Source of the DNA: an uncultured delta proteobacterium
Lineage (GTDB): Bacteria; Desulfobacterota; Desulfomonilia; UBA1062
Reading direction: 5' to 3'
DNA: 64,000 nt
NCBI GenBank assembly: GCA_963785235.1
Contig: CAWAUM010000003.1
Span: 288,001-352,000, forward strand
A model generated the notes under the pieces. That model did no database searches and was not told the origin of the DNA. It worked only from the letters and a program-made list of their open reading frames with translations. Numbering within the stretch: the stretch's first letter is position 1; every line of letters begins with the position of its first letter. Of the stretch, positions 1 to 64,000 are shown piece after piece. Both the position numbers and the translations under genes were made by a program.

Positions 1-106
1 TGACATGAGCGAGTGTGCTCAAGAATAAAGTTTTTCTGAATGCTTGCCGTGAAAAGTGATAGAAAGGTATAAAATCATTTGTTATTGTCATGCCTGTTAA
101 GAGGAG

Positions 107-1573
107 ATGCAAGTGAGGCTCAAGCGTGATCTGAGGTATTCGGTTGAGGCAAGTGACAGCAGTAAGACTGTGTGCTTCAGAGATTTCCAGAAGACCGAGC
201 ATATATGCAGGGTCAAAGATTATTCACGAACCGGGGTGTCATTCTTCCTTGAAGACGGCAGCCTGCTCCTGCACATCGGCGACATCATAACCGATCTGAA
301 GTTCAACTCCAACGACCAGGAGGTGCATGCCGGAAGTGCTACGATAATCCACCTCCTGGACGAAGAGCGTGATGGTCAAATCATATCATGCATAGGCTGC
401 TCATATAACGATCAGTCCATGGATGTATATTCCATCATGAAGGTCGACAAGATCACCAAGCTCCAGAACAATTTTCTGGACTTCGTGCAGTCCATGGCCA
501 TCGAGGAGAATCTCGATCCTGAGTTTGTCAACCTTACCTCCCATCTCCATTACATCCTCGATGGATTCCAAGAAAGGTTGAGTGAGGACCTTGAAACCAT
601 ACATCTCGACGATGAATCCCTTCAGGATGCCCTTCTGGAGACTTTACGCGAGCTTGCCTTTAATGCCTTGTTCGATGATCTGAATCGCTACTATGATCAT
701 TTTACCAGGATCATAAGCCGTTTCACCGACCCGAAGCAGCATTATATCCACCGGGAGTTTTTCCAGAAACGCCTGCATTCATACCTGTTAAAATCCAGGC
801 TGTTCAACCGGAGCATTACCAAGCCTTTGGGATACTCGGGTGACTATGAGATGATGAATATCATCTACCGCAACACCTTCGAAGGAGATGACCTGTTCTC
901 GCAGGTGCTGAACAAGGTCGACTGCGAAGGCACCGCATCGCGGGCCGTGAGGAACCGCAGGTCATATTTATGCAGGAAACTCGTAAACCTTGTAGCGAAC
1001 AGCACATCAGACAGCAATCTCAAGATTATGAGTGTTGCCTGCGGGCCGGCCCTTGAATTTGCAGACATGCTCAAGGACTTTGAAGGAAAGACCTTTCCCT
1101 TTACCATCGAATTTATCGCCATGGACCAGGACACCCTGGCGCTGGAAGACGCCAAGGCCCGGATCACGCCGCTGGTCAAGGGCAATCCCCGGATCAGCGT
1201 ACACTTCGAGCAGGATAATATCAAGAGGCTCATCGTTGAAAGGGGCACTGGAAGAGATCTCTATGCCGGCCTCGATATTGTCTATACTGCAGGGCTGTTC
1301 GACTACCTTTCCGACAGGGCCTCCAACAGGCTCATCCACAAGCTCTACAGCTTCCTCAAGCCAGGAGGTCTCCTGGTGGTCGGAAACTTCGGACTGTACA
1401 ATCCCCAGAGGTTCATCATGGAATTCGGGGCAGAGTGGTTCCTTATCCATCGGGGCGAATTTGAACTCAAAGGACTTGCAGGTGATCTGCCGGGGAATCC
1501 TGTTATAACCGTAGAGAAGGAACCGGAGGGAGTTAATCTATTTCTCAATGTACAAAAGTCAGTAGAGGCATAA
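107..1573 (+). CDS. Class I SAM-dependent methyltransferase with N-terminal PilZ-like domain (PhcB/'extracellular factor' synthase-like)
   Basis: 488 aa; N-terminal Arg-rich segment plus DYSRTG (DxSxxG PilZ-like motif); KPLGYSGDYEMM segment; SAM motif SVACGPA and YTAGLFDYL; RBS GAGGAG upstream. Confidence 0.65.
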   Translation: MQVRLKRDLRYSVEASDSSKTVCFRDFQKTEHICRVKDYSRTGVSFFLEDGSLLLHIGDIITDLKFNSNDQEVHAGSATIIHLLDEERDGQIISCIGCSYNDQSMDVYSIMKVDKITKLQNNFLDFVQSMAIEENLDPEFVNLTSHLHYILDGFQERLSEDLETIHLDDESLQDALLETLRELAFNALFDDLNRYYDHFTRIISRFTDPKQHYIHREFFQKRLHSYLLKSRLFNRSITKPLGYSGDYEMMNIIYRNTFEGDDLFSQVLNKVDCEGTASRAVRNRRSYLCRKLVNLVANSTSDSNLKIMSVACGPALEFADMLKDFEGKTFPFTIEFIAMDQDTLALEDAKARITPLVKGNPRISVHFEQDNIKRLIVERGTGRDLYAGLDIVYTAGLFDYLSDRASNRLIHKLYSFLKPGGLLVVGNFGLYNPQRFIMEFGAEWFLIHRGEFELKGLAGDLPGNPVITVEKEPEGVNLFLNVQKSVEA

Positions 1574-1577
1574 GGCT

Positions 1578-2082
1578 TCAAACGCCCCCAAAGACCTCTT
1601 CGAACTGTGTGATATCCGGCAATTCCGATAAAGAGGAAAGCCCGAAGACCTCCAGGAACTTGTCCGTAATGTAGTACATCATGGGTTTGCCCGACTTGAT
1701 GTCGATGAGCTGGTGCTTGAGAAGCTGCTTGAGGCTCGACGTTGAATCCACACCCCTTATACCGTCGATGGTCTGCTTTGAACACGGCCCTTTATAGGCA
1801 ATAACGGCAAGCACCTCAAGCGAGGCGCCTGTGAGCTTCACCGGGGTCACGAGCTGCCTGATGAAGGATGCATGCTCGGGCAAGGTCACAAACAGGTATC
1901 CGGTTGCAACAAGGTTTATCCTGAAGCTCCGGTTGGAGGCTTCATAGATGCCGTTTAGATCATCAATATATCGCTCGATCTCTTCGGATGGACAATCCGG
2001 GCAGGATCTTCAAAATTTCCTTGATTGAAAGCGCCCTGCCGGACGAAAAGATGAGCGCTTCAATGATCTCCCGATTCCCCAT
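1578..2082 (-). CDS. scpB: SMC-Scp complex subunit ScpB (frameshift near 2000, probable assembly indel)
   Basis: Start MGNREIIEALIFSSGRALS at 2082 joins after a one-base shift to LTGASLEVLAVIAYKGP...IDGIRGV...FLEVFGL; adjacent to scpA. Confidence 0.85.
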
Positions 2083-2126
2083 TTTTTAACCATCCCCTCC
2101 ATGCTTCACCACTATCCCCCCTTGCC

Positions 2127-2858
2127 TCAATCCCTCTCTTGCCTCTTGACCAGATAAATGGTTGAAAACAGGCCTTTCTGAATGAGTCTGACTATGCTCA
2201 GTTTCGACATCTCCAGGGCTGCCATGAACGCACCGATGATCTCGGTTTTTTCGCCGGTGGGGGCTGCCTCATGCAGGGCAATCTTATTTTTTGAAGAAAA
2301 GAGTGAGGCAATACGGGTCATGATATCCTGGATGGAAAACCGCATGGGCATGACATTCATGATGAGCTGCTTGGTGCGGGAACGGATAGCGGCAATTGCC
2401 TCCATCAAGGGGCCGAGAGAAGTCCTTGAGACATCTCTCTCGTCGGCCATTGTTCCCTTGGGGAAGGTGTCCCAGTAGAGCATGGGCCTCATAGCCGAGC
2501 TCGCGGGAAGCAACCTTGAGAGACTGGTAGGCGAGCAGCATCTCCCTGAGCTCGTCGGCCGGGTTCTTGCCCTCTTCATCCTTGTGCAAGTCGCCTCCAG
2601 GGGCAGCAGCAGGCGTGACTTCAGCCAGATAAGGTATGATGCCATGTCAAGGAACTCGCCGGCCAGCGATATGTCAAGGGACCTTATCCGTTCGATATAA
2701 GCCAGATACTGGTCAATAATGGGGCAGATTTCCAGGTCGGACAGGGTAAAGCGATTCTTCTCTATAAGGTACAGCAGCAGGTCGAGCGGGCCCTCGAACA
2801 TGGGCAGGTGCAGCACGAACTCGTTGCCTGCAGCCGGAGCACTTATGGTTTGTTCCAT
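2127..2858 (-). CDS. scpA: Segregation and condensation protein ScpA (two compensating indels about 2485-2585)
   Basis: FEGPLDLLLYLI, AGEFLDMASYLIWLKSRLLLP; the ScpA-like segment NPADELREMLLAYQSLK lies in an alternative frame. Confidence 0.85.
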   Translation of the reverse strand: MEQTISAPAAGNEFVLHLPMFEGPLDLLLYLIEKNRFTLSDLEICPIIDQYLAYIERIRSLDISLAGEFLDMASYLIWLKSRLLLPLEATCTRMKRARTRPTSSGRCCSPTSLSRLLPASSAMRPMLYWDTFPKGTMADERDVSRTSLGPLMEAIAAIRSRTKQLIMNVMPMRFSIQDIMTRIASLFSSKNKIALHEAAPTGEKTEIIGAFMAALEMSKLSIVRLIQKGLFSTIYLVKRQERD

Positions 2859-2875
2859 TCCAACCCCTTATGCCC

Positions 2876-3862
2876 TTAGAGCTTCATGGCCTCCCTCACC
2901 CGTGCAATGGTGAGCGCTGACTCGCGTGTGGCTTTATCGCATCCCGCCTTCAGGATATCATCCACCAGGGCCTCATGGCCACGGTAATATTCAATCTTTT
3001 CCCATATGGGTTTGAACTCTTTTATCAGGTTGGTAATAAGTATGCGCTTGCAGTCCACACACCCCAGCTTGGCGCTCCTGCAGCCTGAGCGAATCTCAGC
3101 TCTGGCGGCCTCATCCGTGAAAAAATCATGGAATGGATACAGGTTGCAATCCTTGGGCTCGCCGGGGTCGGTCTTCCTCATGCGCTTGACGTCCGTAAGC
3201 ATCTGCATCACCTTGGGCTTAAGGGACTCCTCGGTCTCATCAATAAAGATGGCATTGCCGTATGACTTTGACATCTTCCTTCCATCGAGCCCCGGGACCC
3301 TGGGCGCCTCGGTCAGGATTTCCTTGGGCTCTGTCAGGATCTCGGCCCCATAAAGATAGTTGAATCTCCGCACGATCTCGCGGGTCAGCTCCAGGTGGGG
3401 AAGCTGGTCGGCGCCTATGGGGACCCTGTCGGCATGATAGATTACGATATCCGCAGCCTGGAGTACCGGGTATCCCAGAAAACCAAACGTGCTCAGGTCC
3501 TTCTCCTTGAGTTCCTCTTTCATCTCTTTATAGGTGGGATTCCTCTCGAGCCAGGAAAGGGGGGTGATCATGGTCAGGAGCAGGAACAGCTCGGCATGTG
3601 ACTTGATGTCCGACTGGCGGAATAGTACCGATTTTTCAGGGTCCAGACCTACACTCAGCCAGATAGTTACCATGTCCCGGGCGCTTTGAGCGATGATGGA
3701 GGGGTCTTTATACTCGCTGGTCAGCGCGTGCCAGTCGGCAATAAAATAAAAACATTGGTATTCATCCTGAAGGCTCACCCAGTTTTTGAGTACCCCGAGA
3801 TAGTGCCCCAGATGGAGGTCGCCTGTGGGTCTGATGCCGGATACGATACGCTTTTTATCCAT
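2876..3862 (-). CDS. trpS: Tryptophan--tRNA ligase
   Basis: SGIRPTGDLHLGHY (HIGH), GYPVLQAADI, KMSKS. Confidence 0.97.
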   Translation of the reverse strand: MDKKRIVSGIRPTGDLHLGHYLGVLKNWVSLQDEYQCFYFIADWHALTSEYKDPSIIAQSARDMVTIWLSVGLDPEKSVLFRQSDIKSHAELFLLLTMITPLSWLERNPTYKEMKEELKEKDLSTFGFLGYPVLQAADIVIYHADRVPIGADQLPHLELTREIVRRFNYLYGAEILTEPKEILTEAPRVPGLDGRKMSKSYGNAIFIDETEESLKPKVMQMLTDVKRMRKTDPGEPKDCNLYPFHDFFTDEAARAEIRSGCRSAKLGCVDCKRILITNLIKEFKPIWEKIEYYRGHEALVDDILKAGCDKATRESALTIARVREAMKL

Positions 3863-3875
3863 ACTATTCCTTTTT

Positions 3876-4508
3876 TTATTTCATGAGGATATTCAAAATG
3901 ACACTGATGATCGGAAAGATCACAATGTCTACTATATGGGTGAATATAAGTACGAGCAGAATCATGAAGCCGTAAGGCTGCAGTTTGGAATAAGCGTAAG
4001 CAGCCTTCAAGGGAAGCAGCCCCTCTAAGATGTGGCTCCCATCAAGTGGATGGATGGGAATGAGATTGAAGATGGCAAGCCCCACATTGATCATAATCAT
4101 ATATTGGGCCATTATGGCCAGCGGATAGAAAATAGTCTGCGAAAGAAGACCGCCAAACTGTTTGAAAACAAATGCAGTTACTACAGCCAATGCTATATTG
4201 GACAAGGGGCCTGCCAGTGAGACCCACATCATATTGGTGCGGGGTTTCTTGAAATATCTGGGGTCCACCGGCACGGGCTTGGCCCACCCGATGGCCATAC
4301 CCGCTATACCGGTAATAAAAAGCACAAGGAGGCCCACGGGATCTATATGCTTGATGGGGTTCAGGGTAAGCCTGCCTGCATCCTTGGCCGTTGGGTCACC
4401 GAAAAGAAATGCTGCATAGCCGTGACATACCTCATGGACGGTTATGGACAGCAGAACTGGCACCATTAACAGTGCAATTTGGCTGATAATATGATTGATG
4501 TCGTTCAT
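3876..4508 (-). CDS. Site-2 protease family (M50) membrane peptidase
   Basis: HEVCH zinc motif, GRLTLNP, NLIPIHPLDG. Confidence 0.92.
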   Translation of the reverse strand: MNDINHIISQIALLMVPVLLSITVHEVCHGYAAFLFGDPTAKDAGRLTLNPIKHIDPVGLLVLFITGIAGMAIGWAKPVPVDPRYFKKPRTNMMWVSLAGPLSNIALAVVTAFVFKQFGGLLSQTIFYPLAIMAQYMIMINVGLAIFNLIPIHPLDGSHILEGLLPLKAAYAYSKLQPYGFMILLVLIFTHIVDIVIFPIISVILNILMK

Positions 4509-4568
4509 TGTGCAGGCCTTATACCTTATGGAAGTCTAGGTGTCAAAAAGTTAGCTGCTTGCTCTGGG

Positions 4569-4741
4569 TTAAGCATAAACTCATAGTGACCATGAAGTTG
4601 TTTTTAAATATTAGGTCCGTTCAAATCATCTATCTTCGCAGCCGTCGGATAATGTTAATTTTCCCGGCCCTTCAAGGCTGCGAAGATAGATGATTTGAAC
4701 GGACCAGGTTTTAAAGCCTCTTAAATGCAACCTTCGGATTT
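4569..4741 (+). repeat. Dispersed palindromic element copy A (30 bp perfect arms 4614-4643 / 4676-4705, 32 nt spacer)
   Basis: GGTCCGTTCAAATCATCTATCTTCGCAGCC and its exact reverse complement; flanks homologous to copies C and G. Confidence 0.9.
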
Positions 4742-4805
4742 CAGATCACCGATCCTTCGCTTTTCATTTCTTGCCCGCAGACCTCCACCCTGCTAACAGT
4801 GAATA

Positions 4806-5516
4806 ATGTCCGATTATCTCATCTGCTGGCCTCAACTCACAAAAGGCACCCTTATCAGGCGCTACAAACGCTTCATGGCTGATGTGGAGCTTGAAAACGG
4901 CCATGTCATAACCGTCCACTGCCCCAATTCGGGCCGTATGCTCGGCTGCTCAGAGCCCGGCAGGACCGTATTCCTCTCACAGTCTGATAATAAAAACCGG
5001 AAATTTCCCTATACCTGGGAGATCATCCACATGCCGGGCTCACTGGTAGTGGTCAATACCCTGCGTGCCAACCAGGCCGCAAAGGCAGCCATAGAACGCG
5101 GTCTTATACCCGAACTTGCAGGTTACTCTGCCATCAGATCCGAGGTTAGGATAGGCGAACACTCGCGTATCGACCTTCTCCTTGAAAGAGATCACGGAAG
5201 ATCGTCACTGGTGGAGGTGAAAAGCGCTACATACGCAATTGATGGCCGCGTCATGTTTCCGGATGCTGTGACAGCCCGTGGTCTTAAGCATCTCAAGGAA
5301 TTGCAGAGATCACTGACAAGAGGATACCGGTGTGCCATGTTCTTTCTGGTGCAAAGAATGGACGCACATTTCTTCACACCTGCAGACCATATTGATCCGG
5401 CATATGCCCAAGGTCTCCATATGGCCCGCAGCAAAGGTGTAGATGTTATCGTCTATGGGACAGAAATCACCCATGAAGGCATGGGCCTGGGCCCACGAAT
5501 ACCTTGCCGATTCTAG
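4806..5516 (+). CDS. sfsA: DNA/RNA nuclease SfsA (sugar fermentation stimulation protein)
   Basis: RRYKRFMADV, HCPNSGRM, SRIDLLL, VEVKS, FPDAVTARGLKHL. Confidence 0.95.
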   Translation: MSDYLICWPQLTKGTLIRRYKRFMADVELENGHVITVHCPNSGRMLGCSEPGRTVFLSQSDNKNRKFPYTWEIIHMPGSLVVVNTLRANQAAKAAIERGLIPELAGYSAIRSEVRIGEHSRIDLLLERDHGRSSLVEVKSATYAIDGRVMFPDAVTARGLKHLKELQRSLTRGYRCAMFFLVQRMDAHFFTPADHIDPAYAQGLHMARSKGVDVIVYGTEITHEGMGLGPRIPCRF

Positions 5517-5643
5517 CCAAGGAGTGCCTTGCCCATAATATTAATCCATCAGCTGTATTGAAATAGGACATTCTTGTCCCTACTCAGGTATCAAGGCTGA
5601 ACTTCATGCTCGCAACTGATGGCATTCACAAAGGAGAGATGAT

Positions 5644-6120
5644 ATGAAAAAGGATACGGAGCTGACCTTGGCAAGAAAAGAAAATGAAAAAGGATCGTCC
5701 CGTGAAGATATGACCGACTCATCCAGGAAGACACTCACCAAAGAACCATCTGCGAACGACAATATCTATACCGACACCATAAAGTCACTATTGGAGAAAA
5801 ACAGGAGCAGGGTTTCACAATACTACTGCGCCAACAGAAAATGTCCAACCACGTTCTGGGAAGCGGATCTTGGATTCCAGTGCCCTCGCTGCGGTGCTTT
5901 CGGCCTTATCAGCTCATTCAAGGCAGACACGGCATACGAACCCGATATGAATAAGCCCGTGGTTGGATATATTGACAGTATCGGCCGGCTGTTCTGCCCC
6001 ACGTGCACAGATCGCTTCGGAATGAGAGATGATGTAGGTCTGGTCATCTACAACGACAGCGAGCCTTACTGCAATGAGGACTGCGAGGCATGTAGAACCA
6101 GCCTTCACTCGACTTTGTAA
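5644..6120 (+). CDS. Hypothetical Cys-rich, putative zinc-binding protein
   Basis: 158 aa ORF with RBS AAGGAG; CANRKC, CPRC, CPTC, CNEDCEAC. Confidence 0.6.
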   Translation: MKKDTELTLARKENEKGSSREDMTDSSRKTLTKEPSANDNIYTDTIKSLLEKNRSRVSQYYCANRKCPTTFWEADLGFQCPRCGAFGLISSFKADTAYEPDMNKPVVGYIDSIGRLFCPTCTDRFGMRDDVGLVIYNDSEPYCNEDCEACRTSLHSTL

Positions 6121-6166
6121 GAGACACCTCCCCGGATGAGGTCTTTTACGGTATAGTAAAGACCTT

Positions 6167-6899
6167 ATGGCCAAGGTACGCATCAACAGATATATCGCCT
6201 CAACAGGAGCTATCTCCCGGAGAAAAGCCGATGATCTTATTACGCAAGGCCGTGTTAAGATCAACAACAACACGGCCGTCTTGGGGGACATCCTGGACCC
6301 GGAGCAGGATGCAGTGACCCTTGACGGCAGGAGCGTTACCCGCCAGAATACACTCCTGGTCGCCATGTATAAGCCCAAGTTTGTTTTAACCACCATGAAC
6401 GATCCCCAGGGGAGGCCATGCATTAAGGATCTCATCCCCAAACAACTCCAGGGGGTGTTCCCGGTGGGTAGATTGGATTTTGACGCGGAAGGACTCCTCA
6501 TTTTAACGAATGACGGAGATTTGTCGCATTCTCTGCATCACCCATCTTTCCATATTCCAAAGGTCTATCTGGTCAACGTTACACCCAAGGCCTCCCCTGA
6601 GGCTATGAAGCAAATGGAAACAGGCATTTTTCTCGATGGCAGAAAGACGCTGCCGGCAAAGGTGACAGAGGAACATGCCCGTTCTGTGGGATCCGCACTG
6701 AGAATCACCCTTGTTCAGGGGCTGAAAAACCAGATCAAGCGTATGGCCGCAGCAGTAGGGCTCCGGGTTGAATCCATCAAAAGAATCAGCATTGGTCCGG
6801 TACTGCTCAAGGGGATGTCTCCCGGCCAGATCCGCCAAATGAGCCAATCGGAAGAGGGAGTCCCTCTATAAGATACTAAAAAAACATAAAAAACCTTGA
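6167..6899 (+). CDS. rluB: rRNA pseudouridine synthase RluB/RsuA family (indel near 6857 at C-terminus)
   Basis: S4 domain SRRKADDLI, PVGRLDFDAEGLLILTNDG; downstream of scpAB in many genomes. Confidence 0.8.
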
Positions 6900-6923
6900 C
6901 ATGTGCATGGAGGTCTTTATAAT
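6896..6923 (+). promoter_or_regulatory. sigma70 promoter of ihfB
   Basis: TTGACA-16 bp-TATAAT consensus 35 bp upstream of ATG. Confidence 0.8.
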
Positions 6924-6957
6924 CTATGAATAATTATATAAATGTAGGAGGAGATAC

Positions 6958-7239
6958 ATGAACAAATCGGAACTGATTGAAGAACTTTCCATGCGCATGG
7001 CTCTCCACCCGAAAAAGGCAGAGGCCTTGGTGAACTCCATCCTCAACTCCATGATTTTTGCCATGAAAGGCAAGCGTCGGGTCGAGATCCGTGGGTTCGG
7101 AAGCTTTGTCATGAGGGATTACAAACCTTATATCGGGAGGAATCCAAAGAGTGGGGAGAAAATCCAGGTAAAGACAAAAACCCTGCCCTTCTTTAAATCC
7201 GGGAAGGACATGAGAGATCAGGTCAACGGCAAGGCCTGA
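6958..7239 (+). CDS. ihfB: Integration host factor beta / HU family
   Basis: MNKSELI, RVEIRGFGSF, GRNPKSGE, PFFKSGK; RBS AGGAGG. Confidence 0.9.
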   Translation: MNKSELIEELSMRMALHPKKAEALVNSILNSMIFAMKGKRRVEIRGFGSFVMRDYKPYIGRNPKSGEKIQVKTKTLPFFKSGKDMRDQVNGKA

Positions 7240-7281
7240 TAACCATCCAAAAGCTCAGCCTCTATTTTTTTGTATTTGAGA

Positions 7282-7321
7282 GCGTCTATATATTGACGCA
7301 TATGATTTTGTATGGTATAGG
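7282..7321 (+). promoter_or_regulatory. sigma70 promoter (TTGACG-17-TATAGG) overlapped by palindrome GCGTC-N8-GACGC (FleQ-box-like)
   Basis: GTCTATATATTGAC 7284-7297 covers the -35 hexamer. Confidence 0.55.
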
Positions 7322-7335
7322 TACTCTACAAATTT

Positions 7336-8739
7336 ATGGGTAATCAATCTATACTCATTGTAGACGATGAGATCCAGAATCGAGAGTACCTTTCTGAGAT
7401 CCTCTCCGATGAGGGATACGCCATCACTACCGCCGTCAGCGGTAATGACGCCATCAATAAGCTTACACAGGATTCATTCCAGGTGGTGCTCACTGATCTC
7501 CAGATGCCTGATATTGACGGGCTCGGTGTAATTAAATACCTCATAGATAACTCTCTGAATACCATCGGCATCCTGTATACGGGCTATGCCTCGGTAAAAA
7601 CGGCAGTCGATGCCATGAAACTCGGGGCCTTTGACTACATCACCAAGCCCTTCAAGGCCGAAGAGATAAAGGTGGTAGTCAAAAAGGCGCTGGACCACCT
7701 CGCTTTGCAGGAGGAGAACACCTATCTGAAACAGCAGCTCAAGGCCCGTTACAAGTTCGAGAACATCGTGGGGACTTCCGACAAGATGCAGAAGGTCTTC
7801 AGCCTCATCGACAAGGTCGCCTCTACAGACTCCACAGTCCTGATACTTGGGGAATCGGGAACAGGCAAAGAGCTTGTTGCACGGGCACTGCATTATAATT
7901 CCATGAGATCCACCAATGCATTTGTCCCAGTGAACTGCGGAGCCATTCCTGAAGAGCTGCTGGAGAGCGAACTCTTCGGACATGAAAAAGGTGCCTTCAC
8001 CGGCGCATTCAGGACAAGGATCGGCAGATTCGAGCTTGCCTGCGGAGGCAGTATATTCCTGGATGAAATCTCCGAGATGAGCCCGAACCTCCAGGTAAAA
8101 CTGCTCAGAGTCATCCAGGAGCGCGAGTTCGAGCGCGTCGGCGGAGTAAAGACCATCAGGGTTGATGTACGGATCATCGCTGCAACGAACAAGAACCTCG
8201 AAGAAGAAGTTGGGCAAGGCAGATTCCGGGAAGACCTCTACTACCGGCTCAATGTCATACCTGTTCAGCTCCCCCCTCTGAGGGAAAGGACTGATGACAT
8301 ACCGCTGCTCATCAAACACTTCCTTGATAAATTTTTAAACGGCAAGTCGTCCAAAAAGGTAGAATTCAGCAAGAAGACGATACCCGCACTCATGCGCTAT
8401 CGCTGGCCCGGCAATGTACGCGAGCTGGAAAACCTGGTTGAACGCATGTTTGTTTTAAGCGATTCTCCCATTATTGATATTGCAGACCTGCCGGAGAAAG
8501 TACTCACCGGGGCCACACTGGAAGCATCGGCAACCCCCCAGTTCGATCTGCCCGAGACAGGCATCGACCTTTCCTCAGCAGTCAATGAATTCGAGAGAAG
8601 CATCATCGTCCAGGCCCTCAATAAGAGTAATTGGGTTAAAAACCGTGCAGCTAAACTCCTCCATGTGAACAGAACTACGCTGGTGGAAAAGATCAAGAAA
8701 CAGAAACTCCAGAAACCATCAGAATCAAATATCAGCTGA
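7336..8739 (+). CDS. sigma54-dependent response regulator, FleQ/FlrA-like (REC-AAA+-HTH)
   Basis: REC domain, [25 protein letters not shown]-terminal NRTTLVEK; upstream of flagellar genes. Confidence 0.85.
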
Positions 8740-8805
8740 CTCAACCCCCCCACTTCGCCCTGAAAAACGCATCTGATCTTGATTGCAAAGACTATTGCAC
8801 AGCTA

Positions 8806-8980
8806 TAAAAAAACCTTACCCGTTCAAATCATGCATCTCGGCTTCACCGAGATGCATGATTTGAACGGGCCAATTTTTGTTGCATCCCAAAAGTTTTTAG
8901 GTTGTGGAATGGTCTGAACCTAATGCAAGCTGCTCATAAGCTTTTTGTTACATTCCTTTCATACTTGGTTGTTCAAGTTC
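8806..8980 (-). repeat. Dispersed palindromic element copy B (23 bp perfect arms 8819-8841 / 8847-8869, 5 nt loop)
   Basis: CCCGTTCAAATCATGCATCTCGG-CTTCA-CCGAGATGCATGATTTGAACGGG; AAAAACCT left flank is the reverse complement of the family AGGTTTTT flank. Confidence 0.8.
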
Positions 8981-9044
8981 TAGGGGAATGATGGTTACCG
9001 CAGGAGTCTTTTGCAAGCAGATCAAGCCCACCTTCAAGGAAATA

Positions 9045-9060
9045 TGGCACGAAAGTTGTA
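9045..9060 (+). promoter_or_regulatory. sigma54 -24/-12 promoter
   Basis: TGGCAC-GAAAG-TTGTA, one mismatch to TGGCAC-N5-TTGC. Confidence 0.65.
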
Positions 9061-9070
9061 TTTTCATGCC

Positions 9071-11728
9071 GTGGTGAAGAACAATAGCCCTATTAAAAGT
9101 ATACTGAAGACGGTCCTATACCGTGTCCTGGTGATCGCATGTCTATCAGCCGCTCATGCAGGGCCGGCGTGCGCAGCAGGTATATATGTGGGGGGCTCGG
9201 AGAATGTCACCAGGATCATCTTCAACCTGATTGATGTGGTGGCTGTTGCCCCTGATGTATCTGAACAAAACCAGACACTGATCGTCAATTTTCCCCACAC
9301 TGTTGCTGATCCACAAGCCTTCCAGGATCAGTTTATGATCAAAGGGCTAACCTTTGACGGTACAAAGGCGACCATTACCATAAAAACCCCGTATACCTAC
9401 CAGGTCTCTACCAGACAGAGTCCACCTTCCGTGGTTATCGATTTTACTGCCAAGAAAGAGCCAAAGGCCCTTTGCCCTATCAAACGAATCGATGTCATAC
9501 CCGGCAAGGTTCTCTTGAGTGTATCCATGAGCATCGAACCGGACATGCTCCCTGAGGTTCGAACCACCAAGTCCGGAAGGATTTACATCCATTTTCCAAC
9601 AGATTTCCCCTGCGACACCATGGAGAAACTCCTCGCACCTATACCGCAGCTGAAGTTCGGCAGTGTCATGAAGATGTTATCCGGCACCTTGCTCACATTA
9701 CATATCACTGAGCAGTATACCCTCATGAAAACACGCACCGACAAAGAGAAAAGCCGTATCATCTTTGAGATCAGAGCCACAAATGCGTCGTCTCCAGAGA
9801 CCAGATACCTGAGCGCAAAAAACCTGTTCAGCGCAGGCAATATCGCCGGCGTGATCACGGTATTGGAGCCTGTGGTTCAACTACTTGATGCCAAAGAGAA
9901 GATACTCCTTGCCCGCTCATACTGGGCACTGGCATTTCCATACCAGACTCTGAGCAGCGCCACCAAGGCGCTTACCATGATGAATGCCGCCATTGATAAG
10001 CTCCCGGATGGTTTGGATCGTGAACGGATTATGCTCGAATACTGCTCCATGCTTATAAACTCAGGCCTTTCCAATCAAGCCCTTGAGCCGGTTAAGACAC
10101 TGAAGAAGTCTGCATGGGATGATATCAAGACAGAGGCCGACATCAGGGAAATAGATATATTAAACCATAATGGTGCTTATCAGGACGCCTATGCCGCCAA
10201 TAAACGACTGATAAACGAACTTGGCCAATCTGGAGTTCCTGCAGTGCTGAAAACAACATACCTGATCGTGACAGCAGAAACCTATCTCGGATTAAATGAT
10301 TATTCAAAGGCATTTGCAATCTACCAAGAGGCCCTCGCTGCAGACCCTGCACTCATCAGACAGTTCCCGGGATTGTATGCTCATGTAGGCGAGGCTTCAT
10401 TCAAGATGAACGATTTCACACAGGCAAAAGACTACCTTATCCAGGCATTCAACCTTGGTGATCCCTCAGGCAAACAGAAGTACCTCCTCATGCTGGGCGA
10501 CTGTCTTTATCAGATAGGCGAAAAAGATAAGGCACTGGTAGCCTTCACCCAGGTGGAAAGTCTGACATCAACGGGAGAAAACCTTGTAATAGCCAAGCTC
10601 AAGTCGGCACGAATCATCATAGAAAAAAACACGGATGAACATGGCAAATTGTCCGACAGGGCATTCATGGAGGTTATGGACATCTATGAAACGCTGAAAA
10701 CCATGGAAGAATATAAAGACAAATCCCTGGCCTCACTGGTGAAGGTCCGAATAGCCCAGGCCTATGCAAAGCACGGCCAGTCGGATAAGGCCCTTGATAC
10801 CTACCTTGAGGTATGGCTGAATACGAAGAAGACCGATACGATCCATCATTATGCACAGGTGGAGGCATTAAGGAGTATTATTGAAAGGGTCCGCGTCCTC
10901 CATCGGGACTCAAAGAATGATCAGATCTATGTAATTTATACCCGCTACCAGAAAAACTTCATCAAGGAGCTTTCAGACAGCGCCACACTTTTCATCATAG
11001 GAGACGCACTGAATCGTCTTGGCCATTCAGATAAGGCCAGGGCAGTGCTCGAAAAATCCACCAGAGAAGAATCCCCGTATAAAGAGCAGGCGCTCTATCT
11101 TCTTTTTGGAATCAATATCAAACAGGGCAGATATCAGGAGGCCCTGATCTGGAATACACTGTACCTTACTAACTATCCCACGGGCAAAGACATAGGGATT
11201 ATCAGAGACCGTCGTGGCGAGGTGCTCTATATGCTGGGCAGTCTCAAAGAGTCCTTACCCTACCTTGAGGCCTCGGCAAACAGCGACAGCCCACTGGCAT
11301 TAAACTCGCTTTCATATCTTGTAGGCGCATATCAGAGGCTCGGCTTGGGCCAGTTGGAAGAACAGACCCTGGAGAGGATCATCTCTTATCACGGCAAGCG
11401 GATCTCGCCAATTATAGAGGATGCCCTTTATCTCAGGGCAACCCAACTCAAAGGCAAAGGCGATGTAGCCAGGGCAAAGACCTTCTACCAGATCCTGCTC
11501 GATACCTATCCCAAATCATCACATGCCTACTGGGCCATGTATCATCTTTCGCAAATCGCATATACCCTTGGAGATCAGACTACAGCGAAGAACCTTCTCA
11601 CAAATGTCATCCGTCTTACCAAGGACCCTCTCCTGATGTCCGCAGCACGCCTAGCTTCAAACGATATGGACCTGCAAAAAGATATTACGAGGTTCAATGC
11701 GGAAAAAGCCCGGATGGGGGGACAATAG
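9071..11728 (+). CDS. Large exported TPR-repeat protein of the flagellar region
   Basis: About 885 aa; signal-peptide-like VLVIACLSAAHAG; many TPR-like helices (A..YL..G, YP.S); start placed at in-frame GTG after the sigma54 promoter. Confidence 0.75.
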   Translation: MVKNNSPIKSILKTVLYRVLVIACLSAAHAGPACAAGIYVGGSENVTRIIFNLIDVVAVAPDVSEQNQTLIVNFPHTVADPQAFQDQFMIKGLTFDGTKATITIKTPYTYQVSTRQSPPSVVIDFTAKKEPKALCPIKRIDVIPGKVLLSVSMSIEPDMLPEVRTTKSGRIYIHFPTDFPCDTMEKLLAPIPQLKFGSVMKMLSGTLLTLHITEQYTLMKTRTDKEKSRIIFEIRATNASSPETRYLSAKNLFSAGNIAGVITVLEPVVQLLDAKEKILLARSYWALAFPYQTLSSATKALTMMNAAIDKLPDGLDRERIMLEYCSMLINSGLSNQALEPVKTLKKSAWDDIKTEADIREIDILNHNGAYQDAYAANKRLINELGQSGVPAVLKTTYLIVTAETYLGLNDYSKAFAIYQEALAADPALIRQFPGLYAHVGEASFKMNDFTQAKDYLIQAFNLGDPSGKQKYLLMLGDCLYQIGEKDKALVAFTQVESLTSTGENLVIAKLKSARIIIEKNTDEHGKLSDRAFMEVMDIYETLKTMEEYKDKSLASLVKVRIAQAYAKHGQSDKALDTYLEVWLNTKKTDTIHHYAQVEALRSIIERVRVLHRDSKNDQIYVIYTRYQKNFIKELSDSATLFIIGDALNRLGHSDKARAVLEKSTREESPYKEQALYLLFGINIKQGRYQEALIWNTLYLTNYPTGKDIGIIRDRRGEVLYMLGSLKESLPYLEASANSDSPLALNSLSYLVGAYQRLGLGQLEEQTLERIISYHGKRISPIIEDALYLRATQLKGKGDVARAKTFYQILLDTYPKSSHAYWAMYHLSQIAYTLGDQTTAKNLLTNVIRLTKDPLLMSAARLASNDMDLQKDITRFNAEKARMGGQ

Positions 11729-11732
11729 GGCT

Positions 11733-13076
11733 ATGGGAATCGCCATCTTGGATCGTGACAAAGAGACGGTGAATATCCTTGCAGAGCTCATTGCCGAGCA
11801 GGGTGAATCTCCATCACCCTACACGGACAAAGATAAGTTTCTGGAGATGATCGATCCTAAAAATCACAGTATGGCGATCATTTCGGATGAATTTGTCGAC
11901 GTAATCGAAGGCACGAAACAGGTGTACGATTCCATAGAGATAGTGGCAATCGGCATGAAAGACGGCTCTGCATGCCTGAAGGCAGGGGCCTCATACTATT
12001 TAAAAAAACCCTTCAGGGCCGATGAAATGGTGAGCGTCATCGAGGCACTGAAGACCCCGAAAGGTCAAAAATCCAACAATCCGGACACATCATTTATTGT
12101 GGCCGATCCTTCCATGAGGGGGATCGTGGAGATAATCCGGAAGGTCGCTCCCACTCAAGCCTCTATCTTTATCCAGGGAGAGTCGGGTACGGGCAAGGAA
12201 GTAATTGCCAGGAACATCCATGCCTTGAGCAAACGGAAAAGCGGGCCTTATGTGGGTATTAACCTTGCAGCCATCCCTGATACACTGCTTGAAAGTGAGC
12301 TCTTCGGCTATGAGAAGGGCGCATTCACCGGGGCATACACCACCCGGATCGGCAGGTTCGAACAGGCGGATTGCGGTACTATTCTGCTGGACGAGGTAAC
12401 CGAGATCACCCCGGCCTTGCAGGCAAAGCTCCTGCGGGTCCTGCAGGAAAGGCAGATAGACCGTGTAGGCGGAAAGGCCCCCATCAAAGTGGACTTCCGT
12501 GTGATCTCCACCACCAACAGGGATATCGAAGAAGAAATAAATGCCGGGAGATTCAGGCACGACCTCTTCTTCCGGTTGAACGTGATCCCCATTAAGATCC
12601 CTCCCTTGAGACAGCGCAATGAAGACATCATCCCTTTAGCCACCCACTTCATCAAGGCGATAGCCTCCCGGGAAGACATGCCCGGAAAAGTGCTTAGTAA
12701 AGAGGCAAAAGATGCCCTGTTGAAGTACCCCTGGCCCGGCAATGTGCGCGAGCTTGAAAACGTTGTCGAACGTGCCATGATCCTTACTGAAGGGAATATG
12801 ATATCTGCAGAACATTTGGCACTAAGTGGCGACGGACACTCAATATCGGCATCCATGCCTGCCCTGGGTACAACGATCCACGATATGGAAAAGAACCTTA
12901 TATTCTCAACATTAAAAAAGGTTGACGGCAACAGAACCAAGGCGGCAACACTGCTGGGCATCAGTATCCGGACCTTGCGGAACAAGCTGCATGAGTATAC
13001 CAACGGTGGTCAAAATTCTGACGATGAACCGGCAAAATCAGAGGGCCTAGACCCGGAAGAATCCCTGGAAACATGA
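11733..13076 (+). CDS. sigma54-dependent activator with degenerate REC (FlrC/FlgR-like)
   Basis: [35 protein letters not shown]; directly upstream of flgB. Confidence 0.85.
   Translation: MGIAILDRDKETVNILAELIAEQGESPSPYTDKDKFLEMIDPKNHSMAIISDEFVDVIEGTKQVYDSIEIVAIGMKDGSACLKAGASYYLKKPFRADEMVSVIEALKTPKGQKSNNPDTSFIVADPSMRGIVEIIRKVAPTQASIFIQGESGTGKEVIARNIHALSKRKSGPYVGINLAAIPDTLLESELFGYEKGAFTGAYTTRIGRFEQADCGTILLDEVTEITPALQAKLLRVLQERQIDRVGGKAPIKVDFRVISTTNRDIEEEINAGRFRHDLFFRLNVIPIKIPPLRQRNEDIIPLATHFIKAIASREDMPGKVLSKEAKDALLKYPWPGNVRELENVVERAMILTEGNMISAEHLALSGDGHSISASMPALGTTIHDMEKNLIFSTLKKVDGNRTKAATLLGISIRTLRNKLHEYTNGGQNSDDEPAKSEGLDPEESLET
13009..13022. promoter_or_regulatory. Putative enhancer (FleQ-box-like GTCA-N6-TGAC) inside 3' end of activator gene
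   Basis: GTCAAAATTCTGAC about 70 bp upstream of the flgB -24 element. Confidence 0.45.
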
Positions 13077-13089
13077 GCCTTGGCCCCAT

Positions 13090-13105
13090 TGGTATGACAA
13101 TTGCT
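13090..13105 (+). promoter_or_regulatory. sigma54 -24/-12 promoter of flgB operon
   Basis: TGGTAT-GACAA-TTGCT with exact GG/GC spacing. Confidence 0.8.
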
Positions 13106-13129
13106 TTATAAAGCCCAAGGAGAATTCAT

Positions 13130-13513
13130 ATGGGCGATATCTTCGGAAAGATCATCTCGGAAGTAGCAGAGCACATGAATTACCGCACCTATCGTCAGGA
13201 AGTCATATCCGGCAACATCGCCAATGTGGACACCCCGGGCTACAAGGCCAAGGAAACCCTCTTTGAGAGTGAACTGGATTCCAGATTAAAACTCGCTACC
13301 ACAAGCCAGCAGCACCTGAAGAAATCACCCTCTGAAGGCCTTTACCGTACCGTGGATGACCCGTTCTCAAGGATCGGCAACGACTCCAACACCGTGGATA
13401 TCGACCGGGAAATGATGAAGCTCAACCAGAACCAGCTCCTCTATACCGCATCGGCAGATATCATCGCTGCCAAGCTCGATCAGCTCAAAACCACCATAGG
13501 AGGCATCTCGTAA
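13130..13513 (+). CDS. flgB: Flagellar basal-body rod protein FlgB
   Basis: RQEVISGNIANVDTPGYK, DSNTVDIDREM. Confidence 0.95.
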   Translation: MGDIFGKIISEVAEHMNYRTYRQEVISGNIANVDTPGYKAKETLFESELDSRLKLATTSQQHLKKSPSEGLYRTVDDPFSRIGNDSNTVDIDREMMKLNQNQLLYTASADIIAAKLDQLKTTIGGIS

Positions 13514-13918
13514 TGGACCTTATTCACAGCCATGGACATTAGTGCGAGCGGCCTGCGGGCACAGCGTACCAGGATGAACGTCATTTCCAGCAACATCGCC
13601 AACGCCCATACCACCCGTACCGATGAAGGAGGTCCCTACAAGCGCAGGGACGTTATCCTCAGGTCGAACTCCTTCGAAGGCCAACTTACAAGCGTTGAAG
13701 TAGAGGCTATCCAGACCAATCCCACCCCTGGCGAACGCCTCTATGACCCGGGAAATCCGGATGCAGACGATCAGGGCTATGTTACCATGCCCAATGTGAA
13801 CCTCATGGAAGAAATGGTGAACATGATGAATGCCACCAGGGCCTTTGAAGCCAACACAATTGCCGTGAAGGCACAGAAGGATATGGCGCTCAAAGCGCTG
13901 AATATCGGCGGGAGGTAA
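13513..13918 (+). CDS. flgC: Flagellar basal-body rod protein FlgC (probable extra base near 13519; intact ORF from 13532)
   Basis: ISASGLRAQRTRMNVISSNIAN, GGPYKRR, YVTMPNVN. Confidence 0.95.
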
Positions 13919-14208
13919 TGATGCGTATCGAAAATCCAAGTTTCACCATAACAAGCACTCTTCCGTCTCAGGGAAAAACAACGGCAAAAGGCCTTGATTT
14001 TGTTGATACCCTCAAGGAGACTATCGATTCCGCGAATAAACTCGCAAAGGAATCCGAAAAGGCGGCGCTGGACCTCTCATCCGGCAAGTCTGCCAATATC
14101 CATGAGGCCATGATTGCCATGCAGAAGGCAGACATATCTTTGAGGCTCCTTGTGAAAATGACCAATAAAATCATTGAGGGCTATAACGAGCTCAATAGGT
14201 TGAGATAA
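13918..14208 (+). CDS. fliE: Flagellar hook-basal body protein FliE
   Basis: IHEAMIAMQKADISL...NKIIEGY; position after flgC. Confidence 0.9.
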   Translation: MMRIENPSFTITSTLPSQGKTTAKGLDFVDTLKETIDSANKLAKESEKAALDLSSGKSANIHEAMIAMQKADISLRLLVKMTNKIIEGYNELNRLR

Positions 14209-14210
14209 CC

Positions 14211-15828
14211 ATGATAAACTTCATTAAACAGCTTCCTGCAAAATTCGGCGCCATGAGCATGGGCCAGAGGTTCGGCCTTCTGGCCGTGAGCGGCCTGGCT
14301 GTGGCGGTTATAGTGGTAAGCCTCATGTGGGCCACGGCCCCCAAGTATCAGTACCTCTTCACCGACCTGGCCGAACAGGATGCCTCACTGATCGTCCAGG
14401 ATCTGAAGGAGAGCCGTATACCCTATCAGCTGACCAAGGGCGGCACTTCCATCATGATACCTGAGGCCAATGTCTACGAAACACGCCTTGCTCTTGCAGC
14501 CAAAGGGCTGCCCAAGGGCGGTGTGGGCAAGGGATTTGCACTCTTCGATGAAACGGACTTCTCCCAGTCAGAGTTCGTCCAGAAGATCAATTATCAAAGG
14601 GCTCTGCAGAACGAACTGGTCAATACCATCATGGCACTTGAAGAAGTGGCCTTTGCGCGTGTCCATATAGCCATGCCCAAAGAAAGCGTTTTCATCGAGG
14701 ACGAGAAGCCGGCAAAGGCGTCCATAGTCATCAAGACCAAACCCGGGATGCAGATGAGCCCCTCCCAGGTCCAGGGTATCGTGTATCTCGTGGAAAAGAG
14801 CGTGACGGGGTCTGGGCGCTGAGAATATCAGCATCGTAGACATCAAGGGCAAGATCCTCTATGAGGGAAAGAAGGACTCCGATTCAGTGGCCCTTGCCGG
14901 TGACCGGCTAGAATACAAGCGGGCCATTGAAAATCAGCTCCAGGAAAGGGCGCAGGGCCTCCTTGAAAAGATCGTAGGGCCGCAGGCTGCCATGGTAAAG
15001 GTAAGCGCGGATGTAAACATGGACATGGTCAAGAATGTCCAGGACACATACGACCCCGAGGTCCATGTTGTCCGTTCTGAAGAGGTCAAGAACCAGTATG
15101 CCGGCGCTGACAAGAACGCAAAAGGCGCTGCAGGAACGCCTTCCAACCTGCCTACAGGAAAGGGGGGCCCAGACGCGATCCCGCCGAACGGTACGGCAGG
15201 TGGAGAAAGTGTAGTCCGCAATTATGAGATCGGCAGAAACCAGACGGAACGTATATTATCCCCAGGCGATGTCAAGCGATTGACAGTGTCGGTTGTGGTT
15301 GACGGGACATATAAAACCGACAAGGCCGGAAACAAGCTTTTCGCACCCAGACAGGCCTCGGAACTAAAAGATATTGAGAACGCCGTAAGGCATGCGGTTG
15401 GATTCAATGCGGACCGGGAAGACATGATTTCGGTGTCCTGCATGCCTTTTGCCCAGGAAGACACTGACCTGAGTGCCTTATCGGACAAGGAAAAGAAAAA
15501 GGAATTCATCCTTTCTTTCATCAAACCTTTGATATTCCTTGTTATTGTTATACTTGTACTGCTCTTCATAGTACGACCAATGCTCAAGTGGCTCACAAAA
15601 TCCGTCCGGGTGGTTGAGCGGGTCCATGCACACGAAAGGGGTATTTCCATGGAGGAACAGGGTCTTCTCGAGAATAATGAAGATCTGCCGCAGCTCGAGG
15701 TTGCCCCAAAGAGCGAGGAAATGAAGCGGGCAGTCCAAGGCAAACGTAAGGCCATCGAGAATATCTTAAAGAATGACATGAACACCGCTACGGCGGTAGT
15801 GAAGTCCTGGCTGCAGGAGAGCGCATAA
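14211..15828 (+). CDS. fliF: Flagellar MS-ring protein FliF (split by indel near 14816)
   Basis: YQRALQNEL, ARVHIAMPKES, NYEIGR, KRLTVSVVVDG; two ORFs 14211-14822 and 14887-15828. Confidence 0.92.
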
Positions 15829-16844
15829 TGGGCAAGCTCAAAAAGGTTGATGGCCCCCATAAGGCGGCCATCTTTCTCACGGCAATGGGTGACGATTTCA
15901 CCAGGTCCGTATTCAAAGGATTGACCGACCACGAGATAAGACTGCTTGGAAGAGGAATGGCAAACCTCGAAGACGTGACGATCCCGGTGGGAACGGTCCA
16001 GAACATTATGGACGAGTTCCAGCAACTCAGCGGGGAAGTGAGCGGTGTCACGGGAAAAGGCATTGACTACCTGAGGGATGCCCTTATTTCATCGCTGGGC
16101 GCTGATAAGGCCAAGCCTATCATGGACTCCATCTCTCAGGCCATGGATACCGCAGCCTTTTCCTCGCTCCGTACTATCGATCCAACTATCCTGGTTGACT
16201 ACCTCAAGGGTGAGCATCCCCAGACCATAGCCCTGGTGCTGGCTCATCTTGATCATTTAAAGGTCGCCCAGATCATCAAGGAACTGCCTGAAAAACTCCA
16301 GCCTGAGATCATCTTCCGCATCGCCAATTTAGGCATGGTGCCTTCCGGGGTCATTGAGGATGTGGATGACGTGCTCAAAAAAGAGATCGAGGCCATGGGG
16401 AGCGTGGAAAGCAAGAGGCTCGGCGGCATCGAGACCGTGGCCGAGATCATGAACCAGCTCGACCACAATACCGAGAACAATATATTCGGATCTCTTGAAG
16501 AGATCGATGCCGACCTGGCCGAAAACATCCGCCAGAAGATGTTCGTTTTCGAAGACCTCATCAACATCGATAACCGCGGCATCCAGACGATACTCAAGGA
16601 GATCACGAACGAGGATCTTTCGCTGGCGCTGAAGACTTCGAGCGAGACACTCAAGGGTCATATACTCAAGAACATGTCGTCCAGGGCATCCGAGATGCTC
16701 ATGGAGGATATGGAGACCATGGGTCCGGTGAAGCTCTCGGACGTGGAAACCGCCCAGCAGAATATCGTGCGTGTAGCCAGAAAGCTCGAAGCTGCAAACA
16801 AGATCGTAATAGGTGGAAAGGGTGGAGAGGATGTCCTCGTCTAG
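15828..16844 (+). CDS. fliG: Flagellar motor switch protein FliG
   Basis: EHPQTIALVL, MFVFEDL, NMSSRA, GPVKLSDVE. Confidence 0.97.
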   Translation: MGKLKKVDGPHKAAIFLTAMGDDFTRSVFKGLTDHEIRLLGRGMANLEDVTIPVGTVQNIMDEFQQLSGEVSGVTGKGIDYLRDALISSLGADKAKPIMDSISQAMDTAAFSSLRTIDPTILVDYLKGEHPQTIALVLAHLDHLKVAQIIKELPEKLQPEIIFRIANLGMVPSGVIEDVDDVLKKEIEAMGSVESKRLGGIETVAEIMNQLDHNTENNIFGSLEEIDADLAENIRQKMFVFEDLINIDNRGIQTILKEITNEDLSLALKTSSETLKGHILKNMSSRASEMLMEDMETMGPVKLSDVETAQQNIVRVARKLEAANKIVIGGKGGEDVLV

Positions 16845-17475
16845 AATCATACGTGATAATGACCAGAAGGACTGTACTGTCACCCCCTATTGCGTCAAGG
16901 AGATGCAAGACAAGGGTAATCTAAGAGATATCCAATCCCAGGCAGAGGCTATCCTGAAAAAGGCCGGCGCTGAAAGAGAAGCCATCGAAATGGAGGCCTA
17001 TCGCAAAGGTCTTGAACAGGGTCAGACCCAGGGACAGATGATGGCGGTCAAGAGGATTGAGCCCCTTATCCTGACGCTTTCGCATACCATCGAAGAGCTG
17101 AAAAGGATGAGACATCTTATCATAGAAAAACATCAGGATCAGATCCTCGAAATACTCGTCCTCATCGCCGAGAAGGTCATCCACCGGGAGATCCAGCTCT
17201 CGCCTGACATCATCCTTGATACGGTCAGACATGCATGCACCTATCTTACAGAAACCGATGAGATCCGTCTGAGGGTTCATCCATCAGACTTTGAAAATAT
17301 CCGGGAGATTGAACGCATCATCTCAACACAACTCACCGGCAATGGAAGTATCCATTTTATTGAAGACACAACCATTGAACGCGGCGGCATTATCATCGAT
17401 ACGGAGTATGGTGAGATCGACGCGAGCCTACGATCCCAGATTGAACACATGAATGAGGTCCTGCTGGAAAAATGA
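16831..17475 (+). CDS. fliH: Flagellar assembly protein FliH
   Basis: AYRKGLEQG, RVHPSD, RGGIIIDTEYGEIDAS. Confidence 0.9.
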   Translation: MSSSRIIRDNDQKDCTVTPYCVKEMQDKGNLRDIQSQAEAILKKAGAEREAIEMEAYRKGLEQGQTQGQMMAVKRIEPLILTLSHTIEELKRMRHLIIEKHQDQILEILVLIAEKVIHREIQLSPDIILDTVRHACTYLTETDEIRLRVHPSDFENIREIERIISTQLTGNGSIHFIEDTTIERGGIIIDTEYGEIDASLRSQIEHMNEVLLEK

Positions 17476-18804
17476 CAAACCTGAAAAGACATATCCTCGC
17501 CTTACATGAGATGGACCCAATCCAGGTCAGAGGCAAAGTAACAAACATCGTGGGCCTGGTGGTTGAAGGTCACGGCCCGGGAAGTTCCATGGGGGGCATG
17601 TGCGAAATCTATTCCAAGGCAAGAAAGAGCTCCATCATGGCCGAGGTTGTAGGCTTCAGGAACAAGCGTGTTCTGCTTGATGCCACTGGGTGACCTCAGT
17701 GGGATCGGCCCGGGAAGCGTGATCATTGCCCGAAAATCGCAGCCCATTGTCAAGGTCGGCAATGACATGCTCGGACGTGTCCTTGACGGGATGGGAGAGC
17801 CCTTGGACGGCAAGGGACCACTCATGCTCGATTCCGAGATGCCCCTGTACGGAAAACCCTATAATCCCTTAAAGAAACGGCGCATTGATGAGCCGCTCGA
17901 CCTTGGCATAAGGTCTATCAATGGCCTTCTGACCGTGGGAAAAGGCCAGCGCATGGCAATCATGGCAGGATCGGGCGTAGGGAAAAGCGTTCTCCTCGGG
18001 ATGATGGCACGCCACACCAAGGCGGATGTAAACGTGATTGCATTAATCGGTGAACGCGGCAGAGAGGTAAATGAGTTCCTGGAAAAAGATTTAGGCGAGG
18101 AAGGACTCAAGCGCTCCGTGGTAGTAACCGCCATATCGGACCAGCCGTCGCTTATCCGTATCAGGGGTGCGTATCTCGCCACTACTATTGCTGAGTATTT
18201 CAGAGACCAGGGCCTGGACGTGCTCCTCATGATGGATTCCGTTACACGCTTTGCCATGTCCATGCGGGAGATCGGCCTTGCCGTTGGAGAGCCTCCTACG
18301 ACCAAGGGATATACCCCATCCTGCTTCGCCAAGATGCCCAAACTCCTGGAGAGGGCTGGAAACACCTCATCAAAGGGGAGCATTACCGGGTTATATACCG
18401 TGCTCGTAGAGGGCGATGACCTTACTGAACCTGTAGCGGATACTGTCCGCTCCATCGTGGATGGCCACATAGTGCTTTCCCGTGACCTTGCGGCCAGAGG
18501 TCATTACCCTGCCGTAGACATCCTGCGCAGCGTGAGTCGGGTCATGAACGACATTGTGGATGCAAAACACCTCAGTGCAGCGCGGTCTATCCAGTCCATG
18601 ACCGCAGTGTATGAAGAGGCCCGCGACCTTATCAACATCGGGGCGTACGTGAAAGGCAATAATCCTGAAATCGACAATGCAATCCGCCACGTCGATTCCA
18701 TCAACAGCTTTCTGAAACAGGGCATCAATGAAAGGGCCGCGATTGAGCAGGCTGTGGCACAGATGGGTGCGATCATAGACGCAAAGCATGCGGGAAATGC
18801 TTAA
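17472..18804 (+). CDS. fliI: Flagellum-specific ATPase FliI (split by indel near 17678)
   Basis: GSGVGKS, IGERGREV, MDSVTRF, GEPPTTKGY. Confidence 0.95.
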
Positions 18805-19245
18805 ATGGCCTTCAAGTACAAATTCTCAACCTTGCTCAATGTGAGGAAGATCCAGGAGAATATTGCACAACAGGCATTCTCCCAGGCACAGAGATACGTA
18901 AAAAAACTTGTGGCAATGAAAGATCAGGTCTTGATGAGAAGAGACACCCTCAGGGCTGAGCTCATGACAAGGATGAGACAAGGATTAAGCTCCACCGAGG
19001 TCAAGATATACTATGATTATCTCTCATACCTGGAAAAAGGACTGGAACGCATTGATGAGAATATTAAAACCGCTGAGAAACAGGTGGACGTGAAAAGGGA
19101 AGAGCTATTGAAAGCGAAACGGTCATCAAAGGCTATCTCAAGGCTTAAGGAGATCCATCAGGCGCGGTTCGATGAAGCGCTCAGAAAAAAGGACGTGATC
19201 TTTCTCGATGAGATAGCGGTCTTACGTCATGGAGGTGTGAGATGA
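18805..19245 (+). CDS. fliJ: Flagellar export protein FliJ
   Basis: FKYKFSTLLNVR N-terminus, coiled coil, LDEIA C-terminus; after fliI. Confidence 0.85.
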   Translation: MAFKYKFSTLLNVRKIQENIAQQAFSQAQRYVKKLVAMKDQVLMRRDTLRAELMTRMRQGLSSTEVKIYYDYLSYLEKGLERIDENIKTAEKQVDVKREELLKAKRSSKAISRLKEIHQARFDEALRKKDVIFLDEIAVLRHGGVR

Positions 19246-19814
19246 AGGCAAAGATACTGCTGTGTTTGGTGTTAATCAATATAGTTTTTGTTGCCGCCTA
19301 CCTGATTTTCCAATCCACACCCGTGGCTGCCGGTAATACTACGAGTAATACCCAGGCGCCCGCCAGACAGGAGCAGCCACAACCAGCGATGCAGCCCTTG
19401 TCACTTAGCCCTTCTGACCAGATGGAGATAATCCGGCAGAAGGAAGAGCGGCTCAAGACCCGTGAAATGGAGATCAAGGAGCTTGAGAAGCAGTTGCAAG
19501 AGAAGATCAAGCGTCTCGAGGTCATAGAAGCCTCTATTAAAAACGACCTCAACTCCTATAAGGTCATCAACGGGGATCGGATCAAACAACTGGTGAAGAT
19601 CTACTCTTCCATGAAACCAAATGCTGCAGCTACCCTGATGAACAACATTGAGGCCGATGTAGCTGTCCAGGTATTTATCGGCATGAAGGGCGACATAGCA
19701 GGCAGCATACTTTCATATATGGAACCTATAAAGGCTGCCGGCATAACCCAGAAACTCGTAAGCTTCCGGGGAGGCAACACCGCCTCAACCGAGCCTGTCC
19801 CTGCCGGACAATGA
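19242..19814 (+). CDS. MotE/FlbB-like flagellar protein (MgtE N-terminal-like)
   Basis: N-terminal TM, coiled coil, LVKIYSSMKPNAAA motif. Confidence 0.75.
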   Translation: MKAKILLCLVLINIVFVAAYLIFQSTPVAAGNTTSNTQAPARQEQPQPAMQPLSLSPSDQMEIIRQKEERLKTREMEIKELEKQLQEKIKRLEVIEASIKNDLNSYKVINGDRIKQLVKIYSSMKPNAAATLMNNIEADVAVQVFIGMKGDIAGSILSYMEPIKAAGITQKLVSFRGGNTASTEPVPAGQ

Positions 19815-19868
19815 AGTGTAGCTTACAGATAACTGGATACTGATTATAAAGAAACAAATGTAAAAAAA

Positions 19869-19903
19869 ACAAAGGCCTCCTGATATATCCCTCAGGCCTT
19901 TGT
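19869..19903. terminator. Putative terminator hairpin after flagellar block
   Basis: ACAAAGGCCT...AGGCCTTTGT with A-run on the left. Confidence 0.45.
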
Positions 19904-19934
19904 CGCTGCCCTCACAAATACGGCTCATCTCACG

Positions 19935-20160
19935 TAAACCCAGAGTATGCAATTGAATGAGACCATACGCACCCAATACACTCCAAGGGTACCTTGAGTA
20001 GAAAACTCGTGGTGAACGAAAATGTTTTTATAGGTCCGTTAAAATCAGTCATCTTGCAGCCCTTAAAAGACCGGAAAAATAGGCTCTCTCCTAAGGCTGC
20101 AAGATGACTGATTTTAACGGATCAGGTTTTTACACAGCCTAAATACAAAATCTGAGTTAA
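19935..20160 (+). repeat. Dispersed palindromic element copy C (27 bp perfect arms 20035-20061 / 20095-20121, 33 nt spacer)
   Basis: TCCGTTAAAATCAGTCATCTTGCAGCC and exact complement; termini AAACCCAGAGTATGCAATTGAA ... AAATACAAAATCTGAGTTAA. Confidence 0.9.
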
Positions 20161-20231
20161 ACATGGATACATTCAAACGCTGAATCCGGATTGAAACGCA
20201 GCCGTACAAGGGTGTCTTTATAATGAAATTC

Positions 20232-21953
20232 TCACGCAGCCGAATTGACGCGGGACCCGTTTTCCATATCGCGGAACAGCTCTTCTCTGATCCTGCGGAA
20301 ATCTTCCTCATGGGCCAGGAATGAATCCACAACATCCGGGGCAAAGTGGGTTCCGCGGGTCTCCACAATGATCTCTTTGGCAGCCTGATGTGAGATCGCC
20401 TCTTTGTAAACCCTCTTGGAGGTCAGGGCATCATACACATCGGCCAAGGCAACGATCCGGGCAGACAGGGGAATGTGATCTCCCTTTAAACCACGGGGAT
20501 AGCCGGATCCGTCCCACTTCTCATGGTGGTAAAAGGCGATCTCCTTGCCCAGAGTAAGGAAAGACTGACCTTCGATCTTGCTTTCAACAGCCCTGAGCGC
20601 CTCACCCCCCAATGCCGAGTGGCGTTTGATCTCTTCAAACTCTTCGGGTGTGAGCTTGCCCGGTTTCAGCAGGATCGCATCAGGGACACCTACCTTACCG
20701 ATATCGTGGAGAATGGAGGAGTTATAGATATCATCAATATACTCTGGGGTGATATAACCGGCATACTCGGGTCTCTTTGCAAGATCTTCAGCAAGCACCT
20801 TGGAGTATTCACGGATCCTTTCAAGGTGCGCCCCAGTGTCTGCATCACGATACTCTGCAAGCTTTGCAAGGCCCAGGATCGTTGCATTTCGTGCACTCTG
20901 CACCTTTTTATAGGATTCCAGCAGATCTTTTTCGAGCTTCTTACGGACAGTAATATCCCTGATCACAAGCTGGAATCCGACGATCTGATAATCTTTCATG
21001 ATGCATTTTGCATTACACTCAACATCATAGATTATGCCCTTTTTGTTGATGATCTTGAACTGGATATCCTTGACCATCTGCTCTACAGGCAGCCTTATGA
21101 TCATCCGTTCAACCAGGGTGACATCTGTTGGGTGCACATAACTCAAGAAATTGGAGTGGGTTTTATCATCCACAGAGCCGACAGTCTCAAAGTATCTGGG
21201 ATTGGCCATGAGGATCTTGGAATCCCTGTCCACCAGAAGCACGATATCGATGATGTTCTCATACAGTTCTCGATATCTGAGCTCCGACTCTTCAAGCTGC
21301 TTCACCCGCTTTTCCACCTCTGATTCGAGGTTGTGGGCATAAAAGGAAAGTCTTTCCGCCAGGGTATCCATCTCTGTCTTGAGTTTGACCTCTCTCTGGC
21401 GGGCCCTGGTGTCTTCAAAGCACTTGAGAACGATAATCACGATGAAAGAGGCGAAGAAGAAGCTGTTGCTGAAGAATATTTTCAGGTTGTCAGGGGTCGC
21501 CTGAGAGAAGAGCACGATGGGGACTGCATAAACGATGTAGAGCCCTACCCCCATGATGGCTGCCTGAATGGAATCCAGCGGCAGAATGATCGTCACTGCC
21601 ACCAGCACCATTACTACCCCGACATAATAGAAGGAGTCGTATCCGCCCATATGCACACACATGAGGGTGATAGTCAGACCGGAGACAAGATAAGCTATGA
21701 CGGATATGGGATAAGCGAATTTCCTGCCGTATCCGGAGAAATATACTACAAGAAAAACACTTAAGATTGCCGCACAACCAATTCTATAGAAAAAGAACCG
21801 GGTGAGGTACTGACGCACCACTACAAAGTCGAGGATCGAGAACAGCGGGATCAGAACGATACCGATCAGGAGGATGGCAAGCACCCTCTGATAGTACAAT
21901 TCCCGCGTCTCCGCAAGGAATCGCCCATGCCATGGTTCTCTTACTGAAGACAT
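20232..21953 (-). CDS. Membrane-sensor / PAS / HD-GYP c-di-GMP phosphodiesterase
   Basis: 5-6 TM N-terminus, PAS (VHPTD), DTGAHLERI, LHDIGKVG, HHEKWDGSGYP, ADVYDAL. Confidence 0.9.
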   Translation of the reverse strand: MSSVREPWHGRFLAETRELYYQRVLAILLIGIVLIPLFSILDFVVVRQYLTRFFFYRIGCAAILSVFLVVYFSGYGRKFAYPISVIAYLVSGLTITLMCVHMGGYDSFYYVGVVMVLVAVTIILPLDSIQAAIMGVGLYIVYAVPIVLFSQATPDNLKIFFSNSFFFASFIVIIVLKCFEDTRARQREVKLKTEMDTLAERLSFYAHNLESEVEKRVKQLEESELRYRELYENIIDIVLLVDRDSKILMANPRYFETVGSVDDKTHSNFLSYVHPTDVTLVERMIIRLPVEQMVKDIQFKIINKKGIIYDVECNAKCIMKDYQIVGFQLVIRDITVRKKLEKDLLESYKKVQSARNATILGLAKLAEYRDADTGAHLERIREYSKVLAEDLAKRPEYAGYITPEYIDDIYNSSILHDIGKVGVPDAILLKPGKLTPEEFEEIKRHSALGGEALRAVESKIEGQSFLTLGKEIAFYHHEKWDGSGYPRGLKGDHIPLSARIVALADVYDALTSKRVYKEAISHQAAKEIIVETRGTHFAPDVVDSFLAHEEDFRRIREELFRDMENGSRVNSAA

Positions 21954-21994
21954 ATCATTTCATCCTATCGGCAGATGATCGGCTAAATTAAAAT

Positions 21995-22897
21995 CTAAAA
22001 CAATTTGACCATGTCGGCGAATGGCCTTTCCGAGGTGAAATCAGGATTATAGGTAGAAGGGGCCTCCATGTCCTGGCAATAGAGTGTCTCAAATCCTAAA
22101 GCGGCTGCCCTCTCTATCACCGTGGTGTATTCATCCGAAGTGATGCGGCGCCTCATTTCTGGCAAATCTCCCTGGTAATACTCGGGATTATACTGTGACA
22201 TGATACTTACCGGAATCTCCGGCGAAAGTTCACAAAGGAATTCAAGCACGGAAAACGGATTAGAGAGCATCCCCGGAAGGACAAGATGCCTGACCATCAG
22301 GCCGCTGACCGCCTTTCCTTCACTGTCTGGAACAAGGACACCTGCCGTCTCAAAGAGATATGCAACAGCCTGCTTAGCCACGTCCCAATAGTCATGAACA
22401 CCGCTTAAAACCTTGCCTGCGTTATTATCGCCATACTTGAGATCCATGAGATAAATCTGTGCATGACCCTTCCAGAGCCCCAGGCATTCCAGCGTCTCAT
22501 ATCCGCTTGAATTCACGAGGATCGGGAGCTTTAATCCCAGGGCTCGGGCTTTCTCTATTGCCGTAATGACCCAAGGCGTATAGTGGGTCGGGCTTACCAG
22601 GTTGATGTTTGAACACTGGGCCTCTTCCAGTTCAAGCATGGCATGGGCAAGCTTTTCCGGAGTGAAGGCCCTGCCCTTATTGAAATGGCTTATCTGTTTG
22701 TTCTGGCAATAGCTGCACCTCATGGGGCAGCCGCAGAAGAATATGGCACCCGACCCGGCCCCTGCCACCAGGGGAGGCTCTTCACCTTTATGGACGACTA
22801 CGGCCCCCACCAGGATCTCTTCGCCTACCCTGCAGGCGCCTCTTGCCTTTGAACGATCAATCCCGCACTGCCTGGGGCAGAGGGTGCATCCCCTCAT
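21995..22897 (-). CDS. Radical SAM protein, PflX-like
   Basis: CTLCPRQC, CPMRCSYCQN (CxxxCxxC), NINLVSPTHY, VRHLVLPG. Confidence 0.85.
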   Translation of the reverse strand: MRGCTLCPRQCGIDRSKARGACRVGEEILVGAVVVHKGEEPPLVAGAGSGAIFFCGCPMRCSYCQNKQISHFNKGRAFTPEKLAHAMLELEEAQCSNINLVSPTHYTPWVITAIEKARALGLKLPILVNSSGYETLECLGLWKGHAQIYLMDLKYGDNNAGKVLSGVHDYWDVAKQAVAYLFETAGVLVPDSEGKAVSGLMVRHLVLPGMLSNPFSVLEFLCELSPEIPVSIMSQYNPEYYQGDLPEMRRRITSDEYTTVIERAAALGFETLYCQDMEAPSTYNPDFTSERPFADMVKLF

Positions 22898-24378
22898 GAG
22901 GCCCCTTTGAGAATATCCACCAGGACCTTGCCTTCTTCATTCCTGGGGATCTCGGGTACGAATTCAACCTTTCTCGGGGTCTTGAAGGGCGCAAGCTGCT
23001 TGCGTGCAAACTTTTTCACCTCATCTTCACTCAGGGCTGCATCATCGCGGACGATAAAGGCCTTGATGACTGCACCCCTCATGAGGTCGGGCTCTCCGAT
23101 AATGGCTGAATCACGAATGCCCGGCATGGAATTGAGCACATTTTCCACCTCGCGTGAATAGACATTGAACCCTGAGGTGATGACCATGTCCTTCATATAT
23201 CCGGTTATGTAGATATAGCCATCCTCATCCATATATCCGAGGTCTCCAGTATGGAGCCAACCATCGGTTATGATCCTTTTGGTCTCCTGATCATTTTTGT
23301 AGTAGCCCTTCATGATATTGGGGCCCTTAAAGAGAAGCTCACCCACCTCGCCCGGCTTGAGGATATTCCCCTTATTGTCTTCCACCCTGGCAGTAACGCC
23401 AATTACCGCAGTGCCAATGGAGGTAGGCTTAATGGGGAGGTGCTTCTGGTTCACCGAGCAGACCGGAGATGCCTCGGTAATGCCATAACCCTGCCGGATA
23501 TCCGCATGAAACGTCTGCTTGAAGGCATCATACACCTCGATGGGCAGGGCCGACCCCCCGGCAATGAGTGTCTTCATGCGTGTGTAGTCGATACCGGCAA
23601 GATCAGGATGAAAAACAAGGCCGTAGAACAGTGTGGGGACCGCGCTAATAATGGTTATGCCGCAAGCGGCAAGGGCATGGTGCAGCTCCCTGAAATCAAG
23701 CTTCTTCATGAGGTAGATTGTGCCCCCGTAGCGGAGCATGGAAAGCATATTCACGCTTGCGCTGAAGGAATGGAAACAGGGAATGACGGTTAACGCGCTG
23801 TCGCTGTCATCGCAATCCATAGAGATCCGCATAAGGTCGGAATTATGATCAAGGTTGCCCTGGGTAAGCATGGCGCCCATGGGATACCCGGTGAGCCCTG
23901 ATGAGTAGATCATAGCCGCCACATCATCCCTGTCCATGTCTTCGACTATGCCGCTTCCTCTTTCAGCTATCCAGCGGGAAAAATTGCCATCCTTACCGGT
24001 TGTGATGACGTTTGTCTGGGGACATTCACCGGCAATGGCCTCATAGGTTCCGATGTTGCTGTGTTCGATGATAAGGGCCTTGGATTCGGAGTCGGCCAGT
24101 ATATGCTTAAGCTCACGCGATGTATAGGAAGGGTTTACGGGTGTGACAACAGCACCGATACCTATGACAGCCATGTAGGTGATGATAAACTCAGGCATGT
24201 TGGGCAGCATGAGAGTTACATGGTCACCAGGCGCTATGCCTGCCCTGGACAGGGATGTCCCAAAGGAGTCGGAGAGACTATAGAGTTCTCCGTAGGAAAT
24301 CTCCGAGTCCTTTAACCTGATGGCAATTTTGGCGGGCCTTGCCTTTGCGTGTGCTTTCAGCCACGAATAGAGATTCAT
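22894..24378 (-). CDS. Long-chain fatty acid--CoA ligase (AMP-binding)
   Basis: YSSGLTGYP, QGYGITEAS, WLHTGDLG; ATGA overlap with radical SAM gene. Confidence 0.9.
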   Translation of the reverse strand: MNLYSWLKAHAKARPAKIAIRLKDSEISYGELYSLSDSFGTSLSRAGIAPGDHVTLMLPNMPEFIITYMAVIGIGAVVTPVNPSYTSRELKHILADSESKALIIEHSNIGTYEAIAGECPQTNVITTGKDGNFSRWIAERGSGIVEDMDRDDVAAMIYSSGLTGYPMGAMLTQGNLDHNSDLMRISMDCDDSDSALTVIPCFHSFSASVNMLSMLRYGGTIYLMKKLDFRELHHALAACGITIISAVPTLFYGLVFHPDLAGIDYTRMKTLIAGGSALPIEVYDAFKQTFHADIRQGYGITEASPVCSVNQKHLPIKPTSIGTAVIGVTARVEDNKGNILKPGEVGELLFKGPNIMKGYYKNDQETKRIITDGWLHTGDLGYMDEDGYIYITGYMKDMVITSGFNVYSREVENVLNSMPGIRDSAIIGEPDLMRGAVIKAFIVRDDAALSEDEVKKFARKQLAPFKTPRKVEFVPEIPRNEEGKVLVDILKGAS

Positions 24379-24396
24379 ACCCCTCCCCTCATCATA

Positions 24397-25026
24397 TCAA
24401 GTCATCTTTACAATGATGTCGCTTATGATATTGGCAGCCTCATCGCCTCTATCAGCGGCATTGCTCAAGTGCCGGTAGATCTCCCTCATCTTGAGCATGT
24501 AGACCGGGTCATTACCCTCAAAAAGGTCTCCCAGGGCTGTCCGGTACTCTTTTTCCATCTTGTTCTCGTATCCTTTTGCCTCGCGAGCGTGCTCCATGGC
24601 GACGTTGGGATAGTACTGAAGATTTTTCAGAGCTGCATTCAATTCCTTGCATTCCTTCTTAAGGATCTCAGTCATGGCACGGATATGATCGTCAACCTGA
24701 ACCTTGTATATCTGCATCTCATACACCGTTGTGCAGGCATAGTCCATTACGTCATCAATAGCCCTGGATAATGAAAAGATGTCCTCCCTGTCAATAGGGG
24801 TGATGAAGGTCTGGTTGAGGTGATCAATGATTATCCTTCTCAGATCATCGGCCTCCATCTCGATGTCTTTTACGTGCTCGGCATTCTCTTTGGTGCTCTC
24901 CGATACAAATTCACACAGGGCACCTAAGCCTTCCAGGGTCTTTCTGCCCTGGTCATAGAGAAGCATAAAGAAGTTATCGTCGGGTTTTTTCCTTTTCCAC
25001 CACATGCATAAATCCTTTGATATCAT
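24397..25026 (-). CDS. DUF47 (PhoU-like) phosphate transport regulator
   Basis: E.EAD...TFITPIDREDI...DDVMD. Confidence 0.9.
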   Translation of the reverse strand: MISKDLCMWWKRKKPDDNFFMLLYDQGRKTLEGLGALCEFVSESTKENAEHVKDIEMEADDLRRIIIDHLNQTFITPIDREDIFSLSRAIDDVMDYACTTVYEMQIYKVQVDDHIRAMTEILKKECKELNAALKNLQYYPNVAMEHAREAKGYENKMEKEYRTALGDLFEGNDPVYMLKMREIYRHLSNAADRGDEAANIISDIIVKMT

Positions 25027-25080
25027 CCTATCATATATTGTCTCGGGTAGTTGCGGAAAATAGTTTACCTATACCGATTC

Positions 25081-25353
25081 TCATTGGTTTGCACGGACCT
25101 TGATGCAGAAATTATAACAGTCGAAGTCCTCAGGGCTGTCCTCCTGGTAGAAACGGTTTGTCCGGCAGAATACCTCGAGTTCGGTGTTGTTCTGGTTAAT
25201 GCAGATTGTACAAAATGATTCCATAGTGAGATGAAGCTCACTCTTCAACTTATGCTTGCGATACTTGGGGCATGACACACAGTCTTCAACAGGACCGGTC
25301 CTGAGCCTGCACCATGCACAGTGTATCTTTCGAAAATCCATGCAGGGTAACAT
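25081..25353 (-). CDS. Small Cys-rich hypothetical protein
   Basis: CAWC, CVSC, CTIC, CYNFC pattern; start uncertain (25353 or 25341). Confidence 0.5.
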   Translation of the reverse strand: MLPCMDFRKIHCAWCRLRTGPVEDCVSCPKYRKHKLKSELHLTMESFCTICINQNNTELEVFCRTNRFYQEDSPEDFDCYNFCIKVRANQ

Positions 25354-25763
25354 AACCTTTTGATCGAACTAAGGGCAAGGGGGATGTGTAAAGAAATATC
25401 CGTGATCAGTGGCGCGTGGTGAGTCAAAGGAAATAAAAACTCTTCTTCCATAACTGTAATAACCAGGGGGAGAATCATTCAACACCTGCTGGGGTATTTA
25501 GCATCAGCCCTGACATAATAGATTATTTTCAGAGATCCACGGTTGATCACCTGAAAATGGAACTAACGAGTCATCGAAGAAATCTCTGCTTTAGATAACT
25601 TCACCATGTTAATCTGCTAGATGTCATTAGACTTTTCTGTCGAGTTCACAAGGAACATTATCAAAGAGTCCGGACACATATACATTCATATCTTGAAAAT
25701 CTCTCGCCATCTATTAATAATTGTTAGTACCCTAGTTTAGTTGAAGGAATAAGGAGGGACTCT

Positions 25764-26162
25764 ATGAAATCTATTATGAGAAATCGCATCTTAGCAGCAT
25801 TTGTAACCTTCCATATGTTCTTATTTGTTACTTCTCCTTCTTTTGCCGCCATGATCCCATCTTTGGGTTCATCGACACAGGATAGAAGCTGCTCTCTTCA
25901 AGGAGATATAACCACGATCCAACAGACCTTGGAAACAAAGATTGTGCAGGAGAAACTCAAAGCCTATGGGCTCTCTGCAGATGAGGTGACATCGAAAATC
26001 ATATCAATGACACCTCATCAGATTCATTTGTTGGCTGTTGCCTCCCCTGACATTTTAACAGGTGGTGACGCTGGAACCGTTATTTTAGTTGTTGGCGTGG
26101 CTATGACGGTCTTTGCTCTTTATACACTTACTAATTTTATCATTGGGAGTTCCACAAAATAA
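25764..26162 (+). CDS. PA2779-family exported protein
   Basis: Signal peptide, VQEKLKAYGLSADEV...MTPHQIHLLA, GGDAG plus C-terminal TM; RBS AAGGAGG. Confidence 0.75.
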   Translation: MKSIMRNRILAAFVTFHMFLFVTSPSFAAMIPSLGSSTQDRSCSLQGDITTIQQTLETKIVQEKLKAYGLSADEVTSKIISMTPHQIHLLAVASPDILTGGDAGTVILVVGVAMTVFALYTLTNFIIGSSTK

Positions 26163-26530
26163 ATAGTGCAACCGTGGAAATTGATGCTGCAGATAATGAT
26201 CCCTATCGCAGAATCCATACAATCAGAAAAAGGAGACAGATTTATTATTCACAATGCACCTGACTATCGGTTCCATCTGACGGCTTACAACCGTTGGTAA
26301 TCTATGCCGTTAACATTAAAAGTATAGATCACGTGCCATTATCAATGCTTTGATATTATTGTATGTTTCTAGACATAATCTATGCTCGTCGATGAAATAA
26401 ACGAACGATCTCTATAAGCACTTGAAGCATAATCGTGAGTATAGATAGCTGTAATAACTCAATAATTAAGGCATCAGAAAATCTAGGATATCCGAAAGAA
26501 CTCTATCCACTTCCGAATGATCCCTTTTGA

Positions 26531-26791
26531 TTACCGCCGATACACTTCCCTTCTATGAGCTGTCTCGATAATGCAAATGACAAGTTCCTTGTCTCTAACT
26601 TCATACAGGATGCGGTAGTCTCCAACTCTTATCCTGTAGATATCATCTTGGCCTTTTATCTTTTCTGCGCCTATAGGACGGGGATTTTCCTGTAAGTCGT
26701 TTATTACAGGCTTTAGTCGCTGCTGAATATCCCTCGGCAACTTACGGAATGACCTTGCAGCATGATTATTGAAAGTGACAAGATACGACAT
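26531..26791 (-). CDS. relE: Type II toxin RelE/ParE family
   Basis: NPRPIGAEKIKG, YRIRVGDYRILY, HRREVYR. Confidence 0.92.
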   Translation of the reverse strand: MSYLVTFNNHAARSFRKLPRDIQQRLKPVINDLQENPRPIGAEKIKGQDDIYRIRVGDYRILYEVRDKELVICIIETAHRREVYRR

Positions 26792-27040
26792 TTACAAGTC
26801 GAGCTCTTTTTTCAAGTCTTCCCAGGAAATGTTCTCGCCACCTTCTGCAAGTGATTTCCGCACTGCATCCAAGTCCAACCTGTTCTCGATCTCACTAAGG
26901 AGTTTGTAGTCTTCAACGGAGACGATCACGGCGACATCCTTGCCGCTGCGCTGAAGGGCGATGCGATCTCCGGTATACGCTACCCTATTCACGGCTTCGG
27001 AAATATCCTTCCTCAGTTCGCTTGTTGTCATTCGTCTCAT
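26792..27040 (-). CDS. Phd/YefM family antitoxin
   Basis: SELRKDISEAVNRV...RSGKDVAVIVSVEDY; abuts toxin. Confidence 0.9.
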   Translation of the reverse strand: MRRMTTSELRKDISEAVNRVAYTGDRIALQRSGKDVAVIVSVEDYKLLSEIENRLDLDAVRKSLAEGGENISWEDLKKELDL

Positions 27041-27054
27041 GGTTATGCCCCTTT

Positions 27055-27083
27055 TGTATTATTTGTACATATTGTACTGTATC
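27055..27083. promoter_or_regulatory. Putative TA operator: TGTAY repeats at 9 bp period
   Basis: TGTATT 27055, TGTACA 27064, TGTACT 27073 just upstream of antitoxin. Confidence 0.45.
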
Positions 27084-27360
27084 GTCATCTGATACTGATT
27101 TCAAGAGGAATTCTGATAATTATTCAGACCAGCATGGCCTATGGATGTTAAGCATTGTGTCTCCTCTTATTAGAAAATGCAAATTATAAATATCTGTAAT
27201 ATATGTGAACTCCAATGCTGGCCTTAAAAGATTAGATACTTGAATTATATTTATCAGCGAAAGAATAAGAAATTCTGTCCAAAAATCATCAGTCCCATCT
27301 CCATACACTCAACCAGAGATTATGATCAAAACTATTCAATTTTTTAAAGATGTAGATTCC

Positions 27361-30264
27361 TCAAATTTTTTTCTGCATCCCGAGGGCCTTCATGCGGGAA
27401 TAGAGGCTTGTACGCTTCATGCCGAGGATCTCGGCCGCTCCGCTGGGGCCGCTTACCCTGCCCTTCGTGTATTCGAAGATATGCCTGATATACCTCCGCT
27501 GCAGCTCATCGAGTGTGGGCAGGTCATCGAAGGTTCCCTTCGCTCCTGACTGGGGCCCTGCGGGGAACAGCGGTATCTGAAATTCTTGACCCTTGGTAAG
27601 GATAACTGCCCGCTCAATGACGTTCTGCAGTTCGCGGACATTGCCGGGCCAGGCATATCTCATCAGCATGCCCACATCTTTTTGTGAAAGCTCAAGGCCC
27701 GGACGACCGTACTTTTTTGCATAGAATTCTATGAAATACCTCGCCAGCTCCATGATGTCTTCCTCGCGATCCCTCAGGGGAGGCATGAGCAGGGGAAAAA
27801 CGTTCAGACGATAGAAGAGATCTTCACGGAACCGGCCTGCAGCGACCTCGTCCTTGAGGGTGCGGTTGGTGGCTGCGATGAGGCGGAAATCCGACCTGAT
27901 GGACCGTCCGCCGCCGATCCTGACAAAGGTCTTTTCCTCCAGGGTTTTCAGGAGTTTTGTCTGGAGATGAAGCGGGAGTTCGCCGATCTCGTCCAGGAAG
28001 AGCGTGCCGTTATGCGCCAGTTCGACCCTGCCCAGTTTCTGTCTGTCCGCACCGGTGAAGGCGCCTTTCTCGTAACCGAAAAGCTCGCTCTCCACCAGGT
28101 TTTCCGGTATCGTGGCGCAGTCTACCACGATGAACGCCCCCCCGGATCTACGGCTGTTCTCGTGGATCCACTGTGCGAACACCCCTTTGCCGGTACCGGT
28201 TTCACCGGTGAGGAGCACGGTCGAATCCGTCGTGGCCACCTGGCCTGACATGGCCAGCTGCTCCCTCATGATCTTCGACCCGGCGATGAGCCGGGACTTC
28301 CTGAACTCCTGCTGCGAGGCATCCCGCTCGCGAAAGAGCTTCTCCTTCTCTTCCCTCACCCTCATGGTATTCAGAAGAAAATTGACCGTATCGGACGTGT
28401 GCCTGGAAAGGAGCGTCATCATGGCGGGATCCAGGAAGTCAAAGGCATCCTGCATGTATGAGTTGTCGTGGTACAGGACGCCGCGCGTCATGCCCTGCAC
28501 CTCAAAAGGTAGGCACAGGACAGAGCGGATCTTTTCCCCCTTCACGGCCCGCGCCGAAGGATCGTTCCTGACGACCAGGGGCTTGTTCGCCCTGAAGGCC
28601 TTGAGCACGTGCTCCAGGTACGGCTTGAACCGGGGTGAGTCAACCTCCTCTTTTGTCAGGTTGCTCGCCGCACGCAGCTCCGGCCTGCTGGTGTACTTCC
28701 CTTCGGCAAACCAGAAAATGCCGCCCCGCTCGGCGCCAAAGAACCGGTTGGTGGAGATGATGGTCTTGTGCAGTGTCTCTTCCTGACCCATGCTGGATCT
28801 GATGGAATCCATCTCCTCGAAATAGTGTCTGAGATACTCGTCCCTGGCGGATTGGGTATCCGGGGCCAGCAGCTTTTTTTCCAGGAGGGCCTTGTACTGG
28901 TCCGGGAAGAAATCGGCTGCATGTCCGCCGAACAAGTGCCATGCCTCCTGCGCATAAGCCTTTGCGGCTTCTTTGTTGTTGTTGAGGAGCTCGAGGTGAG
29001 CCATCTCGAGGACCGTCTTTGCCAGCTGTATGTGGTTTCCAGACAGCTCGAGGCATGTCCTGCTGGCTTCAAGGTCGGCCATTATTGGTTTCTTCTTCAC
29101 ATAGCCCTGATCCATCTTCTCCCGTGCCCGCAGGCGGAGCGCCACGCCCCTCAGATGCACGTTGACCCCGTTCAGGGTTGTCTCCACTATATCGCGGTAA
29201 TTCCAGTGCGGCAGCGGTTTGAATCCGAGCCTGTGGAACTCGTAGCCGATCTCGAGAACCCATGGTGAAGAGAACTGCTGGATGAGTCCTACCTGCAGCG
29301 CCTTTTGTACGGTATCCTGTAGTGCCTCATAACTCTTTTCCATATCACCCTTCATGAAATAGAGAAGACTAAGGCCGCCTCCGGAATAGTGGTACCCGAA
29401 GGCATTGCCTGCTTCAATCGACTCCTGCCTGGCCTTTTTGAGGTGGAACTCGGCCTCGTCATATTTCCTCACCAGGACCAGGGTTGTGCCCAGCACGGTC
29501 CTCAGGACCGAGACTATGGGCTTATTGGACTTCTCCTCGGCCAGGCGGAGATTGGAATCCAGGAACCCGAAGGCCCGATGGAACTGGCCAAGGTACAACG
29601 CACTGTAGCTGAAGAGGAGATAGGTCAGGGGCTGTGTGTACTCTTCTTTGATGCCGACGAGGTTTTCAAGATACTCCAGGTGTTTCATCACCTCCCGGAA
29701 CTGGCCCTTCATGAAATAGAACACGGCGATGAATTCGGCGGACTGGGAGAGGATGTCTTCGTCTCCGATCTCGTTCACCTTGTCCAGTCCTACGGATAAG
29801 GAAAGGAAGGCCTCATCCCTGCGGCCGGTGAAATAGTAGAGCATGCCCTTATGGAGGTTGATCAGGGCCTGGGATCGTTTATCTCCCAGCCTGGTTGCCA
29901 GTGCCTGGGCTGTTTCCAGGATTTCTCCCAGTTCGGTGATCCCCTTGCCCAGCACATAGCAGAGGTTCGAGAGCTTCAGGCTGCGGGAGATGTACAGGGC
30001 GCTGGTGTCGGGATCCAGGTCCAGGTTTTTCAGCCTTCCGACCGCCCTCATGAGGGATTCATGGACTGCTTCGAGATTCCTTTTTCCGCCCAGGTCCCTG
30101 TCGGCAATTTCGAATTCCATCCTACTGGCCTCGACAGCCCAGCCGATCTTTTCCAGGAGAACTATGAGGACATCCGGATCCAGGTCCCTGTCGATCTTCT
30201 TCGCATAGACGGCATCCACCAGGGCAGAGAGGTTCTTCTTCGAATTGATTCCCCTGATCTTCTT
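27361..30264 (-). CDS. Large sigma54-dependent Fis-family activator (TPR-like + GAF + AAA+ + HTH), apparently 5'-truncated
   Basis: [41 protein letters not shown]; GAF SVLCLPF..GVLYHDN; frame open upstream into the divergent gene with no RBS. Confidence 0.8.
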   Translation of the reverse strand, partial: KKIRGINSKKNLSALVDAVYAKKIDRDLDPDVLIVLLEKIGWAVEASRMEFEIADRDLGGKRNLEAVHESLMRAVGRLKNLDLDPDTSALYISRSLKLSNLCYVLGKGITELGEILETAQALATRLGDKRSQALINLHKGMLYYFTGRRDEAFLSLSVGLDKVNEIGDEDILSQSAEFIAVFYFMKGQFREVMKHLEYLENLVGIKEEYTQPLTYLLFSYSALYLGQFHRAFGFLDSNLRLAEEKSNKPIVSVLRTVLGTTLVLVRKYDEAEFHLKKARQESIEAGNAFGYHYSGGGLSLLYFMKGDMEKSYEALQDTVQKALQVGLIQQFSSPWVLEIGYEFHRLGFKPLPHWNYRDIVETTLNGVNVHLRGVALRLRAREKMDQGYVKKKPIMADLEASRTCLELSGNHIQLAKTVLEMAHLELLNNNKEAAKAYAQEAWHLFGGHAADFFPDQYKALLEKKLLAPDTQSARDEYLRHYFEEMDSIRSSMGQEETLHKTIISTNRFFGAERGGIFWFAEGKYTSRPELRAASNLTKEEVDSPRFKPYLEHVLKAFRANKPLVVRNDPSARAVKGEKIRSVLCLPFEVQGMTRGVLYHDNSYMQDAFDFLDPAMMTLLSRHTSDTVNFLLNTMRVREEKEKLFRERDASQQEFRKSRLIAGSKIMREQLAMSGQVATTDSTVLLTGETGTGKGVFAQWIHENSRRSGGAFIVVDCATIPENLVESELFGYEKGAFTGADRQKLGRVELAHNGTLFLDEIGELPLHLQTKLLKTLEEKTFVRIGGGRSIRSDFRLIAATNRTLKDEVAAGRFREDLFYRLNVFPLLMPPLRDREEDIMELARYFIEFYAKKYGRPGLELSQKDVGMLMRYAWPGNVRELQNVIERAVILTKGQEFQIPLFPAGPQSGAKGTFDDLPTLDELQRRYIRHIFEYTKGRVSGPSGAAEILGMKRTSLYSRMKALGMQKKI

Positions 30265-31804
30265 TGCTCGAAGAACAGGCAGCCAAGCTTAAGGAAAAAC
30301 CGTTTTTATACGTCATATACCAGGACCGCTATGTCAGTTATGCTGACATGGACCTGAACGCCAACAGGATAGCGAACTACCTGCTGAACATAGGGGCAGC
30401 ACCGGGTGACGGCATCGCCACATTCATGAACAACTCGTCCGAATTTCTGGACATCTTCTTCGGTATCCAGAAGATCGGGATGTATGTGAACACGGTGAAC
30501 ACCTCGCTACGCGGCGACCAGCTCGCCTACACCATTGACAACAGCGACACGAAATACCTGGTGGTGGACCACGACCTCATAGACATCTACCAGGGTGTTG
30601 CAGGCAAGACGCCCAAGGTGGAGCGTGTGGTCGTGAACACGCTGGAGGCGCCTGCGGGCTTCAAAGTCCCCAAGGGCATGATCGACCTCAAGGATGCATA
30701 CCATATCGATGTTCCCACGACGAAACCGGAAGTGAAGTTCGACGAGGACTCCATCCTCATGCTCATGTACACATCCGGCACCACCGGACTGCCCAAGGGC
30801 GTGGTCATGCGGTACAACAAGAACATCATCGACCGGCTCAAGATGCTTGCAGGCATTGTACTCACACCGGACTCAGTTTATTATACCGCGCTTCAGCTCT
30901 TCCATGGCAACGCGCTCTATGTCACCACCACCTCTGCATTGGTCGTGGGGTGCACGGTTGCCCTGTCCAAGCGGTTCTCGGCCAGCAAGTTCTGGGAGGA
31001 GATCGCCAATTCCAAAGCAACAATATTCAATACAATCGGCGCCATCATCCCCATCCTCATGAAGCAGCCGGAAAACCCATACGAGAAGAACCACAAGGTG
31101 GAAAAGATCCTGTCGGCCGGATGCCCTGCAGCCCTGTGGGAGCCCTTCGAGAACAGGTTTGGCGTCAAGATCTGGGAGGCCTATGCGGCCATCGACGGGA
31201 CCGGGTTTATCGCCAACTTCGGCGACGGGCCCAAGGGCTCCATCGGCAAGCCCCTGAACTCCATCATAAGGCTCGTGGACGACAAGGGCAATGATGTTTC
31301 AACAGGCACCACCGGTGAGCTGCTGTTCAAGGTTGACCCCAACAAGAAGAGCACGGTGGAGTACTACAAGAACCCGAATGCATCGGGCGAGAAGACAAGA
31401 GGCGACTGGGAGTATACCGGAGACCTCATGTACCAGGACGAGCAGGGCTACATTTATTTTGTGGGCCGCAGCACCGACTCCATGCGGAGAAGGGGCGAGA
31501 ACGTGTCGGCCTACGACGTGGAGCAGGCTATCCTCAAGCATCCAGATGTGCTGGAAGCAGCAGTATATGCAGTGCCCTCGGAGATGACCGAGGATGATAT
31601 CATGGCCTCGATCAAGCTCGTGGAGGGAAAAAACTGGCCGGCAAAGAGCTGTGGGACTTCCTCCAGGACAAGCTCGCCAAGTTTGCCATACCCCGGTACC
31701 TCCGCATGGTGGATGACTTCCCGCGCACCGAGACCTTCCGCATCAAGAAGGGCGAACTGAAGTCCACAGGCATCACGAAGGACACCTTCGATGCACAGGC
31801 ATGA
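30264..31804 (+). CDS. Acyl-CoA ligase, CaiC-like (5'-truncated; indel near 31635)
   Basis: YTSGTTGLPKG, YTGDL, RRRGENVS; C-terminus LAKFAIPRY..PRTET.RIKK in shifted frame. Confidence 0.85.
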
Positions 31805-31830
31805 TAAAAAAATTTATAGATCCATCCTCC

Positions 31831-32856
31831 TCAATCGAAGGGTTTTGCTAAGCGAAGGATCTCGGGTGGCAACTGGATATTCAGGTCCTTAATGACCTTG
31901 GCGTCCAGCATGATGGTGAGATCCTGCTGCAGCAAAATGGGCAGGGTTTCAGGCTTCACACCATTTTTAAGGATCTTTACAGACTGTTTGCCGGAAAGAG
32001 CGCCTATGGTATCGAAGTCTACCCCTACATACAGGGTGGCCCCTGGAATCTTGTCGATGACCAGGGTGAAGACCTGGGTCTTATTGGCCTTTGAAAACTC
32101 GATGAGATCTCCTGCCTTTTCATGATCCCGCAGTTCGTAGTAGGGGTCCGGGGGAACTGCAAAGATCTGGACACCTTGTTTCTGAAGCTCCTTCAGGGCA
32201 GGCTCGATGGGGGCTTTTATACCCACCTGCTTTGATATGATCGTGATTCCCAGGGAAAGGCCTTCCTTTTTTGCATCCTCAACATGTGCAATGCTGTTTG
32301 CATCGTCGCTGTGCACAATACCCACGGTCTTGATAGCCGGGAAGGCCTGTTTCACGATTGCGAGCGCGTCTTTCATGTTCATGTGCGTTGTCACGCCGGT
32401 AAAGCCGGGACCCGCTTCTGTCAAAGACCTGCAGCCCACCGCTTCCGGAAAGGCCAGGGCCGTGAACACCAGCGGTATTCCCGCCGCAATGATCTTGTCC
32501 TTGGCATATTTGGTCACGGGCGTCCCCATGGTAAGCACAAGGTCGGGCTTCTCTCTTGCAATACGTGAAGCCTCACGCAGGATCCTCAAGTAGACATTGA
32601 TTCTTTTCACCAGGGAAGGGTTTTCAATGTCGAAGTCGATGATGGTGCGTTTGACCTTGAGGTTTCTGCCCCGGGAGATACCGGCCTTCTCCAGCTCCTT
32701 GAGAAAGCCGTCATAGACCGACTGAAGCTCTTCAAAATCTGTAATCTGGAGGACTTCCACCCGGTAGTTTTTTCCCTGTGCCAGGCCTGGGATAGAAAGG
32801 CAGGTTATAAGGAAGACTGCACATAGTAAAAAGATAGCTCTCGGAATTATTTTCAT
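31831..32856 (-). CDS. ABC transporter substrate-binding protein (ABC_sub_bind), orphan
   Basis: Signal peptide, KPDLVLTMGTP, IPLVFT, GKQSVKILK..KPETLPI. Confidence 0.75.
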   Translation of the reverse strand: MKIIPRAIFLLCAVFLITCLSIPGLAQGKNYRVEVLQITDFEELQSVYDGFLKELEKAGISRGRNLKVKRTIIDFDIENPSLVKRINVYLRILREASRIAREKPDLVLTMGTPVTKYAKDKIIAAGIPLVFTALAFPEAVGCRSLTEAGPGFTGVTTHMNMKDALAIVKQAFPAIKTVGIVHSDDANSIAHVEDAKKEGLSLGITIISKQVGIKAPIEPALKELQKQGVQIFAVPPDPYYELRDHEKAGDLIEFSKANKTQVFTLVIDKIPGATLYVGVDFDTIGALSGKQSVKILKNGVKPETLPILLQQDLTIMLDAKVIKDLNIQLPPEILRLAKPFD

Positions 32857-32859
32857 TTT

Positions 32860-33372
32860 TTAATGTCTTACATAAATCAATTTTTCGGTTTCAAACCCTA
32901 ATGCCTTTGCCTTTTGTACCAGCTCGGATTTTATGGATTCATCCAGATGTGGTCTTCTGGCCAGTATCCACAGGTAGGATGTGTCGGGTCCGCACACAAG
33001 CGCATAAGAATAGCCCGACTCATCCAGGGCAATGATATTATAGCCGCCATAGAAAGGCCCGAAAAAAGATACCTTCAATCTTCCTTCATGGGGTTCACCC
33101 ACGAAGTAAGCCTTGCCTACAGCCTTTTTCCATGTATCTGTTTTTGGATCAAACCCCTTATTCACCACTGCAATGCCCCCATCGGACCTCGAGCTGTACT
33201 CCGCGGTAACCTTTTCCAGCCCCCTTTCAAATGAGTGATCCAATCTGGCAATTTCATACCAGGTGCCCTTATAGCGCTCAACATCAAATCCCTTTACCGG
33301 TGAGATATTATCTGGAATGCCTACGCACCCCATTAAGAATATCGAGATATAAAACCCCAGTTTTCTCATCAT
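32860..33372 (-). CDS. blc: Outer membrane lipocalin Blc
   Basis: Lipobox LMGC, GTWYEIARLDHSFE, LKVSFFGPFYG, YLWILAR. Confidence 0.92.
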   Translation of the reverse strand: MMRKLGFYISIFLMGCVGIPDNISPVKGFDVERYKGTWYEIARLDHSFERGLEKVTAEYSSRSDGGIAVVNKGFDPKTDTWKKAVGKAYFVGEPHEGRLKVSFFGPFYGGYNIIALDESGYSYALVCGPDTSYLWILARRPHLDESIKSELVQKAKALGFETEKLIYVRH

Positions 33373-33485
33373 AATCAGTTACTCCTGCGCCCAATAATGA
33401 TTCCGGCTCTGTTTTATGGATTCAGACTTACTCTATATACCAATCAGTTTCCATCTACTCTTCCGTTTGATTGTCTTCAACAGCG

Positions 33486-34829
33486 TCAGAAATAATACCC
33501 GGCCCTGAACTCAAACCGGTAGTCGTTTAGTTTTTCCCCGTACTCCGTTGCACAGGTGCCGCGGATAAAACCAGCCCGGAGCCGGAGTTCCAGATTAGTG
33601 ATGCCTGTATAGAGCAGCTCCGGAGTGAAGCTCCAGCTCTGGTCGTTCAGGTTGACCATGACCGTTAGAGAAGGGGTGAAATACAGGATATCCAACGGCT
33701 CTTTCTGGATCAACCTCAGGTACAGGTAGTCTTCCATGGGGCTGGGCCGGCCGTAGGAGCCCTTGGTGAGATTCCGGGCAACGACAAGTTGCCCGTCCGT
33801 TCCCGTGGATTGATAGAGCTGATAACCGCTGTGGATAAAGCGGTAATAGGTTCTCATGTCATGGGCGCTGAAGCCCGTGCCGTTGTGATAATATTCCAGG
33901 ATAGTCGTCAGATCGAAGGCCGTCACATGACGGATGCCGATAAGACCGCTGAGAGCGTTATCGGTTTTTGACCGTACAATGCCGCTGGCATCCAGGGCCT
34001 GCTCTTGAAACCTCCGGATTTGCGCCAACTCTCCGTGCACCTCAAAATCCGTGGTCAGGTTACGCGAAAAATCCACCCCGTACCGCGGGGTGCGGGTGCC
34101 GCCCGCTGCATAGATGAAATCAAGATCCGTGTCATAAAAAAGGAGATATATCTTCGCGGCAACATTCAAATGGTTGTCCCTGCCGAGGTCGTCGTTGATG
34201 TGATCGTAAACAGGAAACAGGACCGGCGTGATTGCCAGCGTTTTCAGTGGCCCGTCGAAACTGCGGACGTAATCCACTGTGGCCATGACATATCCTTCGA
34301 GAGATAAATCCGGATCATTCGGGTCTTTCGCACGATCGAGGAAATTGACAGGGTTCCAGGCATACCCCTTGCCCCATTTGAGATTCTTTTTGCCGGCCTC
34401 CACCTTCCAGGACTCAGAGGGTTTCAGCGTTGCATACCCTTCGTAGAGGGCTGTCTGTCCTTTACCTCCCGATTCCGAAGAATAAGAGCAGTCTGTGCTG
34501 GTCTTGACATATACCCGGCCTATCCCCTTCTCATAACTGCCCTCCAGCTGGAGGCGGCCATTGGATTCCGTGATCGTCGATCCTGGATCATCCTTGTAAT
34601 ACTGAAGTTGGTAAAGGGCTGCGTCTTTGTCCAGGACATATATGACCGGTCGGATCTCTGCATATCCACCAAGATGCCATGGTTTCTTCTCGATTTCCGC
34701 CACGTCGAAGGTATACGATTCCTCGCCCCGGACAGCCGGGGTGCAGAAAAGCAGGAGAACGATCCCAAGGACTGCGACCCGCATCAGGGATAGCAGGGGC
34801 AGCACCTTCTTGCCTCGGGCCTTTCTCAT
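33486..34829 (-). CDS. Putative outer-membrane beta-barrel protein
   Basis: Signal peptide, GKKNLKWGKGYAWNP, aromatic C-terminus RAGYYF. Confidence 0.65.
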   Translation of the reverse strand: MRKARGKKVLPLLSLMRVAVLGIVLLLFCTPAVRGEESYTFDVAEIEKKPWHLGGYAEIRPVIYVLDKDAALYQLQYYKDDPGSTITESNGRLQLEGSYEKGIGRVYVKTSTDCSYSSESGGKGQTALYEGYATLKPSESWKVEAGKKNLKWGKGYAWNPVNFLDRAKDPNDPDLSLEGYVMATVDYVRSFDGPLKTLAITPVLFPVYDHINDDLGRDNHLNVAAKIYLLFYDTDLDFIYAAGGTRTPRYGVDFSRNLTTDFEVHGELAQIRRFQEQALDASGIVRSKTDNALSGLIGIRHVTAFDLTTILEYYHNGTGFSAHDMRTYYRFIHSGYQLYQSTGTDGQLVVARNLTKGSYGRPSPMEDYLYLRLIQKEPLDILYFTPSLTVMVNLNDQSWSFTPELLYTGITNLELRLRAGFIRGTCATEYGEKLNDYRFEFRAGYYF

Positions 34830-34841
34830 GCAGGTCCACCT

Positions 34842-35576
34842 TTAACGCAACGAATCGATGTTCGGCATGAACGTTTGGGTAAAGACCTCATCCTTGAAGG
34901 ATCGCTTTTTGATCTTGGCATAGATCATGATGGATTTGTATCCCTTGTACAGCGGGCTGTCCGTCTCGATGACGGAAGGCCTTACAATGCCGCCCCCGAA
35001 ATCCTTGTGGTCCTTGAAGTAGATGGTCTTGATGAGCATGTTCGCCTCAGTAAGGCACTCGATCTTTGTCGGTAACATTTTACCCTTGTCCACCCACATC
35101 CGGAGCTGATCGTAGGCGACGCTCCTGGTCTTGGCCTTCAGGCGAAGGAGATGCTCATTCCCCGCATCTTCCACCCGGGCGACATGGTATTCCACGGAGT
35201 AATCCAGATTCAGGATATCGGCGTTGTTGAAGACCCCGCCCACAACGGACTGGAGACTCGTGATGCGGACCGGTTTTCCCACGTTGGGGATATACAGCCA
35301 CATGTTGTCGCCCAGACGCAGAGTGCTGCGCCCATTTTCACTGGCCGGTGCGAGAAACAGGGCCGCGATCTTGTCCGAACCCTTTTTCACGGAAAAGAGG
35401 GTAAATTCCTTCTTCCGGCCGTCGGGCTCCACATTGATCAGCTTCCGGTACATCTCGTAGGATTCTGGGTTCAGCTTCCGGTCCACCTCTTTGAGCAACG
35501 CCGTGCCGTCCAGCGCGAAGACGGGAGAGACTGAGAACAGGATCAGCAGGAGGGATAACACATGTTTTATCTTCAT
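34842..35576 (-). CDS. Outer membrane lipoprotein-sorting (LolA-like) protein
   Basis: FLAPASENG..TLRLGDNMWLYIP..KPVRIT. Confidence 0.8.
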   Translation of the reverse strand: MKIKHVLSLLLILFSVSPVFALDGTALLKEVDRKLNPESYEMYRKLINVEPDGRKKEFTLFSVKKGSDKIAALFLAPASENGRSTLRLGDNMWLYIPNVGKPVRITSLQSVVGGVFNNADILNLDYSVEYHVARVEDAGNEHLLRLKAKTRSVAYDQLRMWVDKGKMLPTKIECLTEANMLIKTIYFKDHKDFGGGIVRPSVIETDSPLYKGYKSIMIYAKIKKRSFKDEVFTQTFMPNIDSLR

Positions 35577-35591
35577 GTCTTTTCCTTTCAT

Positions 35592-36830
35592 CTACACATG
35601 CCGCAGGGCAGTGATCGGCTCCATGCGCGAAGCCTTGAAGGCCGGCTCCAGGCTGGCAAGGACCGAGACCATTATAACGATCACACTAATCGAGAGCAGG
35701 GCTCCGGGATGGATGGTCGCTTTCAGGATCAGTCCCTGCTGCTGACCGAAGTTGAAGGTGATGTGGGCCAGGTTCAGGATGAAGATAGTCAGCATGCCCA
35801 GGGAGCAACCGATGAGTGTCCCCAGGACACCCATGGAGAAACCCTCCAGCATGAACAGGGCAAGGATCTTGCCGGGCGGCGTGCCGATGGCCGCCATGGT
35901 CCCGATCTCCCTGATCCGTTCATACACGGCCATGATCATCACGTTCAGAACACTGATGAGCACCAGGGCCACAAGCATAAGCTTGATAAAGAACGTCATG
36001 ATGTCGAGCATCCGGGCAATGTTGAAAAAAGGTGAGAGCCCCTCCCAGGTATGGATCTCCAGGGAAGATTTGCCGTCCTTCGTGAATGCCGCTGCCAGCC
36101 GTTTCTGCATATCCATAAACACCGGCTTCAGCCGGTCGAAATCCTTCAGACGGATGGCCATTTCGCTGATTTCCAGCTCTTCCATCCGGAGCACCTCCGC
36201 AGCGTCTTCGATATGGACGTAGCCGTCCCGTCCGCCCGGACCAGTGACGCTTTCCAGGATACCCGCCACGACAAACTGTTTCCCGTTAACGGAACCGTCC
36301 TTGTTTGTCGCCACGATGACGATCGCGTCGCCCACCTTGACACGCATCCCCTTGGCCAGGAGAGATGGAATCAGAATTTCCCCCCTGCCGAGGCTCTTCT
36401 TCCCCTGGGTGATGCGTGCACTCAGGAGGGGAACCGTCTTGAACTCACGATCGGGATAGACGCCGTTGAGACGGATATTCGTCGATTCGTTGAAGTTGCT
36501 GAAGAGACCGCCGAACTTGAGCCGGGGGGATGAGGCTTCGATATCCTTCTGATTCCGGATCATCTCTTCTATACGGGCAACAGCCGGGGCCTTCATATTC
36601 AGGTTGAGAGGGAGATTGTCGATGGACGCGACATAGCCCTTCTTGTGGATCTGGATGTGACCCAGCATGGCATCGGTGATCTGGCCGATCATCATGGCCT
36701 TGAAAGACCCGGAAACGGCCATGAACACAAGTACAAAGACAACGCCGATAGTGATCAGGGAGGCCGTGAGCAGGGTCCGCCTTTTGTAGCGCATCAGGTT
36801 CCGCAGGGCGATCTTGAAGAGATCCGTCAT
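35592..36830 (-). CDS. FtsX/LolE-like ABC permease
   Basis: [39 protein letters not shown]. Confidence 0.9.
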
Positions 36831-37531
36831 GGCTTGTCCTCCCCATTTCTTCGGTCTTTGAGCAGGCCGTCTTCAAGGGTGAACAGGATCTCCACCTCGC
36901 CGACAAGCTTCTGGTCATGGGTGGAAAAGATAAACGTGGTATGGCGGTCATCCCGGATCTTTTTCATGAGCTCGATGACGGTGTGGGCCGTATGGGAGTC
37001 CAGGTTGGCAGTGGGTTCATCGGCCAGGACGACCTTGGGGTTCGTCACCAGTGCCCGGGCGATGGCCACGCGCTGCTTCTGGCCGCCTGAGAGCTGGTCC
37101 GGCCGCTTGTTCGCCTGGTCCGCCATTCCCACTGTATCCAGCAGGGCCGTCACGCGCCTGCGCCTTTCTTCGGGCGGAATCTTCTGAACCATGATCAGGG
37201 GGTACTCGATGTTTTCATAGGCCGTGAGCACCGGCAGGAGGTTGAAGTCCTGGAAGATGAAGCCGATGTTGGTTCCCCTGAACGCAGCGCCCTGACGGCG
37301 ATCCAGCATGCCCACATCCGTTCCGGCAACCGTGAGACGGCCCGAGGTGGGTGCGTCGAGGCAACCGATGAGGTTGAGCAGTGTCGTCTTCCCGCTCCCC
37401 GAAGGCCCGATGAAGGAAACAAAGGAGGCAGGATCAATGGCGAAGCTGACACCTCCGAGCGCAGGAATGACAATGTCCCCTGCCCGATAATCCTTGGTAA
37501 TCCCTTCCGCGATGACAAGACTCATTTTCAC
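36827..37531 (-). CDS. ABC transporter ATP-binding protein (LolD-like)
   Basis: [24 protein letters not shown]. Confidence 0.95.
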
Positions 37532-37610
37532 CCCCTCTTAGAACCTTATCAATATAGTAGTCACTTCAAGGTTAAATACAACTCTGTCCGTGCTCTTGCG
37601 TGTGAAGCGA

Positions 37611-38723
37611 TCATCCTTTTGTCTCGGGCAGGACTTCGCAGTACCACTCCTTAGAGCGGTTGCAGATGTTGCACACCGAGAGCATCACCGGCACCTCCAC
37701 CAGGACACCCACCACACAGGCGAGGGCCGCCCCGGAGCTCGGTCCGAAGAGCGTGATGGCCACGGCCACGGCCAGCTCGAAGAAATTGCTCGCACCGATG
37801 AGCGCCCCCGGCGAGGCCACGTTGTGCTGCACCTTGAACAGCCGCATGAGCATGTAGGTGAGCGAGGAATTGAAATAGACCTGGATGATGATAGGTATGG
37901 CGATCAGGATCACGGCGATCCATTTGGTCGTGAGGTTCTCCGCCTGGAACGCGAAGATGAGCAGGAGCGTCAAGAGCAACGCAATGACCGTTACGGGGTG
38001 GAACTTGGGAAGAAACTTATTCTCAAACCACTCAATGCCGTGCGCCTTCAGCAGCCCCTTCCGGGTCAGGTACCCCGCCACCAGGGGGATCACGATGAAG
38101 ACCACCACCGAGGTGATGAGCACCTTTGAAGGCACAACCACATCGGCCACCCCGAGGAGGAACATGACGATGGGCGCGAACAGCACCAGCATGATCAGGT
38201 CGTTCACTGCCACCTGCACCAGCGTGTAGGCCGGGTCACCGTCGGTGAGATATGACCAGACGAACACCATGGCTGTGCATGGCGCTGCTGCCAGGATGAT
38301 GAGCCCTGCCGTATAGCTCTTAGCCGTTTCCGGATCGATCCATACTGAAAATAAATTCTGGATGAAAACCCATGCCAGGAAGGCCATGCTGAACGGCTTC
38401 ACCAGCCAGTTGACGAACAGGGTTATCATGAGGCCCTTGGGTTTGCGCGCTATGCCGCTCAAGGAGCTGAAGTCGATTCTAAGCATCATGGGAAAGATCA
38501 TCAGCCAGATGAGGACCGCTATGGGCACGTTTACCTGGGACCCCCGGCCGAACTCCATCCTGCTTAAGGCTGCCGTAAGGCCGGGCAGCAGTTTGCCCAG
38601 GGTAACACCCACCACCATGCAGATAAACACCCAGAGCGTGAGGTAGCGTTCAAACAGGTTCAATCGTTTCGGTTCACCCACGGAATCCTGTTTGTTTTTA
38701 ATCACGGAAGACAGCTTTCCCAT
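37611..38723 (-). CDS. acr3: ACR3 family arsenite efflux transporter
   Basis: FERYLTLWV, AAPCTAMVFVW, GASNFFELAVAVA, VEVPVML. Confidence 0.95.
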   Translation of the reverse strand: MGKLSSVIKNKQDSVGEPKRLNLFERYLTLWVFICMVVGVTLGKLLPGLTAALSRMEFGRGSQVNVPIAVLIWLMIFPMMLRIDFSSLSGIARKPKGLMITLFVNWLVKPFSMAFLAWVFIQNLFSVWIDPETAKSYTAGLIILAAAPCTAMVFVWSYLTDGDPAYTLVQVAVNDLIMLVLFAPIVMFLLGVADVVVPSKVLITSVVVFIVIPLVAGYLTRKGLLKAHGIEWFENKFLPKFHPVTVIALLLTLLLIFAFQAENLTTKWIAVILIAIPIIIQVYFNSSLTYMLMRLFKVQHNVASPGALIGASNFFELAVAVAITLFGPSSGAALACVVGVLVEVPVMLSVCNICNRSKEWYCEVLPETKG

Positions 38724-38854
38724 AGGTTTTATCCTTTCTTTTCATAATGAATGTGGTTTCATTCCCTTCATCCACAGAATCATCGCTGCCCATCATCGAG
38801 CGCAGTGTGACAACGGAGGGGCATTACCTTTCTATTCCTCCCTTTCCGAGTCGG

Positions 38855-39385
38855 TTATGACCCCGGGTGGTTTTCACTGTCCCGGACTACACTGGCCGGC
38901 TGCCTGGAAAGGGCACGTTGAAGAGAATAACGGCCATGATCCGCGAACAGGACCATGAACGAGGCTGCCATCAAAGAGGAATCACGCAGCAGGTACCACC
39001 AGGTTATTTTCTCAGCCGTAGTTGATGTACTGAAGCAGCCGCAGGCAATGTCGAGACCCCTGGAGAGGTTGAAGCCCAGGGCCGTGGTGAAAACCAGGAG
39101 CAGCACAGAGACGATGAGTGCGCCTCCTTGTATCCACAGGCCGAGCATCAGGCATATTCCCGCCACAACCTCTACCCAGGGCAGGATGACGGCTGCAATG
39201 TTCACGAGCCACGCAGGCAGGATGTGGTAGTTGTAGACAGCTAAAGCGAACGCCGCAGGGTCAACAATCTTTATGGCCCCGGCGTAGAGAAACAGGGCGC
39301 CTAGCACCACCCGAATTGCTGACAGAATCACCTGTACGGGTTTGCCATCAATAAACCCGTTCTTCATATGCATCGGTTCATTCAT
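38855..39385 (-). CDS. MauE/DoxX family membrane protein
   Basis: KIVDP..F, LPWVE, GLDIACGCF. Confidence 0.85.
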   Translation of the reverse strand: MNEPMHMKNGFIDGKPVQVILSAIRVVLGALFLYAGAIKIVDPAAFALAVYNYHILPAWLVNIAAVILPWVEVVAGICLMLGLWIQGGALIVSVLLLVFTTALGFNLSRGLDIACGCFSTSTTAEKITWWYLLRDSSLMAASFMVLFADHGRYSLQRALSRQPASVVRDSENHPGS

Positions 39386-39857
39386 AGGGGTACCCCCTGT
39401 CCATCCAGACCACCCAGCCTTCGGGCATGACCTTTATGGGTCCGATGCCCTGGCTTTTGAGATCCTTCACCAGGTCCGCCCCCAGTGGGCAGTCCACATC
39501 ATAGCAGTAGGCGATCACCGCCTTGCCTGTCTTAAGCATGGCACGGACCTCTTCAAGATGTTCTGCCGCACTCTCCAAAGGGATGTTCATTGCACCCGGG
39601 ATATGGCCGCCCGAAAAGTCCCCGGGTTCCCGTGCATCGATGAACAGGGCGTTGCCCTTTTCAAAAAGCTCTACGGCCTCGCCCAGGCCGATGACCTCCA
39701 GGTCCCCTGCATGGATCTCTGTAACGGCCTTGGAACTCCAGTCTCCCACCATTGGAATCCCCGCAGTTCTCACCATGTTGAAGACCGCCCCGATGAGGGC
39801 TGCCATCGCCACCATCCAGAAGGCATGGATAATGCCCTGTCTGATCCGCTGCATCAT
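39378..39857 (-). CDS. Rhodanese-like domain protein with N-terminal TM
   Basis: FIDARE..GHIPGAMNIP, YCYDVDC, EGW..W..GYP. Confidence 0.85.
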   Translation of the reverse strand: MMQRIRQGIIHAFWMVAMAALIGAVFNMVRTAGIPMVGDWSSKAVTEIHAGDLEVIGLGEAVELFEKGNALFIDAREPGDFSGGHIPGAMNIPLESAAEHLEEVRAMLKTGKAVIAYCYDVDCPLGADLVKDLKSQGIGPIKVMPEGWVVWMDRGYPYE

Positions 39858-40019
39858 GCCGGTTTCTCCGCCTTGATGAGGATATGGATCTTCTCCCTGT
39901 TCGGGAGCCATTTTCCTCGATGCACGACCTTGTCATTAATCTTGTGCGCCGGGGTATAGGGAAAATGCTTCATAACTATCCTCAATTGGTAATCTTTCGC
40001 TCTGACATCACGGCACGGT

Positions 40020-40736
40020 TCAAGCCCCAGCGCGTTCGATGAACGGTCGTATAACAAAATAGACCCCCAGCAGCGCAATAGCCACACCGGCCAGCCGCCG
40101 GAACCATACACTGCCGCGCTGGAAGGCGCCATGTTCCAGAACCCGCTGCACCAGGGCAGCACTCGAACCAGCCACCGCGATGGGGATGCAGTGACCGATC
40201 CCGAAGAGCACGATCAGAATCACCCCGGTGATGATCTTCTCCTGGATGGTAATGATGGCCAGGATAGGCGCGATGAAACCAAAGGTGCAGGCCCCGGAGA
40301 GCACGCCATAGGCCAATCCCAGAAAAAAAGCCCCGCCCAAACCCTTTACTTTAAGCCGACTCATGCTCCCGCCGGACATCGAACATACCGGGACCCCCAG
40401 CATGTCAAGCGCTACCCACAGGAGGATCAGACCCACCAGGATAGTCCAGTATGGGCCAACCTCTCCCAGCATACGCCCCAGAAGGGCGCAGATGACGCCC
40501 ACCGCGGCAATGGTGATGAACAGCCCCACGGTAAATGCGACTGCGTATTTGGCGGCCTTGCCGGTTTCCACCCGCTCGTCCTGCCCGGCCACGTACCCAA
40601 CAATGAGCGGGATGGATGCCATGTGGCAGGGGCTCAAAAGAACACTCACCATGCCCCATAACAGGCATCCAATTGAGGCGATGCCGAAACTGCCCGTCAT
40701 CCAGGCATTGATGGTGACGAAGAACTGATCCAGCAT
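40020..40736 (-). CDS. ccdA: CcdA/DsbD-type disulfide exchange membrane protein
   Basis: LSPCHMASIP and GACTFG catalytic Cys motifs; multi-TM. Confidence 0.85.
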   Translation of the reverse strand: MLDQFFVTINAWMTGSFGIASIGCLLWGMVSVLLSPCHMASIPLIVGYVAGQDERVETGKAAKYAVAFTVGLFITIAAVGVICALLGRMLGEVGPYWTILVGLILLWVALDMLGVPVCSMSGGSMSRLKVKGLGGAFFLGLAYGVLSGACTFGFIAPILAIITIQEKIITGVILIVLFGIGHCIPIAVAGSSAALVQRVLEHGAFQRGSVWFRRLAGVAIALLGVYFVIRPFIERAGA

Positions 40737-40739
40737 GAT

Positions 40740-41156
40740 CTACTTCTTCTGCTTGGGTGCGGTTGGATTGGCCCCAAGCTTGGTTAGGATCTCCACGATG
40801 CTCGGCTTGTCCATGTAACCCACATGGCGGCTGATCTCCTTGCCCTGCCTGTCGTAGTAGATCTGGGTGGGGATGGCACGCACACCCGCTTTACGGGCGA
40901 ACCCCACGGCCTCTTGGTTCTCCCAGACATCCAGGAAGAGGATGGAGACCGTTCCGGCGTATTCCTTCTTCAACTCCGCGATGATGGGCGCCATCATCTT
41001 GCAGGGTATGCACCTGTTCGCCCCCACTTCCACCATGGTCACCATGCCTGGGGTGGGAACCGGCGGGAGGGGCTCGGCGAAGCCCACCCCGGTCATGAGC
41101 ATCATCAATAATACGACCAATAAAAACTTACGCATATCCAATGTCTCCTTATTCAT
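40740..41156 (-). CDS. Exported thioredoxin family protein
   Basis: Signal peptide, CIPCKMM, IPTQ. Confidence 0.85.
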   Translation of the reverse strand: MNKETLDMRKFLLVVLLMMLMTGVGFAEPLPPVPTPGMVTMVEVGANRCIPCKMMAPIIAELKKEYAGTVSILFLDVWENQEAVGFARKAGVRAIPTQIYYDRQGKEISRHVGYMDKPSIVEILTKLGANPTAPKQKK

Positions 41157-41168
41157 GGTTATTTGATA

Positions 41169-41597
41169 TTACTCAACATCACTACCACTGCAACATGCAT
41201 CGTCAGCGGGCCTGACTGTATCCGGACCGAGCATCTTCCGGACTGCATCCTTGACCTTGTCTACATCATGAGGGTCGAGGTCAAATTTCTTTGCTTTTTC
41301 AAAGCCGAGGTCTGTGACCACCAGGTAGTTTCTCTCAGGGACTCCCTGCTCTTTGAGGACACCCCTGGCACACCCGATAGGGCATCCGTCTATCACCACC
41401 ATCTCGTCCACATCCCTGGCCGACTGTACAAAACCGCTTATGGCCGCACCGATCCCGGCCAGGCAATACATGGAGCCGAAGCCCTCTTTGGTCAGCTCAA
41501 CTGCTGCCTGGTTGGAAAGCTGGCCCACGTTCGATCCACCTGAACAAGCCAGAATCATGCATTTCCTTGTCGCTACACAACAGGTGTCATCCGCCAT
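41169..41597 (-). CDS. DGC-domain putative zinc-binding protein
   Basis: ACSGGSNVGQ, CLAGIG, IDGCPIGC. Confidence 0.85.
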   Translation of the reverse strand: MADDTCCVATRKCMILACSGGSNVGQLSNQAAVELTKEGFGSMYCLAGIGAAISGFVQSARDVDEMVVIDGCPIGCARGVLKEQGVPERNYLVVTDLGFEKAKKFDLDPHDVDKVKDAVRKMLGPDTVRPADDACCSGSDVE

Positions 41598-41610
41598 ATC
41601 TTCCTCCTTT

Positions 41611-41847
41611 TCAATCCTTTATGAGATTCTCAATCTCTGCGGGCGTCAAAACCTTGCCCACCACCTTCACCTTGCCGTCCACGGCAAGTGCCGGAGTCAT
41701 CATGACGCCGAACTTCATGATCTGGTTTATGTCCGTGACCTTTTCGATCTCGTATTCAATCCCGAGCTTTTTCGCCGCCTCCTCGGTGTTGTGGGCGAGC
41801 TTGATGCACTTGGCGCATCCCGTTCCCAGGATCTGCAGTTTTTTCAT
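41611..41847 (-). CDS. Small redox-active disulfide protein (thioredoxin-like)
   Basis: ILGTGCAKC, GVMMTPALAVDG. Confidence 0.9.
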   Translation of the reverse strand: MKKLQILGTGCAKCIKLAHNTEEAAKKLGIEYEIEKVTDINQIMKFGVMMTPALAVDGKVKVVGKVLTPAEIENLIKD

Positions 41848-41861
41848 GATGCTCTCCTTTT

Positions 41862-43160
41862 TTAGAAAATGGTTCCGTACAGGAACCCTGATATGGTCGC
41901 CATGACGATGACCAGGCTTACGTACACAATGGTCTTGCCGGTCCCGATAACGGACCGGATCACGAGCATGCTGGGCAGAGAGACTGCAGGGCCGGCCAAG
42001 AGTAGTGCCAGGGCCGGGCCCTTGCCCATGCCCGAGCCCATAAGACCCTGGAGGATAGGTACTTCTGTCAATGTGGCAAAGTACATGAAAGCTCCGGCCA
42101 CTGAAGCAATGAAGTTCGCAAACAGGCTGTTACCACCAACCAGCGAACTGACCCACACCGAGGGGATGATGCCTTCATAACCGGGCCTGCCCAGCAGGAA
42201 GCCCGCCACCAGCACACCTGCGAAGAGGATGGGCACGATCTGCTTGGCAAAGCCCCAGGATCCGGTGAACCACTCCTGCATCTCCCCTTCCTGGGTGCTC
42301 GTGAGGTATGACAGGCCCACGATGCCTACGGCAAAGCCCACCATGGGCGTGTGCGGGAAGGCCAGGGAAAACACCGCGGTGATGCCCGCCACGGCAACCA
42401 CCTTCAGCACCGGCACCGCGAACCACGCCACGAGCATGACACCCAGGCCCACAGCGCTGATGGCGGTGATGATCCACTTGGACGCATAAACCAGGTGCCA
42501 GATCCCGGTCTCTGCCTGGGGTTTTCCCCAGTTGGCGAACACAAGCACCGCGATCATGGAGGCAAAGTACACAACATTCTGCCACAAAGGCCGCATGCCG
42601 TCTCCTTCGCCCAGCAACATCTGCGGTCCGTCCGTGTCTTTGCGCTCATGCCGGTATATCATGTGCATGATGAGCCCGATGATCACGCTGAAGGATATGG
42701 CGCCCACGGCCCGGGCAATGCCCAGCTCGATGCCCAGCACCCGGGCAGTGAGTATGATGGCCAGCACATTGATGGCAGGCCCGGAGTACAGAAAGGCCAC
42801 TGCCGGGCCAAGCCCGGCGCCCATGCGGTAGATGCCCGCGAACAGAGGCAGGATGGTGCAGGAGCACACGGCGAGAATGGTGCCCGACACCGACGCCACG
42901 CCGTAGGCGAGGATCTTCTTGGCATCCGCACCCAGATACTTCATCACCGTATTCTGGGACAGGAAAACCCCGATAGCCCCTGCGATGAAGAAGGCAGGCA
43001 GCAGGCACAGGATGACGTGTTCCTGCGCATAGGACTTGGCAAGGTACAGGCCTTCGAGTACTGCATTGTTAAAGCGGGGTATGCCCACCGGGAGGTAGAA
43101 TAGCGCCAGGAAGGCGCCCATGAGCCCTGCGAGCCATTTCCATTCGTCTTTCCAGTTCAT
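41862..43160 (-). CDS. DUF318/ArsP-like permease
   Basis: AVCSCTILP, FLYSGPAIN, YFATLTEVP, LLAGPAVSLP. Confidence 0.88.
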   Translation of the reverse strand: MNWKDEWKWLAGLMGAFLALFYLPVGIPRFNNAVLEGLYLAKSYAQEHVILCLLPAFFIAGAIGVFLSQNTVMKYLGADAKKILAYGVASVSGTILAVCSCTILPLFAGIYRMGAGLGPAVAFLYSGPAINVLAIILTARVLGIELGIARAVGAISFSVIIGLIMHMIYRHERKDTDGPQMLLGEGDGMRPLWQNVVYFASMIAVLVFANWGKPQAETGIWHLVYASKWIITAISAVGLGVMLVAWFAVPVLKVVAVAGITAVFSLAFPHTPMVGFAVGIVGLSYLTSTQEGEMQEWFTGSWGFAKQIVPILFAGVLVAGFLLGRPGYEGIIPSVWVSSLVGGNSLFANFIASVAGAFMYFATLTEVPILQGLMGSGMGKGPALALLLAGPAVSLPSMLVIRSVIGTGKTIVYVSLVIVMATISGFLYGTIF

Positions 43161-43188
43161 GTCCCGACCTTCTTTCTCGTGGTATGAA

Positions 43189-43539
43189 TCACTTCCTGAT
43201 GCAGCATGCGATCTTCATGTGCTCGTCCGCCATATCACACACGGCCTGGTCCACACAGGAAAGCATGGAGAGAAGGCAAGGCATCTTGTTGGAGTAATAC
43301 ACATTGAGCCCCTCCTTCCTCGTTGCCACGAGCCCGGCATTCCGGAGCACTGCCAGGTGGCGCGAGGTGTTCGCCTCCTTTTCTCCAAGCATGGTTACGA
43401 GTTCGCCAACTGTCTTTTCACTCCCGGCAAGGGCCTCGAAGACCCGCACCCTCACCGGGTGCGCCAGGGCCTTTAAGATGTCCGCCTTCTTCTGTGCCGC
43501 TTCCATGTCTCTTTGCATATGCTGTGCATGTTCAGACAT
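43189..43539 (-). CDS. arsR: ArsR/SmtB family metalloregulator
   Basis: KALAHPVR, TVGEL, SRHLAVLRNAGLV, C-terminal CC. Confidence 0.88.
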   Translation of the reverse strand: MSEHAQHMQRDMEAAQKKADILKALAHPVRVRVFEALAGSEKTVGELVTMLGEKEANTSRHLAVLRNAGLVATRKEGLNVYYSNKMPCLLSMLSCVDQAVCDMADEHMKIACCIRK

Positions 43540-43568
43540 TATCCTTGCTCCTTTATTTACTATATTAC

Positions 43569-43597
43569 CTTTTAGTAAATTACTTTACTGATGTCAA
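43569..43597 (-). promoter_or_regulatory. arsR promoter with inverted-repeat operator
   Basis: TTGACA (43597-43592) -17- TAAAAG; AGTAAA-N4-TTTACT (43574-43589) in the spacer. Confidence 0.55.
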
Positions 43598-43704
43598 GGC
43601 CGTTTTCCCTGAAGGAAGACCTGATTCTTCGGTACTGTCTGTCCTTGATCCTTGCCACAATCCATGGGATAAGCCGGGAATGAACTGAAAGGGGGAGGAT
43701 ACAC

Positions 43705-44265
43705 ATGAACGAGACGGCCCTCATTATCGTTGATCTCCAGAATGACTACTTCCCGGGCGGCGCCATGGAACTCTCGGGCATTGAACAGGCTTCCTTTAAT
43801 ACTACGAGAATCCTTCAGCACTTCCGATCCTCCGGCCGGAGCGTGCACCACATCCGCCATATATCCATCCATGAAGGGGCAACCTTTTTCCTTCCCGGCA
43901 CACAGGGCTCTGAGATCCATGCAGCCGTGAAGCCCTTGGAAGGTGAATCTGTTATCATAAAACACTTTCCCAACAGCTTCCTGGGTACTGAGCTAGAAAA
44001 GGCACTGAAGGGACTATCCTTCAAACAGCTGATCATCTGCGGGGCCATGAGCCACATGTGCATCGATGCCACTACCAGGGCCGCCTTTGACCTGGGTTTC
44101 GGATGCATGGTGGCACATGATGCCTGCGCCACCAGGGACCTGGAGTTCCTGGGAAAAATCATCCCTGCCGCCCAGGTCCACGGCGCGTTCATGGCGGCTC
44201 TGAACGGCATCTATGCCCGGGTGATCTCCACCGAAGAGATCCTTGCATCATCAGGGGTGAGGTAG
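43705..44265 (+). CDS. Isochorismatase/cysteine hydrolase
   Basis: IVDLQNDYF, KHFPNSF, GAMSHMCIDAT. Confidence 0.92.
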   Translation: MNETALIIVDLQNDYFPGGAMELSGIEQASFNTTRILQHFRSSGRSVHHIRHISIHEGATFFLPGTQGSEIHAAVKPLEGESVIIKHFPNSFLGTELEKALKGLSFKQLIICGAMSHMCIDATTRAAFDLGFGCMVAHDACATRDLEFLGKIIPAAQVHGAFMAALNGIYARVISTEEILASSGVR

Positions 44266-44271
44266 GCCGGC

Positions 44272-45168
44272 ATGAAGCGTTTCACTTTCAAGAAGATCGA
44301 TGCCTTTGCTACCGAGCTGTCTTCAGGGAACCCGGCAGGATCCGTATACCTGAAAGATCACGAGGTGATCACTGCACAAGAGATGCAGCGGATAGCAACA
44401 GAGCTCAAGGGGTTTGTGAGCGAGGTGGGGTATGTGAAGCGTCGTGACGAGGCCGCCTTTGACCTTAAATACTACTCGTCTGAGCGGGAGGTGGATTTCT
44501 GCGGCCACGCCACAGTGGCCATCATGTATGATCTCCTCCGGAACAGCCCGGACTCGATGGACACCCCCGTCATCACCATCAGAACGAACAAGGGCCTGCT
44601 CCTGGTGGAGAACAGGGTCCGAGAGGATGATGCCGTGTTCATTTCCGCCCCGGCCCCGGTCTTCTCTGAGCGGAAAACTCAGGGCAAAGAGATCGCCCTT
44701 TCCCTGGGCATTCACCCTGACGACATAAGCACCAGCTACCCTGTGGCCGTTGTCAATGCAGGCCTCGAAACCCTCATCGTGCCCATAAAGACCCTGGATG
44801 CAGTCCTTTCCATGACGCCCCATATTGAAACGGCCAGGGATTTCTGCCGGGAAAACGCCATTGACATAATAACGGTGTTCACCGATGAGACCTCCGAAAG
44901 CATCCATCCCTACCGTACACGGGTGTTCGCCCCCACCTTCGGGTACCTGGAAGACCCGGCCACGGGGTCTGGCAATGCGGCATTGGGGTCCTATCTCCTG
45001 GAGAACGACCGGTGGGACGGCACCTGCCTCTCCCTGGAACAAAACGCCGAGCTGCACAGGCCGAACATCGTAAGGATCGAGGCCCGGCATGAAGCCGGCC
45101 GCAAGCCGCGAGTCCTTTTCGGCGGCAGCGCCATGGTGAGGATAGAAGGGGAGTATATCCTGGCATGA
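44272..45168 (+). CDS. PhzF family isomerase
   Basis: DAF..GNPAG, EVDFCGHAT, EDPATGSG. Confidence 0.92.
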   Translation: MKRFTFKKIDAFATELSSGNPAGSVYLKDHEVITAQEMQRIATELKGFVSEVGYVKRRDEAAFDLKYYSSEREVDFCGHATVAIMYDLLRNSPDSMDTPVITIRTNKGLLLVENRVREDDAVFISAPAPVFSERKTQGKEIALSLGIHPDDISTSYPVAVVNAGLETLIVPIKTLDAVLSMTPHIETARDFCRENAIDIITVFTDETSESIHPYRTRVFAPTFGYLEDPATGSGNAALGSYLLENDRWDGTCLSLEQNAELHRPNIVRIEARHEAGRKPRVLFGGSAMVRIEGEYILA

Positions 45169-45191
45169 TGGGCATCCCCGTTGGATCTCAC

Positions 45192-45377
45192 ATGAAACTC
45201 ACTCAAAATGCGAACGACAAGTGCCTTCAGTGCCGGGCCTGCATGGACTGTGACGAGTTGCAATGCCTGTTCTACGGGCACGGTGATCCGGACGATTGCT
45301 GCATGGAAAAGTGTAAATACTGCATGGACTTTCTCAAGAAACAGCGGCTCTACATGAACAATGTAGGGATAGCTTAA
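45192..45377 (+). CDS. Small Cys-rich hypothetical protein
   Basis: CLQCRACMDCDELQC...CCMEKCKYC; start uncertain (45165 or 45192). Confidence 0.45.
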   Translation: MKLTQNANDKCLQCRACMDCDELQCLFYGHGDPDDCCMEKCKYCMDFLKKQRLYMNNVGIA

Positions 45378-45520
45378 GTCGGAGTTTTGCAATTGAACGA
45401 ACCCATATCGGTTTATAAGCCGTTAGCCCATGACCACCTTTAAGTCTTTTTTTATTCTGAGAAAAAATTGAACCGTTCAAGATGGATGAGTTCCCGTGGA
45501 ACTCATCTATCTTGAACGGT
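45374..45520 (+). repeat. Dispersed palindromic element copy D (23 bp arms 45472-45494 / 45498-45520, one G-T pair, 3 nt loop)
   Basis: ACCGTTCAAGATGGATGAGTTCC-CGT-GGAACTCATCTATCTTGAACGGT; left terminus TTAAGTCGGAGTTTTGCAATTGAA. Confidence 0.8.
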
Positions 45521-45630
45521 CTTAAGTAAAAGAATCCTTATAGGTCGGCTACAGGTCGTGGATCTACTAAGGAGTATGATAAGGGAGCATCGAACATGAA
45601 AGCCCGACCATGCTCCCTAAGCACTTTCCA

Positions 45631-47193
45631 TCAGTCAGCCCCGGGCTGAATCTTCCCGCCTGAGGCCGTATTCTTCATGAAGAGCACAAGTGGGATGAGG
45701 ATGACCATCATCCACGTAAGCAGATAGAATACGTCTGCAAAAGAGAGCATGGCAGCCTGCCTGACCATATTCTCGTACATGATGCCGAGTCCGCCATGAT
45801 CGGCCGAGGAAGGATCTATCCCTTTCTGCTGCAGGAGTGTGGCGCCCTGCTGGGCACGCAGTGCGTACATGGAATCATACGGGGTCAGCTGATCAATCAG
45901 ACGGGACTGGTGAAACTGGGACCTGCGGCTTACCATGGTCGTGACAATGGCAATCCCGATGCTGCCTCCAATATTTCTGACGAGATTGTATAAGGCGGTG
46001 GCATTGCCCATGTCTTCCTTTTTTATGCTGGCAATGGTCAGGGTGGTGAGCGGGATGAAGAGCATGCCCATGCCCACGCCCATGAAGATCCTGGGCCACA
46101 GAACGGTTGCGAAGTCCACTCCCAGGGTGAACCCGGCCATGAGGAGTGTGGAATATGCGGTGAAGAGTATTCCGACTATGACAAAAACCTTCGGGTTGTA
46201 CCGGTGGAGAAACCTGCCCACAAGGGGCATGGTTATCAGGTTCGCCACGCCACCGGGTGCCAGCACCAGGCCCGCCAGGCTCGCAGTGTAGCCCATGAGC
46301 GTCTGGAGATAGATGGGCAGCAGTACAAGCGTTCCGAAGAGGTTTGCCATGAAGACAAACATGGCAATGTTGCCAAGGGTGTAGGAGTAGTTCCTGAACA
46401 CACTCAGATCCACAATGGGCCGCTCGGCATAGCGCTCCACTGCGACGAACAGGGCGAGGGAGAATACCGCTATAAGCCCCAGGGCAATCATGATGTTTGA
46501 ATTGAACCAATCGAATCTCTGGCCCCGGTCAAGGAGGAGCTGGAGGCAGCCTACCCCAAGGCCGAGCAGGATGAGGCCCCAGTAGTCGATCTTCATCCGC
46601 ATGCCCTTCATGTACGGGGGGTCCACAATGACGAAGATCGCCATGATGACCGAGATGATGCCGATGGGGATATTGATGAAGAACACCCAATGCCAGGTGA
46701 GGACATCGGTGATCCACCCGCCGAGTACCGGACCGATGATAGGGCCAAAGCTGACACCGATGCCGAAGATAGCCATGGCTATGCCATACTGCTGGGGCGG
46801 GAAAGACTCGAGCAGGATCGCCTGGGATAGCGGTGGCATTGCCCCTCCGGAGAGACCTTGCAGGATCCTGAATACTATGAGGCTCTCTATGCTCCATGAG
46901 GCCCCGCACAGAAAAGAGCTCACCGTAAATGCCACGATGGAAAAGATAAGGTAGCGTTTGCGGCCGATAAGCCTGCTGATCCACCCGGTCATGGGGATGA
47001 TGACCGCATTTGCCGCCAGATATGCAGTGATGGACCAGGTGGCCTCGTCGATGCCTGCAGAGAGGCTCCCCCTTATATGGTCAAGGGAGACATTCACCAC
47101 CGAGGTGTCCAGGACGACCATGAGCATGGGGAGCATCACGGTGGATGCAACGAGCCACTTGTTCGGTTGGACCGGCGAGGAAGGGGCCATCAC
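45631..47193 (-). CDS. emrB: DHA2 family MFS efflux permease, EmrB-like
   Basis: LDTSVVNVSL, WSITAYL, GPVLGGWITD..WHWVFFINIPIG, RNIGGSIG. Confidence 0.9.
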   Translation of the reverse strand: MMAPSSPVQPNKWLVASTVMLPMLMVVLDTSVVNVSLDHIRGSLSAGIDEATWSITAYLAANAVIIPMTGWISRLIGRKRYLIFSIVAFTVSSFLCGASWSIESLIVFRILQGLSGGAMPPLSQAILLESFPPQQYGIAMAIFGIGVSFGPIIGPVLGGWITDVLTWHWVFFINIPIGIISVIMAIFVIVDPPYMKGMRMKIDYWGLILLGLGVGCLQLLLDRGQRFDWFNSNIMIALGLIAVFSLALFVAVERYAERPIVDLSVFRNYSYTLGNIAMFVFMANLFGTLVLLPIYLQTLMGYTASLAGLVLAPGGVANLITMPLVGRFLHRYNPKVFVIVGILFTAYSTLLMAGFTLGVDFATVLWPRIFMGVGMGMLFIPLTTLTIASIKKEDMGNATALYNLVRNIGGSIGIAIVTTMVSRRSQFHQSRLIDQLTPYDSMYALRAQQGATLLQQKGIDPSSADHGGLGIMYENMVRQAAMLSFADVFYLLTWMMVILIPLVLFMKNTASGGKIQPGAD

Positions 47194-47210
47194 GCGAAAG
47201 CCAAGGGCGG

Positions 47211-48310
47211 CTACTTTCTCACCGCAATGGTGGGCTGAACCGACATACCCACACGCAGGATGTGCTCCGGGTCAGTGGCCTTTTCCAGTATGATCTTCAC
47301 GGGAATACGTTGCACCACCTTCACGTAATTGCCCGTGGCGTTCTCAGGGGGGAACAGGGAGAAGACGCTCCCGGTCCCGGCCATTATGCTGTCGACCGTT
47401 CCTGAGAAGGTCTTGCCGGGATACATATCTACCTTGATCTGAACCTTCTGGCCCGGCCTTCACATTCGTAAGTTGCGTCTCCTTATAATTTGCAACAATC
47501 CATACATCCTTCAAGGGAACAAGCGCCATGAGCGGCTGACCCGCCCTGCACCTGGTTGCCGACCTCTACATTCTTCTTGGTGATGTAACCATCCGAGGGT
47601 GCATATATCTTCGTATACCCCTGCATCAGACTCGCCAAGGCCAGCACTTGCTTCTTCTGTTCCACGATGTACCCTTGAGACAGATAGGCTGCCTTGGACT
47701 GCCGGATAACGAGCTTCTGGGTCTCCAGTGATGCTAAGGCCTGCTTGATTTGCTCGCGGGCCGCATCAACCTGGGCCCTTGCAACATCGTAAGCCGTTGT
47801 TGCCTTCTCGAGTGTCGCCTCGGCAAAGATCCCTTTGTCATAAAGCTTCCTCGCCCTTACCAGATCCTGATTTGCCTGCTTCAGATTGGCTTCCTGCAAG
47901 GCCAGTGTCGCCCGGGCTGTATCGATCCTTGATTGTATCTCGTCAAGCTGCTTGCCTGCTACATCTACCCGTGCGGAGAGCTCAGAGAACTTTGATTGCT
48001 CTGAATCCACTGTTGCCTTGGCATCACTGACCTTTACATCATAATCCCTGCTGTCGATCTCCAGGAGGGGTGCCCCTTTTTTTACCAACTGGTTGTCATG
48101 AACATACACATCCTTTACCGTACCTGCTACCTTCGGGGCTATGGAGTGGATACTGCCCGTCACATAGGCATCATCAGTGGAGATATAATATTTTGTGTGC
48201 CTGATATAGAAATAGACCGCGACAATGATTATGAGTGCAATGATTCCGAATACGAAGAAGACTTTAGACTTGTTCGATTTAGCAAGACTGCCCGGCCCAT
48301 TTTCTTCCAT
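47211..48310 (-). CDS. emrA: HlyD/EmrA membrane fusion protein (two indels near 47452 and 47545)
   Basis: STDDAYV, IYAPSDG, WIVANYKETQL, PPENATGNYVKVVQRIPV spread over three frames. Confidence 0.85.
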
Positions 48311-48552
48311 GCACTCCTCCTTCAATGATGCTTCTGATGCGAGAGCCTTCTTGGAATCTGTTTGATTATTGCTGTTCAAGGCTGACTGATTTCTTTTTCC
48401 ATAGCATGATCTCATGGCAGCCAGTGAGAATTGTGTACTATGCCCAGCTTATTCCATTTCAGACAAATGATTTAAAACTGCGAATAACCGACATGTCCTG
48501 TTATTGTCAAGGGGTATCATTGTCGCATGATAAAATATCTCAGGGCTTTACA

Positions 48553-48698
48553 CTCAGATTATAGGTCAGTTCAAATACCCATAAATACTCGCATGCACTT
48601 CTAGTGGAACGCTAATTATATCAGTCCTGAAGGCTGCGATATTTAGGTTTTGAACGGAAAAAGGTTTTTACGACATCTTCAACGCAAAATCCGGAATT
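48553..48698 (+). repeat. Dispersed palindromic element copy E (degenerate left arm)
   Basis: Right arm GGCTGCGATATTTAGGTTTTGAACGGA, AGGTTTTTAC flank and GCAAAATCCGGAATT terminus; left arm with indels. Confidence 0.75.
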
Positions 48699-48842
48699 GC
48701 ACGAAATCCCTGACCACCTGCCCCATATAGGTAAGAAACTTTCAGCTGCCCTATTCCATCAGGGCGTAATCTTGTTATAATAGTATCCGTGTACATTACA
48801 TGTACTGTATTGGCACTTTAAGCCATTAACCCATGAGGTTGT

Positions 48843-50136
48843 ATGGAATCTGATGCATACACTGATCATTCCAAGTACCCGATTCTCGAGCACATAGCCG
48901 TGCCCGAAGACATGCGCACCGCATGGCAGGATATCGTTGACCTGATCTCCGAGATCTTCCAGGTCCCTGCGGCGCTGATCATGCGGGTGCATGAGCGCGA
49001 CATCGAGGTGTATGTCCAAAACCGGGTACCAGCCACCCCTACAAGTCCGGACATAAGGAACTACTGGGCATGGGTCTCTACTGCGAAACCGTAATGGACA
49101 ACCGCGCCACGCTGCTCGTTCCTGATGCCACGAAAGACCCTGCATGGGATCATAACCCCGACATCGCTCGCGGCATGATCTCATACCTGGGCATGCCTAT
49201 CACCTGGCCGGCCGGTGAGATCTTCGGGACCATCTGCGTGCTGGACACAAAGGAGAACCGCTATACAGAGCACCTCACAAGGCTCCTGGAGAAGTTTTCC
49301 CGGCTCATCATGTCCGACCTCCACATACTCTGGTCTTCATTGGAGCTTGAAAATGCCAATCACGAGCTTCAAGCGCTGAACGAGGAGATGAACCAGTTCA
49401 TGGGGATAGCGGCCCACGACCTGAGAAGTGCACTGAACGTGCTGCTGGGATGCAGCAATTACCTCCTTCCCAAGGATTCGGAGAATCTTTCAAACAAAGA
49501 ACGCACATACCTGAACCTCATCAGAAAATCCTCCTCCACCATGCTCAGGCTCATGGACGAGCTCCTGGACATCGCCCGGATAGACACCATGCGCCTTCCC
49601 CTTACCCTTGAAGAAACTGACTTCTCCGTGCTTATTGGCGAAAATATTCAGTTCAACCAAGCCCTTGCCGAGGCAAAGGGCATCCAGATAAACCTCCTGA
49701 CACCTCCGACGCCTGTAACGGGTAAAACTGGACCCGGGCAAGATCGAACAGGTGCTCAACAACCTCCTGTCCAACGCCATCAAGTACTCACCCTTCGGAT
49801 ACCACCATCATGGTTTCTGTTGACCAGACCCCTGATGAAATAATCGTTTCGATCCGCGACCAGGGACCCGGCATACCTAGTGAAGAACAGCAAGACCTGT
49901 TCAATCCATTCCGGACCACGAGTATCAGACCTGCCTCAGGCGAACCCAGTACCGGCCTGGGGCTGTACATAGCCAGAAGGATCGTAGAGGAACACGGCGG
50001 CCGGATCTGGGTTGAAAGCGATACCGGCAAAGGCTCAGCCTTCTCTTTCACGCTGAAACATTTACTCGCTAAGGCATTGAAGAAAAAGGCGGCAAGGCCC
50101 TATGCCCGCATGAAAATCAAAGAAACAACCAAGTAG
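48843..50136 (+). CDS. GAF-domain sensor histidine kinase (several indels)
   Basis: [28 protein letters not shown]; H-box AAHDLR; [10 protein letters not shown]; DQGPGI, GLGLYIA. Confidence 0.8.
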
Positions 50137-50174
50137 CCTTTTCCCTTAATTGAAGTCAGAATAACCAATAAACC

Positions 50175-52086
50175 TTAAAGCTCTTCCGGGGTAACGAGTG
50201 ACGTGACTTTCTCGGTGAGATACTTGGGATTGCCTTCTTTGGGCAGCCAGATGCTGACCTGTGTTAAAGGCTTCTTCATCCTGGCCATCCAGCCACCGAG
50301 CTGCTGGGGTTTGAGTGAGATACAGAAGAGCTCGTTCCATGAGTTCATGTAGAGCACATCCACCTCAGCTATGGAATGGAGGATGTCAGGGCGTTCCATG
50401 TTCGCTATGATAACTACATGTTTGGCATATTTGTCTTCCATGAGAGATGCCCGGTCAAGGCCGATGGAACTGGCATCCGGAATCAGGGAGTTAAGCTTCC
50501 ACAGCAGTGATTGAATGTCATAGAGTACTACCTTGGATACATTGGGGATCATATGGAAGGCAGTGGATGCGTCAAATCGCTTGTTGTATACAAGCCATGC
50601 CAGGATATTGGCCACCCTTTCGGATTCCATGACAGGCGAACCCTTGCCTGTCTCGGGGGAACTCTCATATATGGTCCATGCCTTGTTATTATAGGTAAAG
50701 AATAGGTCCCGATATGCCGGTTCCTTCCTTTTCACCCGCTTTTCAGACTCGATTTTGCCCTCTTTCGATACATAAAAGGCCTCTACCCTCCTCCTGAGAA
50801 CCTCCACCTCGATATCTTCGTTAAGAACCGTATTGCTGATGTATGACTTGGCCCTGCGAATGAGCTGTACCGTGGTCAGTTTCAGGAAACCATGGATATC
50901 GTCGCCGAACTTGCGGTATTTTTCCACCCCCCATTCGGAGAATTCATTCAACTCCTTGATGGTTTTCAGTGACCAGCCCCATGACTTCACGATGTCCACC
51001 ATAATGGATGCCTTGTCATCACGCTCCAGCTTGTAAAGATCAGCACTGCGGATATTGGGGTTCACCTTCAGGTAAAAACACTTTCTGAGCAGATCTATCG
51101 TTCTATCATCACCCTTGGCATGGTAATAGTCCTCTACACGGCGCAGCACCTGATAATATGGATCGATGATATCATGGCCTTTGGCATAGAATACATTGTG
51201 CTTGAGGATATTGCATAAAAGCATGCCTTTTGATGAGGCTTCCAGATAGCTGGCAACAAGCGCCATCTTGAGGACCGATTTCAGGGGATCATCCAGGGCC
51301 TTGTGCATCTGCCACAATGCTGCACCCAACAGCTCCTGTTCAGGTATGAATTCAACATCACCAAGATCAATGCACTCCTCTTCATTCGTGACCGTGCGCG
51401 ATCGGCTTAGCGAGCCCATCTGAGCGGATGATCCGTCTCTCTGCTCCGGTTGCACAATCCACCACAGCGGCACCCGTCCTTCAATCAAGGTCAGGGTGCG
51501 GTAAAACTCTTCTTTCAGTATGGACTTCAAGGCAGACCCGGAACCCTCCTGCGAAACAGAGCCAAAATTGTTGGCCCTGATGTCCTTAAGGTCCATGAGG
51601 AAGAAGTGTATGTCCAGAACGTACTTACCCGTTATCCAACGCCTGAGTATCTTCAGCTTGCTACTAAGGATCTTTAGCCTTTCGGGCTCGATACGCTGGG
51701 CATCAACCACTACCCAGATATCATAATCCGATTCTCTTGTCTGGGCAAGACTGCCCACGCTTCCGATGGTAAAGAGCCCTTCAATCTCCAGCTGCCGCGG
51801 CATATAATTCTGCATCCTGCCGAGGTTAACCCTGGAGGCAAGATACGACCCTATGTCCCTGCAGCGTCTGTGAAGGCCACTCCATATATTTTATGCCGCA
51901 TGGACAGTTCTCTTGCTCCACGTAGCCTGGAAGGCTCGGATGATTAATATGAATAAGCAGGGGTAGAAGCTCAAGAATGACCCGCGCGCCCGCAGGATCA
52001 CACTTGCGCATGATGTCCTTCTTGTAGCGGTTGTAGCTTGTAAAGGCCCTCAGGCCGATTGAAACACTTATATCAAGATGCCTCAT
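50175..52086 (-). CDS. cyaA: Class I adenylate cyclase (split by indel near 51830)
   Basis: LLPLLIHINHPSLPGYV, IGSVGSLAQT..SDYDIWV, LKEEFYRT, ALWQMHKAL..PLKSVLKM. Confidence 0.85.
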
Positions 52087-52102
52087 CTATTTGTTTATCG
52101 CA

Positions 52103-52882
52103 CTATACTTCCCGAGACTTTAGGCGCCAACCTATAAGCGTAAGGCCTGCCGCAACCATGATCATGCACAGAACCTGCCCCATGCTTAAAGGGCCGATAA
52201 CCAAACCGAGCTGGGGATCAGGCTCTCTGAAGAACTCCAGAAAAAACCGCATGATCCCGTAACAGGCAAGGAAAATACCGAAGAGTATCCCTTGGGTGTC
52301 TACCTTTCTGCTCACAAGATAGAGTATTATAAAAAGGAGCGCTCCCTCGGATAGTGCTTCATAAATCTGGGAAGGGTGTCTCGGCAATGGCCCTCCATTG
52401 GGGAATACCATGCCCCAGGGTACATTGGTAACCCTTCCATAGAGCTCGGCGTTGATAAAGTTACCGATACGACCGAAAAAAAGGCCCGGGGCTGCACCCA
52501 GCGCCCCGAAATCCGCCAGCATGAGAAACGCTTTTCTCCGGGATATGGAAAAGATCGCCCCGGTAATAATCAGCCCTATCAGGCCGCCATGGAATGACAT
52601 GCCGCCTTCCCAGACGGCGAAGATCTTGAAAGGATTGGAAAGGTAATATGCCGGGTTATAGAAAAGGCAGTACCCGATCCTTGCACCTAAAACAAGTCCG
52701 AGTATGCAGTAGGTGATGAGATCTTCAACATCCGTCTTTGTCATGGGGAGCTTCCTGCGACGGCAGACATCCATGATGACCACGTATGCGATGATGAAGC
52801 CGAATATATACATGAGGCCATACCATCTGAGCTGCAAAGGTCCGAGGTGGATGAGCACAGGATCAATCTGGGGATATCTCAT
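52103..52882 (-). CDS. lgt: Prolipoprotein diacylglyceryl transferase
   Basis: RWYGLMY, WEGGMSFHGG, GRIGNFINAELYGR, RHPSQIYE. Confidence 0.97.
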   Translation of the reverse strand: MRYPQIDPVLIHLGPLQLRWYGLMYIFGFIIAYVVIMDVCRRRKLPMTKTDVEDLITYCILGLVLGARIGYCLFYNPAYYLSNPFKIFAVWEGGMSFHGGLIGLIITGAIFSISRRKAFLMLADFGALGAAPGLFFGRIGNFINAELYGRVTNVPWGMVFPNGGPLPRHPSQIYEALSEGALLFIILYLVSRKVDTQGILFGIFLACYGIMRFFLEFFREPDPQLGLVIGPLSMGQVLCMIMVAAGLTLIGWRLKSREV

Positions 52883-52943
52883 GGACTTGAGTGTTCTCAT
52901 ATCTTCCATACGCAAGTCAAGGATCTCGGTTTATTCAGGTCTT

Positions 52944-53124
52944 TTAATCCGGATTTTGCCTTCAAGATTCTGCCTTTAAGCTAAGTGAAAAGACTTAATC
53001 CGTTAAAAACCTCAATCTTGCAGCCACTGCGGGATGCTGAAATTTCTCGGTCCTTCATGGCTGCAAGATTGAGGTTTTTAACGGACCAGGTTTTTACACT
53101 TTTTTAAATACAAAATCCCGATTT
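52944..53124. repeat. Dispersed palindromic element copy F (28 bp perfect arms 52999-53026 / 53058-53085, 31 nt spacer; short-type flank on both sides)
   Basis: TCCGTTAAAAACCTCAATCTTGCAGCCA and exact complement; termini AATCCGGATTTTGC ... ACAAAATCCCGATT. Confidence 0.9.
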
Positions 53125-53240
53125 GAAGATCCCGGCAGGGTGGATTCATGAGCTATATGTCCAAGGACTAAACGATGTGAGACTTCCAGGATCTATCTTC
53201 CATAATTATTTATCTTTTTTAGATAATTCCTCATGCATCC

Positions 53241-53269
53241 TTGACTAAATCATGCTGAATTGCTATTGT
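53241..53269 (+). promoter_or_regulatory. Putative sigma70 promoter of carD operon
   Basis: TTGACT-17-TATTGT with TG extension. Confidence 0.5.
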
Positions 53270-53296
53270 TGTCAATACAGGAAAGGGATATTACTC

Positions 53297-53800
53297 ATGT
53301 TCAAAGTCGGAGATATAGTCGTATATCCAGCACACGGGGTTGCTGAAGTTGATTCTGTGGAGAGCAGGGATATATCGGGCAGCAGCATATCTTTCATCAT
53401 ACTGAAGGTCCTCGATACCCAGATGACTGTCATGGTCCCTGTTTCAAATGTTAATAATGTCGGAATCAGAGAACTCATAAAAACCAAGGGAATCGACCAG
53501 GTTATTGATATCCTGAAGCAAAGATCCGTACATGTGGATAACCAGACATGGAACCGCCGGTATCGCGAATATATGGAGAAGATCAAGAGCGGTTCTGCCT
53601 TTGAGATCGCCGAGGTACTCCGGGACCTCAATATCCTCAAGCGTGGCAAAGAGCTCTCGTTCGGCGAAAGAAAGATGTACGATACAGCCAAGAATCTTTT
53701 AGTCAACGAGATCTCCATATCCAAAAAAATTGACAAAAAAGATGCTGAGATAATGATTCTTTCCGCCATGGGAAAGATCGATGCGGCATCATCTTCCTAA
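53297..53800 (+). CDS. carD: CarD family transcription regulator
   Basis: FKVGDIVVYPAHGV, TWNRRYREYMEKIKSG, LSFGERKM. Confidence 0.95.
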   Translation: MFKVGDIVVYPAHGVAEVDSVESRDISGSSISFIILKVLDTQMTVMVPVSNVNNVGIRELIKTKGIDQVIDILKQRSVHVDNQTWNRRYREYMEKIKSGSAFEIAEVLRDLNILKRGKELSFGERKMYDTAKNLLVNEISISKKIDKKDAEIMILSAMGKIDAASSS

Positions 53801-53818
53801 ATAGAATAGGATATTCAT

Positions 53819-54805
53819 ATGAAATGGTTGTTACGCATCCTTATCGCCCTGGTTGTCTTCTACGGTTCCTTCCAATATGCAGTTGAACAAATGGGAGGGG
53901 GGATCTGGTGCATCATTCTGCCTCTCATTGCAGAGACATGCCTATTTGCCATTTTCATAACCGAATCAAAAGGGTTCAGGCTCCACCCCATGGCCTATGC
54001 AGGCGGCCTTTTGGGGACTATCCTCGGCCTCATCATCGGCAGCCTTTTTGGATATGTACTTATCGGGCTCAATACGAGCGGAATCTATCTCTTCATCCTC
54101 ATCAACACCATGTTCGCCTATCTGGGCTACAATGTTGGTCTTGCATGGGGCTCTGAGATCGGCTCTATGCCCATATTCCATCAAAAGCTCAAGGGCGAGG
54201 GCACCAAGATGAAGATCCTCGATACAAGCGTTATCATCGACGGCAGGATCTCGGACATCTCTGATGCCGGCTTCATAGAAGGCACCCTGATCGCACCTCA
54301 GTTCATCCTGAATGAGCTCCAGCATATCGCCGATTCATCCGATCCGTTGAAGCGGGCGCGTGGAAGACGCGGGCTGGACATCCTCAACAAGCTCCAGAAG
54401 AGCCAGAACGCCAGGGTAGAAGTCATGGAGATCGACTTCCCCAAGATCAAGGAGGTTGATACCAAGCTCATCGCCTTGGCAAAGGAACTTGGCGCCGATA
54501 TCCTGACCAATGACTTCAACCTGAACAAGATAGCCCAGATCCAGGGCGTGAATGTACTGAACATCAATCAGCTTGCCAATGCGGTAAAACCCATTGTGCT
54601 GCCAGGCGAGAGCATGGCGGTATTGGTAACAAGGCAGGGCAAGGAGCGCGGCCAGGGCGTGGCGTACCTTGACGATGGGACCATGGTGGTTGTGGAGCAA
54701 GGGGAAGGCTTCATGAATCAGAGCATCGAGGTGGTTGTTACCTCCATCCTCCAAACCCCTGCAGGCAGGATGATCTTCGCAGCACCGAAAACCAATGGCT
54801 TTTAG
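53819..54805 (+). CDS. PIN/TRAM domain membrane protein (YacL-like)
   Basis: LDTSVIIDGRI, RGRRGLDIL, TNDFNLNK, YLDDGTMVVV. Confidence 0.92.
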   Translation: MKWLLRILIALVVFYGSFQYAVEQMGGGIWCIILPLIAETCLFAIFITESKGFRLHPMAYAGGLLGTILGLIIGSLFGYVLIGLNTSGIYLFILINTMFAYLGYNVGLAWGSEIGSMPIFHQKLKGEGTKMKILDTSVIIDGRISDISDAGFIEGTLIAPQFILNELQHIADSSDPLKRARGRRGLDILNKLQKSQNARVEVMEIDFPKIKEVDTKLIALAKELGADILTNDFNLNKIAQIQGVNVLNINQLANAVKPIVLPGESMAVLVTRQGKERGQGVAYLDDGTMVVVEQGEGFMNQSIEVVVTSILQTPAGRMIFAAPKTNGF

Positions 54806-55470
54806 CGCAGTTATCGTTGCAGGTGGCAGCGGAGCCCGGTTCGGCCTGAAAAAACAGTTTCTTGATCTTCTTGGAATTCCTGTCCTGAAAAGGACGGTAT
54901 CCTGCTTTGATGCCCATGCAGCTATTGACAAGCTCATTGTTGTTGTTCCCGAAGAAGATATGCCGCAAGCCCGGCAGATCCTCGCAGATACGCAGAAAGG
55001 ATCTCGTCATAACAAAGGGCGGCAGGACCAGACAGGAATCGGTTATGAACGGATTACGATGCGCCCATGAAAGCCCGAACGTACTCATCCATGACGGGGT
55101 AAGGCCCTTTATATCATCTGACCTTATTGACCGGGTGATTGCCGGCCTGGAAGGCGTCGACGGGTGCATCCCCGCCCTTGAGGTAACCGATACCCTCAAA
55201 GAGGTGCATGACGGCATGGTAAGAAAAACCATACCACGCAGCAACCTCTACCAGATACAGACACCCCAGGCCTTTGTGACGAAAACTCTCATGTCGGCCC
55301 ATGAAAGATCGCCCGGTGGCGGCCTGTTCACCGATGACAGCGCATTGTTAGAGGCTTCAGGAAAGACCGTAAGGATTGTTGAGGGTGATCCTTACAATGT
55401 GAAGATAACCTTCAGGGATGATATCGTTTTGGCGGAGGCTATTTTAAGATGCCGTACAGGGTTGGAATAG
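54795..55470 (+). CDS. ispD: 2-C-methyl-D-erythritol 4-phosphate cytidylyltransferase (indel near 54997)
   Basis: AGGSGARFG..KQF, GGRTRQESV, IHDGVRP, QTPQAF, TDD, NVKIT. Confidence 0.92.
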
Positions 55471-55928
55471 GGTTTGACATTCATAGACTGGTCGAGGACA
55501 GGCCACTGATCCTCGGGGGGGTGACCATCCCTTACCCTAAAGGTCTGCTGGGCCATTCCGATGGAGACGTGATTATCCATGCTCTGTGCGATGCCATCTT
55601 AGGCGCCGCCAGCCAGGCGGACATCGGCGAGTTGTACCCGGACACCTCAAAGGAAACCGAAGGCATGAACTCACTGAACATGCTTCACGAAATCCTGGAT
55701 ACGATCATCAGCGATTATGAACTTGGCAACATCGACATCAATTGCATCTGCGAAAAGCCGAAGCTCTCCGGTTATCGATCAGAGATGATAAATACCATCG
55801 CATCAGTAACCGGGCTCGACCCATCTGCCGTTTCAATAAAATTCCGCACCCACGAGGGCCTTGGCGAGATCGGTGCAGGCCATGCCATTGCCGCTCAGGC
55901 TGTGGTCCTGCTGAAGAAGCGAGATTAA
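55449..55928 (+). CDS. ispF: MECDP synthase
   Basis: GFDIHRL, GHSDGDV..HALCDA. Confidence 0.95.
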   Translation: MPYRVGIGFDIHRLVEDRPLILGGVTIPYPKGLLGHSDGDVIIHALCDAILGAASQADIGELYPDTSKETEGMNSLNMLHEILDTIISDYELGNIDINCICEKPKLSGYRSEMINTIASVTGLDPSAVSIKFRTHEGLGEIGAGHAIAAQAVVLLKKRD

Positions 55929-55944
55929 CACCTAAGGAGAATCC

Positions 55945-57378
55945 ATGGAACTGAACATATTCAACACACCCTTCAAGAAGAAAAGGCCCTTTGAACCGTT
56001 GAAAGGCAACAAGGTCGGCATGTATGTATGCGGGGTCACCGTCTATGACATGTGCCATATCGGCCATGCCCGCTCTTTGATCATCTTCGACGTCATCTCC
56101 CGTTATCTCAGGAGAAAGGGCTATGAACTGACCTATGTGAGGAACTTCACGGACATCGATGACAAGATAATCGCCAGGGCCAATACGCTTGGAACATCTT
56201 ACCGCGAGATAGCGGACCGATACATCGACGAGTTCAAGACCGACATGGATACACTCAAGGTGAGGCCCGCGGATATCGAGCCCAAGGCCACGGACCACAT
56301 CAAGGATATCATCGAGCTGGTGCGCATCCTTGAAGACAAGGGGCTCGCATATAAGGCCGATGACGGCAGCGTGTATTTCAGCGTCTCAAATTTCAAGAAC
56401 TACGGAAGCCTCAGCGGGAGAAGGACCGAGGAGATGATTGCCGGGGCCCGGGTGGATATAGAGGAATTGAAAAAGGACCCGCTTGATTTTGCGTTATGGA
56501 AGCGGAGCAAGGAAGGCGAACCCTGGTGGGAAAGTCCCTGGTCCAAAGGCAGACCCGGCTGGCATATCGAGTGCTCGGCCATGAGCACCCGCTTTTTAGG
56601 CCCTACCCTTGACATCCACGGCGGCGGCAGAGACCTGATCTTCCCGCATCATGAGAATGAGATCGCCCAGTCCGAGGGGGCCTACGGGGTCCCCTTTGTG
56701 CGGCACTGGATACATAACGGCTTCGTTACGGTGGATGGGGAAAAGATGAGCAAGTCGCTGGGCAACTTCATTACCATCCGGGAGCTCACCAAGGATGTCC
56801 ATCCCGAGGTCTTGAGGCTGCTCCTCTTGTCCCACCATTACCGGAGCCCCATCGATTTTTCCCGGGATGCAGTGAATACCTCCAGACACGCACTGATACG
56901 CTTCTATGAGATGCTGGACAGGGTTACTCATAATACGGCAACAGGGAAGGATTCACGCCTTGAAGGACTTCTTGGCGCCTTCACAACAGGGCTCGATGAA
57001 GCCATGGCTGATGACTTCAATACGGCAAAGGCAATTGCCGGACTTCATGACCTTACCACGGAGATCAACCGTGCCCTGGACCAGGACTCCACGGTATCCC
57101 AGACTGACAGAGACGGGCTTGAAAAGATCGTACTTGAGATTAAAGATATTTTTGGGATCCTCACAGAAGAGCCTACAGCCTTCCTGGAGTCCATGAAGCG
57201 CGGCAGTGTTCACATCACCGGCCTTACTGAACACGAGATTGCCGGATTTATTGACCAGAGGAACCTGGCCAGGAAGGCACGCGACTTTAAAAAATCCGAT
57301 GAGATCAGAGATTTGCTCAAGGGCAAGGGCATTCAGCTCAAGGACACCCCGGAAGGCACGGTGTGGGAAAAGATCTGA
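55945..57378 (+). CDS. cysS: Cysteine--tRNA ligase
   Basis: CGVTVYD..HIGH, GRPGWHIEC, KMSKS. Confidence 0.97.
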   Translation: MELNIFNTPFKKKRPFEPLKGNKVGMYVCGVTVYDMCHIGHARSLIIFDVISRYLRRKGYELTYVRNFTDIDDKIIARANTLGTSYREIADRYIDEFKTDMDTLKVRPADIEPKATDHIKDIIELVRILEDKGLAYKADDGSVYFSVSNFKNYGSLSGRRTEEMIAGARVDIEELKKDPLDFALWKRSKEGEPWWESPWSKGRPGWHIECSAMSTRFLGPTLDIHGGGRDLIFPHHENEIAQSEGAYGVPFVRHWIHNGFVTVDGEKMSKSLGNFITIRELTKDVHPEVLRLLLLSHHYRSPIDFSRDAVNTSRHALIRFYEMLDRVTHNTATGKDSRLEGLLGAFTTGLDEAMADDFNTAKAIAGLHDLTTEINRALDQDSTVSQTDRDGLEKIVLEIKDIFGILTEEPTAFLESMKRGSVHITGLTEHEIAGFIDQRNLARKARDFKKSDEIRDLLKGKGIQLKDTPEGTVWEKI

Positions 57379-57402
57379 ACTTAAAACGGGCCCTCATGGA
57401 AT

Positions 57403-59397
57403 ATGGGTTATAAACTCGTCTCGCCCTTCAGCCCACAGGGTGACCAGCCTCAGGCCATCGATGCCCTCTGCGAGGGCATCGAGCACGGCATACGCGATCA
57501 GGTACTCCTGGGGGTAACCGGTTCGGGCAAGACCTTTACCATGGCCTGCGTTATCGAACGCACAAGAAGGCCTGCCCTTGTAATGGCGCCTAACAAAATC
57601 CTGGCGGCACAGCTTTACGGGGAATTCCGGGAGCTCTTCCCGGAAAATTCCGTAGAATACTTCATCAGCTACTATGATTATTACCAGCCCGAGGCCTATG
57701 TACCTTCAAGAGACCTGTACATAGAGAAGGACTCCTCCATCAACGAAGACATAGACAAGCTCAGGCACAGGGCTACCAGGGCCCTGTTCGAACAGCAGGA
57801 GTCCATCATCGTGGCCTCGGTTTCCTGCATCTACGGCCTGGGTTCGCCCGAGGCCTATCAGGGCATGCTCCTTTACCTGGAAGAAGGCCGCCCCATGGGC
57901 AGGGACGAGATCCTGAAGAAGCTCGTGGAGATTCAGTATGTGCGCAATGACCTTGATTTCCACCGCGGCACCTTCCGGGTTAGGGGTGATGTCATCGAGG
58001 TCTTCCCGGTTCATGAAGATGATACCGCACTGCGCATAGAGCTTTTCGGCGACGATATCGAAGCCCTGTGGCAGATCGACACGATCAGGAACAAGAAGAT
58101 CAAGCGGATAGGACACATTCCCATCTACCCCGCCTCCCATTATGTGACCCCGCGGTCAGTCCTGCTCAATGCCATTGATGCCATCAAGGAAGAGCTGAAA
58201 GAACGAGTGGCGTTCTATCAGGCGCACAACCGGCTCATAGAGGCGCAGCGGATCGAGGAGAGGACAAGGTACGACCTGGAAATGCTCATGGAGACGGGGA
58301 GCTGCAAGGGGATTGAGAACTATTCCAGGCACCTCACGGGCCGCAGCCAGGGTGATCCCCCCCCTACCCTCATGGACTATTTACCGAAAAACGCCATAGT
58401 GTTCCTGGATGAGTCGCATGTGGGAGTGCCCCAGCTCATCGGCATGTATCGCGGTGATCACTCCAGAAAGTCAACCCTGGTGGAATACGGATTCAGGTTG
58501 CCATCCGCCCTTGATAACAGACCTTTACGGTTTGATGAGTTCAACCGGATTGTCAACAGCATCGTCTATGTCTCCGCCACACCGGGTGACTACGAGATCA
58601 AACAGGCCAAGGGAAAGGTGGTGGAGCAGGTCGTGAGGCCCACAGGTCTGCTGGACCCTATCATAGATATCCGGCCCGCCACCGGCCAGGTGGATGATCT
58701 CTACCGCGAGATTGTCAAGACTGTTGACAAAGGGGGCCGTGTTCTCGTCACCACACTGACCAAGAGGATGTCAGAGGAGCTCGCTGAATATTTCCAGGGC
58801 CTTGATATCAAGGTGAAGTACATGCACTCGGATATCGACACCATTGAAAGGATCGAGATTATCAAGGGACTGAGGGAAGGCGTCTTTGATGTGCTGATCG
58901 GCATCAACCTCCTGAGGGAAGGGCTCGATCTGCCGGAGGTGACGCTTGTTGCCATCCTGGATGCCGACAAGGAAGGTTTTCTCAGGTCCACACGTTCACT
59001 TATCCAGACGGCAGGACGGGCGGCAAGGAACATCAAAGGCAAGGTCATCATGTATGCCGATAAAAAAACCGCATCCATAGAAAAGGCATACTCCGAAACC
59101 ACCAGGCGGAGGAAAAAACAGGAGCAGTATAATAAGGCGAATAACATCACACCCAAGAGCATCCAGAAAAACATCCGTGATATTCTTGCTTCCATTTATG
59201 AACGTGATTACCCTGACATCTCAGCTCAGATCAAGACATCCATGGGCACCATCGAGCTCAGGAAGGTAAAGGAGACGATTCATGACCTGGAAAAGAAGAT
59301 GATGAGGGCTGCCCAGGACCTGAGGTTTGAAGAGGCAGCCGAAATAAGGGATGAAGTGAAAAGGCTGAAAAGGATTCACCTGGCAGTGGAGGGTTGA
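57403..59397 (+). CDS. uvrB: Excinuclease ABC subunit B
   Basis: [29 protein letters not shown]-terminal UVR domain. Confidence 0.98.
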
Positions 59398-59400
59398 AAA

Positions 59401-60108
59401 GTGTTATCCGATCTTGAAGCCATGGGCTATCATATTCGCAAGGAAGACAGCCTCACCCTCATCTACAAACCTTTCCTGTCGGGGCTATGGGACATTGCCA
59501 AGACTAAAGGCCCAATGGGTGAAACCACGACAATGACGGGGAGATCCCCCCTGAGGTTCATCGAACCCGATATGGTGGTGCGCACCCTCATGCACGGGGG
59601 TATGTTCAGACATATCACCGGGAAGAGATTTTTACACCCGAACCGGACCATACGGGAACTTAAGGTAAGTGCATATCTTGCCGCACACGGCATACGCACC
59701 CCTGAGATCCTCGCTGTGAGGATTATAAAGGATGGGCTGTTTTATTCCATGGATGTGGTCTCCAGGTTCATCCCTGAATCCAAGGATCTGCTTATTCATT
59801 TTGAGGACAGCCATACAGACAACCTTGAGCTTATCAGAAAATCCGGATTGCTTATCAGAAAGATCCACGACCTTGGCGTGTATCATACAGACCTCCATAT
59901 TAAAAACCTCCTCCTGGATAATGCAGGAAATCTATGGGCGCTCGATCTCGACAAGGCATATCAATTCGAATCACTGCCTGAATTCATGAAACAGATGAAT
60001 CTGAAACGTTTTATGAGATCTATAATAAAATGGCAGACAAAAGGCCGCATTCATCTACCTGATGAATGGGCATCGAGCTTCCTGAGCGGGTATCATACTA
60101 TTACATAG
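59401..60108 (+). CDS. Kdo kinase / lipopolysaccharide kinase family
   Basis: HGGMFR, HDLGVYHTDLHIKNLL, LDLDK. Confidence 0.75.
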   Translation: MLSDLEAMGYHIRKEDSLTLIYKPFLSGLWDIAKTKGPMGETTTMTGRSPLRFIEPDMVVRTLMHGGMFRHITGKRFLHPNRTIRELKVSAYLAAHGIRTPEILAVRIIKDGLFYSMDVVSRFIPESKDLLIHFEDSHTDNLELIRKSGLLIRKIHDLGVYHTDLHIKNLLLDNAGNLWALDLDKAYQFESLPEFMKQMNLKRFMRSIIKWQTKGRIHLPDEWASSFLSGYHTIT

Positions 60109-60168
60109 TCAACATTGTTATACTATGCCCCAGGGCAAGATTACACACCCGGCCTGAGTAAAGTTTCA

Positions 60169-60400
60169 TCAAACCAGATTCTGTAATTGAATGTACCCTA
60201 GATACTCTATACACATCAAGTGACCTTAAGCATGAAAACTTATCGTGATCATGGACATGTTTTTTTAAAAACAGGTCCGTTCAAAACCTTAATCTTGCAG
60301 CCTGGAAGAACCGGGGAAATTAGCATCCCGCAAAGGCTGCAAGATTAAGGTTTTGAACGGATTAGGTTTTTACCCATCTTGTATGCAAGATCCGGGATAA
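60169..60400 (+). repeat. Dispersed palindromic element copy G (28 bp perfect arms 60276-60303 / 60334-60361, 30 nt spacer)
   Basis: TCCGTTCAAAACCTTAATCTTGCAGCCT and exact complement; termini AAACCAGATTCTGTAATTGAA ... TGCAAGATCCGGGATAA. Confidence 0.9.
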
Positions 60401-60406
60401 TTTGCC

Positions 60407-61135
60407 TCAGCTCTGCCCTGACAATGCCAGCATTGTGGTTCGTATATCACTCCTGAGGCGGTCCCGATCATCCATACGGTAGGCTGAGGCATCGATGGTT
60501 TCACCAATATTCACCACCACCTTCTGATTGAGATGGAACTCAAAACTATCCGGCTTGAGGATCTTTTCAGAACCCTGAATCCCCACCGGAATAATAACCG
60601 CACCCATCTGCAGGGCAAGCATAATCCCACCCTTTTTAAATTCTCCGAGTTTGCCGGTACGTGACCGTGTACCTTCCGGAGCAACCCAGAGTACTATTCC
60701 ACTCTCCATCATCTTCCGGGCTTCATCAAGATCCTTGAGCGCCTGCTCATGATGATGGCGGTCAATGGAGATGAATTCTGCAGCCTTCATCCCCCTTCCC
60801 CATATGGGGATCTTGAAAAGCTCTTTCTTGGTCAGCATACGGATACTGCCGGGCAGAGAGACAAAGATAAGGGGGATGTCGTAATGACTCCGATGGTTTG
60901 ACATGATTATATGGGGCCTGCCGGGTGTTATGGTAATATTATGAGGGTTCTTAACCTCCCATGAAGCATTCACCGCCTTGAGGAGAATCGTAGACCACCA
61001 TCTCAGGACATTGTCTGCGTGTGCCCTGTCATACGTATTGGTCAACCTCATATAGAGCCCATAGAGCGATATTGCCAAGGTTGGGGCAACGGATGTTGCC
61101 AGGATTAAAACCCTTTTCAGGAATGATGCCTTCAT
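60407..61135 (-). CDS. plsC: 1-acyl-sn-glycerol-3-phosphate acyltransferase
   Basis: NHRSHYD, KKELFKIP, PEGTRS. Confidence 0.9.
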   Translation of the reverse strand: MKASFLKRVLILATSVAPTLAISLYGLYMRLTNTYDRAHADNVLRWWSTILLKAVNASWEVKNPHNITITPGRPHIIMSNHRSHYDIPLIFVSLPGSIRMLTKKELFKIPIWGRGMKAAEFISIDRHHHEQALKDLDEARKMMESGIVLWVAPEGTRSRTGKLGEFKKGGIMLALQMGAVIIPVGIQGSEKILKPDSFEFHLNQKVVVNIGETIDASAYRMDDRDRLRSDIRTTMLALSGQS

Positions 61136-61237
61136 GACTGGATAGCTCCCCTTTTACCTAAGATGACAACTCATTTTAATACCAAGCCTGTAATATAATC
61201 AATTAACCTTTTGCAGGGGTGCAGGTATCGAGTTGAA

Positions 61238-61630
61238 TTAGTGCTTCCCCTTTTTTTTCTCCTTCATCTTCTTCTGAACAAATTCGTGTTCTTTTCGCAG
61301 GTGATCCACCAGGTCACTGAACCTCCAGGCAATATTCTCCCGGGTTACCATGGCAAAGATAGGCTGAAAGAGACCGGCCTTCTTTACCTCATTCATAATC
61401 TTATGGATGATTTGTGCCGGGACATTGAAAAAAAGCAGGATCTTCTCGTCTGGCTCAAGGGGCTCATCTCCCCTCCTTTCAGAAAAGAGAATCTCATGGA
61501 CCAGGAGATGGCCCTGGTCAGGTTCAATAAGCATTGTTTGAGGTGCAGAGAGCCCCTGAAGAAACTGCTCGAACTTGTCCTTTTCGTCGTTATTGAATCC
61601 CCAGAATAGTATTTTCGGGCTCGGGTCCAT
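61238..61630 (-). CDS. DUF3783-like protein
   Basis: PIFAMVTRENIAWRFSDLVDHLRKEHE; RBS GAGGAG. Confidence 0.7.
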   Translation of the reverse strand: MDPSPKILFWGFNNDEKDKFEQFLQGLSAPQTMLIEPDQGHLLVHEILFSERRGDEPLEPDEKILLFFNVPAQIIHKIMNEVKKAGLFQPIFAMVTRENIAWRFSDLVDHLRKEHEFVQKKMKEKKKGKH

Positions 61631-61704
61631 ATTATCTCCTCAATGAATTAAGCTTGCATTATGATCTTATGTTTTCGGACTGATATATTTTTGTATAATA
61701 GCAT

Positions 61705-61735
61705 GAGGGGATGTCATTGGTACATCCCCTCTTTT
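61705..61735 (+). terminator. Terminator-like hairpin in divergent intergenic region
   Basis: GAGGGGATGT-N7-ACATCCCCTC-TTTT. Confidence 0.5.
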
Positions 61736-61840
61736 CATTATTACATGATTGAAATCACAATGAACACGGAATTGACTTTACTAATGTAATTTTTTCGTTA
61801 TACCGATAGACGAATATATCACTTCAGGAGGGTACCGCAG

Positions 61841-62128
61841 ATGAGATGCCCGAAATGTGGCTATATCAGTTACGATTACTTAGACCGTTGCAAGAGCTGC
61901 GGGGAAGACCTTATCCCTTCCAAGATAAAACTCAACATCTATACGAAGCAACCGGAAATAGAAATCAGCGATGAAGGCTTTGCCATAGACAAGGTAGAAG
62001 AAGATCGCAAGGATCTGCTCGGCCAGGAATCACCCCGAAAAAGCAAGGATGTCTCGATGGATGACGTGCTCAAAGAAGAGGGTGAAACCCTGGAAAGTTT
62101 TGACTTCGGCGAAGACGAAAAGTCTTGA
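61841..62128 (+). CDS. Zinc-ribbon protein with acidic tail
   Basis: MRCPKCGYISYDYLDRCKSCG; RBS AGGAGG. Confidence 0.75.
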   Translation: MRCPKCGYISYDYLDRCKSCGEDLIPSKIKLNIYTKQPEIEISDEGFAIDKVEEDRKDLLGQESPRKSKDVSMDDVLKEEGETLESFDFGEDEKS

Positions 62129-62164
62129 CAAGGCCCCCCAAATTCAATACACAACCCTACGGTT

Positions 62165-62237
<73 letters not shown>

Positions 62238-62427
62238 TCAGTCGTACCCTTTCCTAAAATTACCAATCCTCGATAAAATTTTCATAATTCAATTGTAAAA
62301 TCTGTTTTTCATAGCTGTATTTCCTGACCCCACGTCTCCATACGAGCTGACAACCCTTTTGACTTTTTGCGAGTTCATAAGTAAAAGAACATAAATTCAA
62401 GTTATAAATGTGCTTTAGGGAGAAGAC

Positions 62428-63753
62428 ATGAAAATCTGCATGATTGGCAGCGGTTATGTCGGTTTAGTTACCGGTGCATGCCTGGCCGAGATGGGTAATG
62501 ACATTATCTGCGTAGATGAGAACCCTGAGAAGATCTCCGCGCTGCTGCGCGGTGAGATCCCCATCTATGAGCCGGGGCTTAAGGAGATCGTTGCCCGTAA
62601 TGCAGAAGAAGGCCGGATAAAATTCACCACGGATATGAGAGAAGGCGTCAGCCAGAGCCTGCTCTGCTTAATCTGTGTCGGCACGCCCCAGGACAAAGAC
62701 GGATCGGCCGACCTCACCTATGTCCTTACCGTCGCTTCTCAGTTGGGCGATATCATCGATGAATACAAGATCATCGTGGACAAATCCACCGTACCCGTCG
62801 GGACTGCGGAAAAGGTCCGCACCACCATCCGGAAAAAACTCGATGGCCGAGGACTGAAAAACATAGAATTCGACGTGGTATCCAACCCTGAATTTCTCAA
62901 AGAAGGCAATGCCATTGCGGATTTCATGAGGCCTGACCGGGTAATCATCGGTACCGATAATGTACGAACGGCCGAGATCCTCAAGGAATTGTACAATCCT
63001 TTTACCCGGACCACAAACAACCCTATCCTGATAATGGACATAAGGAGCGCTGAACTCACCAAATATGCATCAAACTGCTTCCTGGCAACCAAGGTTACCT
63101 TCATCAACGAACTTGCCATTCTCTGCGACAGACTCGGTGCGAACATAGACCTTGTGCGGGAAGGCATGGGAACAGACGAGCGTATCGGCCCCAGGTTTCT
63201 GCTTGCCGGGCCCGGTTTCGGCGGTTCCTGCTTTCCCAAAGACGTCCAGGCCCTTATCGCAACAGCCAGAAGCAACGACCATACCCTGGAGATCTGCGAG
63301 GCAACGTGGCGGGCAAATAAGCGTCAGAAGCACTATGTCGTGGAAAAAATTCTGAACCATTTCAAAGATGATGATTTAAGCAGCCTTACAATTGCAATAT
63401 GGGGGCTCACCTTCAAGCCCAAGACCGATGACGTGAGGGAGTCTCCGGCCATCGACATCATCAACGACCTCATGAGCCATGGAGTAAAGATCAGGGCATA
63501 TGACCCCAAGGGTATGGACAATGCCCGCGAGATGTTCCAGGACCGTATCCGGTATACCGACGATGCCTATGAGGCGCTCGAAGGCGCCGATTGCCTCGCC
63601 ATTATCACAGAGTGGAACATGTTCAAGAGCCCGGATATAAAACGCATCAAATCACTCCTGAAAAGGCCGGTGGTTGTTGACAGCCGCAACATCCTTAATG
63701 CCTCCGAGATGCGCTCGAACGGATTCACCTATTACAGCATCGGCAGGCCATGA
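62428..63753 (+). CDS. ugd: UDP-glucose 6-dehydrogenase
   Basis: GSGYVG, CVGTP, KSTVPVG, NPEFLKEG, GFGGSCFPKD. Confidence 0.95.
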   Translation: MKICMIGSGYVGLVTGACLAEMGNDIICVDENPEKISALLRGEIPIYEPGLKEIVARNAEEGRIKFTTDMREGVSQSLLCLICVGTPQDKDGSADLTYVLTVASQLGDIIDEYKIIVDKSTVPVGTAEKVRTTIRKKLDGRGLKNIEFDVVSNPEFLKEGNAIADFMRPDRVIIGTDNVRTAEILKELYNPFTRTTNNPILIMDIRSAELTKYASNCFLATKVTFINELAILCDRLGANIDLVREGMGTDERIGPRFLLAGPGFGGSCFPKDVQALIATARSNDHTLEICEATWRANKRQKHYVVEKILNHFKDDDLSSLTIAIWGLTFKPKTDDVRESPAIDIINDLMSHGVKIRAYDPKGMDNAREMFQDRIRYTDDAYEALEGADCLAIITEWNMFKSPDIKRIKSLLKRPVVVDSRNILNASEMRSNGFTYYSIGRP

Positions 63754-64000
63754 GGGTTCATGTGTTTGATGTCAGGCCGGGAGGATTATCATACCACCCA
63801 GGCGCTGCTTCAGGAGTTCAGGTAGCGCACTGTTGACCGGCTCGAGGCTAATCCCGGGCACGCCCCCAAAGACCTCACAGGCACGGGTTATGACCCGGTC
63901 ATCCCAGATGGTTTTGAGTTCATTCTTGGTAAGAGTTTCAGAGGCAATTGCAGGCCCCCATCCGCCCAGCCAGCTTGTAACAAAGTGATTGGCAAACCGG
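63732..64000 (-). CDS. 3' end of a hypothetical protein (partial, runs off window)
   Basis: Open frame RFANHFVTSWLGGWG...NPHGLPML* converging on ugd. Confidence 0.5.

Follow-up and report, generated by a model that had tools for sequence, protein, structure and literature searches.

Spacer reversal within the central hairpin of a dispersed bacterial repeat and its recurrence at orthologous loci

Introduction

In the 64,000-nt stretch of an uncultured delta proteobacterium's genome analysed here (henceforth the window), several copies of a non-coding repeat are built around a long, near-perfect hairpin, whose spacer seems to read one way in some copies and the other way in others. This raises the question of whether the spacer is inverted relative to the sequence that surrounds it and, if so, by what process. 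We report that the spacer occurs in both orientations against asymmetric flanks, that it is reversed at orthologous loci of a sister genome, that the two arms change in concert and that hairpin modules are exchanged between copies. We consider it likely (with a probability of roughly 70%) that passive arm-to-arm strand exchange or template switching flips the spacer and corrects the arms, with copying of modules adding orientation changes and with no regulated switch.

Results

The repeat is ~220 bp long and consists of terminal inverted repeats that start with CCGG, a one-sided insert (flank X; ~75 nt, in one half of the repeat only), a shorter flank (Y) and a central hairpin with arms of 27-28 bp and a spacer of ~30 nt. 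The window contains five copies, one of them truncated, with the following coordinates:

4565..4753, + strand: copy A, with the 3' part of X only (4565-4616) and Y (4704-4753)
4614-4643 and 4676-4705: arms of the copy A hairpin (30 nt, 100% complementary), spacer 4644-4675
19931..20165, + strand: copy C, with X (19931-20035) and Y (20121-20165)
20035-20061 and 20095-20121: arms of the copy C hairpin (27 nt, 100% complementary), spacer 20062-20094
48557..48702, + strand: copy E, truncated, with the right arm and Y (48660-48702)
52940..53136, + strand: copy F, with Y-type sequence on both sides (right Y 53086-53136)
53000-53026 and 53058-53084: arms of the copy F hairpin, spacer 53027-53057
60166..60404, + strand: copy G, with X (60166-60276) and Y (60362-60404)
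60277-60303 and 60334-60360: arms of the copy G hairpin, spacer 60304-60333

In copy E the left arm and all of X beyond its first part are deleted, so that what remains of X, together with the left terminal repeat, abuts the spacer directly; the hairpin profile covers positions 20-84 only and the X remnant was identified by eye. The left Y of copy F carries a 16-nt insert and was likewise identified by eye, only the right Y passing nhmmer. No open reading frame (ORF) of at least 90 aa overlaps copies A, C or G, and copy F overlaps the end of an ORF (52103-52915) by no more than ~30 bp, at the outer end of its left flank. An Rfam search of the whole window at gathering score matched a single tRNA (62165-62237) and nothing in the repeat.

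Genome-wide we found 86 hairpin loci spread over 12 contigs, 83 of them with hairpins of at least 75 nt, including 57 that are anchored by an X flank. Alignments showed the outer ends of X and Y to be inverted copies of each other, and an 18-nt end motif had 52 matches with up to 3 mismatches, compared with 1 for a reversed control. Nearest pairs of terminal repeats on opposite strands were spaced 105-223 bp apart (205-223 bp in 13 of 15). A sister genome (G011), ~94-95% identical in neighbouring genes (i.e., ~5% apart), carries 63 hairpins that we examined, and at 25 of these the matching place in the studied genome has no hairpin. Among ten such places that were aligned, several are empty sites (e.g., L014, L020, L054 and L065), and element remnants remain at L013 and L024. 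Comparison of empty with filled sites at L014, L020 and L054 fits a TTAA or TTA target, with the qualification that junctions are unclean and TTAA is itself palindromic. The repeat thus looks like a miniature inverted-repeat transposable element (MITE): small, non-coding, bounded by terminal inverted repeats, present in many copies and variably present between genomes. Searches for a cognate autonomous insertion sequence were negative: pairs of ends 400-6000 bp apart in the studied genome enclose separate elements only; an IS1380 transposase model had no match in the studied genome, G011 or a further genome (G008); and at the loci of ten of this model's matches elsewhere in the family (two above the cut-off), the ends gave only chance-level, 5-mismatch hits.

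We then compared the spacers. A sequence-only reading of the window had quoted four of them, each of which matches exactly once, at the coordinates listed above (0 expected in shuffles), and had proposed that the spacer of G is nearly the reverse complement of that of F, that A and E read like F, and that C reads like G. The first claim was borne out, with an identity of 0.77 between G and F after reverse complementation against 0.48 directly and 0.58 in the best of 300 shuffles. So was the second: A matches F at 0.68 directly and 0.48 in reverse complement, E matches F at 0.64 directly, and A matches G at 0.67 in reverse complement. The third is weak as a pairwise comparison, as the direct identity of C and G (0.58) is within the shuffle range (maximum 0.61), and stands by an orientation profile built from 40 genomic copies, which calls C clearly, with 62 bits on the minus and 40 on the plus strand. 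For A this profile yields 64 and 36 bits (plus and minus), for F 74 and 50, and for G 53 and 82; across copies the spacer is conserved, scoring 60-88 bits in the matching orientation.

In copies A, C and G the long flank X lies to the left and the short flank Y to the right, both on the + strand, as the sequence-only reading had noticed. The flanks are thus asymmetric, and relative to the X-to-Y direction the spacer of A has the same orientation as the profile (the minority state), whereas those of C and G have the opposite, majority one. Reference to the flanks does not extend to two copies that had also been cited: F has Y on both sides and no X insert, leaving its orientation relative to the flanks undefined, and E is truncated and lacks the left arm. 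The proposed inversion of the core relative to its flanks nevertheless holds genome-wide, given that the 57 X-anchored hairpins comprise 41 in the opposite orientation, 14 in the same one and 2 unclear cases (an earlier, cruder count gave 29 versus 11, with 23 of 63 unclassified).

Such a distribution might also reflect two old sub-families without any inversion, if X, or a nested module, had landed once per arm or orientation in a symmetric ancestor (Y'-hairpin-Y) and the two forms had then been copied. Symmetric copies without X exist, namely F in the window as well as C1:658969 and C7:80234 by eye. A tree of the flanks is star-like (2 of 52 inner branches well supported); it is too poorly resolved to argue against two origins, its well-supported branches forcing only 1 change, and it is equally unable to show recurrence of flipping. 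Orientation is nonetheless unclustered on this tree (13 changes versus 12.5 in shuffles) and independent of module relatedness, as it differs in 52 of 134 close module pairs where 50.9 are expected.

Orthologous loci bear on the question more directly. We could pair 38 of the 63 hairpins in G011 with a hairpin in the studied genome, with 22 in the same orientation, 15 flipped and 1 unclear. We set aside 15 of these pairs because they were duplicates, lay at contig ends, fell below 0.70 in near-flank identity or had an unclear call. In the strict set of 23 that remained, 15 share their orientation and 8 have the spacer reversed while the flanks keep theirs. When the strict set was restricted to modules at least 88% identical in their best orientation (n = 12), 7 were the same and 5 flipped. 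Among X-anchored strict pairs, 6 of 14 differed, 3 of them one way relative to X and 3 the other way. Two pairs are clean inversions (L031/C4:41172 and L066/C11:232132): their flanks are colinear and their spacers reverse-complemented, differing at 3 and 2 positions, respectively. The former pair shares an identical left arm, with a single unpaired position in the right arm of each copy; in the latter the arms differ at a few positions. For both, the orthologue itself outscores every other one of the 83 modules in the studied genome (0.94 versus 0.91 for the next in L031; 0.88 versus 0.81 in L066). Three more pairs (L038, L021 and L044) are likely in-place inversions, their orthologues not being unique best matches. 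In clean pairs the spacer alone is reverse-complemented and the arms are conserved, with a few one-arm differences in 3 of 5. That orientation differs at 8 of 23 strict loci, at least two of which are otherwise conserved in flanks and module, argues against two old sub-families, which we regard as a very improbable explanation.

Both arms of the hairpin are kept complementary. Watson-Crick pairs occupy 1613 of 1638 arm positions (98.5%), the remainder comprising 7 G-T pairs and 18 other mismatches, and there are 44 distinct left arms among 63 copies, yet pairing is kept. The lack of G-T enrichment speaks against selection acting on an RNA stem. Between orthologues, concerted changes on both arms affected 37 arm positions and one-arm changes 86; the latter count is inflated by five pairs with indels, without which (18 strict pairs) there were 33 concerted and 12 one-arm changes.

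Whole hairpin modules (i.e., arms plus spacer) are also exchanged between copies. For example, C9:67842 and C9:70089, 2.2 kb apart, have modules that are 98.8% identical and flanks that are 67% identical, and their orientations relative to X are opposite. In 10 of 23 strict pairs, moreover, the orthologous module ranks below fifth among matches.

All of this evidence comes from assembled contigs, and a segment between perfect inverted repeats may be mis-assembled if the word size does not exceed the arm: de Bruijn words of arm length or shorter allow both paths through the spacer, leaving the assembler to choose arbitrarily. Public k-mer contigs of four runs do break inside hairpins (in run X1, for example, one piece ends at 53084 and another starts at 53059), and the G011 assembly is fragmented into 530 contigs. 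The studied genome, on the other hand, is assembled into 13 contigs for 3.9 Mb despite its 86 copies, suggesting reads or words much longer than a 28-bp arm, and both orientations are already found within it. Flipped orthologous spacers also bear ordinary substitutions of their own. Finally, three neighbouring copies have one common module in a single genomic orientation and flanks that point in different directions, a pattern that is biological and not random. An assembly artefact is hence an unlikely source of the flips.

From these patterns we infer both the enzymology and the passivity of flipping. The perfect 27-28 bp arms would be substrates for DNA strand exchange, likely through polymerase template switching between the arms at the replication fork or through intramolecular recombination of the arms. 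A short exchange would copy one arm from the other and keep the two perfectly complementary, while an exchange across the loop would reverse-complement the spacer in place. Whole modules would in addition be copied from one genomic copy to another, and their palindromic arms would let them land either way round. Flipping would then recur over evolutionary time as a passive by-product of mutational processes. The sequence-only reading had listed template switching, rolling-hairpin replication and site-specific invertases as possible causes; template switching or arm recombination fits best, because the same loci show concerted changes of both arms, and the other two found no support. Template switching and RecA-type recombination would leave indistinguishable sequences, and either would fit the flips.

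Template switching between the arms of inverted repeats is described to homogenise arms and invert spacers (PMC8604942), and correction of imperfect repeats is reported in proteobacteria (PMC5941160). The strict orthologous pairs suggest that the required flip rate is ~3-15 times the per-site substitution rate, far below that of phase variation. A symmetric flip would tend to a ratio of 1:1; the ratio is unequal both in the studied genome (41:14) and in G011 (30:17 among 47 X-anchored hairpins), though per-locus states are near-randomised between the two. Such a bias could arise if modules were resampled together with their flank from a biased family pool, or by selection for one orientation.

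The latter possibility touches on the claim that the spacer is a micro-invertible switch. Known invertons span 100-500 bp or more, contain a promoter or part of a coding sequence, depend on a recombinase and switch visibly in reads; what the present repeat has in common with them is a segment bounded by inverted repeats and found in both orientations. A programmed micro-inverton, in which a recombinase or another dedicated activity flips the loops to tune a promoter, terminator or protein-binding site at ~80 loci, would agree with the perfect arms, with spacer conservation across copies and with near-randomised states at a ratio near 70:30 in both genomes, which could denote a preferred state. 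Orientation is, however, associated neither with the direction of neighbouring genes (crude ORF calls; Fisher p 0.33 and 1.0) nor with GC skew. Copies lie mostly between convergent genes (22 of 54) and between divergent ones in 6 of 54, again by crude ORF calls, and a simple consensus scan of one copy (G) found no sigma-70-like site within the hairpin. The flips appear compatible with a rare mutational process, and to our knowledge ~80 dispersed sites with no adjacent recombinase gene would be unlike any known invertible switch. We thus found the switch claim unsupported and consider programmed inversion quite unlikely. It is similarly improbable that orientation is otherwise non-neutral, with the loop acting as an orientation-sensitive module (for instance by binding a protein or by tuning termination or read-through) whose state is selected or set directionally; if true, this would amount to a genome-wide set of ~80 micro-invertible sites under selection or directional control.

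The reversals had also been read as the footprint of a hairpin or single-stranded transposition intermediate, which in the manner of REPIN/RAYT, IS200/IS605 or rolling-hairpin systems would resolve the loop either way with each move. Folded from single-stranded DNA, the hairpin is indeed highly stable (-38 to -40 kcal/mol; z of -9.6 to -11.4), the genome encodes two Y1 (HUH) transposase domains, and REPINs are described as inverted doublets with a variable spacer (PMC3337134). Neither Y1 gene (Y1_Tnp matches at C11:76115 and C1:221771) is flanked by the repeat, however, as a search out to 1.5 kb from each gene with the hairpin, X and Y profiles gave 0 nhmmer hits at E<=1, and one of the two carries distinct inverted repeats of its own. 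The ends of the element are ordinary terminal inverted repeats and its target looks like TTAA, and the flips are seen at orthologous loci that have not moved. This origin is accordingly highly improbable, and the footprint claim was not upheld.

Discussion

Both the repeat and its flipping fall within known kinds, i.e., a MITE-like element and hairpin-mediated inversion or template switching. Bacterial MITEs such as Correia and ERIC are ~100-250 bp long, intergenic and bounded by terminal inverted repeats, fold back on themselves, and form size variants by internal inserts or deletions. The present repeat is similar in size, ends, intergenic position, fold-back and size variants, and our literature search found no bacterial MITE described as having a perfect hairpin at its centre that is both exchanged and inverted.

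A close likeness for the inversion itself is found in plastids, where Kelchner and Wendel reportedly described hairpin-associated small inversions in non-coding chloroplast DNA in 1996. Chloroplast stem-loops with arms of 11-24 bp flip loops of 5-50 bp (Kim and Lee 2005, as summarised in PMC12928735). As in our repeat, a short loop lies between arms and flip-flops recurrently among close relatives, there and probably here with no dedicated recombinase; both recurrent reversal among close relatives and a segment bounded exactly by the arms are present here. By contrast with what that summary covers, the hairpin here forms the centre of a mobile repeat that a bacterial chromosome carries in many copies, with ~80 loci flipping in parallel, modules exchanged between loci, and longer arms that are actively kept perfect.

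Both outcomes predicted for template-switch mutations, homogenised arms and an inverted spacer (PMC8604942, PMC5941160), are found in our data. As presented there, those studies concern short, single-copy repeats with arms mostly below 20 bp, from genes of yeast and intergenic regions of E. coli, whereas here a repeat family is affected. In the consulted sections neither paper describes inverted spacers at orthologous loci within a bacterial repeat family, and the word "inversion" occurs 0 times in PMC5941160.

REPINs, the subject also of PMC3116915, are portrayed in PMC3337134 as likewise intergenic, multi-copy inverted doublets that fold into a hairpin with a less constrained spacer, with flanks rich in runs of A and T and with excision-type deletion derivatives. 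Unlike them, the present repeat flanks no RAYT gene, its terminal inverted repeats are long and its insert is asymmetric, and the REPIN "orientations" described in PMC3337134 are explained there by a different event, the formation of a new doublet from two neighbouring ones.

The window also contains two shorter hairpins:

8807..8881, no strand assigned: short hairpin B, with a 5-nt loop and no X or Y flank
45472..45520, no strand assigned: short hairpin D, with a 3-nt loop and no X or Y flank

We rejected B and D as members of the flipping element, as they belong to a separate, terminator-like family with 14 genomic copies and no X or Y. An outer arm motif is common to these short hairpins and the long ones.

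Hairpin copies and the surrounding element

Across the genome that contains the window (G000; 3.91 Mb in 13 contigs, with the window at C3:288001-352000), a simple scan returned 77 hairpins whose arms start with CCGTT. Specifically, 63 of the 77 were long, with a spacer of ~30 nt between arms that in most copies end in GCAGCC, and 14 were short, with loops of 3-5 nt (11 nt in one copy); a profile search of G000 put the long class at 86 loci, 83 of which measured at least 75 nt. Within the window, where copies A, C, E, F and G are long and B and D are short, the spacers gave single exact matches at 4644, 20062, 53027 and 60304, and the arms around these four spacers were 27-30 nt in length with perfect or almost perfect complementarity. 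Folded as single-stranded DNA, the hairpin was very stable (-38 to -40 kcal/mol, with z near -10).

Long copies form the central part of a larger repeat, with a flank of ~110 nt on one side (X) and of ~45 nt on the other (Y). The outer ends of X and Y are inverted copies of each other, and the end-to-end distance was 205-223 bp in 13 of the 15 nearest end pairs. A few copies, window copy F among them, are without the ~75-nt X-specific insert and are palindromic over their full length. Other arrangements in the window were the following:

8807-8881: hairpin B, short class, without X or Y flank
45472-45520: hairpin D, short class, without X or Y flank
48557-48702: copy E, a deletion derivative with the start of X fused to the spacer and no left arm

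The short family (14 copies in G000) has its outer arm motif in common with the long hairpins, and its 5-nt loop was seen in both orientations among copies. Copy B, the only short copy whose flanks were read, has an A run 5' of the stem and a T run 3' of it and so resembles a two-way terminator. At window positions 8740-9010, where G000 has B, the sister genome G011 has a full long element (locus L023, on its contig C19); B left no trace there (best local score 14), and the spacer regions between the genes are non-homologous. In locus L091, from another metagenome-assembled genome, positions 141-515 hold a full element with an extra Y-type end before it and a second, inverted X-type flank directly after it; elements seem to nest or abut.

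Spacer orientation relative to the flanks

A sequence-only reading of the window had held that the spacer occurs both ways round. We found that the spacer of G indeed resembled that of F in reverse complement (0.77, vs 0.48 when compared directly; best of 300 shuffles 0.58), that A and E read like F, as had been proposed (direct matches of 0.68 and 0.64), and that the spacers of A and G matched at 0.67 when reverse-complemented. The likeness of C to G, also proposed from sequence, was weak pairwise (0.58; shuffle maximum 0.61) but clear against a profile of 40 copies (62 vs 40 bits). The asymmetry claimed for the flanks was likewise found, since in each of A, C and G the + strand reads X, hairpin and Y from left to right. 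Given that these copies are alike in flank layout and carry spacers in both orientations, the spacer is inverted relative to its asymmetric flanks, which confirms the original observation. For F the orientation relative to the flanks is undefinable, because a Y-type flank stands on both sides.

Across G000, 57 hairpins could be anchored on X, and their spacers, scored against the profile in the X-to-Y direction, were opposite to the profile (the majority orientation) in 41, the same as the profile (the minority orientation) in 14 and ambiguous in two (binomial p = 0.0004 for a 1:1 ratio, calculated over copies that are not independent). The corresponding ratio among the 47 X-anchored hairpins of G011 was 30:17. 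A tree of the X and Y flanks had a star-like shape, support being limited to 2 of 52 inner branches, and orientation changed 13 times on it, compared with 12.5 times in shuffles, a result compatible with two origins as well as with recurrent flips.

Inversions at orthologous loci

We mapped the distal flanks of 63 G011 hairpins in fetched loci to G000, the two genomes being ~94-95% identical in genes around the elements. The strict set of pairs leaves out 15: twelve with near-flank identity <0.70, one duplicate hit on a locus, one at a contig end and one with an ambiguous call.

Spacer orientation in pairs of G000 and G011 loci
All pairs with a hairpin in G000 (n = 38): 22 same, 15 flipped, 1 ambiguous
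Strict set (n = 23): 15 same, 8 flipped, 0 ambiguous
Strict pairs with the module (i.e., arms and spacer) at least 88% identical in its best orientation (n = 12): 7 same, 5 flipped, 0 ambiguous

Two flipped pairs, in both of which the orthologue ranked first among all 83 G000 modules, have colinear flanks around a reverse-complemented spacer. G011 locus L031 and its G000 counterpart at C4:41172 (contig:position) differ by 3 spacer substitutions, and their arms match except that either right arm has a single unpaired position; L066 and C11:232132 differ by 2 spacer substitutions and at a few arm positions. Both are in-place inversions. The flipped pairs of L038, L021 and L044 were equally clean, with another G000 copy as similar as the orthologue. 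As to the window copies, F has the same orientation as its orthologue L060 (strict set) and G the same as L011 (at a contig end and hence outside the strict set), and the partner of C, L056, has non-colinear flanks and is also outside that set. Overall, 6 of 14 X-anchored strict pairs differed in orientation, which is near the expectation for full randomisation at the observed ratio.

With G011 split into 530 contigs, there is some risk that flips between the two genomes come from mis-assembly. The 13 contigs of G000 despite 86 repeat copies suggest that long reads or long words lie behind that assembly, and both orientations are present inside it alone. A search of sequencing runs, conducted on contigs, gave 24 runs with a best share of sampled words of 0.37; contigs of runs X1, X2, X3 and X5 on window positions 43000-62500 were fragmented and, among the pieces listed, often ended inside hairpins.

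Arm symmetry and a proposed route to inversion

Watson-Crick pairing was found at 1613 of 1638 arm positions in 63 copies that comprise 44 distinct left-arm sequences. The 25 unpaired positions were 7 G-T pairs and 18 other mismatches, and over the same positions and copies we did not find the excess of wobble pairs expected under selection for an RNA stem. In the 18 strict orthologous pairs without arm indels, 33 arm changes were concerted on both arms and 12 affected one arm; over all 23 strict pairs the counts were 37 and 86, with the one-arm count swollen by frame shifts in five of the pairs. High pairing despite many arm variants, together with concerted changes, indicates that copying of one arm onto the other re-establishes symmetry. 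In the G011 locus L021 (contig C350), three clustered C-to-T differences beside the loop, in the left arm only, interrupt an otherwise perfect stem; a possible cause is damage suffered while the DNA was exposed as a single strand, still awaiting correction.

We propose that polymerase template switching between the arms (or arm-arm recombination) would homogenise the arms and invert the spacer, and that whole-module exchange between copies would add further orientation changes. Template switching and arm-arm recombination are inseparable by sequence alone. For small inversions between repeat arms there is ample documentation from plastid DNA and from mutation spectra of yeast or human; for bacterial repeat families they were hardly described in the article texts searched. 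According to PMC8604942, template switching between inverted-repeat arms has just these two outcomes, homogenised arms and an inverted spacer, and PMC5941160 argues for template-switch correction of imperfect repeats in proteobacterial intergenic DNA. In land-plant chloroplast DNA, loops of 5-50 bp are stated to flip throughout on stem-loops with arms of 11-24 bp (a passage in PMC12928735, citing Kim and Lee 2005).

From the 5 flips among 12 conserved-module loci at ~5% divergence we infer that flips arise at ~3-15 times the rate of substitution per site. Such a rate would be fast in evolutionary terms and orders of magnitude below that of phase variation, so that a dedicated recombinase is not needed. 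With one perfect hairpin present ~80 times in parallel, this bacterial chromosome offers a natural experiment on palindrome dynamics, in which arm correction, loop inversion and inter-copy exchange can be gauged against ordinary substitution. There are practical consequences too: read-based inverton finders can take loops between perfect arms for invertible switches, assemblers that use short words may set such loops in the wrong orientation, and flipped loops put false multi-base "substitutions" into alignments of intergenic DNA.

Module exchange and the unequal ratio

Modules are also exchanged between copies. Of the 23 strict pairs, 10 have an orthologous module that ranks outside the top five among all modules, with X and Y still 80-95% identical. 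Two C9 copies 2.2 kb apart have modules that are 98.8% identical and flanks that are 67% identical; the spacers of this pair are opposite in orientation relative to X and share one chromosomal orientation. Among module pairs at least 85% identical (n = 134), 52 differed in orientation, compared with 50.9 expected if orientation were independent of module relatedness. The palindromic arms mean that a donor module may pair with the recipient either way round; such exchange also alters orientation.

Twelve hairpins are clustered in 45 kb of G000 (C9:26784-71854). Three of these neighbours (C9:65001, 67842 and 70089) have a private arm variant, a near-identical spacer and one chromosomal orientation, and differ in flank direction, a pattern which suggests local copying of modules among them.

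A symmetric in-place flip alone would let the ratio drift to 1:1, unlike the skew found in both genomes. One explanation without selection is that modules are replaced along with part of the flank from a family pool that is already biased, which would preserve such a skew. Alternatively, selection may favour one spacer orientation, and that would point to very small invertible elements of a new kind. The suggestion that the spacer acts as a micro-invertible switch was unsupported: orientation had no link to gene direction or GC skew, and the hairpin of copy G was without a promoter-like site. Specifically, we found no association of orientation with local GC skew, on Fisher tests of the spacer (p = 0.15) and of the element (p = 0.14), or with the direction of neighbouring genes (p = 0.33 and 1.0, on crude longest-open-frame calls). 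For a promoter inside the spacer we found no support, given that hexamers picked by eye were spaced at most 14 nt apart and that a scan of one copy, G, found none. A deletion hazard was also considered as a cause of the unequal ratio: direct repeats that X and the spacer share when the latter is in its minority orientation (cf. the junction of copy E) would remove copies. Only 3 loci with truncated hairpins were found, a number too small to judge by.

Distribution and kind of element

Searched with copy G, the family was found in 3 of 41 genomes, namely G000, G011 (many copies) and G008 (where just the hairpin part is present). The carriers all belong to one genus, in which 15 genomes were searched, and the same query found the family in none of 26 genomes outside it. 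An exact-pattern scan of ~186,000 species genomes gave two-arm matches only in G011 records and in two metagenome-assembled genomes (loci L074 and L091), both with X, hairpin and Y, as well as eight single-arm matches in unrelated organisms (~4 expected by chance).

Opposite 25 of the 63 G011 hairpins, the hairpin was absent from G000. Ten of these places were aligned; several were empty (e.g., L014, L020, L054 and L065), some held remnants (L013 and L024), and three empty-site junctions were compatible with a TTAA-like target. Two element-free places in G000 (C11:80426-80692 and C2:244065-244455, compared with L020 and L068) resemble excision or deletion scars more than untouched targets, one with a doubled TTA at the junction and the other with a right-end leftover joined at the palindromic CCGG that both ends carry.

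Several candidate relatives or partners were rejected. Rfam did not match the element, its only match in the window being a tRNA gene at 62165-62237. An IS1380 transposase model matched none of the three carrier genomes, and at the loci fetched for ten of its matches elsewhere in the family, in other genera (two over the cut-off), matching ends were lacking. An integron attC site, brought to mind by the structured inverted repeat and the 12-copy cluster on C9, was set aside by reasoning on the features of the element, i.e., perfect stems without extrahelical bases, conserved flanks of 45-110 nt with terminal repeats, and a spread over 12 contigs. As for a RAYT partner, neither Y1 (HUH) transposase gene of G000 is flanked by the repeat. 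On these grounds, and with no autonomous partner found, we class the element as a MITE-like repeat that has no known mobiliser, rather than as a REPIN. It is an undescribed MITE-like family, in which a known class of palindrome-driven change occurs at unusual density.

One of the Y1 genes (C1:221771-222109) is bracketed by its own inverted repeats of 22-24 nt, unrelated to the element, and may represent a separate REP/RAYT-type system. By crude frame calls, 22 of 54 copies of the element lay between convergent genes and 6 of 54 between divergent ones.

Follow-up and report, generated by a model that had tools for sequence, protein, structure and literature searches.

The window, a 64,000-nucleotide stretch of the 3.9-Mb source genome (G000), contains seven intergenic loci (A to G) with related inverted repeats (Table 1). 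All seven loci of the original prediction were recovered in place and score well above chance. The idea that they form a single shared family held for A, C, E, F and G, which are type I elements, but not for B, a member of a second family (type II), or for D, a hybrid relic. The motif taken for the terminus of the element also had to be revised, as the true ends lie about 4 nt further in and the outer bases are the 5-bp target duplication.

Table 1. Elements and relics in the window.
Feature	Position	Strand	Details
Copy A, type I, left-truncated	4569..4738	+	30-bp perfect arms 4614-4643 and 4676-4705; flipped loop
Copy B, type II element	8766..8984 (approximate)	-	hairpin 8819-8869, 5-nt loop
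Copy C, full-length type I MITE	19939..20156	+	arms 20035-20061 and 20095-20121; loop in majority orientation
Left-end relic, older type I copy	20163..20190	-	sister genome G011 retains a whole copy there, same orientation
Copy D, decayed type I left end and third hairpin variant	45374..45520	+	hairpin 45473-45519, 4-nt loop
Copy E, type I right half	48553..48695	+	loop, right arm 48631-48658, short flank, terminal repeat
Copy F, symmetric chimera	52948..53121	+	each side with short flank and terminal repeat; arms ~52999-53026 and ~53058-53085
Copy G, full-length type I MITE	60173..60396	+	arms 60276-60303 and 60334-60361

Perfect arms of 27-30 bp are present at A, C, F and G, and the folding of copy G reaches z = -9.3 against 200 shuffles. 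Copy C is flanked by the 5-bp duplication GTAAA/TTAAA; the corresponding position in G011 holds TTAAA only once. Copy F, flanked by TTTAA/TTTGA, has a decayed orthologue in G011; short-flank/short-flank chimeras of its kind account for 3 of 79 in G000. The G011 orthologue of copy G is left-truncated. In a further relative, G002, no element occupies sites B, C, E, F or G; the counterpart of C is a 25-bp intergenic region, and F is a clean empty site. The element is likewise absent from site A in G008, from site E in G003 and G004, and from site G in G004 and G008. In the intergenic region of copy B, G011 carries a type I copy instead. A segment of the long flank breaks up the left arm of copy E, and the type I left end of copy D scores 9.5 bits. 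No Rfam family reaches its gathering threshold over the seven copies, which yield just sub-threshold generic hairpin matches; in the window Rfam recovers tRNA only.

Dispersal of the type I family and a candidate IS1380 partner

An nhmmer model of type I detected 127 loci in G000 and none in the reversed genome. All of them lie outside called ORFs, and 39 are full-length copies of an element of about 220 bp. Together with some 23 type II copies, this is fewer than the hundreds per genome that had been anticipated. Among 15 genomes of one uncultured genus, the type I family occurs in four and its hairpin in three (G000, G011 and G008). Regions between convergent genes hold 12% of intergenic bases and 41 of the 127 loci (32%), and divergent regions hold 23% of these bases and 16 loci. 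Orientation relative to neighbouring genes is unbiased (36 on the same strand, 34 on the opposite one), and no clear leading/lagging or gene-strand bias was observed. Each of the six frames of the consensus contains stops, and no transposase profile gives a real match; a weak profile match that might have marked a transposase remnant inside the element (best E 0.002, consensus E 0.4) was treated as chance.

The flanks of the 39 full copies match over 5 bp at 0.66, versus 0.53 when shuffled (z 5.5), with no signal at lengths of 4 and 6, and young metagenome copies carry a perfect AT-rich 5-bp duplication at 20 of 44 sites (shuffled mean 4.0, maximum 10). The target duplication for which a search had been proposed is thus detected in old and young copies alike. 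The proposed comparison with relatives also uncovered empty orthologous sites; single-copy target sites are visible between G000 and G011, and near-identical copies (96-99%) occupy different sites.

The search for an autonomous partner yielded a candidate in the metagenome and none in G000. An intact IS1380-family element lies 70 bp from a MITE copy at one metagenome locus (L147). Its 464-aa transposase scores 93.7 bits with PF13701 (cut-off 34.7) and 178.4 with NF033539, just under the cut-off of 180. The transposase cluster to which it belongs has 40 members, and relatives of that cluster stand at 74-86%. Both ends of this element have 15-17 bp in common with the MITE consensus ends; the latter reach 18-20 bits against a weight matrix built from 33 IS1380 ends (matrix members 11.4-20.6). 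The flanks of the L147 element, TTTAT/TTGAA, do not form a perfect duplication. Neither G000 (93% complete) nor the 14 other genomes of the genus yielded an IS1380 transposase, and one genome of the family holds a broken 77% relative. The best plasmid relatives are at most 36% identical, and viral contigs gave neither an arm match nor a transposase relative. The L147 element and the MITE have no detectable DNA in common past the ends, and shuffles did as well as their local alignment in 179 and 435 of 500 cases, so we regard the former as a compatible mobiliser rather than a proven parent.

The same end form, CCyrGATyTTGC, is found in IS1380-family insertion sequences (ISEcp1, IS1247 and ISPme1) and in the MITEs that borrow their transposases, and the MITE end matches the left end of ISEcp1, as described in PMC6061673, at 11 of 14 bases. 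ISEcp1 makes AT-rich 5-bp repeats (PMC6061673), and IS1247 has 5-bp direct repeats (PMC3281130). Type I resembles such borrowing MITEs in its AT-rich 5-bp duplication, its lack of a coding frame and the existence of an autonomous element that shares its ends (L147). Unlike IS1380-family elements and their MITEs, it has a long, perfectly paired hairpin in its interior, which flips and passes from copy to copy. Our literature search returned no paper on this family, which MITE lists in supplements could hold. The predicted non-autonomous mobile element is borne out by the target duplications, the empty orthologous sites, the near-identical dispersed copies and the autonomous IS1380-family element whose ends it shares; this sequence evidence supports the main family being an IS1380-type MITE, presumably mobilised by a transposase of the ordinary IS1380 type. 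It is a further MITE family confined to one lineage, unusual only in its central hairpin, which is very often flipped and swapped between copies though its arms stay matched.

Conservation, inversion and apparent exchange of the central hairpin

The hairpin (~86-90 bp) consists of a 27-bp stem, flanked by A and T tracts, and a 32-nt loop. Stem positions pair in 99.2% of cells with 61 two-sided changes, a level reached by none of 500 shuffles, and a 7-nt core varies between copies yet is always matched across the arms. Changes in the two stem boxes likewise have their counterpart on the opposite arm, so that arm matching does not need the consensus. The boxes are 93-97% conserved among 39 paralogues, versus 77-82% for ends, flanks and loop and 69% for the core.

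Loop orientations in G000 stand at 52:27, and the loop is inverted at 12 of the 24 sites shared with G011, a genome whose 4-fold sites are 87.9% identical to those of G000. Over 594 stem columns, the two genomes show 56 compensated versus 27 one-arm differences, a comparison biased toward intact stems on the G011 side because its loci were chosen from top BLAST hits. At 12 of 23 sites the core has changed and the hairpin looks swapped: loop identity there is 0.675, with a background of 0.663 among unrelated copies, versus 0.856 at the 10 sites where the core is unchanged (p 0.004). In unswapped orthologue pairs (n = 9), just 2 of 180 box columns are altered on both arms. Two metagenome copies (L154 and L227) each combine the arms of two known variants. 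Among sequencing runs, no RNA run was listed as holding the element, and the contigs of four DNA runs, being short and of mixed origin, did not resolve loop flips at individual sites.

Seven hairpin-less G000 copies have seven different break points, the type I hairpin is missing in G000 at 18 of 44 mapped G011 sites, and neither hairpin pattern finds a match in G002 (~90% identical). Type II has ends that differ from those of type I, and its terminal repeats (AGACC..TGCA.AAC-like) resemble IS1182/IS5 ends. Its stem boxes and adjacent A/T tracts are nevertheless those of type I, its 5-nt loop occurs in both orientations across copies, and the same boxes also occur in stand-alone hairpins.

The repair gene sbcD was not found in G000, G011, G008 or 10 other genomes of the genus; being missing outside the hairpin genomes as well, its absence is at most permissive. 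A repair defect specific to the hairpin genomes was dismissed, with xseA and mutS present in all five genomes tested. As to origin, the leaders of 17 IS1380 left ends have a mean folding z of -3.5, a strong tendency absent from 16 right ends (-0.35). Leader similarity to the arm has a mean z of only 0.7-0.8, reaching 2-3 solely in one related subgroup; the hairpin might conceivably descend from the stem-loop that precedes the transposase gene in IS1380 elements.

Candidate mechanisms of hairpin rewriting

Template switching together with inter-copy gene conversion fits the flips and swaps best, and we consider it probable that the family consists of IS1380-type MITEs whose hairpin is rewritten by these processes, with no dedicated enzyme. 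A transposase supplied in trans would recognise the ~15-bp ends, and the sequences show that the 220-bp element inserted into AT-rich intergenic DNA with duplication of 5 bp; the G000 copies are old and have decayed ends. After insertion, polymerase template switching between the arms would keep them matched and invert the loop, and gene conversion from other copies would replace stem and loop jointly, sometimes with part of the flank, both acting at the DNA level. Slippage may also remove the hairpin, imprecisely. Related inverted-repeat cases are the quasi-palindromes studied in E. coli and the loop inversions of chloroplasts. Template switching is known to yield both arm matching and spacer inversion (PMC8604942), and the present hairpins resemble the cases described there in their matched arms and reversibly inverted spacer. 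They differ in having a 32-nt spacer, in an orientation randomised between sister species and in the exchange of whole hairpins between loci. Against template switching and gene conversion, the loop is far longer than the 2-5 bp template-switch inversions reported in yeast genes (PMC8604942), and if arms were matched without bias the stem should drift like the flanks over its full length, whereas the boxes are conserved. The ~80 hairpins per genome and their orthologues in a sister species form a natural assay in which loop inversion, arm matching and inter-copy conversion can be counted directly, and in a bacterium where no sbcD was found.

Conservation of the boxes above neutral, and of the core below it, would be accounted for if the hairpin were a selfish unit within the same MITE shell, rewritten by a sequence-specific enzyme, most plausibly the IS1380 transposase: breaks at end-like sites in the arms, repaired from the sister or another copy, would produce flips, swaps and a hypervariable core. 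Such rewriting would also explain how the boxes come to ride in two unrelated shells, type I and type II; the boxes and their adjoining A/T tracts are shared by type II elements and stand-alone hairpins. On the matrix of 33 IS1380 ends, no internal site of the element scores higher than the core with its inner box. The median in G000 arms is 9.6 bits, where real ends reach 11.4-20.6 and chance would give 0.04 such sites; this weak resemblance was noticed after the fact and counts as one independent observation. IS1380 transposases are described as acting on secondary end-like sites (PMC9330008). Against this, only 1 of 186 inner units (from G000, metagenome loci and G011) lacks a recognisable outer box, no truncated G000 copy begins or ends at the inner site, and the break points of the seven hairpin-less copies all differ; simple cut-and-repair would moreover be expected to favour loss of the cut site over its conservation. 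An independent inner mini-element and precise excision of the hairpin were looked for, and neither was found. We hold transposase-driven rewriting to be unlikely, and equally doubt that the hairpin is a ~90-bp parasite of MITEs that has cryptic IS1380-like ends in its arms, travels in two or more unrelated shells and is enzymatically rewritten in place, probably by the transposase. If true, rewriting through cryptic inner ends would be a new behaviour for a family that spreads resistance genes by end misrecognition, and an enzyme-driven kind of concerted evolution in which the 7-nt core is hypervariable. An invertible switch, in which a tyrosine recombinase acts on box-core-box sites, seems barely credible. 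The box-7 nt-box spacing does resemble tyrosine-recombinase sites, and always-matching cores and two common loop orientations would suit such an enzyme, but the sites are merely ~60 bp apart, too near for normal synapsis. In addition, the 5-nt type II loop inverts as well, hairpin deletions are imprecise, and among 30 of 57 recombinase matches compared across five genomes none is specific to the three hairpin genomes.

Template switching and gene conversion must also be set against selection by the host, which could retain copies as two-way terminators, RNA stabilisers or protein-binding sites and so conserve the boxes. The enrichment between convergent genes, the A and T tracts beside the stem and boxes nearly frozen in unswapped pairs would fit selection. 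The copies are, however, unbiased in orientation, their loop inverts freely, and the hairpin is missing from the G000 sites noted above and from G002. On the transcribed strand, G-U pairs show no clear excess (11 versus 6 A-C, 41 copies), and depletion near promoters is expected of any insertion. We judge host selection improbable, and the above-neutral conservation of the two boxes leaves the predicted protein-bound cruciform faintly arguable. The other suggestion, that the element is REPIN-like, stands for the shape of the hairpin and fails for its mobility. Like the REPINs described by Bertels and Rainey (PMC3337134), type I has extragenic ~90-bp hairpins with conserved blocks, a variable but complementary part and basal A/T runs; its arms show no internal palindrome of the REP kind by inspection, the variable core pairing with the other arm. 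Movement of this ~86-bp hairpin by a RAYT (Y1/HUH) nuclease would agree with that likeness and with a RAYT-like gene of G000 that has orthologues in the other hairpin-bearing genomes, G011 (96%) and G008 (91%). Yet 67-75% orthologues of the same gene occur in seven genomes of the genus that lack the hairpin, no arm lies at the loci of either RAYT-like gene of G000 or of their G011 and G008 relatives, and the hairpin sits inside a whole element with terminal repeats and DDE-type 5-bp target duplications; RAYT mobilisation is very improbable. A RAYT partner had been suggested by five genomes and was ruled out on 122. With the MITE hairpin one can test concretely why conserved blocks persist in REPIN-like hairpins on either side of a part that varies yet stays paired. 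One of the RAYT-like genes of G000 carries unrelated repeats of its own.

Insertion of a dispersed element family

All seven loci of the original prediction were found in the window. Their assignment to one family held for A, C, E, F and G, members of a main family of about 220 bp (type I: terminal repeat, long flank, hairpin with two arms around a 32-nt loop, short flank, terminal repeat), but not for B, which represents a second family (type II, ~23 copies, ends unlike those of type I), or for D, a relic fused to a third hairpin variant. Hundreds of copies per genome had been thought possible; an iterated profile built from the window copies recovered 127 type I loci in the 3.9-Mb genome holding the window (G000), against none in the reversed genome. 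All 127 lie outside our own ORF calls, between tandem (70), convergent (41) or divergent (16) genes and without gene-strand bias. Fourteen are located on the 78-kb contig C9, about five times the genome average. The G000 copies are old, since the 39 full-length ones average 66% pairwise identity (maximum 85%).

Type I copies are insertions. When the CC and GG of the terminal repeats are taken as the element ends, the 5-mers on either side of the 39 full-length G000 copies matched more often than when shuffled between copies (0.66 versus 0.53, z 5.5), including seven perfect 5-bp matches (1.5 when shuffled), and the same test on these copies gave no signal for a duplication of length 4 or 6. 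A right-end pattern scan of metagenome contigs yielded 87 loci. Of these, 69 had enough sequence on either side, and 46 were full length, occupying 44 distinct sites. The 5-bp duplication is perfect at 20 of the 44 (mean 4.0 and at most 10 after shuffling), and several copies inserted at separate sites share 96-99% identity. The target duplications anticipated for a mobile element are present in both sets. Empty orthologous sites were found as well. In the related genome G002 (about 90% identical) the element is missing from the sites of window copies B, C, E, F and G. G011 (about 95% identical) has a single TTAAA at the insertion point of copy C, and G000 reciprocally has single target sites where G011 carries copies. 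Among 41 genomes searched by BLAST, the element occurs in G000, G011 and G008, and G002 has few copies; of 122 genomes of the class, three contain the exact hairpin patterns, and these three belong to this genus. The site of copy A is occupied in G008 by a thiamine-type gene whose leader is riboswitch-like.

Coordinates and properties of individual features
Feature	Location	Strand	Observation
Copy A with sfsA gene	window 4559-5557		jointly absent from G002, between short AGCTG repeats
tRNA gene	window 62165-62237		Rfam RF00005
MITE copy nested in loop of another copy	L147:2500-2790 (metagenome)		also in locus L151, there with perfect 5-bp duplication
RAYT-like gene (L023)	G000:C1:221771-222109		flanked by short repeats of its own, which are not related to type I
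Long hairpin	C1:746709-746788		may be a related REPIN-like repeat
Tyrosine recombinase (L314)	G000:C5:581574-582080		210 aa, no N-terminal domain; 93% identical to L311 of G011; AT-rich accessory DNA
mutS	G000:C3:202681-205204	minus	outside window; split over two frames in G000, whole in G011, G008, G002 and G004

A candidate mobiliser and known repeat systems

The ends of IS1380-family elements in related genomes take the same form as the MITE ends, and a complete element of this family lies 70 bp from a MITE copy on a metagenome contig (L147), its ends identical to the MITE consensus over 15-17 bp. Its 464-aa frame matches PF13701 (93.7 bits, cut-off 34.7) and scores 178.4 with NF033539, just below the cut-off of 180. 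The protein cluster has 40 members, and most of the 15 listed are on contigs of 1.1-2.3 kb, as expected of a multi-copy IS. The autonomous partner with shared ends was thus encountered on this contig, but searches of G000 and the 14 other genomes of the genus turned up no such transposase. No homology is detectable between the MITE interior and the L147 element, which is a compatible mobiliser of the MITE but not its proven parent. For ISEcp1, a similar left end and the making of AT-rich 5-bp repeats are described (PMC6061673), and a 5-bp repeat is given for IS1247 (PMC3281130).

Of the MITE/REPIN-like nature originally proposed, the MITE part is borne out by the 5-bp duplications, the empty sites and the IS1380 ends: all testable features of an IS1380-family MITE were found, except that the partner is known only from a metagenome contig. 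Type I does share with REPINs, as portrayed in PMC3337134, conserved blocks combined with a variable yet paired part. However, the RAYT-like gene common to the three hairpin genomes is also present in seven hairpin-less genomes of the genus, and it is not accompanied by these repeats; type I thus does not qualify as a REPIN. An Rfam RNA was likewise rejected, the copies having no match to a described Rfam family; such a match would have told against the original prediction. No description of type I was found in the literature, to which the comparison was confined. Type I is a real MITE family of a known kind, apparently unpublished, whose internal hairpin is unusually dynamic. This analysis adds the intact partner element, counts at orthologous sites, a second shell that shares the boxes and an end-like site in the arms.

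Exchange and inversion within the hairpin

The perfect stem has a median of 27 bp in the 84 G000 loci spanning the centre. Across an alignment of 22 copies, 99.2% of the stem cells are paired, with 61 two-sided changes (0/500 shuffles as high), and the loop occurs in both orientations (52 versus 27 in 79 G000 copies). Mapping by flanks of 49 G011 loci, picked among top BLAST hits, gave 44 sites in G000: at 24 the hairpin could be read in either genome, at 18 G000 had none, and two were unparsable in G011. Between these genomes, 87.9% identical at 4-fold sites of six genes, the loops point in opposite directions at 12 of the 24 shared sites; flipping is at saturation. Arm differences were compensated in 56 cases and one-armed in 27 (594 columns, 22 pairs).

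Each arm comprises a conserved outer box, a 7-nt variable core and a conserved inner box. The core changed in 12 of 23 orthologue pairs, one rearranged site being left out. Loop identity was 0.675 in changed-core pairs, against 0.663 for unrelated copies and 0.856 in 10 unchanged-core pairs (p 0.004), whereas the long flank exceeded its background (0.64) in both groups (0.75 changed, 0.83 unchanged). Because the loop, unlike the long flank, falls to background where the core changed, stem and loop were replaced jointly, in tracts centred on the hairpin. Flips are as frequent without a swap (6/10) as with one (6/12), which makes flipping an event of its own. Two metagenome copies combine left and right arms from two different known variants, as would be expected of recent exchange, and seven hairpin-less G000 copies have break points that all differ, as they would in slippage.

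Conserved boxes and proposed working

Among the 39 paralogues, conservation is 93% in the outer box and 97% in the inner box, compared with 77-82% in ends, flanks and loop and 69% in the core; orthologue pairs show the same order. Such conservation of the boxes is not what unbiased arm matching would predict. The boxes recur in type II elements and in stand-alone hairpins. Type II ends resemble IS1182/IS5 ends, a label from our reading of the G000 IS1182 loci, and not those of IS1380; no type II partner element was found. Scored against a matrix built on 33 IS1380 ends, core plus inner box give the highest match inside the element (median 9.6 bits, where 0.04 sites of this kind are expected), a likeness noticed after the fact which suggests that the arms may hold cryptic transposase sites. 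Against this, inner-only units were not found (1/186 without a clear outer box), and no type I copy of G000 is truncated at the inner site. IS1380 leaders fold into a stem-loop ahead of the start codon (mean z -3.5 for 17 left ends versus -0.35 for right ends). In one subgroup the leader is weakly similar to the arm, and the hairpin may have descended from a leader of this kind. In the left ends of L030, L234-L244, L147 and L249, all IS1380-family loci, the stem-loop covers the transposase ribosome-binding site.

We propose that an IS1380-type DDE transposase, supplied in trans, would insert the MITE; ends, duplication and partner are observed, and from them we infer the activity. After insertion, template switching between arms would match the arms and invert the loop, as described in PMC8604942 for spacers of 2-5 bp, and gene conversion from other copies would replace the hairpin, as the orthologue pairs suggest. 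Changes within the conserved boxes are mirrored on both arms, and this speaks against a strict site-specific enzyme. A recombinase switch was rejected, with 30 of 57 recombinase matches compared. The gene sbcD was not found in the three hairpin genomes, and its absence may be permissive for such hairpins; it does not explain them, since sbcD was not found in 10 other genomes of the genus either. Within the genus, 13 of 15 genomes lack an sbcD match, while 61 of 70 sister-family genomes have one. The mutS split in G000 could reflect either an error of assembly or a frameshift of recent origin.
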